Below, in pieces: positions 1-64,000 of a DNA stretch of 64,000 nucleotides. The position numbers were made by a program, and so were the translations under genes. Each line of letters begins with the position of its first letter. The first letter of the stretch is position 1. The DNA lies in the NCBI GenBank assembly GCA_951406725.2, contig OX597830.1, positions 3,348,001 through 3,412,000 on the forward strand. Reading direction: 5' to 3'. The notes beneath the pieces were generated by a model. The model searched no databases, was not told the origin of the DNA, and saw nothing but the letters and a program-made list of their open reading frames with translations. The DNA is from Octopus vulgaris (lineage: Eukaryota).

Positions 1-20
1 TAATTTTATAAAAAACATTT

Positions 21-56
21 CAGTACCGGTTTCAGTCAGTGAGATTTTTTCAACTG
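21..56 (-). ncRNA. Minimal type-I hammerhead ribozyme motif (U3-A8 core variant) downstream of the Neptune-like ORF
   Basis: Minus strand reads cag-TTGAAAA-aatc-tcact-gact-GAAA-CCGG-TA-ctg: 3-bp stem I, stem II with one mismatch, palindromic ACCGGT stem III/loop, GUA cleavage triplet. Confidence 0.6.
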
Positions 57-445
57 TAATATTTATTAATATTTATATAAATATTTATATAAATAATTAA
101 ATTTAGAAAAATTAGAAGAAAAGTATTTTTTTAAAAAAGAATATTTGTATAGTGTTCAAATACAAGTGGCATTCTCCTTGTTTCTGCCTGTCTCTATCTC
201 TCTTGTTTACTCTTGTGGGTTCGAGGTCCTTGTGAATTCTTTGTAGGGAAGAAGAAGAAAAAACAGGAAAGAGGAGAAGGGGAATAAGAAGGAGAAGAAT
301 TTGGGAGTGTCATGATAGTAGCATTTTGAATGGTCAGTGGATGGTAGCAGTCCCTGTTCAATTCATGAAAATATTTCTTTAGAATGTTTTGTTTTATAGA
401 ATTTGCGTAGGTGTTATTCTAAAGAGCATTAGTGATTAAGTTAGG

Positions 446-527
446 AAGAAGAAGAAGAAGAAGAAGAAGAAGAAGAAGAAGAAGAAGGAGAAGAAGAAGA
501 AGAAGAAGAAGAGGACGAAGAAGAAAG
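446..527. repeat. (GAA)n microsatellite
   Basis: Read directly from the sequence. Confidence 0.95.
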
Positions 528-572
528 AATCTCTTGAGTGTATCATCTTTAATATTTGCGTGTGTATTTGTG

Positions 573-3250
573 TTATTCTAAGGCCGAGGTGGATATGTCG
601 TTTGTCGTAGACGCGTTCAGAAGGGGCCTGTATTTTGTAATAAAGAGAGTTTTTTTACTAATTCGTTGGCTCCAGGTTGTATCGTCCCTGAAATGGTAGA
701 GGGGAGAAATTCTGAAGCTTGGTGTATTGTTGTTGGCACAAATGTCGATGTGTTGGATGAATGCTATTTTTCTGTTTTGGAGAATTTTTATCTGGGATCT
801 GTGCAGGGCCATTCTTTAAGGTAAACTATTTTTTGTTTGGCCTATATATTGCTCTTGACACCCAGAGCAGGTTAGTGTGTATATCAGATTCTCCGAAGCA
901 CATGTGAAGTTGCTTTTCACTGTGAAACGTTGTCCCTGTTTGAAGGAGAACTCTGATCCCTCAATTAGATAATCGCATATCCCACAATTGGGTCCTCCAT
1001 ATTTTTTTACTGACGGCTTCTGTGTTGTTGAGCGTATTTGGGCTTGTGTTAAGAGACTTTTCATAGATTTGGGCTGTCTCTTACTTTTTATGATGGTGTG
1101 TGTTTGGAGGATTAAGTTCATTCTGTGGTCCTTTTTTTAGCAGGGGTGTGTTTTGGAGGATGGTGTCGAAGGCCTCATTGTTGAGAGGGTTGTGTGTGGA
1201 GATGTATGGTAAGGCTTTTGGTTATACATTTTTCTTTAATTTGGGATGTCTGAGTTTCTGGATGTTAAGTTGAAGGGCACGTTGCATGCATATGTCAATT
1301 AGTGAAGGTGGATGGTTCCTGGTGATGAGTGAATGTATCCTTTAGTTCATGTAGTCGTGTGTCTCTGGTGTTTGCATTAGAAACTATAGTACATATCCTT
1401 TTTGCTAGATTGAAGGGGATATTCATTCTGGTGTGTTTGGGGTCGCATGAATTGAATGGAAGATATAGCTTGGAATCCGTAGGCTTGTAGTATATATCTG
1501 TTTCTATTACGTTATTAGATTTCTTAATGAGAATGTCGAGGAAGGGGAGTTGTTGCTGGCTATATTCCATCGTGAATTGGATGTTTACGTCAAGTCCATT
1601 TAAAAGTGCTTGGAATTCTTTAAGTTTCTCTATATTTTCATGCCAAAGAATGAAAAAGTCATCTAGGTATCTCTTCCAGTTGTTTTCTATGTTGAGGGAG
1701 AAAGCGCTACCGTATCTTTCTAGAACCTTACGATAGAGACTGATTTCTAGATATCCCATGACTAGGTTAGCAAAGGAGGGGCCATTTGCGTACCCATCGC
1801 AGTCCCCGATTTTTGTCGGTAGAAGTTGTCTTTGAAGGCGAAGTAGTTATTTTCCAGGATGAATTTTAGACCTTCTATCACAAATTCTTTTTTGATGCGA
1901 TGTGGGAGTTCGTTGGCGTGATTCTCTAGCCAGAATTGAATTGCCTCTATTCCTAGGTTGTGAGGGATATTGGAATAGAGGTTGACTACATCGAAGGATA
2001 CTAGTAGGGTGTTTTTGTTTATAGTATTAGGCAGGTGATTGAGCATATCCAGGTCGTCCCCTATATAGCTTTTGACATGTTTGAGGAGTGGTTTTAAGAG
2101 GGTATCTAAAAAGTTACTGAGGAGGTGGGTTTCGCATGCGGGACCTGTTATTATAGGTCTCAATGTGAGGTCATTAGGAGTAGGGACTTTAATTATTTTG
2201 TCCGTGGCTATCTTGCATGCGTTACTTATTTTCTCACTTTTGTGTATATTGGGAATACCGTAGAATTGGCTGGTTTTACTTGTGAAATTGGTCATATAGT
2301 CATATTCTTTGTCGATGAGCCCTTCTTTGTATGGGTTTAACATTGATTTTAGTTCTCTCTTTATTTTTTGCTGACTGTAGTTTTGGGCCTTTTCTTAATA
2401 TGTTGTGTCTTCCAACATGGATAGTACTAAAGTTATAAAGTATACTGTGTCCATTAAGACAATTGCACTCCCTTTATCGGCCTCTTTGATTGTTGTTTTG
2501 TCATTTTTTAATTTGTTCAGCTCAGCCCATTCTTTTTTGCTGGAGTTTGGTTTGTGTTTTTGTTTGTGCATATGTTGATATGGGTAATTCGAGATGTGTT
2601 CACAGAAATGATCAAGTGTTTTGTTCTTACCTTTTTTTTTGGGGGGGGGGGTGTAGTTACTCCTATTTCTGACCAACGATTCGTACTCGTTGTATTTGTC
2701 GTATAGCTCCTCAGTACGTCGTAATTTTCTACAGAATTCTGCGATGTCTTCTTTCATTTCATTGTAGTTGGGGTGTTGCGGGGTGGGTGTAAACTTGAGT
2801 CCTTTGGAGAGTATATTGATTTGGTTTGCTGTTAGTTCCTTGTGAATTAGATTGATAATTTTGATCACTTTTGGTTCCTCCTGCTTGTTTGGTGCTATCT
2901 TGTGTCTCTGTGTTTGCGTATTGGGTCTAAAAAATGATTGCGGTGGTTGGGATGGAAGCTATTATGTAGTTGTTCCTTGTTGTTGCGGGGTGCCCTGTTG
3001 TAATTTATGGTGTGTGTTCTTGGAACAGTATCGAAAAATGTGTCCTGATATCCCATATTCGGGTGTGGCGTTTTAGAGGGCCGTCGTTGGTAATTATTGC
3101 GTGTGTTGCGGGTTTGTTGTGCATGGTTGTTTGGCAGGTTGTTGGAACGAAAATTTCGTTGGTAACTCTTTTTTTGTGAGGGGAGGTTGCAGCATCTATC
3201 CTGTGGGTAGTGATTTATCCTTTCTCTGTTTGAAGTTAGGGTACTCCCGA
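573..3250 (-). mobile_element. Decayed Penelope-like retroelement (Neptune-like), frameshifted RT + GIY-YIG ORF, 5' end buried in a microsatellite
   Basis: Consecutive minus-strand ORF pieces: 2395-2868 (LSKGLKFTPTP, KEADKGSAIVLMD); 1762-2343 (RPII, LVSFDVVNLYSNIPH, YRQKSGTAMGTQMAP); 1295-1759 (WKRYLDD, LPFLDI, DIYYKPTD); 816-1121 (Zn-finger-like GPNCGICDY, NFTCASENLIYTLTCSGC..YIGQT); 573-812 (HR.QI...FI..Y.P.LN). Clade is assigned from the Cys linker by recall. Confidence 0.92.
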
Positions 3251-3254
3251 TATT

Positions 3255-3367
3255 ATATACACACACACACATACATACATACATACATACATACATACAT
3301 ACATACATACATACATACACACATATATGTATATGTTTGTGTGCGATTGTGTGTGTGTGTGTATACA

Positions 3368-3432
<65 letters not shown>
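3255..3432. repeat. Compound (CA)n/(TACA)n/(TG)n/(TA)n microsatellite; one of many such tracts (e.g. 10375-10470, 27565-27652, 29107-29300, 44600-44840, 49170-49350, 55295-55460, 55595-55700, 56600-56835)
   Basis: Read directly; these tracts explain the YIYI/HTHT/CVCV pseudo-ORFs. Confidence 0.95.
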
Positions 3433-3434
<2 letters not shown>

Positions 3435-4317
3435 CTGAAATGCGTTTTTACTGCTTGGATCGCTTTCAATGCCACTACATCCCGTCCGATTCGCTCCAAA
3501 ATTTACAGGGACATGTAGAATGAGGTGACGATGCCCGTGGGCTACCTTAGAAATCCCAATCTTAAAAGGTGTGGTTGTTAGGGGCCATCTTCCTCACTCA
3601 CGCTATTTCCTTCATTACCCTCTCACTCCCCTTCAAATATAACTTTGAAAACTCCACTACCGTTATTTAAAGTATCTGTCTTCCTAAAATCAATCTCGCT
3701 ATTTCCTCTCTTTTTCACTCACTCTGTTCCCTACCTTCCCATCACTTCGGCGTTCTTTTATGTATCTGTCTGTCACCAACAACACACGAGCATGAGAACA
3801 AATATTATGAATCAGATATTCTTGCGTTCATTTATGTGTGTGTGTGTGTGTGTGTGTGTTCTATATATAAATCATCATCATCATCATCATCATCGATTAA
3901 CGTCCGTTTTTCGCGCTGTGTGTGTATGTGTTCTATATATAAATATGTATATATAATGTATGTGTGTGTGTTCTATATATATAAATATGTATATATAATG
4001 TATATATACAAAGTGTATTTATCTGTATTTATGTATATTAAACTTTTTCATACTTTTTCATAGATATATATATTTTTAAACAAATTATAAATATAATTTA
4101 ATAAATTTTATTTTCAATTTAAACAATTTAAATTTTTCAATTTTATATTTTATATATTTTCTATATTATATTTTTTTTAATGTTTTTGTTTTTGGTTTTT
4201 CACTGTTTGATTTGCCTATTAGTGGTTTTATCTCTAATTTAGTTTATACAGATATATATCTCATTTGTATACATTTGTATATATAATGCGTGCACACACG
4301 CACACACACACACACAC

Positions 4318-4334
<17 letters not shown>

Positions 4335-4352
<18 letters not shown>

Positions 4353-5552
4353 ATGTGTGCATTACGTAGTCGGTCGATTCAGCTGAAAATATGCACACCT
4401 ATGTTAAAAGTGCTGGCAAGTTTGCATGACAACTACTTTTTTTCCTCAAATGAAAGGCGTCACCTCTTGGACAAAATTCCTCATCTTATAAAATGTGGCC
4501 CCAGTAGACCCGAATGAAATCGGGTTATGTGAAAAGGGGTGAAAAGATGTGAAAAGGGGTCTAAATGGGGCTCAAAGAAGATTAAAATTTAGAGGAGCGG
4601 GTGTTTAGGAATTCTCTGTTACATCAAGCTAAAAAATTTGCGCCAGCCTTTTAATCATCAATGTGTTGCCGTCCATGATAAAGAAGTTTTGAATGCTTGC
4701 CATGGCGAGTCTACTGTCGTGAGAAAGAATCACTTCAAACTTGGTGTTTACGAATTTTCTTTTACATCAAGTTAAACATTTTACGCCAGCCGTTAAACTG
4801 TCAATACGTTGCTGTCCGTCGTTAAGAAATGCCAGCCATGGTGACTCTACTATCCTCAGATTCTATCCCTTCAAACTTTGGTTTCCAATATTTTATTATT
4901 TTTATTCAGCTCGCAAGTTCGTCTGTCCCTTTTAAATGTTAGCGTTTTGCTGTCTGCCTTAAAGCAGACCTTTCCGTTGCCACTGCCTGATATTTATGAT
5001 TGATCTTTCTAAATATTTTATTTCTCAACTTACTCAAGATCTTCTGTTGCTTATAAATGGGAGAGAGATAGATAAAGATAGAGAGTAAGAGAAAGCGAGG
5101 GAGAGTCCGAGAGAAAAGAAAAGTAAGAGAGTGGGAAAGTGAGAGAGAAAGGAGAGAGAAACAAAGAGGGAGAATCATCATCATCATCATCGTTTAACGT
5201 CCGTTTTCCGTGCTAGCACGGGTTGGACAGTGTGACCGGGGTCTGGGAAGCCAGGAGGCTGCACCAGGTTCCAGTCTGATCTGGCAGTGTTTCTACAGGT
5301 GGATGACCTTCCTAACGCCAACCACTCTGTGAGTGTAGTGGGTGCTTTTTTCGTGCCGCCGGCACAGGTGCCAGGGGGGTTCGCAGCGGCAACGATCGAT
5401 TGGTACTTTTTACGTGCCACCGGCACAGAAGCCAGTCAAGGCGGCGCTGCAATCGGCCACGTTCGGTTGGTGCTTTTTACGTGCTGAAAGGAAGCAACAG
5501 AAAGTAACAACCACACTCTTACCCGCGCGTAGAGCGGGTCACCTTGACCTAG
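4335..5552 (+). mobile_element. Non-autonomous Helitron-like element with a nested RTE tail
   Basis: Canonical 3' end: hairpin ACCCGC-gcgtaga-GCGGGT (5521-5539), then CTAG|T (5549-5553). 5' part starts in (TA)n and is CpG-rich, with a diverged ~140-bp internal tandem duplication (4600-4742 / 4743-4878). The 5' boundary is uncertain; 3434-3830 may be a further 5' segment. Confidence 0.55.
5175..5485 (-). mobile_element. RTE-type LINE 3' UTR/tail fragment ending in (GAT)n
   Basis: Same tail as 34275-35132, where it is joined to an RTE ORF C-terminus (..CCAACCC.TGCTAGCA.GGAAA.CGGACGTTAAACGATGATG). Confidence 0.8.
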
Positions 5553-5634
5553 TATATATATAAAACAGAAAAAGACAAGAAGTGCTTATGCAGAAAGGTA
5601 GTTATAGAGAACTCTACTGTGTACTAAACTTAAA

Positions 5635-6124
5635 TACGAGTGTGGGTCAAAAAGTAATGCCATTTTGTTTAGGATAGGTATAATTACCAACACAGGAACG
5701 AGTATCATACTTCTCAACAAAGCCACCGTTTCTCTCAATAGCAATGTTCCACCTTTGAGGGCATGTATGCTTGCCCCGTAAAATTCTGTTGACTGTTCTT
5801 TGAGCCACTTCTTCATCACTGGAATAATGTTTGCCTCTCAAACCCTCTTTCATGGGGCTGAAGAGATGATAGTCCAGTGACAAGGAAGTGAAAACTGTAG
5901 TGAAGAAGTGGCTCATAGAACAGTCAACAGAATTTTATGGGGCAGGGATACATGGTCTCATTCGAAGGTAGAACATTGCTATTGAGAGAAGCGGTGACTA
6001 TGTTGAGAAGTAGGGATGTGATCCACAGAAGACCAGCTTCATTTTGATGTATGATACATGTTCCTGTGTTGGTAATTATACCCGTCCTAAACAAAATGGC
6101 ATTACTTTTTGACTCAGCCTAGTA
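5635..6124. mobile_element. Fold-back mariner derivative made of two 3' ends in inverted orientation
   Basis: Both halves encode the mariner C-terminus (KKWL.EQSTEFYGA.IH..; DYHLFSPMKEGLRGKHYSSDEE; NIAIER.GDYVEK). Ends TACGAGTGTGGGTCAAAAAGTAATGCC and GGCATTACTTTTTGACTCAGCCTAGTA are inverted repeats bounded by TA. Confidence 0.85.
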
Positions 6125-6139
6125 GTGTATTTACAAGAG

Positions 6140-6500
6140 ATTTGATGCATGGCAAGTTGTATGATTGTTGTGCAGTGTGGAATGTTAGTGAAACATGTAA
6201 GTGATGGGGAATGAAATGACCATGTTCTACATTTCATGTGTAATGTTGGTAGGGAAGTGGGGTGGAGCACAAATGAGCCCTGAGAAAAATTAGTACAGGA
6301 GGAATGAGATGTAATGTGTAAGAAAGGAGACTGTACTGATGCAGACATATGATGTTGCTTATGGAGGATGGCATTTTTGTATAGAAATGCTATGCAACCC
6401 AAGTGGAAGAATTATGCAGAAGCAGAAAATATGGAAGAATTGGTGAAGCTGAAAATGAAATTCACTAAAAGATGAAAAAGAATGGTAATAAGTGGTGAGA
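6140..6500 (+). mobile_element. Highly decayed RTE ORF C-terminal remnant
   Basis: Broken translation resembles the RTE C-terminus (GKLY.., MCNV, STNE..EKL, ERRL). Similar remnants lie on the minus strand near 30640-30860, 40100-40310 and 46260-46600. Confidence 0.45.
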
Positions 6501-8599
6501 CATTTGGCTAGAGAACATTCTTCAGACCAAAATTGGTGACACATTCTATTAGAGAAGATGATTCCAACCAAAAGTAGGGAGATATACGGCTAGAAATAAG
6601 AATTACATCAAATGTATGAGTGAGAGACATTTCTAACGAAAAATGGTGAAGCAATGCACTAAGTCAACATCATTTTTCTCTTTCTAAAATCTACAAAACA
6701 AGTAGCAGACACACTCCTAGAATCAATCTAATCCACTAAAACCCTTGAAGTCATGGCTCCAGCATGGTCCCAGTCCATTTCCTGAAACAACAATATATAA
6801 AAGACTAAAGTCTATCAGCCCATGCTGGTGCTGTCCAAGATTGTTAAAATGTTGCTGAAATATTTAGTAAATAACAACTTAAAAGAAAATTCCATTAGTT
6901 TGAAATGTAAATCTAAAACTGATGTTTAAAGGATAAACTTTGTAATTTGTCATTGCCAACTTTATTATTATTATTGTTGTTGTTGTTGTTGTTGTTTCAG
7001 TTCACATTTTTAATGGCACACAGTGTAAATTTACTTGCCATATTGTGTGCAGTTAAATAATAATAAATTTACAATCGAAAACACTCGATATTTATGTTGT
7101 CTAAATTTTAGCATCATTTTTACTGGTTTTGTTCCTTATTTCCTATCTTAGATTAAAGTTCAATAACATATTCTGAAAGTTTATTTGATAGAGATATGAT
7201 TTGTTTAAACAACTTCATACTAACATTTATCAATCTCTTCAGAACAACATTTCGCTTCTCAGAATCTCGACTCCATTTAATTGTTTTTCTTTTCTTTGGC
7301 AACACACCATTTCTTCAAATCTTCAAACTAAAACACAGCAATAGAAATAAAATTTTAAAAGTATACATAGGACTTCATAAATTATGTACATACATAATGG
7401 ACTACTTTCAGAATGTATTTATGCATATTAAAAATATCTACTCCGAAAAGGACATTTCTTGATTTTTCAATTTTGCTTTTTAGTTTGTCTTTTCCTGAGT
7501 GCATTCCATTTGATAAGTTATAGCTGTCAGAAGTTTGGTTTTCACTCCAACTTTTTATACCCTATCAATCAGATTGTCATCTCAACTTCAGTATTGCCTG
7601 ATTTATAAACATCAAAATAAGTCAAGGAAGTGTTTAAATATGAACTTCACCTTAACTGCAGTAGTTTTATGTTTTTCGCTCCTGACACCTTTTGAATAGA
7701 AACATTTTAATCACTTGCACTGCTTCAAGAATTACTTCAAATGAAGCAAGAACAGGAATCTCTAGTCGTATCTTATTCACTCATGGAAACTTGGAAATTT
7801 AAATTTAGCAGCGTGTATCTGTTTGGTTACTTTTAGAATTTACTGAATAACTAATGAAGAGAATATCTCTGACACGGATGACAGAATGAGAATAATTAAA
7901 GCCCCATGGATTTAATAAAGGATTGGATTCAAAATTCCAAGAATGTTACCAAATATGACAGGTGCCTATAAAAAGGCTGGAGGGTATAATGGTAGAATTC
8001 TGTAACAAACATGAAGAGACTCATCAGAATGTATTGATGTATAATAAAAAATAAAATACAGAATGTTCGAAAAGCATGATATCATCAAAAAAAAAAACTT
8101 ATGCCTTGTCTGTGCTTACTTAACTGGTTGGAATATCTTTGAAGTAAACTTTATATTTATAAACTGAAAATATAAAATATTAATGCTGGATTTTAAAAAA
8201 ACCAGTGTTTGATATTTTAAAACTATTTAAATGTTATAATTATTGCCAGTAAACACACAATCACACATACACACACACACACACACACTCACACACACAC
8301 ACAACACATATATACACACTTTCTCTCTCTTCATTTACCTCTCTATCTATGTTATCTTCTTTTTTCTTTATTTGATTATTGTCTTTTCATTATCTTCTCA
8401 ACAAAACAAGTCAAAAGCCACACCAGTGCCTCCTGTGTTTAGAGTGGACAAAGAATGACTCACTCACAACAAATACTGTTTCACATAAATACAATTTCAT
8501 ATCCAAATTCTTACTAAGAAGTGCTTTTGATGTTTGGTAATAGTTTCTAATTCTTGGGGATGCTTAAACATCATGTTTTGCCAAAATCATCACCGTGCT

Positions 8600-8840
8600 T
8601 ATCATCATCATCATCATCATCATTATCGTCGTCATCATCATTTAATGTCCATCTTCCATGCTGGCATGGGTTGGACAGTTTGACTGAATCTGAAGATTCA
8701 GAGGTTTGCATCATGCTTCAACGTCTGCTTTGGCATAGTCTCTGCAACTTAATGCCTTTCCTAATGACAGCCACTTTCCAAAGAATGGATGGGATGCTTT
8801 TTGCTTTTTACGGCATCTGTACTCATGGGGGTACCATGTA
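8600..8840 (-). mobile_element. Diverged RTE 3' tail (another at ~11160-11330)
   Basis: (CAT)n followed by TTAATGTCC..TTCCATGCTGGCATGGGTTGGACAG. Confidence 0.7.
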
Positions 8841-9065
8841 AACATGCAAGGCTTGGAGATGGAAGGCAAAAGAATTGAAGAAGGGGTCATAACAGGACAA
8901 GACTCTTGCTGTGCGGGAGCTGAAGGGCTATTAGGATTAAAGAGGAGTGGGTGAGAGTACCCAGGGTGGAGAGGGAAAGAGATAAATTAGTAATGATTTA
9001 TGCAAGCAGTTAAATGATGATGATGATGACAAAGATGGTGATAGTGATGACGATGTATACAGGTA

Positions 9066-9293
9066 AGGCGGTGAGCTGGAAGAAACGTTAGCATGCCAGG
9101 CGAAATGTGTAGTCGTATTTCGTCTGCCATTACGTTCTGAGTTCAAACTCTGATGAGGTCGACTTTCATCCTTTCGGGGTCGATTAAATAAGTACCAGTT
9201 ATGCACTGGGGTCGATGTAATCGATTTAATCCGTTTGTCTGTCCTTGTTTGTCCTCTCTGTGTTTAGCCGCTTGTGGGGAGTAAAGAAATAGG
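9066..9293 (+). mobile_element. tRNA-like SINE, family 1
   Basis: Head GGCGGTGAGCTGG.AGAA.CGTTAGC, B-box-like GAGTTCAAA, core GAGGTCGACTT..CATCCTTTCGGGGTCGAT.AAATAAGTACCAG; multiple copies in the window. Confidence 0.8.
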
Positions 9294-9814
9294 TGTAGAC
9301 GGGTGATTGAGCTAGACATAGCAAAGTGATACAGATTTAGTTATAACGGTTCATTAAAACCTCAGCACACCACTTCACAGGATGACAGGATTGATCAGGT
9401 ACCTTAGCATAGAGCTGACGGTGAGGTAAACAACACTGAAGGCATCAAATGGTGGTTGGTTACCACTTGATATGCAAATACCAAATTCAATTTAAACCAT
9501 AAATCCAATGACTTTGGGATTGGTCTTGGTGTGGTGCAGATATAAAAAGTAAACAGAAATGGTATTTAAGATTTACAACAATTCTTTCAGTGGAATTTTA
9601 TTAATACATTCGTAGAAGACTACATCAATACATAATATTAACCATCCGACTAATGCTGGATTTTTCCAGATCAGAGTAAGAAATCTCTCCTGTCTGGAAT
9701 CTTACCTGATAATAATGATGGATTCTATGCTATCATGTAATCTTCTATAAGTGAATTAATATAATCCTAACAAAACAACTGTCATAAATTTTAAATGCCA
9801 TTTCATTAGGTGAG

Positions 9815-10070
9815 TACAAGTAAGAATTAGAGCAATTAAATACAGGTAAGAATTAGAATAATTAAATACAGGTAAGAATTAGAATATTTAAATACAGGTA
9901 AGAATTAAAATAATTAAATACAGGTAAGAGTTAGAATAATTAAATACAGGTAAGAGTTAGAATAATTAAATACAGGTAAGAGTTAGAATAATTAAATACA
10001 GGTAAGAATTAAAATAATTAAATACAGGTAAGAGTTAGAATAATTAAATACAGGTAAGAATTAGAACAAT
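9815..10070. repeat. 26-bp minisatellite, ~10 copies (TACAGGTAAGAATTAGAATAATTAAA)
   Basis: Units start at 9815, 9841, 9867 ... 10049. Confidence 0.95.
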
Positions 10071-10373
10071 GAGACCCTCTCAAGTACATTGTGCCAGATT
10101 ACTTTGCTGACTCAAATTTGTTTGGATGTGGAGTCTACAGATGGTGGTGCCAAAGGTGCAGTGAGTGTTCCCATGTGTGATGTTCATGACTTGTTGTGTA
10201 TTCATTCAGCCACATGTGAATAACTGGAAAACAAATCCATGTTTACTTCAGTAAGTACGTATTTGTCATTATAAAGGTTTTTACTCAGTCACTACCTAGG
10301 TGCTTTCATTATTCAAAGACCTGATTCTCTTGAATCCTGGAAATTTTACACATACATATATGTATATACTCAC

Positions 10374-10470
<97 letters not shown>

Positions 10471-12449
10471 TCAAAAACGCAATAGAGGGAATTAAAATAT
10501 TCGGACAGATAGATGATGCAAAGACAGACAAGAGAAACAACAAATAGAAAGACAGGCAAAAAAAGACAGGTCATTCTTGGTTTTCTTTCATCAGTCAGTT
10601 ACCAGAAGTCTCGACCATTTCGGGCAGTTACACTTGAGATGGTTCAATCTGGTTGCACCCACAAAAAGTCTAAGCTAAGAGCATTAGACCCCCTTTGTAA
10701 GAAAGCTAGCGAATGTGTATGGCAACAAAGACAAAACACATGCATATATATATATGTGTATTATGTGTGTGTGTGTATGCATGTATGTATATGTATGAGT
10801 ATGTAGAGACTACTAATGTGTCACATTTATTAACAAACAGGTGAGAAATTTGATTAATGTCTGCTGTCTTCTGATCTATCGAGAAAAAGACAAATTGGTT
10901 TTATTGTCAATGACTTAGTCTAAATTTGTTGCTGGTAGTTTTACATTTGTAATTTGGGAATTTTTCATATTTCTGAAATAAATTTAAATGTGAACAGAGA
11001 AAATAGATTAACTGAAATATTTATTGCTTCAATTGTAATGAAAAGACTTCTTAATTTTGGGAAAGTGAACAAATCATAACAAGTTCACATGAAATTGTAA
11101 ATATTAATTGTTCCTGGCAAAATATTTGAGACAGAATTCATATGTGCAAACAATCCTCCTCATCATCTTTTAATGTCCATCTTCTATGCTGGTATGGGTT
11201 GGACAGTTTGCCAGGAACACATAGGTTTCTAGATTATATCATGTTCCACTGTCTGCTTTGGAATTGCTTCTACACTTGCATGACCCTTCTAATGTCTCTA
11301 CAGCTGAAGGACCTTCTTAATGCCAGTGCTACTAAACACCACTTAATGACTTTTGCTAAAACCTCAGTTTCTTTTTGCTTTTTTGCTGTTAATTGTAATT
11401 TTTTCTATTCTCTAATTATTTCTAATCATTTCTCTCTAATTATTTCTACTCTCTAATTAGTCATTGGCAATTTTAATTACTATTCTATCTCTCAATAAGT
11501 AATCGTGGTAATAGTATGGGTCAGGGGAGGGTGCATGCACTTTAACAGCATCCACCATCTGTTAATGGTTCCCTACTCCTGGCAAAGGATACTTTTGCAC
11601 TGCCCAGGCGACACCCTCTTCCCCAACCTATGGGTCTGTTTGGGCAGCCATTGCTGATGAGGCTCTTCCAAGGTGAGAATGCAAATCCTACTTCAACCTC
11701 TTTTAGTTGGCTCTTATAACAGGCAGAGGAAACATTGGGTCAATTCTTGGACATGCCAGTCCCCACAGAGCACATCCAAATTGATAAATAATTTTAATGC
11801 GATTTATTTTCGGATTAATTGTTGTTAATTTTAATGCCCTTCCATTTCATTAATTACTAAATATATTGTTATTAATTTTAATGTCGACCCTGTCTGTGAT
11901 TACTAGAATATGTCCTAGTTTTTTGTTCATAAGCAGAGAGACAGACAGACAGGCAGGCAGTTGTGTGGAAGCATCCACATAAACTGCTTTACAGTATATA
12001 ATGTAGATGTTTCATGATTCAAACAGGAAATTCCATCTAATTCTACAATGTTCAATTTCTTTGTACTAAACGAAATAAATGCCATTAATCTGCAGTCATC
12101 TCCATTAGATATTGCCAGAGACACAGGAAGACCAAAAACAGGAAATGATCGAACAACATTGAGGAATAAACAAGGAAGAATTTTCTAGAACAAAAACAAA
12201 ATGTGAAGCTGGGAGATGAGAGGGTAAAATAGAAGAAAGAAGTGATGTCTCTTGCTTCACCTCCCCCCATGGTAAAGAGGTGTTAATTAAAAGTTATTTA
12301 GAAAAGAGTAAGTTTAGATTATTATAGAAGTATTTTATCAGAGTCTATAGCCAGAGATTTGGTTTAGTTAATCATAAAGAATACATCTTTTACAGTGAAA
12401 GTCTGTGATAAGCTTTCTTGGTTGATTAAATGATGTTCTTAAAAATTAG

Positions 12450-12642
12450 TTTCAAATTTTGGCACAAGGCCCGTAATTGCAGAGGAAGAGCTAAGTCAAT
12501 TACATCGACCCTAGTATGCAACTGGAATTTATTTTATCAAACCTGAAAGAATGAAAGGCAAAATTGACCTTGTTGGAATTTGAACTCAGAACATAAAGAT
12601 AGACGAAATGCTCTAAGAATGATTCAGCCAACTTTCCCCCTT
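12450..12642 (-). mobile_element. SINE family 1 (diverged); another at ~13160-13358
   Basis: Reverse complement matches 9066-9293 and 17320-17540. Confidence 0.75.
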
Positions 12643-14754
12643 AATGCTCTGAAATATTGGCATCTTGTAGCTAGGTTGCTTCTAACTCAATTGTTGCTAA
12701 CTCTATACATTGCCTCTGTATCCCAGTAGAAATGGTAGTTATATCTCCCTCAAATCACACCTTACATCTTTAAAAAAAAAGGAAGAACATATTTAGACAA
12801 CATTGGATCTTGAAGAAGCTGATATTCAAACAAAGGAGGAGGATGTGAGCTGAAACACTTTAGTTTTAGGTTTGCTTCAAAAGAATTAAATTATTCTCAG
12901 AATGTATTCCATATCCCACAGTTTTCATTCATATCCCTACGCCAGTGCCATCTTAATCCGTGGACACACTGAACAGTTTGCCTGGGGGCTCTCACTGGTC
13001 TAAGTATCCAATTCTGATTATGTATGATGTAGCTTGCAGTCAATAAATTAATATTATAATACCCAATGCATTGATTTGCTGTGGGGCCTGTAATACAGGT
13101 AAGGAAACTCTGTCTAAAGCCAATGCAGAAGTTGTACATATAAAAATGCTTTCTAGACACAAAACTAGAGATTTTGAGTGAAGGGGCTTAGTTGATACCA
13201 TTGACCCAAGTACATGACTGGTACTTTTTTTATCGCCACTAAAATGATCAAAGACAAAGTTGACCATGGCAGAATTTGAACTCAGAATGTTATGCATTGG
13301 AAGAAATACCACTAGGCATTTTGTCCAACAGTTTACTAATTCTGCCAGCTGGCTACTTTCTTGGCCTGTATTTTAATGAGGATCATAATTACTTTTTTAA
13401 TCCTAATTGCTAATAATTGTAGGGAGAATATTTTTGGTTGGTCACATTCGAAACTTAACTTTTTCTACTTGCAGCAAATATGTTTTCTCACAATTCAGAG
13501 ACAATGTTGAAAGTTCAACTGAATCTTGAAGTTTTGGAATAGAAATCTATTAAAATTTTGCAACTAGCTATTAGATATTTAAAATGAACGCCATTGGATA
13601 CTGATTGATATCCTAAGTGAAGCTGTGAATTGTTGTGTACACTATTGTATATGTGTAGATGAGTGACATGATGCAATGTAGTAAAGTTATGGCAATGGCT
13701 CACAGCTGACAGCCACTGGCTAACCTCCATTGGGAAGCTGGGAGCAGTGCAGTGTGTCAGTCTTCCTTGTCTTTACACAGCATCTCTCATCAACGCTCCT
13801 TCCAGGCCTCCCCACATTCATATGCAGTAACTGAGTGCATTGCAGCCTCAGTCTAAGTAGGCAGAGCATCTTAAGTTAGAGCTGGTCACCAGTGATATGG
13901 GACGTAGGCCAGATCTTATGGGGATACCCTCATGGTACTTGGCAATCTCAAACATCTTGCTTTCTGTGTTGGTCAAGACAGATAAGTAGTGGAGTAGACC
14001 CTATGAGGAAAAAAAGAAAAAAAACAAGCTGTAGGAGTCAGCTTTAAAGTACTTTCTGACAGAATGGATTTAAAGCAGACCCGTGCAGCTGGGAGGAGAT
14101 TCAGTTGCCGATGGTCATTTTTGCTACTTGATCTCTCTATGAGATAATGATACTGGGAAATGAGCACTTGCAACAGGACTCTAAAGATTTATTGTGAATG
14201 TATCTTCTCCTGCATGTGTGTGCCTCTCTGTGTGTGTGTGTGAACGAGAGAAAGAGAAACCCTTTAATGAGAACATAAATCTTTAATAATTGTTATTCGA
14301 ATATTTATTTTGTTTTTATCAAAGCAGGTCAAATAAATCAACCTTCTATAGAATTCTCAGCAGTATTTTAGCAATTATTATGATAGAAAATCTGTAAGGA
14401 AAACTCAAATGTGCCAATATATCTTATCTGAAATCATCTAAAATATATAATCGTGGATTAAGTTTTGTCTTGGGAAATTAACTTAAATTATATACTAATT
14501 CTTTTCCTTTCTTTCAGCTACTACAATAATGTACCTACTTCAGATACTATCTTTTAATAACATTGATATTTTTTTCATAAGTGGAGAGAAGAACATATTT
14601 CTAAAAGTCTGATGCCATGAAGATGACTGTAAAACAAAAATATAATTTCCAATTTCCAATAGATTATTTCTTTTGATATGAACATTCTTGTCTCACTTCT
14701 TATATTTCTATTTTATTAATATTTTAGCTTTTTTCCTTTTACTTTCTATCACAA

Positions 14755-14764
14755 AATAATAGTA

Positions 14765-14823
<59 letters not shown>

Positions 14824-14884
14824 TATAGACAGGACAATAATGATAGTAATGATAATAATAATAATAATAGACAAGACAATAATA

Positions 14885-14943
<59 letters not shown>
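14755..14943. repeat. (AAT)n microsatellite (also 51505-51634, 57398-57452)
   Basis: Read directly; gives the poly-Ile pseudo-ORFs. Confidence 0.95.
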
Positions 14944-14945
<2 letters not shown>

Positions 14946-15592
14946 AGTGTTTTTTATTTTTTTTACTTGTCATAACACTTATATTATTACAAGACACTTT
15001 CGTATTTTTTATATTTTATTTTTTGCGTGTTTTTCTCAGGAAGAAAACACTTAACTTGTGATTCACAGGAGATAGCTGGTTCATGAGAGTTAAGTTTTTC
15101 ACAGCGAGACAACAGCTTGCAATGTAAGGTTAATATTTCGCTAAATAGATACTGAACTGCTCCATATATAGTCACAATGTCAACCTTACACAGCTCACAA
15201 GTTTTGCTCTTTGCAAGGGTCTGCAGGGTGACAGTCTGTTCTGCTCAAATCAAAAAACTTTATCATTAAGACAAGTCCTTGTGACAGTTTGTTCTGATCA
15301 TCTCTAATCTTTTACATCTAATTCTAATGGTTTTAGGATAACAAGAAGAAATGTACTCATAACTTTTATGTTTCATTTATTTCGGTCATTGGACTGCTGC
15401 CATGCTAGAGCCCTGCCTTAAAGGGTCAAAGAAATCAAGCCCAGTATTTAGTTTTCTAAGCCTGGTCCTTATTTTAGCATTCGCTTTTGATAGGGACATA
15501 AACAAACCAATACCAGTTAACAAGGAGTGGTAGGGGGAACAAGTATGAACACAAAGATACACATTCACACTCACATGTATGTATGTATTTGT

Positions 15593-15633
<41 letters not shown>

Positions 15634-15689
15634 ATGATTGCCTCATCTTGTCAGATGATAGCCATCTCACATTCAATCTGACTGATTTT

Positions 15690-15865
15690 GAAGTCATCTG
15701 GAGGCTGTAATTGAAGCCAATGGCGATTTTATTGAATAAATTTACTCTTTAGTATTTCAAGATATTTTTATGTAATTTTGGTAAATATATCTGTTTAAAT
15801 GAGATCCAAGTGTTATTTTAATTTCTGCATAATTTAGACAACAATTTATTTACCACACCTTATGT
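15690..15865 (+). mobile_element. Tc1/mariner-superfamily 3' end fragment
   Basis: Translates F.SHLEAVIEANGDFIE*, the typical Tc1-type C-terminus, followed by a TIR-like end near TA. Confidence 0.55.
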
Positions 15866-15876
15866 ATGTGTGTGAT

Positions 15877-15877
<1 letters not shown>

Positions 15878-15920
<43 letters not shown>

Positions 15921-16043
15921 TATCATCATCATCATCATTTAACGTCCGTTTTCCATGCTAGCATGGGTTGGACGGTTCCTGTCAAGCTGTCCAACCCATG
16001 CCAGTTTTGAAAACAGATGATCAATGATGATGATGATGATGAT
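15878..16043. mobile_element. Two very short RTE 3' tails head-to-head, forming an imperfect palindrome
   Basis: (CAT)n-TTAACGTCCGTTTTCCATGCTAGCATGGGTTGGAC ... GTCCAACCCATGCCAG..GAAAACAGATG..(GAT)n. Confidence 0.75.
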
Positions 16044-16920
16044 GTTTGGCTTCTGGACACTTCCAACACACAGGCACCAAATTCACGGCATTGGTTGTCC
16101 CAGAGTTATAGTAGCAGAAACTTGCCCAAGGTACCTTGATGTTGAACTGAACCCCAAATCCACATAATAGCAAAGCAAACTTCTCAGCCACGCACCTAAC
16201 ACAAAATAGCTGCAAACTAACAAAGAAAGAGAGAATTTAGATAAGATACACCATCAAGAAGTGGTAGAAAATAACCAATATGAGTGTGTGAGAACAGTTA
16301 CGGTTAACAAGATTATAATTATTCAGGGTCTTAAAGGTTTTAATGTCATCGTCACAGATGAAAATATGTTAATATCTTATATCTATACCTTAAGTGTGGG
16401 AACAAAATTGGCTTTGGGGGTGCAAACCCACATCCAACCTGAGATGTTCAAAGTGTTTTCATTGCCCCACAAACATTTTAGGGGTGCAAGAACACCCCCT
16501 GTTACCCCTGTTCCTGAGTCTGTGTTAGATGTCATGTAATTGCATGTACATTCTATTTAATAATTACCACATTGCAATGTTTAACATCTACATCCAAGCA
16601 TGCCTTTAATGGTTACATCTGTTTTAGGTTTTATGTCTACATCTACATAGGTTTAACTACATCTACACATATTTAATACATACAGCTATATATGTTTAAT
16701 AGTTATACTTACATGAGTTTGATATTTGCATCTACATTATATCTAAAAAATATATCTTCACATGTTTAAGATTTACATGTATGTCATGTTTAATTACAGC
16801 TAAAAATGTTCAGTATTTACATCTCATATGTTTAATGCTTGCATCTTCTCTCTTTGCTGCTTTTGTAAAAAGAGATTTTATTGGTCTTAACAAATGATCA
16901 AGAATGTTAATTTTAATTCA

Positions 16921-16970
<50 letters not shown>

Positions 16971-17319
16971 ATTTAACTACATTCTTCAACACTTACCCTC
17001 ACTACAAGTTCATTCTTCTCTGCTAGAAACCACCAAAATGATTCAGTTCCTGTCTGTCCTTCCAGCTTCCCTCATCTCTATTTTTATCTCTTCTCTTTCC
17101 TCCTTCCTTGATAAAGGACAACTGCTCAGATTATCAGTTTCTTTCCCATTCCTCCACATAGTTATTGCATTGACTTGGTTCCCTTATACCTTTCAGTAAT
17201 TGTTTCACTCATCAGGTGATGGGGCTTTTTTCTCTTGTTTTCTCTCTTGATTTTCTCATGTCTTAATATGAATATGTTTCATGTGTAAGCCTCTCATCAC
17301 TTAATATTTCGTTTACCCA

Positions 17320-17540
17320 AGGTGGTGAGCTGGCAGAATCGTTAGCACACTGGGCAAAATGCTTAGTGTTATTTTATCTCTCTTTATGTTCTGAGTTCAA
17401 ATTCCACTGAGGTTGACTTTGCCTTTCATCCTTTCAGGGTTGATAAATTAAGTACCAGTTGTCTACTGGTGTTGATCTAATCGACTAGCCCCCTCCCCCA
17501 AAATTTCGGGCCTTGTGCCTAGAGTAGAAAAAAGAAAAAG
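17320..17540 (+). mobile_element. SINE family 1 with ~17-bp target-site duplication
   Basis: Full-length copy flanked by AATATTTCGTTTACCCA (17303-17319) and AATATTTCGTGTACTCA (17541-17557). Confidence 0.85.
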
Positions 17541-20500
17541 AATATTTCGTGTACTCATGTGATGTGTCATCTCCTTCATCATACCTGATAATATGAATAT
17601 CGTCTTTAGTCAACATACTTTATACTTTATTTGCTTAATTTGCCTTATCTTCTCAAAAGTATTCTCCTTTCTTCTTTTTTTACTCTTTTCCTGAAATCTC
17701 TTATTTTCACAATATTTTCATCAAGAATCTAGTCTCATCTCATCCACGGTTTAAATGTACTGAAAATTCTCTAAATTCATGATTTTCCTCATCTTGAGCC
17801 CAACTGGAATAATATCAGGAGACTGAGGTAAAAGACAACAAGAAAATTAATTTCAGAAGAAATAAATGGGTCTCCATCAGAGACATAACTACTTTCCGTT
17901 TTTTGAAGAAATTTTAGCAGTACTTTGTCAAATGTTTTAGTTTTATTGAGACTGGATGGATTTTATCAATTAAAATGAAGCATTAAGAAACTGTGTGGCT
18001 TTGAGGATTGGATTCAAAGAATAATGTAATATTTTATTATGGAAGAAGTTAGAAAGTTGGCTAAATAACTATTAGAATATTTTTTAAAGAGAAGTACGTA
18101 ATTCTTTACATGAAAAAGATTGCAATCCAATACTAATAGAATTGATGTAAGAACATTTTAAAGAAAATAAATTTTAGCTTCAATACAAATGGAATAATAT
18201 TTCCAATGATAAAACCTAAGAGAGCTAATGAAAACAATACAAGGAATTGACCAAACATTCATAACAATGCCCGAGGGTTAATTAACTCATTTAAGATCAG
18301 ATGTTTAAGAAATGCTTGACAAATGACTCAGAAAATAAAGTACATAGTCATTAAACAAAATTTTAAAATGACTAATTATCATTTGAGCAAGTTGTAATGA
18401 ATGCCATAATAGTATCTGAAAAAGAAAAGAAGTAATTTTTAATACGAATTGCTGAAGGCTAAATGAAATATAATTTCTGTTAAACCTTTGGGGAGAAAAC
18501 TATACAATGTGATTGTGTCTTGGAGATTATAGAAGCAATTTTTAATTAAAATTGATTATGTTTCATTACTGTAATTCTTATTTCAGAATTACTGAATTTT
18601 TAATATGCCAAATGAGAATAGTTATAAAATTCAGTCTAAATTTTGACTGTCATAATCTGCTTGTTTTATGGTTCTCTATCTGCTTACAAGAACTAAACAG
18701 AACGAATTATAGAAATGGTGTCAGATGTCTTAAAAATAAATCTCTTGTATCTTCATAGTTCTCCGCTAGTGACAGTTCATGGTGCTATTTATTTCTTTAA
18801 CATCACTTTGTTTGACTGGCAAACACAATCATGAAGAGAAATTTATTTGGTCATCATTTTTAGATGTTCCTTAGAAATATTGGTTCACAGTATGTCCAGC
18901 AGCAAAACCAAAAGTTCAAAGTTACTTTTAACATCTAATTCAATTCACTCTTTAAACCTTGTATCACCTCCAGCAACACTGTTGATATATCATCATCATC
19001 ATCATCGTCATTGTTACTGCTATCAGCAATCCAAATATTTATTTATTGACTTTATTTCACAATTTGTTATGTTTTACAGGATAATATGAGACTTCAGGAA
19101 AAGAAATAAATGAGGAAAGCAAATACTAGTTGAAATATAGCTTAATGGCTTCTGAATTTAAGGGGGTACCTTTTAAGAAAATTGGATTAACTAATTACTA
19201 ACCAGTTCATATTTGACCCCCCTTGTCTCTACGTGTTAGAAGGTATTACTGTCATAAAACAAGAAAATAGAGAAGTGAAAATGCAAGTAGAAAAGATTCC
19301 CTTTTAGAAATACAACAATGAAATATAATATCTTAATATATCACCAACGACAGTGATAGACAGATATAGGCAGATGGAATTTCAAAGAACTAAGATTCTC
19401 TACTACTTCCACCTTAAGTATTTTCTGACTTACAGACAATCATATTCATAATTGTAACCAAATATAGGTGACAGTGTGTAAAAGGAAGGATGGGTAGCCA
19501 TGTGAGGTTAGCTATCTTGTATTACCTGTAATATGCAATTAGCCCTTAGGCTCAATTCTAACTCTCACCACCAATGCAAGTAATTACATTAAAAAATGTT
19601 GACAAGCAATTTTATTGGTTAATTCATGTAAACAATATTTACTGAACCAGTTCGAATAAATTATCTTCTCTTTTGATCTGCTTTGTCACTGGCTGCACAA
19701 GAGAATTAAATGGCTGATGCGGATTATGAAGAGGTGTTAACACTTCCTGTCTTCCTTGAAATAATGTGTAGCTGACAACCTACAAGAGTAGCGAGAATGA
19801 AATCGAACGAATGAACTGAAATCAAATATCTTGATGTAAAGACTGCACTCGTGTATGTAGGTGAACATATACAAGCACCACGTACACTCACACATATGCC
19901 GTTGCACAGAGAGGGAAATCTTTGCACAAATGCTTTTATTACTGCTGCTGCTGCTGCTGCTGCTGCTGTTGTTGTTGTTGTTGTTTGAACAGAAAGAAGA
20001 AAGACTGAAAAATGTAAGAAATAGCTAATTTCTCCAGATAAAAAGCTTCTCCATCAAATAAATTCAATCTATAGAAAATGAAAAGGAACACACATCTACA
20101 GACTGATTATTTCTGCAGTCATTACAACAATCAGAGATTAAAAATCTAACAGATTCATTTGTTAAACAAGAGATTCCTGGAGTGGCCGTGTGAATTATGA
20201 ATTACATCATTAAGTCAAGTATTTATCTAAAATTTCTGATTGTTTTAACTGACTTTTAGAAAAGCAAGCATGACACTCACCACAGAGCAGTTGGGAGGGA
20301 ATAATGATAGATCCCAAAAAAACGATGAATTTGTATTGAGTCCTCGATATCTTATAGGAAGGCAGGAATATGCTTTTTAATCTGGAACTGGATTCTGGAA
20401 CAATAATGCTCCATCCATGTTTGAGACAAACATTTTAGGGGGGGGAGTAATCATGATGCTATCAACATCTAGGTAAATACTTATTATTCAGCATTTAAAA

Positions 20501-21339
20501 TGACCATATCTGGCCAAAATATTCTGCTTTATACTATAACTAATCATATCTGGGCACTCACACCTACCCAGCAATGTCATTCTAAAAATTAAACAATCAC
20601 ATCTTCAAAATTTCATAGCTACCAGATAATGCAGGATTAAATTTTTTTAATGTGGTTAAATAAGCATTAGATTTGGTAAATTCAGCTGAATGTTAAAGGG
20701 TTAACACAGGTGTCTCAAGCATACAACCTGCAAATTAGATTTGGCTTTTGCTAATGCTTAGTTTGGGCTCAATTTTATTTTTAAAAAAAATCATTATTTT
20801 TACTTGTAATGTATTTTGTAAAATGTACATTGCTAGTATGTATTCGAAGTTGAAACCTGACTAGTATCATAATTAACACTGATTCTAATTAGCAAAATTA
20901 ATGCGTATTAAGGAATCTATTATTATTTCAACCAATGAAATAGAAGCTTATGACTCTAGACCCTAAAAGATGTGACCTATTTTCACTTCATTTTCTCCAT
21001 ACATTCTAAGCTAAATGCAAGTCTTTTTCTCTAAATTTATGCATGTGTTTGCCTGACAGGATTCTTTTGCTGTGAATAATATTGAAAAGTTTTGCTTCTG
21101 AAACAGTGTAGGTCTATTCAAGAACTGTATGCATTCATTTGGACAATATCTATCTCTGCTCTCAATCTGAAAAATCTTACTTAAATAACTGTGCACAAAA
21201 ATATAAGGTTCTGACACTTCATACTCTTTACTTTCTTTATTGTTAATAAAATTTATGTGATGTATACTGACCCCTTTGAGAGTCAAAACTATTGAAAAGG
21301 CTGCAAGACACAAGGAAAATTTTAGAAAAATAAAAAAGA

Positions 21340-21480
21340 AATAAGTGGAAATTTTACCAGTGAGTGTGTTAAATTATAAGGCACCAAAAGAGAATGACTC
21401 TCCCCAGATACAACAGAATATGCTTCAACACACAAACTCACATAAAGAATCTTGCAAACCAAATCCAAAAACGAAATATC
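21340..21480 (+). mobile_element. Solo PLE terminal-repeat/tail fragment related to the Naiad-like element
   Basis: Encodes MTLPRYNRICFNTQTHIKNLANQIQK, homologous to MTIPKYNNICFNTGLHIKNLAQQIFK at 27732-27655 (-); both run into microsatellite. Confidence 0.65.
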
Positions 21481-21490
21481 TATCTGTTTG

Positions 21491-21535
<45 letters not shown>

Positions 21536-21542
21536 ATATATA

Positions 21543-21585
<43 letters not shown>

Positions 21586-22690
21586 CTAGCAGTATCACCC
21601 GGTGTTGCTTGGGTTTGTTTCGACCCTTTAGAATTGGAATTTTTGAAAAGTAAAAATTTTGCATTATGCGACTTGTTATTCTCTTCAAGTAAACATTTTT
21701 CCAGTTGAAATACACCGAAAATGATGACACAGCAGTCAAAAATCGTAAAAAATAGGGATTTTCATAGGGAAAAAGCACCTTTCTAATGTAAATAATTTTT
21801 GGTGTTAACATGGTCCGATTTGAATTTTATCTTCTACAGAATGAAGAGCAAGTCTTCTATCATACTCTCAATTTTGGTCTCAAAGGAGATAGTGTTAGTT
21901 GAAGGCTACCAAACCTGCCACACACAGACAACTTCAGCTTTATATATATATAGATTTGCTACACACTACTTTCCATCCTTAATAATGAAACTTGGTAGAT
22001 CCAAAAGTTAAACACACAGACACACACAGATACACACACAGATACACACACAGATACACACACAGACACACAAGTTGAGTTTCATATATATAGATTTCGC
22101 AACGGGGATTTCAGGGGAGAGTTTCAGGGAGTCGCTGGCGATGTATTGTGATGATCAAAAATCTGGCCTACTAAAATTTGGTTAAAGTGATTCAAACTGC
22201 AGACTCAACGCAAAATGGTCACATTTAATTCAAAGCGTTAAAAATGTTATGAAAACAATTGGTATGTGTTAAAAAAGTCCAAACGATTAATACGAAAAGA
22301 CCCTCCAGGCTACATCCCGAAAATTCATTTCTTTGTCGAATTTCTACAATGTTTACGGCAACTCGTTTCTATATCTTGATTTTTTATTTTTCAGGCAATT
22401 TACGCATGCTTGCACGCGTGGTGAACACAGTTCACATCAAACAGCTGACTGAGTATAGTTCACTATTCAATGCATGGGATAAGGCCTAAACAACACATTA
22501 ACAATCTTTGCACTTGCGATATGAATTTCGGAACAGAAATAGCGCAGTTCAATTTTCATTCGCCTAAACATTAAGTGACCCATTTTTGGTCATTCTACGA
22601 TTTGTTGGCTAGAAGATGTGCCGGGAAGTTAAACACACAAACACACACATAGATACACACAGACACACAAATTGAGTTTTATATATATAT
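21586..22690 (-). mobile_element. Non-autonomous Helitron (21586-21954) with two further upstream 5'-end segments
   Basis: Minus strand: A|TCTATATATA at 21954, hairpin CCC..GGG (21598-21613), CTAG|T at 21589-21586. A second A|TCTATATATA start lies at 22094 and a third similar start at ~22690. Confidence 0.75.
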
Positions 22691-23481
22691 AAAGAAGATT
22701 GTATGTATAAATACACAATACATTGCTTGATACACATTTGAAATTGGTTTTGTTCCATTGGTCCTTTCAACTAACAATCTTTTCAATAACCAGTTATATG
22801 AAATTAAAATCAAAATTACAATTTAAAATCATATTATTCAAAGTTGAAGAAAACCTTAAATCAAAAATTAGCTTTAATAGAAAGGAAAAAACCTGTTATA
22901 CCCAGGGGAAATTAATTAATGGTAAAATAAATTAACATTTATGCCCGTTTATAATAAAAATATTCAAAGAACCAACATCATAAAAATGCATATACATTTA
23001 TTTATACACATACCAAAAGACCTATATATACATATATACACTAAACATACAAATGTTAGTAACATGCCTACACACGTATACAAACAAATACAAGCAAAAT
23101 ATGTATACTGATGTATATATAAGTATCTACGTACATATGTATATACATAATGGGCCTTTGTGTGTATTTCTAAATGCACAATTTAGTTGTTGCAAGTTAG
23201 AAGAAGTAAATCAGAAAAATAATAAGTGGTGGGAGAAAAAAAAAGAAGGAAAAGAAGTGATGGGAGAAAGAAAAAAAAAGAAAGGAAAATAGAAAAAAGA
23301 GAAAGAACAGATTGATAGATAGATAGAGAGGGAGAGAAATGATTTGGGAGGTGGCACTCCCAAACAGTATCAAATGCATGCATATAAAAATGCACAAAAA
23401 TAAAACATGCATATCTACATAAATACATATATATATACAATAGTATACATACATGTAGACATCCATACAAATATACAAATA

Positions 23482-23512
<31 letters not shown>

Positions 23513-24970
23513 CTACATACATATATTCACATCAAGATAGATATATAAACCATAACATATATATGCATACAAATATATTAAAAAACTGGTGCATTGAATA
23601 TTTAAACAAGAAAATTGATATTATATAATTAAGTGTAACGTAAATTTGAAAAATTTAAATTTGAAAAAATATAAATTTAAAATTTAAATATGAAAATGAG
23701 TAAAAATGAGAAAAAAAACTTAAATTTAAATTTGCAAAACAGTCGAAGGCTTTCTTAAAATGTCGAATGTAAAATATGAAGGCAAAATATGTTCCAGCAT
23801 TTTAATGCTAAAAGATGTCTATATGTTAGGTGTAAAAATTAAATTGAAATGAGAAAGTTGAAAATCTTCGAAAGTCAAAAAATTACCTATACGGTATTTT
23901 TTCAGTCGACATTTTAAACCTTGTAGCATGCCTGCAGGAATTTAAGAGCTCTCATCTTTGGTTCAATGCCTGATTTCCCTGGAACAGGATGAAAAGTTTC
24001 TCAGAGAGGCACAATTTGCATCTTATTGATCACCTCCATGTTTATATGGTGCTGCTTTCTTCAAAATTGTCCAGCTGATATTGAAAGGATGGGCATTATT
24101 TTCCTTCAATAGCCAGACATGTTTTGCAAGACTTGTTGCTGTCCTATTTTCAGGGTATCAAAAAGAATTTCAGTGAGAATAAAACCTGGTCTTGAAGGAA
24201 GTGTCTGAAGCTGCTGTGTATGTTTTGTATTCTTGTGAGCCATCTATCTGTACTTTAGCGCTATAAACTATTCCTTTCTCAAAACATTTCCCTCTTAATG
24301 GACAGCAAGTCTGATCTCTGAAATGTGACACTGTGGTTCCTTCTAAGGATTTTTGTATTGTGCTGATTAATAAAAAAGGTGAAGTTTTTGCAACAAGAAT
24401 AGCTAACCTACAATGTTCTCCTACTAAAAATTCTATAGTTTTAAGAATTCTCTACCTAAATTTGATTTTACAGCAATGTCAGATGCCAGGTTCAACGACT
24501 TAACTTTCCTAGTTCTAGTTCTGTGTTCTATTATTGCTAAAAGTAGTTTGACTATGCTGGATCTTCTCTGAGAATCCGCTGTTCCTTAATGTATTATTAT
24601 AATATGGCAAGGCATTTTGAAATGCTGTCTCGTCTGCAGATATGCATTTATTTACCTTTCTCATTTTCTTCTTCTATTTCTTCTTCTTTTTCCTTTTCTA
24701 ACTTGCAACAACTAAGTCGTACATTTAGAAATACACACTGAGGCTCTTTATGTGTGTATATATATATGTACATAGATACCTATATATACATTAGTATATA
24801 TATATTAATCCACTTTTTGTGTATCCAATTTTTGTGTATCTAGTACTCGCTTCTTCTTTTAGAGGCCTTTTAATGTACTTATATATGAATAACATATAGC
24901 CTAATGGCTAATTTGTCTTTTGTGCTAGATCACCGGTAATAATAATTTATTTTATTACCCTTTTTACTAT

Positions 24971-25005
<35 letters not shown>

Positions 25006-25084
25006 GCCTGTATTTGTTTGTATATGTATGTAGGCATGTTACCAATATTTGTATGTTTAGTGTACATAAGTATAGAAGTCCCAT

Positions 25085-25452
25085 ACCGGTGATAGGTAAA
25101 AAGCATCATTTGAACATGATGGCCTTACTGGCACGTGTGCCAGTGACATGTTAAAAACAGCATTCGATCATGGTCATTACCAGTGCCACTGGACTGGCTC
25201 CCATGCAGGTAGCATGGAAAATACACCTTTTGAGCGTGGTCATTGCCAGAACTGCCTGACTGGTCCTTGTGCTGGTGGCACATAAAAGTATCCACTACAC
25301 TCTCAGAGTGGTTGGCATTAGGAAAGGCATCAAGCTGTAGAAACATTGCCATATCAGATTGGAGCCTGCTGCAGCCTCCTGGCTTGCCAGTCCCCAATCA
25401 AACCGTCCAACATGGAAAGCAGACATTAAACAATGATGATGATGATGATGAT
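25085..25452 (+). mobile_element. RTE 3' tail inserted in the right inverted arm
   Basis: GAGTGGTTGGCATTAGGAAAGGCATC.AGCTGTAGAAAC ... (GAT)n; absent from the left arm. Confidence 0.8.
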
Positions 25453-25795
25453 AGGTGCTTTGGTAAATATATGTAAATATATTCTTATGATGCTGTTTCT
25501 ATGTATATTTTTATTATAAACGGGCATAAATGTTAATTTATTTTACCATTAATTAATTTCCCCTGGGTATAACAGGTTTTTTCCTTTCTATTAAAGCTAA
25601 TTTTTGATTTAAGGTTTTCTTCAACTTTGAATAATATGATTTTAAATTGTAATTTTAATTTTAATTTCATATAACTGGTTATTGAAAAGATTGTTAGTTG
25701 AAAGGACCAATGGAAAAAAAACAATTTCAAATGTGTATCTATCAATGTATTGTATATTTATACATACAATCTTCTTTTTTGTTCCATTCTCAACC

Positions 25796-25841
25796 AAAAC
25801 TGTCCGACAAATGGGAACGAGAAACTCTGAGTAACAGTTTT
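25796..25841 (+). ncRNA. Decayed type-I hammerhead motif
   Basis: AAAACTGT-CCGACAA-atgggaacga-GAAA-CTCTGAG-TA-ACAGTTTT: perfect 8-bp stem I, ACTC/GAGT stem III, GUA triplet; 5' core and stem II mutated. Confidence 0.6.
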
Positions 25842-26084
25842 TGTGATAATTTTGCAGTTTTATCAATATAGCATATTACTCTACCTCCAGTATTCAATTA
25901 ACTATTTTTTTCCACATTCTTTCATATTTAGGTGCTTACTATGCTATGTATGTATCTATATATATATGTAAAAGAGCGTAGGCTCAAAATGTAAAAGACT
26001 TTTTCTATTCCTGAACGTTATACTAATACATCTGTTTGTTTTGTACACCACCTATCTTCGTCTTTTGTTTTTTGTGAATTCTCC

Positions 26085-26132
<48 letters not shown>

Positions 26133-26767
26133 CTATATAAACTTTACTTTTTTTACATGTTTCTGTAACGACACAACTGTAATCCAGTTTTGTCTTTTTA
26201 TTAGAGATTGTTATATATTCATATCAAATTCATTTTGGAACAACAGAGTTTCTAAATTTATATCCAGCATTTGCAGACTTCTGCAGCTTCATTTTCAAGA
26301 ACTGAGATAGATTAATCATGGAAACCGTACACATAACACAACACTAAAATATACATGCAAATAAAACAAGCATCAGAAGATTAACATACATTTACTAACA
26401 TCAGATCATAATTGTAAGACAAAATAAATTTGACCAGAACGAAACAAATATACATGAAACTGCTGATATGGAAGCCTTATCGTTGAAACAATTTTTCACA
26501 TAAAAGTCTACAAAAAGTCAACTGAAATATAAGAAGCAACACAGATGCCAAATTTGTTACAAAACTTGAAAATGAGTCTGTGAAGATCAGGAGTAGATTA
26601 ATGTGGATTTAGGAACTTTATTCTTCCAAATTAATTGCAAAAAAACGATATGGATATATGAAAATTCATTCTATGATAAAAAAGACTAAATTGGATCGGT
26701 CTTGTCGTTAATGAAGGATATAGAGATATATATGTGTATACACACACACACGCACAATATATGTATA

Positions 26768-27163
26768 GGCACAGGAGGGCTGTGTGATAAGTAGCTTGCT
26801 TACAAACCACATGGTTCCGGGTTCAGTCCCACTACGTGGCATCTTGGGCAAGTGTCTTCTACTATAGCCTTGTGAGTGGATTTGGTAGATGGAAACTGAA
26901 AGAAGCCCGTCGTATATATGTATATATATATGTGTGTATGTGTGTGTATGTTTGTGTGTCTGTGTTTGTCCCCCCAACACCGCTTAACAACTAATGCTGG
27001 TGTTTTTACATCCCCGTAACTTAGTGGTTCAGCAAAAGAGCCTGATAGAATAAGTACTAGGCTTACAAAGAATAAGTCCTGGGGTCAATTTTCTTGACTA
27101 AATGCGGTGGTCCAGCATGGCCACAGTCAAATGACTGAAACAAGTAAAAGAGTAAAAGAGAGA
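26768..27163 (+). mobile_element. tRNA-like SINE, family 2
   Basis: GGCTGTGTG.TAAG..GCTTGCTT.C.AACCACATGGTTCCGGGTTCAGTCCCACT, CTTGGGCAAGTGTCTTCTACTATAGCC, 3' tail CCAGCATGGCCACAGTCAAATGACTGAAAC. Other copies or fragments at ~15370-15680(-), 16060-16195(-), 27215-27420(-), 57465-57640(+). Confidence 0.8.
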
Positions 27164-27217
<54 letters not shown>

Positions 27218-27571
27218 GTATTTCAGCTTTTATCTCTTAATTGTTTAAGTCATGAAAGGGTTTTGCGGAACAAATTGATCCTTGTTAAAGCTTGATACGT
27301 ATTTTATCGGTCTTTTCTCTTGGCTGATCCACTAAATTACAGGGTTGCAAACAAACCAACACCAGTTTTCAAACCATGCTGAGGGGCAAGCACAAACACA
27401 TACACATATTTTTGATGGACGTATTGTGTAGCGTTTCTTGCTAGGTTATAACTGTTTCAATGACAAATGGGTCACAAATCCCCTTGTATATACTATAATA
27501 CATACGTAACTCTTTAGACTTGTTTCAGCTTTAAAGCTGTGGTCATATTGGTGCACCATATACATGTATGC

Positions 27572-27652
<81 letters not shown>

Positions 27653-27656
<4 letters not shown>

Positions 27657-28274
27657 TAAATATTTGTTGTGCAAGATTTTTTATGTGAAGTCCTGTGTTG
27701 AAACAGATATTGTTGTATTTCGGAATGGTCATTTTGCCAGTTTAGCCAATAAAAACACATGCACTATATATTTGGTGTTACTTTGCTTCAGTGTTATTTA
27801 TTTTTTACATTAATCTTAATCATATTTCGACCAGAGTTCTTTCGTCACACTCCTGTGACCGCATCAGTGGTCCTTTGTTTTCTTCTCACTTATTTGTGTC
27901 TCTCCTTACTAACCGTCAGCCATTTTGTATTTCTATTGTATGTCTTCATTTGCGCATGCTTATATCTCTATGTGCGTTTATGTTTATTTAGTGTGTGTAT
28001 GTGGGGGATGCCTGTAATATTTGTATCTTCTGTTTATATATGTTCATGTAATTTGTAATTTTACATGTTCATGTAATTTGTATTTTGTATTTTGTTTTTT
28101 GTTTTTGTTTTTGTTGTTTTTGTTTATTCTTATTTTGTTCATGTGTTTACATCCACCCATTATTATCATTACATATGCTTGTATGTATGTATGTATGTAT
28201 AACAACAATACTAGTAATAATAATAATAAATTGAATCGAAAAAAAATAAAATATATATATATATATACATATAT

Positions 28275-28329
<55 letters not shown>

Positions 28330-29104
28330 GTTATTTATTTATTTATCTGTGTATTTATTATGTTTTCAGGATCCTCTATCGTCATATGTTGTGGTGTGTG
28401 TTAGTGCTCCATTCTAGTTTTCTATTTAGGCTAGGTTTATTTTCTATTATGTGTGTAGCTTCTGTAATTTGTCTAATTGTTGCATCTGATCTATGTGTGG
28501 ATAATATTTTAATTTCTATGTTATTGATTGATCCCCCGTGTTCCTGTTCGGCGTGTTGGTACAGAATCGATGAGCTTTTACCTTCTTTGAGTTGTCTCCA
28601 ATGCTCATTTACCCGCTCTCCTATGCTTCTTGCCGTTTCCCCTATGTATGTCATTGTCTTGTTACTGCATCGTCCCTCTATACATCTTATACTATAGACT
28701 ACATTTCTGGCTTTACAGTTTGTTTGTGGGCTAAATCTACATACAGTACAGTACCTATCTGTACAGGGGGTTCTACTAAAAGGATAGGTTCTACCAATTA
28801 TAGATTTGATAAGGTTGCCTGGCTTTTCAACAACCTTAATTCTTAGCTTAAGTTTGTCTAGGGTCCTTCTAAAGCGATACGCCAGTTCAGCTCCAGGGGT
28901 GGTGTCAAAATGGCTGATGGTTAGTAAGGAGAGACACAAATAAGTGAGAAGAAAACAAAGGACCACTGATGCGGTCACAGGAGTGTGACGAAATAAGATT
29001 AAGATTAATGTAAAAAATAAATAACACTGAAACAAAGTAACACCAAATATATAGTGCGTGTGTTTTTATTGGCTAAACTGGCAAATGACCAGTCCGAAAT
29101 ACAG

Positions 29105-29110
<6 letters not shown>
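27653..29110 (-). mobile_element. 5'-truncated Naiad-like PLE: inverted pLTR + GIY-YIG C-terminus + pLTR + tail, between (TA)n tracts
   Basis: Uninterrupted frame 28382-28905: TTPGAELA, IKVVEKPG, CTDRYCTVC, NCKARNVVYSIRC, YIGETARSIGERVNEH, RQITEA, LNRKLEW. 27707-27927 and 28906-29110 are inverted copies; extra tail 27653-27706. Confidence 0.9.
27829..27872 (-). ncRNA. Minimal type-I hammerhead motif in the Naiad-like pLTR
   Basis: gacca-CTGATGCG-gtcac-aggagt-gtgac-GAAA-gaac-TC-tggtc: 5-bp stems I and II, CUC triplet, C at position 9. Confidence 0.75.
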
Positions 29111-29184
<74 letters not shown>

Positions 29185-29474
29185 GTATGTATATATGTGT
29201 GTATGTATATATGTATATAGATATTTGTATATGTATGTATATGTATATATATGTATGTATGTATGTGTGTGTTTGTGTATGCATGTATATATTTGTATAT
29301 ATGTGTACACATTCTTTATTTTCTCTCCTTGTTTCTTTCTGTGTTCCTTTCTGTGGAAAAACATTGGCTCGAAACATTAAAGACTCTTTCGCTTCCCGAG
29401 CGTTATACTAATACATCTGCTTGTTGTCTACACCACCTGTCTTCTTCTTTTGTTTTTGTGTGAATTCTCCCATA

Positions 29475-29832
29475 ATCGAAATCGAAATCGAAATCTTTCA
29501 ACATCAATGGAAATTGTAGCTGAGATACAAGTGCCGGTGGCACATAAGAGAACCGTCCGAATGTGGCCGTTGCCAGCGCTGCCCCGATTGGCCTCCATGC
29601 TGGTGGCACGTAAAAAGCACCATCCAATCATGGCTGTTTGCCAGCCTCGTCTAGCACCTGTGCAGGTGGCACATAAAAAGCACCCACTACACTCTCGGAG
29701 TGGTTGGCGTTAGGAAGGGCATCCAGCTGTAGAAACACTGCCAGATCAGACTGGGCCTGGTGCAGCCTCCCGGCTTCACAGACCCCAGTTGAACCGTCCA
29801 ACCCATGCCAGCATGGAAAACGGACGTTAAAC

Positions 29833-29865
<33 letters not shown>
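29475..29865 (+). mobile_element. RTE 3' tail
   Basis: Well-preserved tail ending GGAAAACGGACGTTAAAC(GAT)n. Confidence 0.85.
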
Positions 29866-31017
29866 ATATATGTATGTATGTATGCATGTATATATGTATG
29901 TATGTATGCATTATTATTGAAGGAAAATGATACTTTGTGTCATATGTCAGCCTTATGAGTTCTGTGATATTATATTTTTATCAAATGATGATCGTTCACC
30001 ATCATCAAGAGATGGTTTATATTTAATTTTACTCCTTTGATGTCTGTTTCCTTGTCACCATGGCATCTCTTCCTCCCACAAGTCCATAGATCTGCACTGA
30101 GAAACACTTGTTTAGCCATATGACTGGTGTTGAAATTAATCATCTCGATCTATCAGAGCAGTTTATTATTGCCAATAATGTTTTATATCTTCCAAGGAAG
30201 AAAATTAATGCATTTTATTAACTTGCATGCACTCAAGTACACACATGCTCATATCCCTTACGTTAAGGAAAAACATACCACAGGCTGCTTAAAAACTCTC
30301 CCCAAAGACCTGAGCATTACAATAAAGGTATACCTTTTTTGATTGATTGCATGGCAAACTCCTGGGATATGAGACAGTTATGCTGATTCAACATTATTCT
30401 GTAAAGTCATAGAATGCATACACCAAGAGACTACCAATAATCTTCAGAATATTTTTATTTTTTGAATTCATAAGAATCTATTCGTTAGCAGATTTTCATT
30501 TATTTTGAATATGATTTTAGAAATAATTAAATGGCAAAGAAATGATAATATCATGGTTATAAAATAAAATCGAATTTTTAATTTCTCTTTTTATTTTAAA
30601 ACTTTCAGAAATATGAACAACCAGTGTTGAAAGCATGATTTAGTTCGTTCTTTAAAATCTGTTTTGCATGTACAGTGTCTTGTCAACTGGATGAGCTCTT
30701 CTCTTTCATGTTCATCAATGCAGGGGTGTGTCTTTAGGCCCAACATGTCCAGTGAATTTTCAAAATGATGTCATCATCAACTTGTGCATTAGCACATGAA
30801 CATCCTTGTATCACTACCATCATCACCCTCCACTTCATGCCCCAGCAGAAACCGCCCTTGCTCACTCATTACCATCCAACCCATGGCAGCATGGAAAGCA
30901 GACGCTAGATGGTGATCACATACACACACTCACACACACACACACACTATGATATATATATATAAGTATGTATATGGTTTGCATATATGTGACATATATA
31001 TCTATATATGTATGCAC

Positions 31018-31500
31018 CATCATCATCATTTAACGTCCAGTTTCCATGCTGGCATAGGTTGGACAGTTTGATTGAGGGCTGGCAAGCCGGGAAGCTGCAC
31101 CAGGCTCAATCTAGTCGGGCAAGTGGCTACAAGTGGACGCCCTTCCTAACGCCAACCACTCCAACAGAAGTGTGGGTGCTTTTTACGTGCCACCAGCATG
31201 GGAGCCAATCAGGCGGCACTGGTATCAACCACACTCAAATGGTGCTTTTTATGTTCCACCAGCACAGGTGCCAGTCAGGCAGCACTGGCATTGGCTGCGA
31301 CTACAATTTCACTTGACTCAAAAGGTTTTCTCAAGCACAGCATACTGCCCGATGATTGAAGGGTACATTTAAATGGGCCAATTGTGCAACACTGGCATTG
31401 GCCACTGCTACGATATCACTTGGATTGCCAGGTCTTCTCAAGCACAGCATGTCTCTGAAGGTCTCACTCACTTGTCATTGCCTCTATGAGGCCCAAACTT
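31018..31500 (-). mobile_element. RTE 3' tail with the last ORF codons
   Basis: Homologous to 34275-35132. Confidence 0.8.
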
Positions 31501-33439
31501 TGTAGATATATATATTTGTTTTACAAACAACTGGCACATGCAAGTGCTACCAGTTGAAAGTTCCACATACTTGAAGCCAGCAAGTATATGGGGTCAGGAG
31601 AGAATGTGTGCCATTTTGGGGGCCTACCTCTCGACTGCATCACTCTGCACCGGCCCACCTCATTACTTTCATTTTCTTTGATCCAAAAATTCTGTCTCTT
31701 CATTTAGGGAAGTGTAGTTTTTCTTCAGCTACTCTAAGAAGACACCATAATATTTGAAACTGTGGTTATTGAATTTATTACTATCGTTGCCAATTATGTA
31801 TTTAGGAGATTTTCTTCTATGAACTGTTCACTCTGTTCTTCAGTTTCTTTTTCGTGTTCTTTGCCATTTTAGTATTCTTTCATGTGCCATAATTATGTGT
31901 GGAAGCCATTTTCAGATGTGAAAATGTAATGCATATAAATATAAGTTTAAAAGTTTGAGAAACAAATCCATTTTTCCTCTCTGCCTCCCGGGTTTCCAGA
32001 GAAGCCCATCCTTCTGCTGTTGTCGTTCCTTTCACAAGGACTCCAAAGAGAATTTCCTTGGGTAATGCTTAAAATAAGTCATACTTTGAAGTGAGAATCA
32101 AAAGCCATCTTCACACTATGAGCATCAATAACAACAACAACAACAATGATAATCAAAAAGAAGAGGATAACAACAACGACGATGATGATGATAATACTAA
32201 CAACAACAACAACAAGAATAACAATAATAATAATAAGGAAAATAACGATATCAACTAGGAAATTTGGTTCAAAGCCTACATTAATATTCTGAATGCCTGA
32301 CAGTAATTCCTTTTGGCTTATGTTTGATGTGAAATTCCTAACTCATGGAGTTGCCAAATTCTTTGATGTTCCTTTGAATCTAGAACTTGTTATCCATGTA
32401 ATAATCTGTTAATGATCGTTAATATCAGCTCATTAGTTGCTTAAACATAATTGTGTAGCTAATATGAATCTTTATTAACTGATACCAGAAAACTGGGAAC
32501 TGAATGGGAGAAGCAAGGTTTTCGTAGAGAAACAAAGAAGAAATGAATTGTTGAGTAAAGTTGAATTGGTGAAAATGATTAGCTGGAAGACCCCTCATAG
32601 GTGTGTTAGGGTTTTGTAACTTGAAAATATGGAAAGGTGTGATTGTTGATGTTTAGCCCCTTGAACCAAATGCAGCGGGCAAGGGAAGAGAGTACGTTGG
32701 TCTGGACATGTGATGCATGTGAATAAAGAAGTTCTGGTCACTGAAAGCAAACAACACCCCTCCCCTTCCCAAGCTGCATCTCTTCTCTTCTCCCCATTTC
32801 CTCTTCGTACCCTATGATTATCTCCCACTCCCCAATCCTGTCCTCACTGCCCAGCTCAATGTATCATTGCTTTCTCTACCCTCCTCTATATACCCAGCTT
32901 CTCACCAATCACAGCATTCCCCACCCCCACTCCCTATTCGTGCCTTCTTGGCAATACCCTGCCACGTATATTATGACCTTCATACCTTGGGTGTACACCC
33001 TGGTACCTGCCACCATTTATCTCGCTTTCTCTTCCTTACTCTTCCACCTCATCTATGCTCTGATCTCCCTTCTTTGCGAGTATACCTTGGCACTTTGCCA
33101 CCATCTCTCCTCTGCTCTCTCTCTCTCTCTCTCTCTCTCTTGCATATTTGCTCTCTCCCACTCTCTCTCTCTCTCCCTTCTTTTGCTCTTCCCTCTGGTT
33201 AAGTAACCATGTATCTCCTTTACAGCAGCACACCTATTTCCACCCTCTTTCTTCTTAACTCCCTCTCCCCCGCCCTCTCTTTCTCTCTCTCTCTCTCTCT
33301 CTGACTGGGTAGCCATGTACCTCCCCTACAGCAAGACACCTGTTTCTGTCTCTCTGTCACACTGTAGCCTTTCATCATCTGACAGAAGATCACCTCCTCT
33401 TCCAATGCCCCCTCCCCTTTCAAAGATTCTTTGTCTTAC

Positions 33440-33743
33440 AAAGTTACTTGGTAACCCTGCCAGAACTGGTGCCACGTAAAAAAGCATGCAGTCCACACTG
33501 TAAAGTGGTTGGCATTTGGAAGGGCATCCAGCTGCAAAAGTCATGCCAAAACTGATCTTATTGTGCTGGAGGCACTAAGTCCACTCTGTGGAGTGGTTGG
33601 TGTTCAGAAGGACATCCAGCTGTAAAAACCCTACCAAAACTGACACAGAAGCCTGAGGCAGTCTTCTGCCTGGCCAGCTCAAGTCAGATCATCCAACCCA
33701 TGCCAGCATGGAAGACGGGCATTAAACGATGATGATGATGATG
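33440..33743 (+). mobile_element. RTE-type 3' tail (upstream 32660-33440 probably part of the same derivative)
   Basis: GTGGTTGGC.TT.GGAAGGGCATCCAGCTG repeated twice; (GAT)n end. Confidence 0.7.
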
Positions 33744-33930
33744 AACCAGGGATTGTTCAGAAAACATTTGATCAAACTGATTTTATTATGACAATACCTT
33801 GGTGTATTGTAATTATGTATGTGTGTGAGCGCATACATACATACATACAAACATACATACATACATACAAACATACATACATACATACATACATACATAC
33901 ATACATACATACATACATACATACATACAT

Positions 33931-34270
33931 AAAGCTGAAGATCACCTATGCTGAACTATTGAGAAATCTGCAGTTGCTCTATCCAGATTACAGGTTCAGG
34001 TAATTATTGGGGTCCTGAGATATGTAACACACTGCCTAAATACCAATCTTGAGAAATTAGGCTTCTCGAAACCAGAAAGGAGAAACCTAATTCGAAGACT
34101 ACAGATCCAATCCATCACTGGAACTGTAAAAATCTGTAAAACTTTCCAGAAGTTTATCATTTAAATATATATGAGCATGTCTAGGTATGTAACTATATGC
34201 ATGAGAACTCAAACATAAAACATACAAATCTGCACATACATACATACATACAAACAAACAAAAATACTCT
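33931..34270 (+). mobile_element. 5'-truncated Dong/R4-like non-LTR element (restriction-like endonuclease C-terminus) in an (ACAT)n tract
   Basis: TYAELLRNLQLLYPDYRF / VIIGVLRYVTHCLNTNLEKLGF...IRRLQIQSITGTVKICKTF matches the RLE C-terminal pattern K..Y.EL...PIIIGALG...LG...Q....GT..I. Confidence 0.75.
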
Positions 34271-34274
34271 GTAG

Positions 34275-35132
34275 TCATCATCATCATCATCATCGTTTAA
34301 CGTCCGCTTTCCATGCTAGCATGGGTTGGACGATTTGACTGAGTACTGGCGAACCAGATGGCTGCACCAAGCTCCAAACTTGACCTGGCAGAGTTTCTAC
34401 AGCTGGATGCCCTTCCTAACGCCAGCTACTCCAAGAGTGTGGTGGGTGCTTTTACGTGCCACTGGCACGAGGGCCAGTCAGGTGGTGCTGGCAACAGCCA
34501 CACTATGTGCTTCCTGCACCGGAGCCAGTCCAGCCGCACTGGCAATAACCTTGCTCAAATGTTTTTTCACGTGCCACAAACACAAGTGCCAGTAAGGCGA
34601 CGCTGGTAATGATCATACTTGAATGGTGCTTTTTACATGCCACCGGCACAGAAGCCAATTTGTTGCTCTGGCAACGATCACGCTTGGATGGTGCTCTTAA
34701 CGCTCCACTAGCATGGATGCCAGTCATCGAATTTGATTTCGATTTCAATTTCACTTGCCTCAAGAGGTCTTCACAAGCAGAGTTTAGTGTCCAATGAAGG
34801 AAAGGTACGCATAAGTGGGCTGGTTACACCCCTGGCATAGACCATGAGGTTATGGTCACACTTGAGAAGACCCAGCAAGTCAAGTGAGACCATAACCTCA
34901 TGGCCTATGCCAGGGGTGTAACCAGCCCATTTATGCGTACCTTTCCTTCATTGGACACTAAACTCTGCTTGCAAAGACCTGTTGAGGCAACTGAAATTGA
35001 CTTGCTGGGTCTTCTCAAGTGCAGCATATTTCCAAAGGTCTCGGCCACTAGTCATTGCCTTGATGAGGACTAATGTTCGAAGGTCATGCTTCACCACTTC
35101 ATCCCAGGTCTTTCTGAGTCTACCTCTTCCAT
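34275..35132 (-). mobile_element. 5'-truncated RTE LINE (ORF C-terminus + 3' UTR) with an internal inverted duplication
   Basis: GRGRLRKTWDEVVKHDLRTL.L..AMTSGRDLWKYA is the RTE/BovB-type C-terminus; (GAT)n tail at 34275-34295. Confidence 0.88.
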
Positions 35133-36024
35133 GTTGAAATTCCAATGAACAAGCCTTGGATCTCAGTTAGAAACTGGTTCTTTCTCTATTGGCAAGAAAT
35201 CTTGAAATAAACTGAATAATAATGACACACACACACACACACACACTGAAAGTTAAAGAGAAAGAGGATGACTATGCTTTGAAACCTCCAGCTTCCTAAT
35301 CCAGATTATAAATTTTGATTTTTACCAGCAATGTTTGTTGCCCTTGGTTTCATGAGTAAATGCCTAAGCAACTGCCTGGATAAGCTTGGATTTCAGAAAA
35401 AGAGAAATCAACCACTTCACACGTCACAAACATAATCTGGAAATGGAGCAGAATGAATATGCAAGACTTTTCTCAAGTTTAAAAGGTTCCTTTGTTTTTT
35501 GTTATCTCCATTCCAACGATGGAGCTTTGTTAAAAACCAGCTCCTTACTCGGAGGAAGCATACATACATACATACGTATGTACATTCAAACAAACTGATA
35601 GATAGATTGATAGACAAATACACATCAATACATATTTATTCATACACTTAAATACATTAGGTAATGTGCCTTCCTTTTAAAATTTAGAATACATGATGAG
35701 AAAGCAGTTTGGCTGCCATTTCTAGTATGAGATAGCCTGATTAACACAGAGCAGTGTAGTTGAGGAACACACTCAGTATGTTTTCATTAACAAGTTATGA
35801 GGGTGATAACAAAGAAAACCCACAATCAAAGGCTCTCCAGATTTGACCACCAACAATTTTTAAGATTAGTTCATCCAAACTATTTTTTATTTAAAACTGA
35901 TATGATCTAAGAGAGATTTGGTTTCTATTTCTAGCAAGCTGAACCTTCGTAGATATTCTCTGTTCCTGGCTTAGCAAGGGGTTTTGTTCACTGTAATACC
36001 TTGTGTAATACACCTCTTTCCTTT

Positions 36025-36450
36025 CCCTTTACTTGTTTCAGTCATTTGATTGTTACCATTCTGGAGCATCATCTTCAGTCAAACGAATCGACCCCAGGAC
36101 TTATTCTTTCTAAGCATAGTACTTATTCTATTAGTCTATTTTGCTGAGCCACTAAGTTATAGGTATGTAAACATACCAACATCAGTTAATAAGTGATGGT
36201 GGGGGGACAAACACAGACACACAAATACGTACATACACACACACATATACACATATATATATGATGTCTGCACAGTTCAGACATCTATATACACACACAC
36301 ACATACGCACAAAATGGGCTTCTTACAGTTTCTGTCTACCAAATCCACTCACAAGGCTTTGGTTGGCCTGAGGCTATAGTAGAAGACATTTGCCTAAGGT
36401 GTCAATTAGTGGGACTGAACCCAAAACCATGTGGTTGCTAAGCAAGCAGC
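36025..36450 (-). mobile_element. SINE family 2
   Basis: Reverse complement of the 26768-27163 type. Confidence 0.78.
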
Positions 36451-37257
36451 CTCCTAAAAACACAACAGATTCCTTTTATCCCATTATTCTGCTCCTCAGT
36501 TCAGTTAGATTACCAAAACAAAATATATTTTTGTAGAGTTATTATATAACTGATCCCTAGGGGATATTGATGTGTGTGAGACTGAAGGAATAGGTAAGTT
36601 TTGAACAGCTAATGTGTTAAAAAAATGTAAAACGGTTACATTTGCTTCCCTTCGTGCGTGTTGCTCTCCAAAGACTGCAAGTTAAGAATGAAGTGTCAAA
36701 TAATAATTCAGAAGAACATTCGAAGAATCTTATTACATAGTATTCTGGCTATAATTTAACCTAGAATGCCAAGACCAATAAAATATAAAGAATCATTTAT
36801 TTTCCTCAGCTTCATTTGGATAATTGTCAGACACATTTGCTTGAACGGAACTTTCAGTTCTGTATTTTGTTTCTGATTAATATTTTATTTGATCACAACT
36901 ATTTCTGTTTATTTGCATTATTGAACCTGCTATGATGATTTACATAGTGTTATAGTACATCGAATACTTAAACACCAATAAATAAATAATGGGCGAGTTT
37001 AACTAGCGTCATCAACCGAGAGGAAAATTCTGCACAGTTCAGACATCCATATACACATATTCCATGCTGGAGTAGATTTCTCTGTTGCTTCTTATGTTTA
37101 AGACTATATTCACTAAGCAGTGTCATTCTAGAAATTTCTGTATTGGCCAACTTATGACACGGTGGAGTTTGTTCACAAAAATTTCCCTGCATTATCATCT
37201 TGTAAAATAGTTTAGCTTTAAAATATTTTTCTGATAAAATACATACAGACAGACAAG

Positions 37258-37630
37258 ACACAGGTGTGGCTGTATAGTAAGAAACACGCTTCCCAACCAC
37301 ATGGTTCTGGGTTCAGTCTCATTACGTGGCACCTTGGGTAAGTGTCTTCTACTATGGAGACAACCATATGGATTTAGTAAATAGAAACTGAAAGAAGCTC
37401 ACTGTATACATGTGTGTGTCTATGTATCTGTGTTTGTCCCCCCCCCCCCACCACTACCTGACAACCGGTGTTGGTTTGTTCCTGGCCTTATAACTTAGCA
37501 GTCCAGTAAAAGAGACACATAGAATAAGTACCAGGGTTTTTTGAATAAGTCCGGGGATTGATTCGTTTGACTAAAAATTCTTCAACCTGATGCTACAGTG
37601 TGGCCACCGTCTAACAACTGAAACAAGTAA
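37258..37630 (+). mobile_element. SINE family 2
   Basis: Homologous to 26768-27163 along its length. Confidence 0.8.
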
Positions 37631-39199
37631 TCTACAGCTGTATTGACTTGAAGTTACATTCTTTATTTTAGTTGCATTTACCTTTAGCCAGCACCAATAC
37701 ATTCTCCACCACAATATTTGTTCATTAAATAGTAAACCCTATCATTCTAAATTATATTTCCTGTTCAACACAAATGTATTCCCCTTGTATTTACTTGATG
37801 ATATTGAAGGCATAACTCATATCAGTTTCTTAAATAAAATGTCAATTTTGGTTTGCATTTATTTGGAAATAGTGTGAATGCTGTGAAATGGTGGCCAGTT
37901 CTCTTCAAGTTAGCAGTCTTATTTCTATTTCTAGTTCAAACCATTTTCATCTCTTTCAAGCTGATAATACTCTTGGGAAAGACGTGAATGACATAACTTG
38001 GAAACATCATTCTTCTGAATACTTCAGGCTTCATATCTATCAGGTAAATATAATGAGAAACTACCACAGTGTATCGTATCATCTACATTATGCGTCATTT
38101 TGATTTGTGTTTGGAAACAGATATAATACTTAGGAAAAGAAATTGGAGACGCGGAAATGTGAATACTGAAATTGGAGATGGTTCTCAAATGTGAAAATTG
38201 GAGATATTTAAACATAACCAGTTTCTCATAGCAAGGCAAAAACAAATTCTTGCTCTAATAAGCAAAATTTCGAAATTGTATTAACTTTATAATGTTAAAA
38301 AGAGACGATGAGCGATGGCTAGAAGAATTTTGAGCTTTATTTGATAACCAGCTGATCTAGCAAGTGGGGCTTCATATCAGTGAGGGAGGGTGGCCGGTGA
38401 GCATTGATGCCATCGAGAGGTAGGCCCTGAAACAGCGCGAATTCTCTCCTGATAACTCCATATACTTGCTGGATTCTGGTATGCAGAGTTTTTGACTGGT
38501 AGCACTTGCATGTGCAAGTTGTTTGCACAACAATTTATTTCCGTTTTTGTTTTTTGAATAAAAAAACCAAACCTGTTTTGAGTCTGTAAGGCATGGACAT
38601 TTGTTGGAACATTGGAATCTTTGTATTCATAGCCATGATGCCATAATGTTACCTCTTGTTGGCTAAGTTCTCTAAGATGTATTGTGAGAAATTGAAAGCT
38701 AACATATCATTGATAAACATTTTGTTCACTTCAAGGGTTTAGTTCCAGTTCTAATATTGGTAAAATCTTTGTGAAATAAGATTCTTCTCCATGTGAACAA
38801 ACGTCATTTATAATACATAACTCAGAAAACTGTGACTGATTAGGTGATTAATAAAACACCGGGGTGAAACTGAGAGTGACTGAGTTTGGAGTTCCTAATG
38901 CTCTGTGGTTGAAGCTCAAATGGTTGGCTTTCAGACTACCGCTTTTACAAGATTTTCTTCTCAAAAACCCAGTGTATAGGCTGCATACCATTTTTCAGCT
39001 TAGTGTTCAAAGAACTAAGTTGCACGACTCTGCAAAACTTGATATAAACTACAATAAACTGCTGATGATTGAAGTGATAACAGTGTAATGATGTTTATAT
39101 TAAAATAAGCAACCTTCATAAATATTATGAATCTTGTCTTCTTGTGGAATGAGAAGAGTTTAAAATGGTATTTATTGAACTGAAAAAAAAAATACTTAA

Positions 39200-39410
39200 C
39201 CCTTTTGTTACCAACCCAACTCTGGCTTTGTAGTATAAATGTCTTGTTTTCATAAGTTTTTCATTAAAATATACCACCAAACCTTAGTCGCAATTTATGT
39301 TCCTAACACTAACTTAATGATAATTAAGTTATTTTACTAAATTCTTTGTTATATTTAAAATAATTGAAAGAAACACAGAGCATCTCAAAATAAATACAGT
39401 AATGAAAGGG
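39200..39410. mobile_element. piggyBac-type MITE
   Basis: TTAA|CCCTTTTGTTAC ... GTAATGAAAGGG|TTAA. Confidence 0.85.
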
Positions 39411-42400
39411 TTAAAACACGGAATGTGGATAAAATACCAGGGTGCTACTACATGTGTACACAAAAAAAATAAATTAAGGTATTCTACAAAATATAAAGAG
39501 AGCTCAAAATAATATCACTAAAACTTTGTCAGTCAGGTGTGATTGGTTTGATTGTGGATCGCTAAATGTTTGGGTTGATGTTTTTTTTGCTGTTGTGCTT
39601 TTTATGTTGTAAAAAGAAATAAAAAATCCAAACTAAAATGGAATTAATTTCTAATTGAAAGTTAATTTTATTCTCACAAAAGAACTGTTTTATCAGTGTT
39701 TTGTGAAGAAAATGAGTGGTATCGATTATTGTCAGAGTATGAGGACGTCATGGTTAAGAGTTTATCTTTAGTAAGACATTTTAAAGCTGTAAATTAATTC
39801 ATTAAACTCTTTTGTTTGTTTGTTTGTTCTTTAAACTGGTAAATTTCTTATCAGAAATCCTCAGAAAACGAGATAAAGAAGATAGAGTATTTCTTCAGAT
39901 GATAAATCTGAAACTTAACCCACTGCTCCAAAGATAAAATCCTCTCCGTGTGAACGGACTTCTGCCCTTTGACTTTGCTTATCATTTTCTAAGTTATCCT
40001 CCTCCACTGCCTCATCATCATCATCATCATCATTGTCATTATCTGCGTCACTATCAACACAATAATCATCATTTGTAAATCCTTTTTTCTATGCTGTCAT
40101 GGGTTGCACAGCATTTTGCCACATGTTGGAATCCCATGAGTTCTTCTTGGTGTGATGCAGCCCCTTGACAAGCATTTGTACCATTTTGGCCTACTTGCCT
40201 TTGGTTATCGTCTTCTGTTAATTCTTCCCACTTGAATCACTTCTCACTTCTTTACTCGACACATCATATATCAATACCAGCTCAGTCCTCTTTCTTACAT
40301 ATTGCATTTTGATATAGATTAGAATAGCTTATGTTCTAAAATTATAAACATAGGAACAGGAACTCAGATATGGAATGGTCTCTGACCACTTTTAGAACCA
40401 GGACTAAGGAAATAAGAGGAAACTCAATAAAGTGTGTGGACAAGATTGGCTGGAACTTGGTCAAATGTGACCAATAGAAAATAATACGTTTTCATAAATT
40501 TATTTAATTTAGAAAAATATTTTTTACTCATCTGAACAGAGTGTAATTTATATAAACCAATGTAGGAGACTTTTTAGGAGAAGAGACACTTGACTGACTA
40601 AAAACAACTGCTAATTCTCTTCAAAACTAATTTTGAAATTTTGAAAATAGAACAAATTGGATAAGAAGTCTTAGATACACTATTCCAGACAAAAGAATTA
40701 GCTAATCCCAGCTGGAAGGTCTTTGATTTACCTACTTAGAGCTTATCTGGGGAAGAAACAACAAAGATAACATGAAATCAAATTTGCAATATCTTTATTT
40801 ATGAATTTGATTGCAACCATTCAATAAATGTTTTAATTTTTTTTAAAATATTTCTTTCTTAGTTAAAATAATATTCTAAATATGAGAGGCAATTTTTATC
40901 TTTGAAGACAATTTTACAGTTCTTAAAATAACAAGTTAATTAGGTTAATGAGCCAGAGACATCATTTGTATGACAAAATATAGCCAAGTTAGGGTTAATA
41001 TATCTAATACAATTGCTTCTAATTCCTGCAACAATTTTGAGGTGCAAAAGGTAAGTTAATATCATCAACCCCTCTGCTTGAATAGTTCTTTATTTTATTG
41101 ACCTCAAAAAAAAAAAAAAAAAAAATTAAAGGCAAAACTGAACTCAGAATGTAAATAAGAAGAAATGTCTCCTTCTTGAGCCATACCTACTCTTAAAGGT
41201 CAGCTTCCTGGTTTCAGTGGCGTATATATTCCCCACCTGGATGGGACACCAGTCCCTCACAGGATTATTACCTATTTTTGCCAGCTGAGTGGACTGGAGC
41301 AATGTGAAATGAAGTGTTTTGCTCAAGAACACAATGCATCAAAATATCTCATTCGAGATAATTATATAGAGAGGAAAAGATGACAATGGTTAATAATATT
41401 TCATTTTAGCAAATGTGGCAGACAACTCTTGACATGTTCCAGTGTTATTACACCTCTCAACAGATCTTAGACTTTGTTATGTTTGATAAAGTAATGATGT
41501 AAGAATCAGTAAACAGATGTGTACCAGTGTATATGAGTGGATGTGAAGAAATAGTATTTCTAAAAAAAATAGATTAGTCAGTTGAACTATTCATCGATGT
41601 CATCTGCAACAAAATGCAACAGTCAAGTTAGTGTTAGCATATTTAATGTAATGAGAATTAAATACCTCAATAGAAACAATTATGTGATGGAGATAAAAAA
41701 CAATATCAACTTAGTGAGTATTATTATTTCATTCATTTTGTAGTGCTCCTTTCAGTATCTACTCTGAAATTCATGCTTTGCTGATAAGGTCTAATAACAT
41801 TGAAACAAGTTGTTGCCCTTTAATTGTCAAAATGTCATAAAATAATATAATTCACTGAGCTAATGTTGTCTTATCCATGTCACATAATTGGTTCTAAATA
41901 GATTACTTTACTTTCTCTCCTTCAAATATGTTAACATTCACTAAACACTTCCCTTTTGTAACCTGGAACAAAACTAAAATATTTCAAGTATAATCTAAAA
42001 CAAAAAACTAAAGAAAAAATGTCTAATATAAGATTTAGCTAAATATTGCTTAAATTTCAAAAGTGCTGAAATTAAGCCCTTAAATTGCTTTCTTCATTCT
42101 CTTTTGCTAACAGTTTTCTATGTTTGCCTTGTCTTTGGTAATTTGAATATTTATATAATTATCAGTGTGATCACCTTTATTTACAATATAACTAATTACT
42201 CTAGACACTCAATTTTGTTTTCCTCTTTGAAATATTTTAAAACATACTTTACATGTTATAAAATCTATTTTACATTTTTAAAACATTAAAAAATCATTTT
42301 ACACTTTTTACAAGATAATTTAATTTAATTATTCATATAATATACACAGTGTATCTAATTATGTCTTCTCTTTGGTTCTAAAAACACACTATCCAACAAT

Positions 42401-43650
42401 TTATTTTTATAATACATAAAACCATTAGTTACAGCCAAATTGAATAGGAGGCCTTTGCATGAATTATTTAAATATGGGAAGAAAGCAACTATTTAAAGGA
42501 AGATGCTGATTCTCAAAGCTATAATCCATGAAAATCAATGATCATCTTTTTTTAATACATAAATTATTGATCTGAAAATGGAATCTTTATTTACTGAAAT
42601 ATGGTAGTGGCCAGGTTCCACTCTTCTTTAATAGAATGCTTACCACATGTTGAATATCCAAAATTATGGACATGTAGTGTAGGTAAATGCAAATTCAATA
42701 ACTATTTATCAGCTCTTCAGATATCTGTGATTCTCTGATGCATTCATATGGAAGACTGCATTGTGCTAACGCTGGGAAGAATATTTTACTTAGATCCATT
42801 CCAATGGAAGCCAAAAGAATGGCCAGAGCAGCAGATAGAAACACTATGAAATACTCATATTTTGAATTTGCTTCGTTAATAGAATATGCGAAATACGACA
42901 GATTTAGAAAATGTTTGAAAATTAGTAATTAAATTCTCATGATAATAGAAAAAAAATAACCTCTACTTAAAAATATGTAACACTCTGTAGAGAGACCTTA
43001 TTACAACAGGATTGTGTGTCATCATCATCATCATCATCATCATCATCGTGCATAATAATTTATTTGGAAAGTACTTCTTTTATAAATAGCAACTCTTAAG
43101 TACAACTAACAAAGGAGCTACTACATGGATGTTTGAACTGCTAGAAACATCAGTAAATCTCACTCAAATCCTAAACCACTTTTATCTAAGAAATATATAA
43201 AATCAACATGGTCAAGTCTTCGTACACAGGAATTACCTGGGGGTTAAACAACAACTATTTTCAATTTTGCCATACCTTAACTGAAAAAACAAACTGGTAT
43301 CTTATTGGCATTCGTTTCACCAACTCAAAGACTTTCAACATGAGAATTTCTGGGTTACTGACGATGGAATCATTGTTGAACTTGTTTATTAGTGTTTCAA
43401 TTGTCTGGTCAACAGAATGGCACACCTGTTGAAATAGCTGGCTGACTATTTCACAGAATGGAATTAAAAGAGAGAGTCAGCATAGCAGCATGTGACAAGG
43501 CTGATCCTTTAGCTTAGAGCTACATTCCACACAAAGAGCTTCTACAGAATTTACCTCACAAAGCTTGAGTCACCTGAAACTATTGTAAGGGACACTGCCT
43601 CAAGATACCACACAGAATGATCAAAGAAATGGATGTTCAATACCATTTAA

Positions 43651-43863
43651 CCCTTTAACATTAAGATTACACTCTCAATGCTTACTTATTCACCTTCTTT
43701 CAATTAATCATGCCTTATTTCCAAACTTTGAGATTTTGACTATGGGATTGCTTATCTTTAAAATGACATTGTCGGTTAAGTGTAAGTGGTTGGATCTGAT
43801 TAGATTGGGCATTAAACAGGCAGGATAATTTGGCTGGATTCAGCAAGCTTTACTGCTAAAGAG
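43651..43863. mobile_element. Decayed piggyBac-type MITE (related copy at ~20482-20704, opposite orientation)
   Basis: TTAA|CCCTTTAACA ... TGCTAAAGAG|TTGA. Confidence 0.6.
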
Positions 43864-44611
43864 TTGACTCAATGAATTGTAGTTTGTATCTAATAAAAAT
43901 ATGACAGAATATGAAACCAAATAATTTTAGAGCATCATAGGAACAATTTTGGGATATGTCCCTTTATGTTAGGGTTGTGTTGTGGTTGTGTTCTTTTATA
44001 TATTCCTTTATGTTATGAGTATGTTGTAGTTATTGTTCTTTATTAAAATTTGAATCCTATCAACGTCAACTCTTCCATTTCTGCTACGGAGGTCAATAAA
44101 ATATCTGACAAATTATTCAAATTAATGAGTTATAAACGATGTAATCGATCTAATTAACTATACTGTTTAAGGTCGGACCCCAGCTTGGCCACAGTCAGTT
44201 GAATGAAAGGGAATAAAAGAATTGAAGAATATCAGTTATTTCATTTTCAGAACTGGTGTACGATACAAACACAAACTAATCAGTCTTATTAAGTTTCCAG
44301 AGAGAAAGGAGGATCTTTACCAATTTTTATATTTCCTGAGGCTACTGGCATCATACGGGAAATGAGAAAGACACATTAATAATCAGAATAATATCAAGAT
44401 TTTGGTCTGCTGGAAGCTCACCTCCTTACACTTGAAATACCAATCATTATATTTGAAAAAAAAAATATGAAAGTTTCTGATGATTAAATTGAATGATTTA
44501 GAAAATGGAAAATCCCAAACCCAGCAGGGGGAGCTGACCTGAGCAAAGATAAAAGATGATTAGAACAGATACTTGTTCATCCCTATCATTCGTATATAAA
44601 TACATATACAT

Positions 44612-44646
<35 letters not shown>

Positions 44647-44704
44647 CATACACACACACATAAACATATATATATATACATGTGCATATATATATATGTA
44701 CATA

Positions 44705-44751
<47 letters not shown>

Positions 44752-47700
44752 TTACATGTATATATGTGTGTGTATATATAACATATATGTATGTATATGC
44801 ATGTATGGATATATGTGCATGCACACGCATGTGTGTGTGTGTAAAGAGATTCAATTAAATGAAAATGGCAGCCTCTGTATACGAAAGATTTTACAGTTGA
44901 AATGAGAAAAGCTAATTAAATTAAATAAAGTATAAAGATGGTATGATATTCGTCATTCCATTCAGCTTCATCTTCACTAATGAAAGAATGTAGCAGACAA
45001 CAAGCAAACTCAAAGGATTGCTAGAGTGCTGGATAGAATGCCTTGTGGTATTTGTTTGGGATTTCTGCCTTCTGTGTTCAAATCCTGCCATGGTTCACTT
45101 TGCTTTTAATTCTTTCAGGATCAGTTAATAAAGGATCGGTCCCTGGTGGTAGATTGAAGGAATTGTTAGTGTATTGGAGAAGATGTGTTGCAGTGTCTCT
45201 TTCTACAGGTTCTGGTCCCACCTCGTCCCCCAAAATCAGTGATGCTTCTGTCAGTGGTTGTGACTGACAGATACCAGCATTAGCAGAAACAACTGTGGAA
45301 AAGGGAAGGAATCACTTGGACAATTCTTGCAAATAATCGAGGATGGTGGAAGTCAAAAATGCTTGTCGGAGTAGATAGATGGAAGCCTGAAATGAGAAAT
45401 GGAATCACTGATTGGAAATAAGTCATTAAGATGAAACTTCATGAAGATATGGTTCAATCAGATAATTGACATCAACAACAATAACAATACCTTTACTACC
45501 ATCACCACCACCTTCACCACTGCCACCCACACCCTCTGCTTCTAGCAACCAGAAGTCATTGTTGCAGGGCTAGAAACAGCTGAGTGAGGTGTATATGTAA
45601 GGGAGTGGAGGATGAAGTGTGGAGGTGGGAAACTCCAACATCAATCAGTTGGGTTCCTTATTTTGGATGTAATCTAGGATGCTCGTAAATACAGCAACAG
45701 CATCTCAGATGTAAGATCGATATTTCATTGTGGGGTCTGCTTTTAATTTTTGTTGAGGGTCCACAGCTATGAGAGTTGAAGTTTCATCTTTAATTAAACA
45801 AAAGATTCAGAATGTTCCAATACTCGTTTGACCAAAAAGATTCACCAAATCCTAATAAATTTAGGGAAGAAGTCAAAAGCCTTGGCTGAGTTCTTTCAAG
45901 TGATTTAAATTCTGGAGTCATAAATGATTATGGCCCAATCAATATTGTTTTTGGTATTGAAATTGGAAAGAAATCCTAACTTCAAACAGTTTCTGACTCA
46001 ACTTGGAATCATTAGATTATTACAAGATTTATTCTTTTGTGAACTGCTATATATAGTTGTTATATTTGCTATATTTAACAAAATATTAAAAATCTATACA
46101 CACTGGTTCCACCTTCAAGAACAAAGCCAATAACAACATTGAAGTGAAATGTACATGTTGCCATAATCCCCATCATTGTCATCATCATCATCATTATCAT
46201 CATCAATTTTTACATCTGTTTCTTGTTTTGCAGGTAGGAGTTAGACAAGTCTTTTCTCACACAGTTTCACACCAGCTTCCACTCCCCTTTCTTGTCTCTT
46301 TTGTGCAATTTAGCCAAACAGATCAACCCACAACACATCCTCTTACGTTTTTCTCAGTCTACAAGATCTTTCTACTTAGTTTACTTGTTGTTTCTTTACT
46401 CAACCTCCATCCTTCATGCACATCACATTAGTTAAGTGTATCCCCTTGCATAATATGTCGGAATCCTCTCCTCCATGTTTGTCCTCTCAGCTCATTTCTG
46501 ATCCATTATTCATCCACACTAACACTGCATAACCCGTAGAACATGTCTGTTTCATTTATCCCTTGTCTTCATAAACCCACCACCTGAGAGACACCTACTT
46601 CCATACAAAATTCCTACCTGAACATGTAACAAACTTTCACCTTGCTAGTAGTATCTGCACAAGAATTCTACATCCACCACAAGCCATTCATCCACCTCAG
46701 CCCTCCTTTGTGAAGCCCACTGTAAAAGGCCCCTCTCTAGTTCTGTTGGATTGCTTTTTGCTGAGAATGTCTCCCACAGCAATTTCACAGTGAAGAGGGT
46801 GTATAACAATTTCTTACAATAACGGTCATTCATTATATGAATGTGAAGGTTGCTCGTTTCAGGTGAGGTTACAATTCAAAACAAGATATTAAATAGATAT
46901 ACAAAAATTACCAGAAAAAATTCAAATGTTAAATAACATGGGAAAAATATTTTTATGCTAGTCACATAATATAACGTCTACAAAGATTTATGATGGCTGC
47001 AGTTTAAAAGGTCAACGATTGCCAGTTGATGCAAGACAAGAAATGGGAGTTTGACTGACTACACAAATATAATAATGTATATAAAGTCTGTGAGTCTAGT
47101 CAAACCTGAACATCTGCATCAGACAATATATATTATATGACAAGCAAAAGGAATTAAAACAGGAATAAATCTTATAATAATTTTTAAAATTCTCAAAATA
47201 TAAATTATGACCCAGGCTTTGTTCATTCAAATATGTCCGGCAAGAGAAGAATTTGTATGAACACAATGGTTAGAGAAAATTCCGTGCATGGGTCTTAAAC
47301 AAAATTAGTATTACACATTACATTTTCTGTTTAGTAAAAGAGAAAGGAATGTTTAATTGTAATGTAAGAAATGAAAAATAAATTAAAAAAGCTGTCATCT
47401 TACACAAGAGGCAAAGGAGTTTGTCTAGTTTTTCTAAGATGTTAAATGCAATGAAAAAACGATAAGAAAATGTCTTCATATCAGCTACAACATAAATGAC
47501 AAAGAAAAACGTTTGTTCCCAATGCCATTCCTTGCCTGTGTCTTGTCAGCAACTGATTTCTTTTAACTGTGTGGCACCGTGCATTCAATGGTAAAGAGCA
47601 TGGCACCATGTGACAGCATCTCTAGCAGATGTCACAGCAAAATAAGCTGACTAAATTGCATATAGGACAAAACATTAGTTGGGCACCGGGGTATCTGCAG

Positions 47701-49268
47701 TACCCAGCTCCTGGCATCCTGACATTAAGCAAACTGCCTTCCTAATCACATTAAATATATGCTTTTCTACATAGTCTGTTCCACGAATTTGCTGCCCCTG
47801 CACTTGTTTCTTTCTGGAGTATTTCCTTTGTCCCTGTAGCAGTTTATCATCATACTATGATAAGACTATGACACAAGTCATAAGGTTGGATGTCTCCTGG
47901 TATTACCTGAGTGCATATCACTCTTGAAATACCAAATACAGGTGTGGATAGTCCATCCCCTGCTTCACCAGGCATTCTCAGTCTCTCACTGATTATCTCT
48001 GATTATTCTTCTGCCTTCATAGAGTCAATCACAGTTTCGATCCCCTAAACCGGGAACTTCAACAGTTGGTCACTTTGCTCAGTTTCTTTCTCTATGTCTC
48101 TGTCTGTCTCCCCCTCTCTGTCCATCGATCTCTTCATCTGTATATCTCTCTATTCTTACTCTTCAGCCTCTCACAGTTGCATTTCCATGTCTCTTCTTTC
48201 TTGGTGGCAGGACAAGTGTTCTGCTGCCATTCTGTTCACTCTTCTTCCCAACGACATTTTCTTATATAATAAATCAATTAAATACATACGTATACGAATG
48301 AATGTTACATGTGTATGAGAGAGAGAGAAGGGGGAGGAGAGAGAAAGAAAAAAAGAAAGAGAGAGAGAATGAGACTGTGCCTGTATATCTGTGTGTGTAT
48401 GTGTGTGTGAATCTGTGTAGATACAGATACATTACCACACTCAACCTTTTTCTCCCTTTCTCTCTATGAGCCTATACAAAGACACACCCACACACATATA
48501 TATATACATATATATACACACACACACATGTATATACATATACATTCATATACCCCACACACACACACATACACAATCGCATATGTGTGTGTGTGTGTCA
48601 TTGTTTTATGTGTTTTTCTCTTATATTCTTTTTCATTCCTTTCTTTCTCCTCATTCACCTCTTCTCCCTCTCTCCCTCTTTCTCTCACACACTGATCCAA
48701 CTTCTTCTCTTATCTTCCTTCTCTTTCTCCTCCAATCTCCTCCTCCCCCTCTTTCTCCTTCTCTCCCTCCTTCTCTCATATAAAAACTATTTATCTCCTT
48801 TCTCTTTTAGCTTTACACTCATCTGTGTCTTTTTTCTTTCATTACTTTCTCTTCTTATTTATCCATCTTTATCACCTTACCCATATCCTCCACCCCCAGC
48901 TCCTTCCACCTATTTATCCTCACAGTAATTCACCTATCTACTCCAGTCTTCTCTGCAAGCAGCCATTCCAACTAAATTGCATTGCTATCTTTACTCATTT
49001 CCCCATAAAACTCATCTGTCTTTGTTCTGCTTCTCAAAACTGATCTTTTTGTTGTTTTATCTCCATCTCTCTACAAAGTTGCAGGCACAGTCATTTCCTC
49101 ACCACACACACACACACACTCTCTCTCTCTCTCTCTCTTGTTATATGCATGCTGAGGGACGTGCACTGTATGTGTATACATATATATGTTTATATATGAT
49201 ATATATATATATGTATATATATGATATATATGATATATATATGTATATATATGATATATATATGTATA

Positions 49269-49314
<46 letters not shown>

Positions 49315-51296
49315 TACATATATATATGTATATATATTATATATATGTGTATATATTTCCCTGTGTTTGTACATGTATTCATGAGGTATGTGTTGACAAT
49401 TTATGACCACTTGAAATTTGTTTGAAAAGAAATCTATAAATTTATGGCTTTAGTCTAAATGCTAATACCTCAACTGAAACATATTACAAGCTATAAACAT
49501 GTGAATGTGGACAGATAAATCACTGGCTCTGCTTTAGTTTGCAGTGCAGCCTCATTCGTGGCAATTTAACGTGAGTTTGGTATCAACAGAGGAGAAGTTG
49601 AAAATTGTTTCCAGGAAAATTTATAAACATTTTGTAAATAGACGTTTGCTTTCATGTTTTAAGAAAATATAAATAAAAGTTCAATACAGTTAAACAGTTG
49701 TCGGTGAACAGGTACAGAAGAAAAACTAAACAGGATAGTTCTTTACTCAAATTTATTCAAATGAATATCTAATGCTTAAAGAATTTGGCACTGAACAGCT
49801 TTCTGTTGGAATTTAGGACTGGACATGATTTCTTTTGAGACATTTTAGCTCATAGATTCTCAAAGTGGACGCTACTACCCCCCACCCCCTGGTGGGCGTT
49901 GAGAGGGTCCAGGTGGGCGCTGGTGCCTAAGGGTGTGGTGCGAGAGGGGGGACGTTTGAGAAAATGGAGGCATTGGGAAGAAGGCAGTGGATTGGGGAAT
50001 ACTATGAATTTATTATTTTATAGTATTGTATAGAAATTATATAATATTATATTAAATATCAAATGATTCATAATATATATATAAATTAGTAAAATATAAA
50101 ATATTTATTTCTACATAAAAATAGGGGTGAGGGCGCTGAGGATATTATGTGGCCATGAGTGGGGCAGTGACCCCAAATGTTTGAGAATATCTGTTTTAGT
50201 ATACACAGTGAAAAAGAAACCAGACATTTGATGTAGCTGTGTAACCCCATCAAACCCTCCCCACCCACACCTACCTTTGATAATTCTTTGAATGGACATA
50301 TAAAAGGTGATTTATGCTAATACATGTAGTGATCTACATTCACTGGTATTTTATGGTTATTGAAGGGGGTTTGAAAGCCTATACAACCGAACCGGTAGCT
50401 ACATATATTTTCTGTTCTGCCTCTCCATCCTAAACATCTCAGTTAAAAGTTAGCAATTGTGGGATTGTTTGCTTCTTCTAAATAGTCAGTGATGGTTCAA
50501 ACAATACACCCTCTCCCCTTCCCCCACCCAAGGGTTGTACTAAAATTACATGTTGACCCTTCTATTGAAGTTGATTTCACAGTATTTTATCACTTTTGGT
50601 TAAAGCATTTTTTATGTCTCTTTGCTTTGCTATTACAAACTGTCGACAGTTGAAGGTATTTATCTTGCTACCAATTAGCATGGAGGCTCCCTTATCAGAT
50701 CAAAAGCTGTCACCAGTTTTTACAAATTTTGATTAAGGTAACCTTTATTAGTAAAGTTTATCCTAAGTGGTATTTTGGGATTTAAAGACCAAGAAAAGGG
50801 TTTCAAAGCATCAGCTTTTCTTCATCATCAACTGATAAGGGCTTTAGGAACACAAACTATTTCAACTGGTCACCAAATCTCTCTTTCTCTCTCTCTTTCT
50901 TACTTTGTCTTTCTTGCTTTCTCTCTTGCTCTCTCTCCATCTCCATTGCACTCTCTCTCTCCATCTCTCTCCCTTCCTCCCTCTCTTTCATTCTCCCTCT
51001 TCATGTGCCATGGCTACAGGTGTCTCTGATCATGGCCCCCCCCAGACGTATATAGACACAGGGACCCTGAAACTTTTCTTTATGAGATAGAGTTGATGAG
51101 ATCAGTTTTAGTTCATCAGTTGAACTTATTTTATTGATCTCAAATTAATGAGAAACAAAGTTAACCCTGGCAGGTTTAGCACTCAAAATAGAAAACACTC
51201 TACCAAAATACTGCAGTCAATTTTTCGTGTTGATTTATCAATTCTACCATCCACTGCACATGTGTTTATACTAATAATAATAATGATGATGATCCT

Positions 51297-51499
51297 TTCT
51301 ACTATAGGCACAAGGCCTGAAATTGGTGAAGGTCGATCACATCGACCCCAGTCTGTCACTGGTACTTAATTTATCAACCCCCAAAAGGATGAAAGGCAAA
51401 GTCGACCTTGACAGAATTTGAACTCAGAACATAAAGTGGGACAAAATGCCACAAAGCATTTTGCCCAGCATACTAACAATTCTGCCAGCTTGCCACCTC
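51297..51499 (-). mobile_element. SINE family 1 (others at 58261-58463 minus and 59982-60180 plus)
   Basis: Reverse complement of the 17320-17540 type. Confidence 0.8.
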
Positions 51500-51504
51500 A
51501 AAAC

Positions 51505-51559
<55 letters not shown>

Positions 51560-51899
51560 TAATAATAATAATAATAATAATAATGATAATAATAGTAGTA
51601 GTAGTTGTAGTTGTAGTTGTAGTAGTAGTAGTAGTTTCATTACCAAAATGAGAGCAGAACATTCTTTAGAATAATTTGAATCACTTTTCCACGTTCATGA
51701 GACAGAATAAGCTGCATTTGCATCAACGCTTGCCAGAACGAAGAACAGCACCAGAAGCTCTCCATTTCCAACAATGTCATGCAGTTATTTGGGAAAAGTT
51801 TCTTTTTCCGTCCATGGGCCAGTAAGGAGCTTGATTTGTGATGATAGTGAGGGCAATCATCATCATTGTTTAACGTCCGATTTCCATATAGAAAAGGCA

Positions 51900-53600
51900 G
51901 GGATGCATTTGCAAGCTCAAACATCCCACAGCTGACTTCTGATAAATGCAAAACTCCTCTCGCTCACAGCAGATGCACATTCCCTCTTGCTGAAAGTGGG
52001 GATTCGATTCATTTTTGATGACATCAATGATGCTGCTGAAAAACGGCCGATGCCAGTCATTGATGACAGAGAGAGCACCTTCTTCAGTAGTTGCTATATG
52101 TCTGAAACACTTATTTTATTGATCTCAAATTAATGAGAAACAAAGTTAACCCTGGCAGGTTTAGCACTCAAAATATATATTATTCTTGGAACGAAAAGTG
52201 TAGGCATTTTCTCAAAGTCATCAGAGGATATTTCATTGAAATAGTTTTCAAAAACTTTCTCACTTCTCATTTTTGAAAGAGAGTTCTTCAACTTCCTGAT
52301 CAGCTTCAAGCAGTCCCTAGTTGTGCCTGAATGCCATAAGCTACATGCCACAGATTCACATGTTGCAAATACATTCCCAGACACCTTAATATTGTTTCAG
52401 CAGTCATTTGGACAGTGGCCTTTGGTGTTGCTCATAGCAATGCATCATTCAGAAACTCTGGCAAGAAACCCTTAATCTTCTTATAGTTGCTTTACACCTG
52501 TTTCAGTGCTGTTGCTGAAATGCACCAATGAGTTGGATACACAGTTTGCAATATGACCATCTCGCAACAAAGGCTTGACCATTGTGGTTTCCTTTTTGAT
52601 GACTCTTTCAGAAAAATGGCACATTAGTGAACAAAGCCAACTTCATGGAGGACAAGGTCCAGAGAATGGTTTCTGTAATGTGCAAAATATGTACAAGGAA
52701 ACATGTCTTTTAATCTCGTTTGTATACCTGGAATGTTTGTATGCAAGGTATTGGCACCATCAAATGGAAAGCAGCATAATTTTGTGCCAAGTAAAATGTT
52801 TAAGCATCAAAAAACGTCCAGAATAACCTTAGTGTCTCTGAAGAGCAGTCTGGAGGATTATAAAAATTGTGAAAATTGATTCTTGTTCCATCCCAGAGCA
52901 ATCTGTAGTGCCATCACATTTAATACCAATAAACATGGGATCTTCAACTTTTTTTCTGATCTCATGCATGATGTTATGAGTATATACCTATAGGATTTCA
53001 TTTTGTATCATAGCAGATTGGAAATTATCTCAACGTTTAAGCAACTGACTTACTTCTGCACTGCATTCTTCAGCAAGTTTTTTTTTATAAGATATACAAA
53101 GTTTCTTGTGTTATATTCATTCCCTTGTAATGCTAGGCTTTGCCTACCACAGAATCTGACTGCTTTGAAAATAATTTCTAATGCTTGCTAAGCTACTCCT
53201 TGTTACTGAATCAGCTGCTTATTCAGAGTGACGGATACATCTGTCTTTGGCCAAAAGTGCTAACTGCTTTCATATGGCAACCAGAATGCAGCGATTTTTC
53301 GTGTAATGTTGCCCCAGTTTGTACACAAGTCAAGAAGGTAGTTTTCTGAGGCATAACAGCACCATGCTGAATATCATAATGAAGCCACAAGGCTTCCTTG
53401 AACCAGACTGGCAGTATGAGCATTTCTTTACATCTTTGAGAAAGCTGAATATTTTTCCAGGCACAAATTGTTTTTGTGATGGGCAAAATTTCGATGGCAC
53501 TTCTTGAAATGTTGGGAGTTCTTTATCATTAATGTTTTCACTGAATCTCCAAAGATCTTGCATTCTATTGACATGATGCAATACTGAAGAAATCTGAAAT
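51900..53600 (-). mobile_element. Decayed hAT transposase (Tip100/ZMYM1-like group)
   Basis: Minus-strand frames give CDGTTDCSGMEQESI, FDGANTLH..IPGIQTRLK..FP..YFAHYRNHSLDLVL, YPTHW, LSKMRSEKVFENYF, RPFFSSIIDVIKNE...FQQ; many stops and frameshifts. Confidence 0.8.
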
Positions 53601-54591
53601 TTTCTTCACTTTTACTTCTGGTGGACTTGTAAAAAAGGTTAAAAACCACAAAAAGTGGCAGCAGATCAACAATTTCATATTAGAAAAGTAGGGTTTCTCT
53701 TAATTATCTTTTAATAATTCTGCTTGTCATTGCATTCCTTAACCTGTTGGTAAGGCTTTCGCAGGATCAGAGAAAAAGAGGGAGAGAGAAAAAGAGGGAG
53801 GGAGAAAAAGACGAGTGAAGCATCCATGGCTTGCAGTAGAGGGAACATAATTGTAACACTTTCACATCATTAGTTGAAGAGAAGAGAGAAAGAAAAAAGT
53901 GGATAAGGCAAGGAGTGAGACAGAAAGAGGGAGAAAGGAATTAGTTGACGTTATAGGAGGAGATTTAAAAATATAATTTTAGCAGTAAGGTGATGCTCTG
54001 AGGGTGAGGTTAATGAAAGGCATAGAGAAAGAGAGAACGGAGAGAGAGGGAGAGCAGAAGAGAGAGGTGGTGGTGACGATGGTGGTGGCAGTGGGGAAAT
54101 TTTTTTAATTGAACTACGTTTTTTTATATATTCCGTATCACTTAACGCATATTCATAAGTGCAATTCCATGAAATATTCCTGCTTATTTACATGGCAGAC
54201 ATATGCAATTTAACTAAAGGTTGTATCATATGTACAGGATATATTTTTTTTGTTTATGGGGAAAATGGAAAACTAAGAATATTAATTTTATGAGTGTTGT
54301 GTATTAAGTCTATAAAATTGTGCATAAAGTATATAAAGTGTATATATAAAGTAATCATCGTATTCCAATTTCTTTCACTTTTCAATGATTAGCAGATGAG
54401 CAGCAACTATCTTTCCATACAGACACAACACGCGGATATGCTTTCAGGTTTTTTTGGATAAAGTTTTCAGAAATAACCCAATAAGTTTACCATTAATTCT
54501 ATGAAATATTCACACATCCTGTTAGTGAAGTAATAACACGTATTTATATAGTTATGAATATAGATATATATATATGTATATGTGTGTATGT

Positions 54592-54631
<40 letters not shown>

Positions 54632-54656
54632 TAGGCATTAGTATTATTACTATTTA

Positions 54657-54765
54657 AGGCAGCAAACTGACAGAGTCATTAGCACCCTGGGTAAAATGCT
54701 TTGTGGTATTTCATCTGTCACTACATTCTGAGTTCAAATTCCACTGAGGTCGACTTTGCTGTTCA
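54657..54765 (+). mobile_element. 5' half of SINE family 1, interrupted by a LINE fragment
   Basis: SINE head up to GAGGTCGACTTTGC..TTCATC, then an abrupt switch to LINE coding sequence. Confidence 0.7.
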
Positions 54766-55292
54766 TCAAGAAGATTCACAAAGAAGATCGTCTCTTTGCA
54801 ACAGCTCAGCTACTGGGAAAGGTTGAAACAGCTAAGACTCTACTCCCTGGAGAGAAGACAGGAGAGGTATGCAGTAATATATGTCTGGAAGATCCTGGAA
54901 GGAATTGTGCCAAATTTTGGCATTGTAAGCTACACCAATGCTAGAACGGGATGACACTGCATAGTGCCAAAGATCCCAGCAATGCCATCACGCTTCAGGA
55001 CCAGCTTCTGTAACAGCCTGGGTTTCAAGGGCCCACGGCTTTTCAATATTCTCCCAAAGAGTCTGAGGAACTTGCACAAAGTAGATGTAGCAGTTTTTAA
55101 ATCAAAGCTGGACATCTTCCTGTCAAGAGTCCCAGATGAACCTACCTCGCGGCAAGAGGTGCAAATGAGAGTAGCTATATCAAACTCCATTCTTCACCAA
55201 GTGCCACATATTAGACGAAGTTCTTCGTAATAACAGTGTAGCACAAAACGGCGGTGCATCAGCATGGCCGCAGCTCTGAGCTGAAACTAGAA
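54766..55292 (+). mobile_element. 5'-truncated non-LTR LINE, RT C-terminus and short 3' UTR (clade not assigned)
   Basis: RFTKKIVSLQQLSYWERLKQLRLYSLERRQERYAVIYVWKILEGIVPNFG...GPRLFNILPKSLRN...FKSKLDIFLSRVPDEP...NSILHQ. Confidence 0.85.
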
Positions 55293-55363
55293 AAAATATA
55301 TATATATAAATGTATATATATATGATATATGTATGTATATATATATATATGTGTGTGTATATA

Positions 55364-55422
<59 letters not shown>

Positions 55423-55611
55423 GAATATATATATATATGTGTATATATGTATATATATGTTAATTGTTATCGCCATATTAATATGGCATTCTTATAGATA
55501 TAAGAATAATCGCTGCCATGGTCAGCTCCATGAGGCCACAGCCATCAAGATAGCTATTCATACACGATCTGTATCCATTATAACCTTCGAACATATGTAT
55601 ATATGCATATA

Positions 55612-55698
<87 letters not shown>

Positions 55699-55845
55699 GC
55701 ATATATGGGTACAGGACATCAAAAGAACGTTGATCACAATGAGAAACGAAAACATAAAAACAAAAACATAGAAACGAGACATGCAACACACGGAATATTC
55801 CTCTTCTTCAGTTGTCTCTTTTTTTTATCTACTTCGTGTTTCGAA

Positions 55846-55906
<61 letters not shown>

Positions 55907-57080
55907 TTTGAATTTTGATGTTGATGATGTTTTAGTTCAGTAGTATATCTTTCTAGAATTTCCATGAGAATTCTATGACCAGCTTCACCAGTTAACCTTT
56001 TAGACTTTTTTTATCAATTTATTTTTCTCCTTTGTTCTTGTTTTGAAAAGAAACCTAACTTCAAGCAACTTTTTACAGATCAGTTTTTAGACACAGTCTT
56101 CTAAACCAGGCAATGTATGGAGGGGGTTGAAAGTTTGAGTTTGCACGCCACAAAAATTTTAAGGGGTGCAAACGCACCTCCTACAACCCCTGTTCCTGGG
56201 CCCTTGGTTGAAATATTAGTTATTGCGCAGCCACCAGGGAGAAAGGTTTTTGGCTGGGTCTGGAACAAGCTTTGCTCAGTTGTGCTAAATAATCTATCAT
56301 AATGAGGACAATACAGAGTTATCTACCCTATGTAATTAGTGAAAAATTAATTATTCACAAATGATTATGATAAGAATTTTGTTTCCCCTAATACTGAAGT
56401 ATTTTGCTTTTTGATATTAACAAAAAAAAAAAATAAATAAAATAGGGCACCATTTTTCTTCCTCAAGAGATTAAAATATTTTATTGTTGTCAGGTTCCAG
56501 ACTGGCTGTTTACAAATATCAATTATTCAAGACAAAAAAAAACTAGTTTTTGCACACTTTTAATATGATAATTGTTTCAAGGTATATTTAAACAATTATC
56601 ATGTGTGTGTGTGTGTGTGTTTGTATGTATATATATTTGTATGTATATATACACATATATAATATATATATACAAATATATATATTCATATACACATGTT
56701 TGTATGTATATATATATATATATACATACATATGTGTGTATATATACACACACACATGTATGTGTATATATATATACATACATGTGTGTGTATATATATG
56801 CACACACATGTATGTGTATATATATATATATATACATTTATCTACATATATTGCATAAGCTACATATATATCTATTTACATACATACACAAGTTTATTAT
56901 GTTTTTATTTCTCCTTTGTCAGTTGTTATGTTTCAATGTTGCAGTCCAAAGTTCGTCAGTTTCGCTATGACTGATTCAGCCATTAAGATATTACCTTTTA
57001 GCATTGTCTCAAGGCCAGTCATTTGGTAGTGGAAGGGATGCAGTAGACAACTGAATCGGTCATAGTACATGACTGGTACT

Positions 57081-57240
57081 CACTAGCAGAGATACAGGGT
57101 GAGGGCAGTCCATCCCAGGCAGCACTTTTAAAGGGGCCACACTTTGGGGCCTGTTGTAGGCAATATGTGATTTTTGTGGTGTGTGGGCGTGAGAAACAGA
57201 AGTGCTGCCCCGGGTGGCACACACTCTTGCTACACTAGTG
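57081..57240. mobile_element. hAT-type MITE nested in a SINE
   Basis: Ends CACTAG...CTAGTG; exact 8-bp TSD CTGGTACT at 57073-57080 and 57241-57248. Confidence 0.85.
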
Positions 57241-57415
57241 CTGGTACTGCTTTTTATCAAGCACAGAATGATAAAAGGCAGAGATGACCTCAGTTGGATT
57301 TGAACTGAGAACACAAAGAGCTGGACTATATGCCATGAGATGTTTTTGCTAGTGCTCTAATGATGTTACCAATTCACCACTCTGTTTAAACATTGAAATA
57401 ATAATAATAATAATC

Positions 57416-57454
<39 letters not shown>

Positions 57455-57643
57455 GTTCAGCCCCATTACATGGTACCTTGGTCAGGTTGAACATCCACTA
57501 AAGCTTCAGGCTGACCAAAGCTTTGTCAGTGGATTTGGTCCATAGAAACTGAAAGAAGTCCATTGTGTGTGTGTGTGTGTGTGTATGTGCTTGTGTGTGT
57601 CTATCTGTTTTCCCTTGTCTTGTTATCATGCAATGATTGTAAA

Positions 57644-57939
57644 CAATGGTGGACTGGGTCTCAAAATATTGGTTGCCAGTAGACTAAGGGGTGGAGCCTA
57701 CCTGCAACTACAAGGGGTCCCACCCACAACTACAATACTATCATTTAATTTTTTCTTTTTGCTAGAGTATTCCTTTCAACTGTCTACAAACGCAGCCAGG
57801 CTGAAATAATTAATGCATTCTTCCAGGATTGAATAAGAAATTCTCAAACTTGAAGGGATGGGCCCCCATATATGGATTCTAATGGCACAGAGGCCCACAT
57901 GCCATCAGGCAAGCTGACAACCTGGCCAGTTCACCACTG
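57644..57939. mobile_element. hAT-type MITE
   Basis: TIRs CAATGGTGGACTGG / CCAGTTCACCACTG; 8-bp TSD ATTGTAAA / ATTATAAA. Confidence 0.75.
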
Positions 57940-60194
57940 ATTATAAACAGGCATTGCCCTCATGCAAGTTATGGGGTTGGTTTCCAGGTATCTGGCCATA
58001 GAAAAACTGCCTCAGCATTTTGCATCTGACCTGTGCAACATTTAGAAAAGTGGATGTTAAATACTGACAATGATGGTGACATTGATGATGGCAATGGTGG
58101 TGATGATGGTGGTGATAGAATCAGTAGAGTAGCAATCCTAAAAAGTCATATGGCACCAAATTAGTTCCTGAGTTCAAATCCTGCTTATGTTACCTTTTTG
58201 TTTCATTCCTCCAAGGTTAAAGGGAAAAGAAATGACAATCACAAAATAAACTGGGATATTTTCTACTCTAGTCACAAAGCCTGAACTTTTGGGGAAGGGG
58301 CCAGTCGATTAGATCAAACCCAGTACACAACTGGAAACTTAATTTATCGACCCCAAAAGAATGAAAGGTAAAGTTGACCTTGGTGAAATTTGAACTCAGA
58401 AGGTAAAGACAGACGGAATACTGCTAAACATTTCACCTGGCATGCTAACAATTCTGCCAGCTCTGACTGCATTTCTTGAGAATGGTACCACTGTTGGTTC
58501 ATACTTGAAGAACTGAAACAAATAAAAAGAAAAGATCTTAAGAATTGTCAGTAGCAAATATTTTGAGTGTGTGACTTTGTAAGTTTGAAATATTATGAAG
58601 AATATTGCTTTCCTTTTCCTGACTGACCACAGAAATCAGTTGTAAATTAAATGAAATTAGGTGTGAGAAATTAGAGTTATAATTTTCCTTGAAAAATGGA
58701 ATTGAGAAAAGAGACTTTAGTTTTCATTTTTGTAAATTATTTTCATCTTTTTCTGTAATCTTTTGTATAGTTAATTTGATGTGAATTTTTGATAGGAGGC
58801 AAAGAAGTTTTTGTATTCTTTGCTCACATCAACTGAGCTTCAAAGATTGATTGACATCTGCATTGAATTAACAGGTCTGAAATTACTTTTTACAATTGTC
58901 TGACAGAGAATAATTTTCTCGCAAATTTGTCGAATTTTGATTCCACATTCAACGAGAGTAAGTAACTAGAAAGGTATTGAGAAGGCAATATTACCTTCTG
59001 GATCAATTAATGTCGGTTTTGCATAACCTCTTCTTCAAAATTACACAATATCTTTCACTGAACACTCATCTGGAAGAAAAAGTTTGTTTTAAAATAGGAA
59101 ATTGATTACTTAAAATCAGAAAATAAATGTCTTAGGAATATTGAAAGTGATAGAATTTGAAGAGAATATCTGCAGTCTTTTCATTTAGTTTGAATTTAAA
59201 ATTTTGAAATGATATCCTAAGAGTCCAATTAAAATCCATTCTACACAGATTAAAAGTTTACACCTATCATCACAGAACAAAAATTGATTTCCTCTATATT
59301 CCAATCTAGTGAAAGTGATATTAATAATAGTTTTTAAAAATGACAGTATAATAACATTAAAATTCGCAAAATCTGTCAGTAGTTTTAGATTTTTCAAATA
59401 GAAAGGAAATAAAATTATGCTTATTTTCCATTAGTAGTTAAGAACATAAATGAATACTTTAAAGTTATTGCCATCTAATCACTTTGCATGTGCTGAGAAA
59501 TAATTATAAAATCTTTCTATATTTCATAATTATCCAAATGAAAAACTAATATTATTATCAATGCAAATTTTACTACTCATTATGGAAAGAGTTTTGTGTT
59601 TTCTTTTCCTTTCAACTCTTAAAAATACAATTCTGTGTGTTATTGAAGAATGTTCTGTAGTGCAATATTTCTTTAAAATAGTGCTTTAAATTTTAATCAC
59701 TCTTATTATCCCTCAAAGATTTCGATTCCATTATTAATTTCAAAGTAAATTAAGGAACCACAAACCTAATTCATTGACAATGGAACAGGGAAAACTTCAC
59801 TAAAATTTATTTCCTTCTCATTTTTACTTCACAGCAGAAATTTCAATAATTTATCTTTTTTATTCAAGGAAATTGTTTTAAACATTTAAATGTGATTTTA
59901 CTGTGATTTTGGTTTCTTATTTTTGTGCTAAACACAAAACAGTTTAAATCAAACATATTGGTAATATTTCGCATAAAATTAAGGCAGCAAGCTGGCAGAA
60001 TCATTAGCAAAAATGCTGCATTTCAACTGTCCTTTTGTTCTGGGTTCAAATTCTGCCAAGGTTGGCTTTGACTTTTATCTTTCCAGGTTCAATAAAATAA
60101 GTACCAGTTAATTACTGGGGTTGATGTAATTGACTTAATCCCTGCCCTGAAATTGCTGGTCTTGTGCTGAAATTTGAAAATAATATTTGATATC

Positions 60195-60680
60195 AAACTT
60201 GCTTTTTTAATTTGGTCTGCAGAAAGGAGCCATGCCCAATGCCTTCAAGACAAGTGAAATCAACAGAGTTGATGCTTTTCTTTGATATTGATAAGTTGAC
60301 ATCTGAAGAAAAAATATAGGAAACGGGATAGGGATTCCAGAGGGACGACATCCTGAGGAGGAAGGACTGGATGTAGGGGTTCATTGGTGGACGAATCTGA
60401 GGTGGGGTGGGGCACTCTATGAAAGAGGAGAAATGTGTGAGTTTGGAGTGCCTGGACATGACATGAGAGCCAACAACTCTGATAAGTAGAGGTCACTGTA
60501 GCAGTAGTAGTGGTAAAATAAGGAAGAGATGGGAAGCAGCAGGTATGTTCTCTTTCTAATTGGAACTTATTGGAAGGTGACTTGAGGTCATTCAGTTCAC
60601 TGACCTCCTTTTGTACAATGTGACCTGGGATGTCTAAATGTGTAACAGTACCACCTAAGATGTGAGGACAATATTCCATT
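60195..60680 (-). mobile_element. Decayed LINE (CR1/L2/Jockey group) RT C-terminus
   Basis: MEYCPHILGG..THLD...VQK.., and PYIQSFLLRMSSLWN...IFSSDVNLSISKKSIN. Confidence 0.65.
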
Positions 60681-61532
60681 GTCGGTGCAAAAGTGGGCAG
60701 CTGAATTTAGGAGATGAAGGGAGAGTCTTGAAGATGGCTCAATGTCTGGACGTCTTGCAACTGCTACTACTAAGGAAAGCATTGGCAATAAATCAAATAG
60801 CCAATGCTGTAAGCATGATCTGTGAGAAAGTTGAGAATATTCTGTGCAATGAATTCGGCATGACAAGGGTTTCTGCTCATTTGGAGTCCTGTCCTCTGAC
60901 ACCTGATCAAAAGTACATCAGGCTGATCACATCACACGAAAATCTGATATTATTTCAGGCAGAGAATGAGTGTCGGGTTAATTATTTTGACAAAGAGACA
61001 ACCCTACTCCTCTGCTCCAAAGAAGGCCAAGGCTGTTTCATATGCAGTGAAGGTGACGGCCTTGGTTTTTTGGGATAGAAAAGGCATCATGTTTATTGAC
61101 TAACTTGAAAAAGACCATCAATGGAGTGTTCTATGCCAATTGACTAAGGTAGTTAAGACGAAAGGGGTCTGGTTTCATCAGGACAATGCTCTAGCACACC
61201 AAGGTCCTTGGTTTCAAAGGCTGTTGTATGTGGCTGGTTTTAAACTGGTTGATTACTCTCCCTACCCACCTGATTTGGCCTCATCTGGGTCTCATCGATT
61301 CTCCAACTTGAATAAACTCTTGGTTTGGAACCAGTTGTGCACTGATGAGGTCACATCTACTGTTGAGGACTTTTTTCACCAACAGCATGACAGCTCCTTC
61401 ACCAATGGGATCTAAGCACCACAAGAAAGGTGTAGACTACAAGGGAGTTCTATGTTGAAGAATAAATATCATTTGGTCATACTCCATGAGAGTATCTCGG
61501 TGAGCCTATGAACTTTTCAGCTGATCCTCGTT
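60681..61532 (+). mobile_element. Decayed mariner transposase with 3' TIR
   Basis: IANAVSM..EKVENIL.NEFGMTRVSA, LTPDQK, VFWD.KG, FHQDNALAH, SPYPPDLASS; end ..ATGAACTTTTCAGCTGATCCTCGT. Confidence 0.85.
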
Positions 61533-61584
61533 AAAATACACAAAATATTTTGACAATTTATTTCATATAATTCCTATTAATATT

Positions 61585-61928
61585 CAATTGCAGCGTGGAA
61601 GGTGTTTATAAGCCATTTAAGAAACACGCAAAAGCCGTTCGATTCACTTCAACATTTAAGTTTAATTTGTCAAAATATTTTCGTCGCTTTCAGACCGTGA
61701 CCTGTTCACTGACAAAAATCCGTGATGCAGCACGGATTTTGTCAGTGAACAGGTCGCGGATTTTAGCGACGAAAATATTTTGACAAATTAAACTTAAATG
61801 TTGAAGTGAATCGAACGACTTTTGTGTGTTTCTTAAATGGCTTACAAACACCTTCCACGCTGCAATTGTTTTCGTTTCAGCACACGATCTCAGATCAAAT
61901 TACTTGCTATGCTAGTACATCTCCGTAA
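61585..61928. mobile_element. Fold-back non-autonomous element (284-bp palindrome + 60-nt tail) with 16-bp TSD; probably PLE-derived
   Basis: Palindrome 61585-61868 centred at 61727/61728; TSD CTATTAATATTCAATT at 61574-61589 and 61929-61944; hammerhead-like motif in each arm. Confidence 0.8.
61738..61787 (+). ncRNA. Minimal type-I hammerhead motif with G3-C8 core (mirror copy 61666-61716, minus strand)
   Basis: tttgtca-GTGAACAG-gtcgc-ggatttta-gcgac-GAAA-ATAT-TT-tgacaaa: 7-bp stem I, 5-bp stem II, palindromic AATATT, UUU triplet. Confidence 0.65.
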
Positions 61929-63924
61929 CTATTAATATTCAATTATATAAAAAAAACAATAACATTTTTATGGACATTAAATGGCTATGAGGGTCCAGTG
62001 GAGTAAAATAAGTATGAAAGGGATCCATAGGCAAAAAATGGTTGAGAACCCCTATTCTAGACAATCAGAACTCTGGTGCCTGTATCAGTGCTTCTTTGTT
62101 TCTAGCAGGATTTTTTTATGATGAATTGCAGAATGCTATGAATTCATCTTGGTTGTAGCCACAGATCAACTCTGATCTCCTGCCAAAAAAAAAGAAAAAA
62201 ACTATCTTCATACATAAATGTGCAATATAAATAAATGATAAAGCTATGTAATATACATATATTTATACAGTTAATAAGTATCGCTAGCACTTCATAAGAA
62301 GCAATTTAGAACCAGAATATTAATGAGGTGGAAAATATCCAATCTAGGAACACATTCTTAAAACATATCCAACTTATGCCAGTATTTACAAATGGACACT
62401 GTTATTGTTGATCGATCAAAACTATGATCAAAGGCATTCCAATTATGACCACCTCCCACAGTAACTTTCTTTATGTAATGTAGTAGGGTATAATTGAAGT
62501 GGGTTTTGACTGCTATTTCTGGTAGGACACTCCCTCAATGTCACTAGATAAATGAATGGAACTGTAAAATATGTGTCTGAGTTTGAAAGCTTCTTTCTTA
62601 TTTCTTTTTCTCTCTTTCCTCTCTTTCTCTCTTTCCTCTCTCACTTTTTCTCATACTTTTCTCTTTTACTCCCCCTTATCTCTCTTTCTCTCTGATATCT
62701 CATCTTTATAATTAGCAGTGTTTTACTTTCCCTTTTCCATGCCTTCATGAGTCAAATTTCTTGAACCAATACCTTCAGTTCATAAACCCTTCCCATCAAT
62801 AACTCTTTTTTTAGTCATCCCATCTGACTTGTAGTCCCTATTCTAAAACCAAGAGACCTCTCTTTCTCTCTCTCTCTCTCTCGTATTTCTTTCATCTCAC
62901 TAAATTTTCCTTTCCTATTCTCTACATCTCTTCGCCCTCTGAATTGTATTTATATCTCATCTCTCTTCCCACCTTATTTCTTTCTTTCTTTCCTCTCTCT
63001 CTCTCTCTCTCTCTCTTCCCGTAATAACTCATCAAATCACAGCAGGTTCCTCCTCTCACTTGAATCTAAATCAATGAAATATATTCCATTCTTCTCTAAA
63101 CCAAGGAAACTCTTGTCAGATCTATTTAGCTGTCATTGTGTGGTACCTACTTACAGCTTGGTGGACTGCTGCAATATTAGCTTCAATAAAGCTTCTGGCA
63201 TCACAATGGATAGAGACCATTGGTGAAAGAGGATTTGCCAGTATCGAATGTACATCTCTTTACATTGTGGACATTTTCCTTATAGAACTGAAAGATGTTG
63301 CTGTTGTTGGTTTTGTTGTCGTTGTTGTTGTTGTTGTTATTCTTCTTCTTGATCCAAGGTCAACTCTGATCAAACAAAAACATTCCATTCATATTCATCT
63401 GGGCTTTTTAGCTCTATGTAGTACAATATTATCTAATGTGTGCCATCTTTATACAACATGATGGAGTACAATTCAAAGTTGGTCTGCATTACCAACCACA
63501 CACATTTTTTTGTATTATTCTACTTCAGATGTTCCCTAGACACTGACCCTGCAACATTCACATCTGCTTGTTCTGTAAATTCTGTTTCCATCCTTTATTG
63601 ATACCAATCAACCAAATGCTGAAGGAGCTGTGAACACTAAGAACTATTACAGGATTCCTCTTTTTCTCTGTTTTCTTAACTATTTTCAACCAATCAGACT
63701 GCTTCTTTTTAGTACAAAGTCTCTTCTGTAGCAGACAATGTCACGTAATTACCATTTTATGAATTAGTGCTATTATGTAAATTATTTTGGTGCCCAAAAT
63801 TTACACAGAAAAGACCCACTTGAAGCTGCCTGTAGTTTTGTTATCAAACCAGAATTGTCTTGTTGATGCTCAGACTCCTTACTGGTCAGTGATGGATACA
63901 CTCATACCTTATATTTTCAGGAGT

Positions 63925-64000
63925 ATACTCATTCAACCATATCTGTATTTCTGCTAAATACTCATTCAACCGTATCTGTATTTCTACTAAATACTCATTC
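63925..64000. repeat. 33-bp tandem repeat running off the window end
   Basis: ATACTCATTCAACCATATCTGTATTTCTGCTAA x ~2.3. Confidence 0.85.

Follow-up and report, generated by a model that had tools for sequence, protein, structure and literature searches.

Four hammerhead motifs and the elements that carry them

The window analysed here, 64,000 nucleotides of Octopus vulgaris DNA, holds four hammerhead motifs, all of which were borne out on sequence inspection at the coordinates given in a first-pass annotation. Each belongs to its own repeat family (F1 to F4 for loci 1 to 4), and an exact-pattern search returned about 1,200-10,000 matches per family. The motifs, read from sequence, and the surrounding features are as follows.

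21..56, minus strand: locus 1 hammerhead motif, family F1, minimal type I
816..2958, minus strand: broken Penelope-like element (PLE) ORF with RT, Zn-finger linker and GIY-YIG endonuclease (RVT_1, E=0.026, weak)
22691..24400, minus strand: locus 2 PLE, 3′ pseudo-LTR and decayed endonuclease remnant
25464..25970, plus strand: inverted pseudo-LTR of the locus 2 PLE, 95% complementary to 22691-23004 over 314 nt
25796..25841, plus strand: locus 2 hammerhead motif, family F2
27829..27872, minus strand: locus 3 hammerhead motif, family F3
28382..28900, minus strand: GIY-YIG endonuclease end of the F3 PLE (GIY-YIG, E=0.0015)
28880..29107, plus strand: inverted F3 pseudo-LTR, hammerhead with a 15-nt deletion
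61585..61729, minus strand: short inverted F4 arm that holds another G3-C8 motif (core start 61709)
61727..61928, plus strand: F4 element, ~200-nt, ORF-less, PLE-type, with a 55-nt tail
61738..61787, plus strand: locus 4 hammerhead motif, family F4

The window copies do not keep the type I core CUGANGA / GAAA / UH at every position, deviating at 3/8 (loci 1 and 4), at 9 (locus 3) and at 4 and 8 (locus 2). At locus 1 the core reads UUGAAAA (53-47, minus strand) with U3-A8, helix III is the palindrome ACCGGU (30-25), and the predicted cut lies between 24 and 23; stem II of the family is GUC/GAC, and this copy lacks one of its pairs (position 45). The PLE ORF at 816..2958 lies upstream on the same strand and is, judging by its motifs, presumably Neptune-like. 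The locus 2 core, CCGACAA (25804-25810, plus strand), has C for U at position 4, and is accompanied by a short stem II with a GNRA loop and one decayed pair, a helix III of the form ACUC-N-GAGU, and a predicted cut between 25833 and 25834. The 3′ pseudo-LTR of its PLE is truncated ahead of the hammerhead, and the decayed endonuclease has a CxCx5C linker, the Hydra-clade motif of Craig et al.; a DKT motif was not seen in the decayed pieces. Locus 3 has the core CUGAUGC (27867-27861, minus strand) with C3-G8, C for A at position 9, an extra G ahead of a 6-bp stem II, helix III AGAACU, and a predicted cut between 27834 and 27833. The endonuclease end lies ~500 nt upstream of this motif, another family member (L220) has an open 825-aa frame, and the deletion in the inverted pseudo-LTR removes helix III and the cut site. 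Zn-finger linkers are present in the PLEs of loci 1 and 3, for which Neptune and Nematis are the candidate clades. Locus 4 combines the core GUGAACA (61745-61751, plus strand) and G3-C8 with a 7-bp stem I, an extra G, a 5-bp stem II, the palindromic helix III AAUAUU, and a predicted cut between 61780 and 61781.

The window by itself is weak evidence for such motifs, since a loose descriptor, for which 20 shuffles averaged 3.0 matches, gave five and was passed by loci 3 and 4 only, near what chance matches to a short degenerate pattern would give. A stricter descriptor, tuned with motifs already known, gave three matches against 0.225 in 40 shuffles, and shuffles matching one representative copy of each family numbered 0-3/2000. 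Moreover, placement is fixed: in F1, F2, F3, F5, and F6, though not F4, the motif lies in the pseudo-LTR downstream of a same-strand GIY-YIG endonuclease. A type I three-way junction containing stems I and II is supported by pairing and covariation. Both sides have changed in 6/12 pairs among F3/F4-type rows (n=8), the 3-8 pair among them, and in 3/5 stem I pairs of F6, counts whose shuffles ignore relatedness and whose structures were drawn from the same sequences; loci 3 and 4 and their relatives show compensatory changes in every helix. A chance origin is refuted by position and covariation for F1, F3, F4, and F6, and its overall probability is negligible.

Helix III varies more. It is fully palindromic in F1, F4, F5, and F6, has a variable central base in F2, and is palindromic in the outer two pairs only in F3, whose majority form would have two A-A mismatches in the dimer. 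In cofolding, the helix III strands of two copies paired at loci 1 and 2, and not at loci 3 and 4. In F4 a 10-nt palindrome spans A13-U1.1, which could mis-pair the core.

Core changes as family traits

All four Watson-Crick 3-8 pairs occur, each fixed in a different high-copy PLE family. U3-A8 is present in 95 of the first 100 locus 1 matches, and F4 flanks enclose G3-C8 in 7,924 matches versus C3-G8 in 3, so that these pairs are family consensus, as had been proposed, and not copy-specific mutations. The first-pass annotation had also described three loci as keeping a Watson-Crick pair and locus 2 as decayed. This stands, and the repertoire is wider: a further PLE family, F6, carries A3-U8 (885 matches; 94 of the first 100), which completes the four pairs. 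A Watson-Crick pair is the majority in F1-F4 and F6 and is absent from the locus 2 copy, whose C3-A8 does not hold as a family variant (copy-specific decay; 3 of the first 100 matches). The suggested diversified, clade-specific repertoire is thus diversified, with clade specificity at the family level only. In an endonuclease tree of 36 rows (up to eight per family, after removal of duplicate loci and of rows shorter than 80 aa; F4, having no protein, is not represented), pair labels clustered (4 changes vs 16.9 shuffled) because of near-copies; a single origin of U3-A8 appeared in 0% of bootstrap trees, in which the deep endonuclease branches are not separated.

Could these pairs be frozen accidents? 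On this view, a double change arose by chance or template switching in a handful of master copies, which then multiplied with no selection acting on the RNA fold. Since copies evolve neutrally once inserted, their counts are a record of the master copies and not of selection. G3 could be the product of a micro-inversion, UCAGUGA and UCACUGA being reverse complements of each other, and one F4 arm (L184) reads C3-G8. Against this, the four variant families (F1, F5, F6, and F4) are all Watson-Crick, none of the families examined has a mismatched 3-8 pair as its majority form, and stems covary between subfamilies. We regard this explanation as very improbable.

Two family-level core changes were absent from the first-pass annotation, namely A9C (F3, locus 3) and U4C (F2, locus 2). 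A9C occurs in 84 of the first 100 F3 matches, and F3 is a young family, with 98-99% identity and the open frame noted above. U4C subfamilies account for ~45/100 F2 matches, the locus 2 subfamily form being CCGACGA; the commonest form of the F2 superfamily is the canonical CUGAUGA (45/100), and canonical sister subfamilies exist for both F2 and F3. The presence of A9C in the majority F3 form, and the A-A mismatches of its dimer helix III, count against the mechanism proposed below.

The prevalence of A9C and U4C favours another explanation, that what is maintained is the hammerhead fold itself, as a binding structure for the PLE protein or as one shaping splicing or translation, with cleavage vestigial and the variant cores catalytically near-dead. 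It would also suit the origin of F4 copies from uncut RNA (see below), and the accessible text of PMC11167929, which describes insertion in vitro without cleavage and no RNA-seq ends at the cut. Weighing against it, the families examined retain G5, A6, GAAA and U16.1 and have a base other than G at 17, G5/A6 and GAAA being part of the search descriptor, and the 3-8 pair, which is tertiary in the active fold, has survived at least three double changes. On this evidence we consider a purely structural role unlikely.

Rfam hammerhead models gave no match for loci 1, 3, and 4, and no hammerhead was found among 150 of the 162 rows of an Rfam scan of the window; the scans gave microsatellite and hairpin noise only. 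Variant cores had been thought to cause under-detection. Rfam detected 0/2 canonical-core control copies as well, which places the cause in the minimal architecture rather than the core. Thousands of copies escape descriptors fixed to CUGANGA or UUGANAA, and Rfam misses the whole minimal class, whatever the core.

Locus 4 as a non-autonomous element

Locus 4 had been counted among four independent PLE-type loci; it is homologous to the F3 family and carries no PLE ORF. Its element aligns with the F3 pseudo-LTR (score 105 vs 51+/-8, 0/2000 shuffles) and shares the same two 3′ ends, which in 47 F4 matches fall near 140 (18) and near 200 (26). It has an inverted 5′ copy and (TA)n targets, and a direct repeat of 11-16 nt brackets the insertion (61574-61589 and 61929-61944). 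Judged by its pseudo-LTR homology, two-ended tail, inverted 5′ copy, and (TA)n targets, locus 4 belongs with the F3 family as a non-autonomous relative, likely moved by an F3-type RT/endonuclease. An autonomous PLE was rejected, there being no RT-endonuclease ORF; derivation as a MITE from the mariner remnant next to it was ruled out by the one-sided tail, the two 3′ ends, the 11-16 nt repeat, and the F3 homology; and a non-LTR retrozyme was rejected as well, since copies in 30 position-ordered loci are single or head-to-head, with no head-to-tail tandem units.

Among 30 F4 copies selected by their tail, 25 start within 11 nt of a common 5′ end and one within 2 nt of the cut; most F4 copies evidently derive from uncut RNA. 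That they do not begin at the predicted cut counts against cutting there. On the RNA side, the one marine run covered here yielded a single partial contig. A search of 91 F4 loci and three longer stretches brought up no ORF-bearing element with a G3-C8 motif; an endonuclease piece lies near one of the 91 (L008), which holds a separate canonical hammerhead motif. This want of an ORF-bearing G3-C8 element in the 91 loci, and the lack of an Rfam match, likewise count against the mechanism proposed below.

Proposed mechanism and comparison with known systems

Taken together, the motifs are probably minimal type I hammerheads in PLE pseudo-LTRs, with families fixed for C-G, U-A, G-C, or A-U, that would cut themselves slowly as predicted dimers. 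Stems I and II would fold inside one copy. Helix III has too few pairs to close unaided, so that its palindrome would join two copies, probably with help of the element's protein. Swaps of the 3-8 pair would be tolerated, the role of the pair being to position nucleotide 8, likely because the catalytic group is the 2′-OH of that nucleotide and not its base; the 2′-OH of G8 has been proposed as the acid (PMC6155905). Swaps and weakening changes (A9C, U4C) may then have spread through families, likely because insertion uses uncut RNA and cutting speed is not limiting. A further step, which we hold to be doubtful, is that all four pairs are active as slow protein-assisted dimers and the ribozyme is a tunable brake on retrotransposition, the lineages with weaker cores (G3-C8, A9C, U4C) being the most amplified because cutting destroys the insertion template. 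If true, the PLE hammerhead would not be a processing step.

Metazoan PLE minimal hammerheads have been described with U3-A8, an extra nucleotide, and a palindromic helix III (Cervera and de la Pena 2014, PMC4209133), including about 1,300 U3-A8 hammerheads in Schistosoma mansoni. The accessible parts of that paper match the octopus motifs in type I architecture within pseudo-LTRs, the extra nucleotide between 9 and 10.1, a short palindromic helix III, many families per genome, inverted pairs, and U3-A8 families. In contrast, G3-C8, A3-U8, C4, and C9 occur in 0/56 rows of its Fig. S3 and are family- or subfamily-level in octopus PLEs. Natural U3-A8, described as rare, and U4C tolerated in a viroid are reported by Perreault et al. 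2011 (PMC3088659), in whose accessible text G3-C8 and A9C were not found. Engineered G3-C8 is reported in the accessible text of three papers (PMC3884650, PMC8495972, PMC11167929). A literature search whose reach excluded Lunse et al. 2017 and Przybilski and Hammann 2007 found no natural G3-C8 or A3-U8. Lunse, Weinberg and Breaker, by their title, reportedly deal with small PLE-associated short-stem-III hammerheads that cleave as dimers. U3-A8 in PLEs is thus already published, and G3-C8 and A3-U8 are apparently new for PLEs, although Lunse 2017, outside this comparison, could already include either.

F4 resembles animal non-LTR retrozymes, as far as their accessible description goes, in being non-autonomous and hammerhead-bearing with a proposed origin from a PLE pseudo-LTR (bioRxiv 10.64898/2026.07.22.740005). 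Those are head-to-tail tandem repeats; F4 copies are scattered, as monomers or in head-to-head arrangement, and have the tail ends of PLEs and a minimal motif with G3-C8.

According to the accessible text on PAc Poseidon (Frangieh et al. 2024, PMC11167929), the hammerhead is nearly universal in canonical PLEs and not needed for insertion in vitro, where ribozyme mutants insert normally; cutting needs protein, and engineered C3G/G8C partly restores the ribozyme. For a direct test of the job of the PLE hammerhead, the octopus genome offers a natural series: homologous C-G and G-C motifs, sisters with A9 or C9 and U4 or C4, and related U-A and A-U families, each with countable copy numbers. The octopus elements share with PAc Poseidon a PLE hammerhead, two RT start sites giving the tail, and an uncut RNA template; G3-C8, an engineered mutant there, occurs naturally in octopus as the majority form, in thousands of copies.

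Motifs in the window and the families behind them

Four hammerhead motifs had been reported in the window by the first-pass annotation, and each was found in its place. Features of the window are:

21-56: locus 1, hammerhead motif of repeat family F1
9763-10122: tandem array, unit 26 nt
25796-25841: locus 2, motif of family F2
27829-27872: locus 3, motif of family F3
28966-28995 (+): deletion site (see below)
34745-35000: 121-nt inverted repeat, arms 94% complementary and 14 nt apart
61104-61415 (+): just upstream of the F4 insertion, what we take from its motifs to be a decayed Tc1/mariner-type transposase remnant (no Pfam support in the window search)
61738-61787: locus 4, motif of family F4

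The window spans G000:C17:3348001-3412000 of a microsatellite-rich animal genome (2.8 Gb), and alone it is weak evidence for hammerheads: a loose descriptor gave five matches vs. a mean of 3.0 over 20 shuffles, near shuffle level, and a stricter one gave three vs. 0.225 but was tuned with the motifs already known. The argument is thus carried by the families, whose representative motifs were matched in 0-3 of 2000 shuffles.

At locus 1, where one stem II pair is lost in the window copy, a broken RT-endonuclease ORF lies in the same orientation ~760 nt upstream of the motif. Seven out of 30 similar loci, that of the window among them, have endonuclease matches of Penelope-like elements (PLEs). 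If any base is allowed at positions 3 and 8, the F1 pattern has 1,201 matches; among the first 100, 95 carry U3-A8, five are mismatched and none has C3-G8. A relative, F5, also has U3-A8, with different stems and open frames of 781 aa; three of its elements (L215-L217) bear a separate frame of 330-380 aa 5′ of this RT-endonuclease frame. F3 is young (98-99% identity within the top 40; one copy with an open 825-aa frame) and pairs C3-G8, with a change at position 9 that had been overlooked (C 84, A 12, U 4 in the first 100 of 4,527 matches). A9U is reported to lower activity at least 20-fold, yet to be present in a working natural ribozyme (PMC10085705, excerpts); no literature on the effect of A9C was found. 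In F3 and F1 copies, helix III and the cut site have also been lost repeatedly through deletion between short direct repeats (window 28966-28995 (+), L295, L314).

The locus-2 motif lies within the inverted pseudo-LTR (terminal repeat) of a decayed PLE. The endonuclease of this element contains a CxCx5C linker, which Craig et al. assign to the Hydra clade. The motif's core had been called decayed, which holds for the 3-8 pair: a hand count of the first 100 of 9,979 F2 matches gave CUGAUGA 45, CCGACGA 21, CCGAUGA 19, other 12 and the window form, CCGACAA, only three. The 3-8 mismatch is therefore copy-specific, likely through CpG decay, while U4C marks real F2 subfamilies. U4 and C4 forms also occur in an abundant short repeat with a hammerhead motif and an ACGU palindrome (L098, L168, L224, L258, and others).

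Scanning 324 fetched loci surfaced further families. F6 has 885 matches, the first 100 of which include 94 with A3-U8, and in 11 of 30 loci an endonuclease in the same orientation lies upstream. Three of its five stem I pairs show double changes; stem II and helix III were set by the search pattern and are therefore uninformative on covariation. With a 2-bp stem II and four-base loop, F6 (L230/L172, L325-L354) is among the smallest hammerhead-like motifs here. Other U3-type minimal motifs with palindromic helix III belong to other repeat families (L109:1901+, L118:3062+, L170:26+, L121:227+, L225 on the minus strand), one reading U3-G8.

The claim of three different 3-8 pairs in one window thus held, with U3-A8, C3-G8 and G3-C8 as majorities of F1, F3 and F4; with A3-U8 of F6 added, all four Watson-Crick pairs are family majorities. 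A clade-specific repertoire had also been proposed: labels group by family in the endonuclease tree, but its deep branches are not separated.

G3-C8 in F4, a relative of F3

F4 flanks enclose G3-C8 in 7,924 exact matches and C3-G8 in three (one F4 arm, one F3 relative, one unrelated). One F4 copy (L184:1497-1556) combines a C3-G8 arm with a G3-C8 arm, a difference at both core positions; against 7,924 matches, this single case may be a chance double change. In DNA runs under the labels of three other organisms, neither position 3 nor position 8 shows a variant above 10%.

Locus 4 had been described as PLE-type, which holds for its homology and not for coding capacity, as F4 has no ORF. An endonuclease piece lies near F4 in one of 91 loci (some places counted twice), and this locus has a separate canonical motif. 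The element is ~200 nt long; its 5′ end is fixed, its 3′ end falls at one of two sites ~55 nt apart, it often has an inverted 5′ copy, and it is flanked by (TA)n. From hammerhead to tail, its alignment to the F3 pseudo-LTR is colinear (score 105 vs. 51±8; 0 of 2000 shuffles), and both ends coincide. Furthermore, a covariation check found changes on both sides in 6 of 12 pairs among eight F3/F4-type rows, spanning stems I and II, helix III and the 3-8 pair, with a shuffle control that ignores the kinship of rows. C-G vs. G-C is thus covariation between homologs.

Two unlinked F4 copies, L147 (G000:C8) and L209 (G000:C1), share ~25-30 extra nt just upstream of the usual 5′ end, closing with a branch-point-like stretch, pyrimidines and CAG (2 of 91 loci). 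As with the intron of Penelope, which ends at helix I, the usual end may represent a 3′ splice site.

Predicted activity and the RNA template

Observed for these motifs, which are real, are location, family-level pairs, covariation and a palindromic helix III; ribozyme activity is predicted. Cleavage would be slow and dimeric, as reported in part of PMC4209133 for minimal PLE hammerheads, and might be protein-assisted, as excerpts of PMC11167929 suggest. Cofolding gave inter-copy helix III pairing for loci 1 and 2 and none for loci 3 and 4. The 3-8 pair positions nucleotide 8, whose 2′-OH is the proposed acid (PMC6155905, in part), and an engineered G3-C8 pair restores part of the activity (PMC11167929, PMC8495972, excerpts).

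A purely structural role for the fold is a serious rival. Of 30 F4 loci picked by tail alone, 25 have their start no more than 11 nt from the common 5′ end, and one has it near the cut; uncut RNA therefore usually serves as template, as it does in vitro for the Poseidon-type PLE PAc (PMC11167929, in part). Such templating would permit weaker cores to spread.

Detection and comparison with published hammerheads

Rfam scans gave no hammerhead match at loci 1, 3 and 4, in line with the suggestion that standard models under-detect these motifs; variant cores are not thereby the cause, since two canonical-core controls were likewise missed. Literature searches turned up G3-C8 as an engineered mutant only; Lunse et al. 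(the largest survey) and Cervera supplement file 1 lie outside this comparison and may bear on the point. PLE hammerheads, their within-genome diversity and U3-A8 are already published (PMC4209133, excerpts). None of G3-C8, A3-U8, C4 and C9 is present in the 56 rows of Cervera Fig. S3 in that paper.
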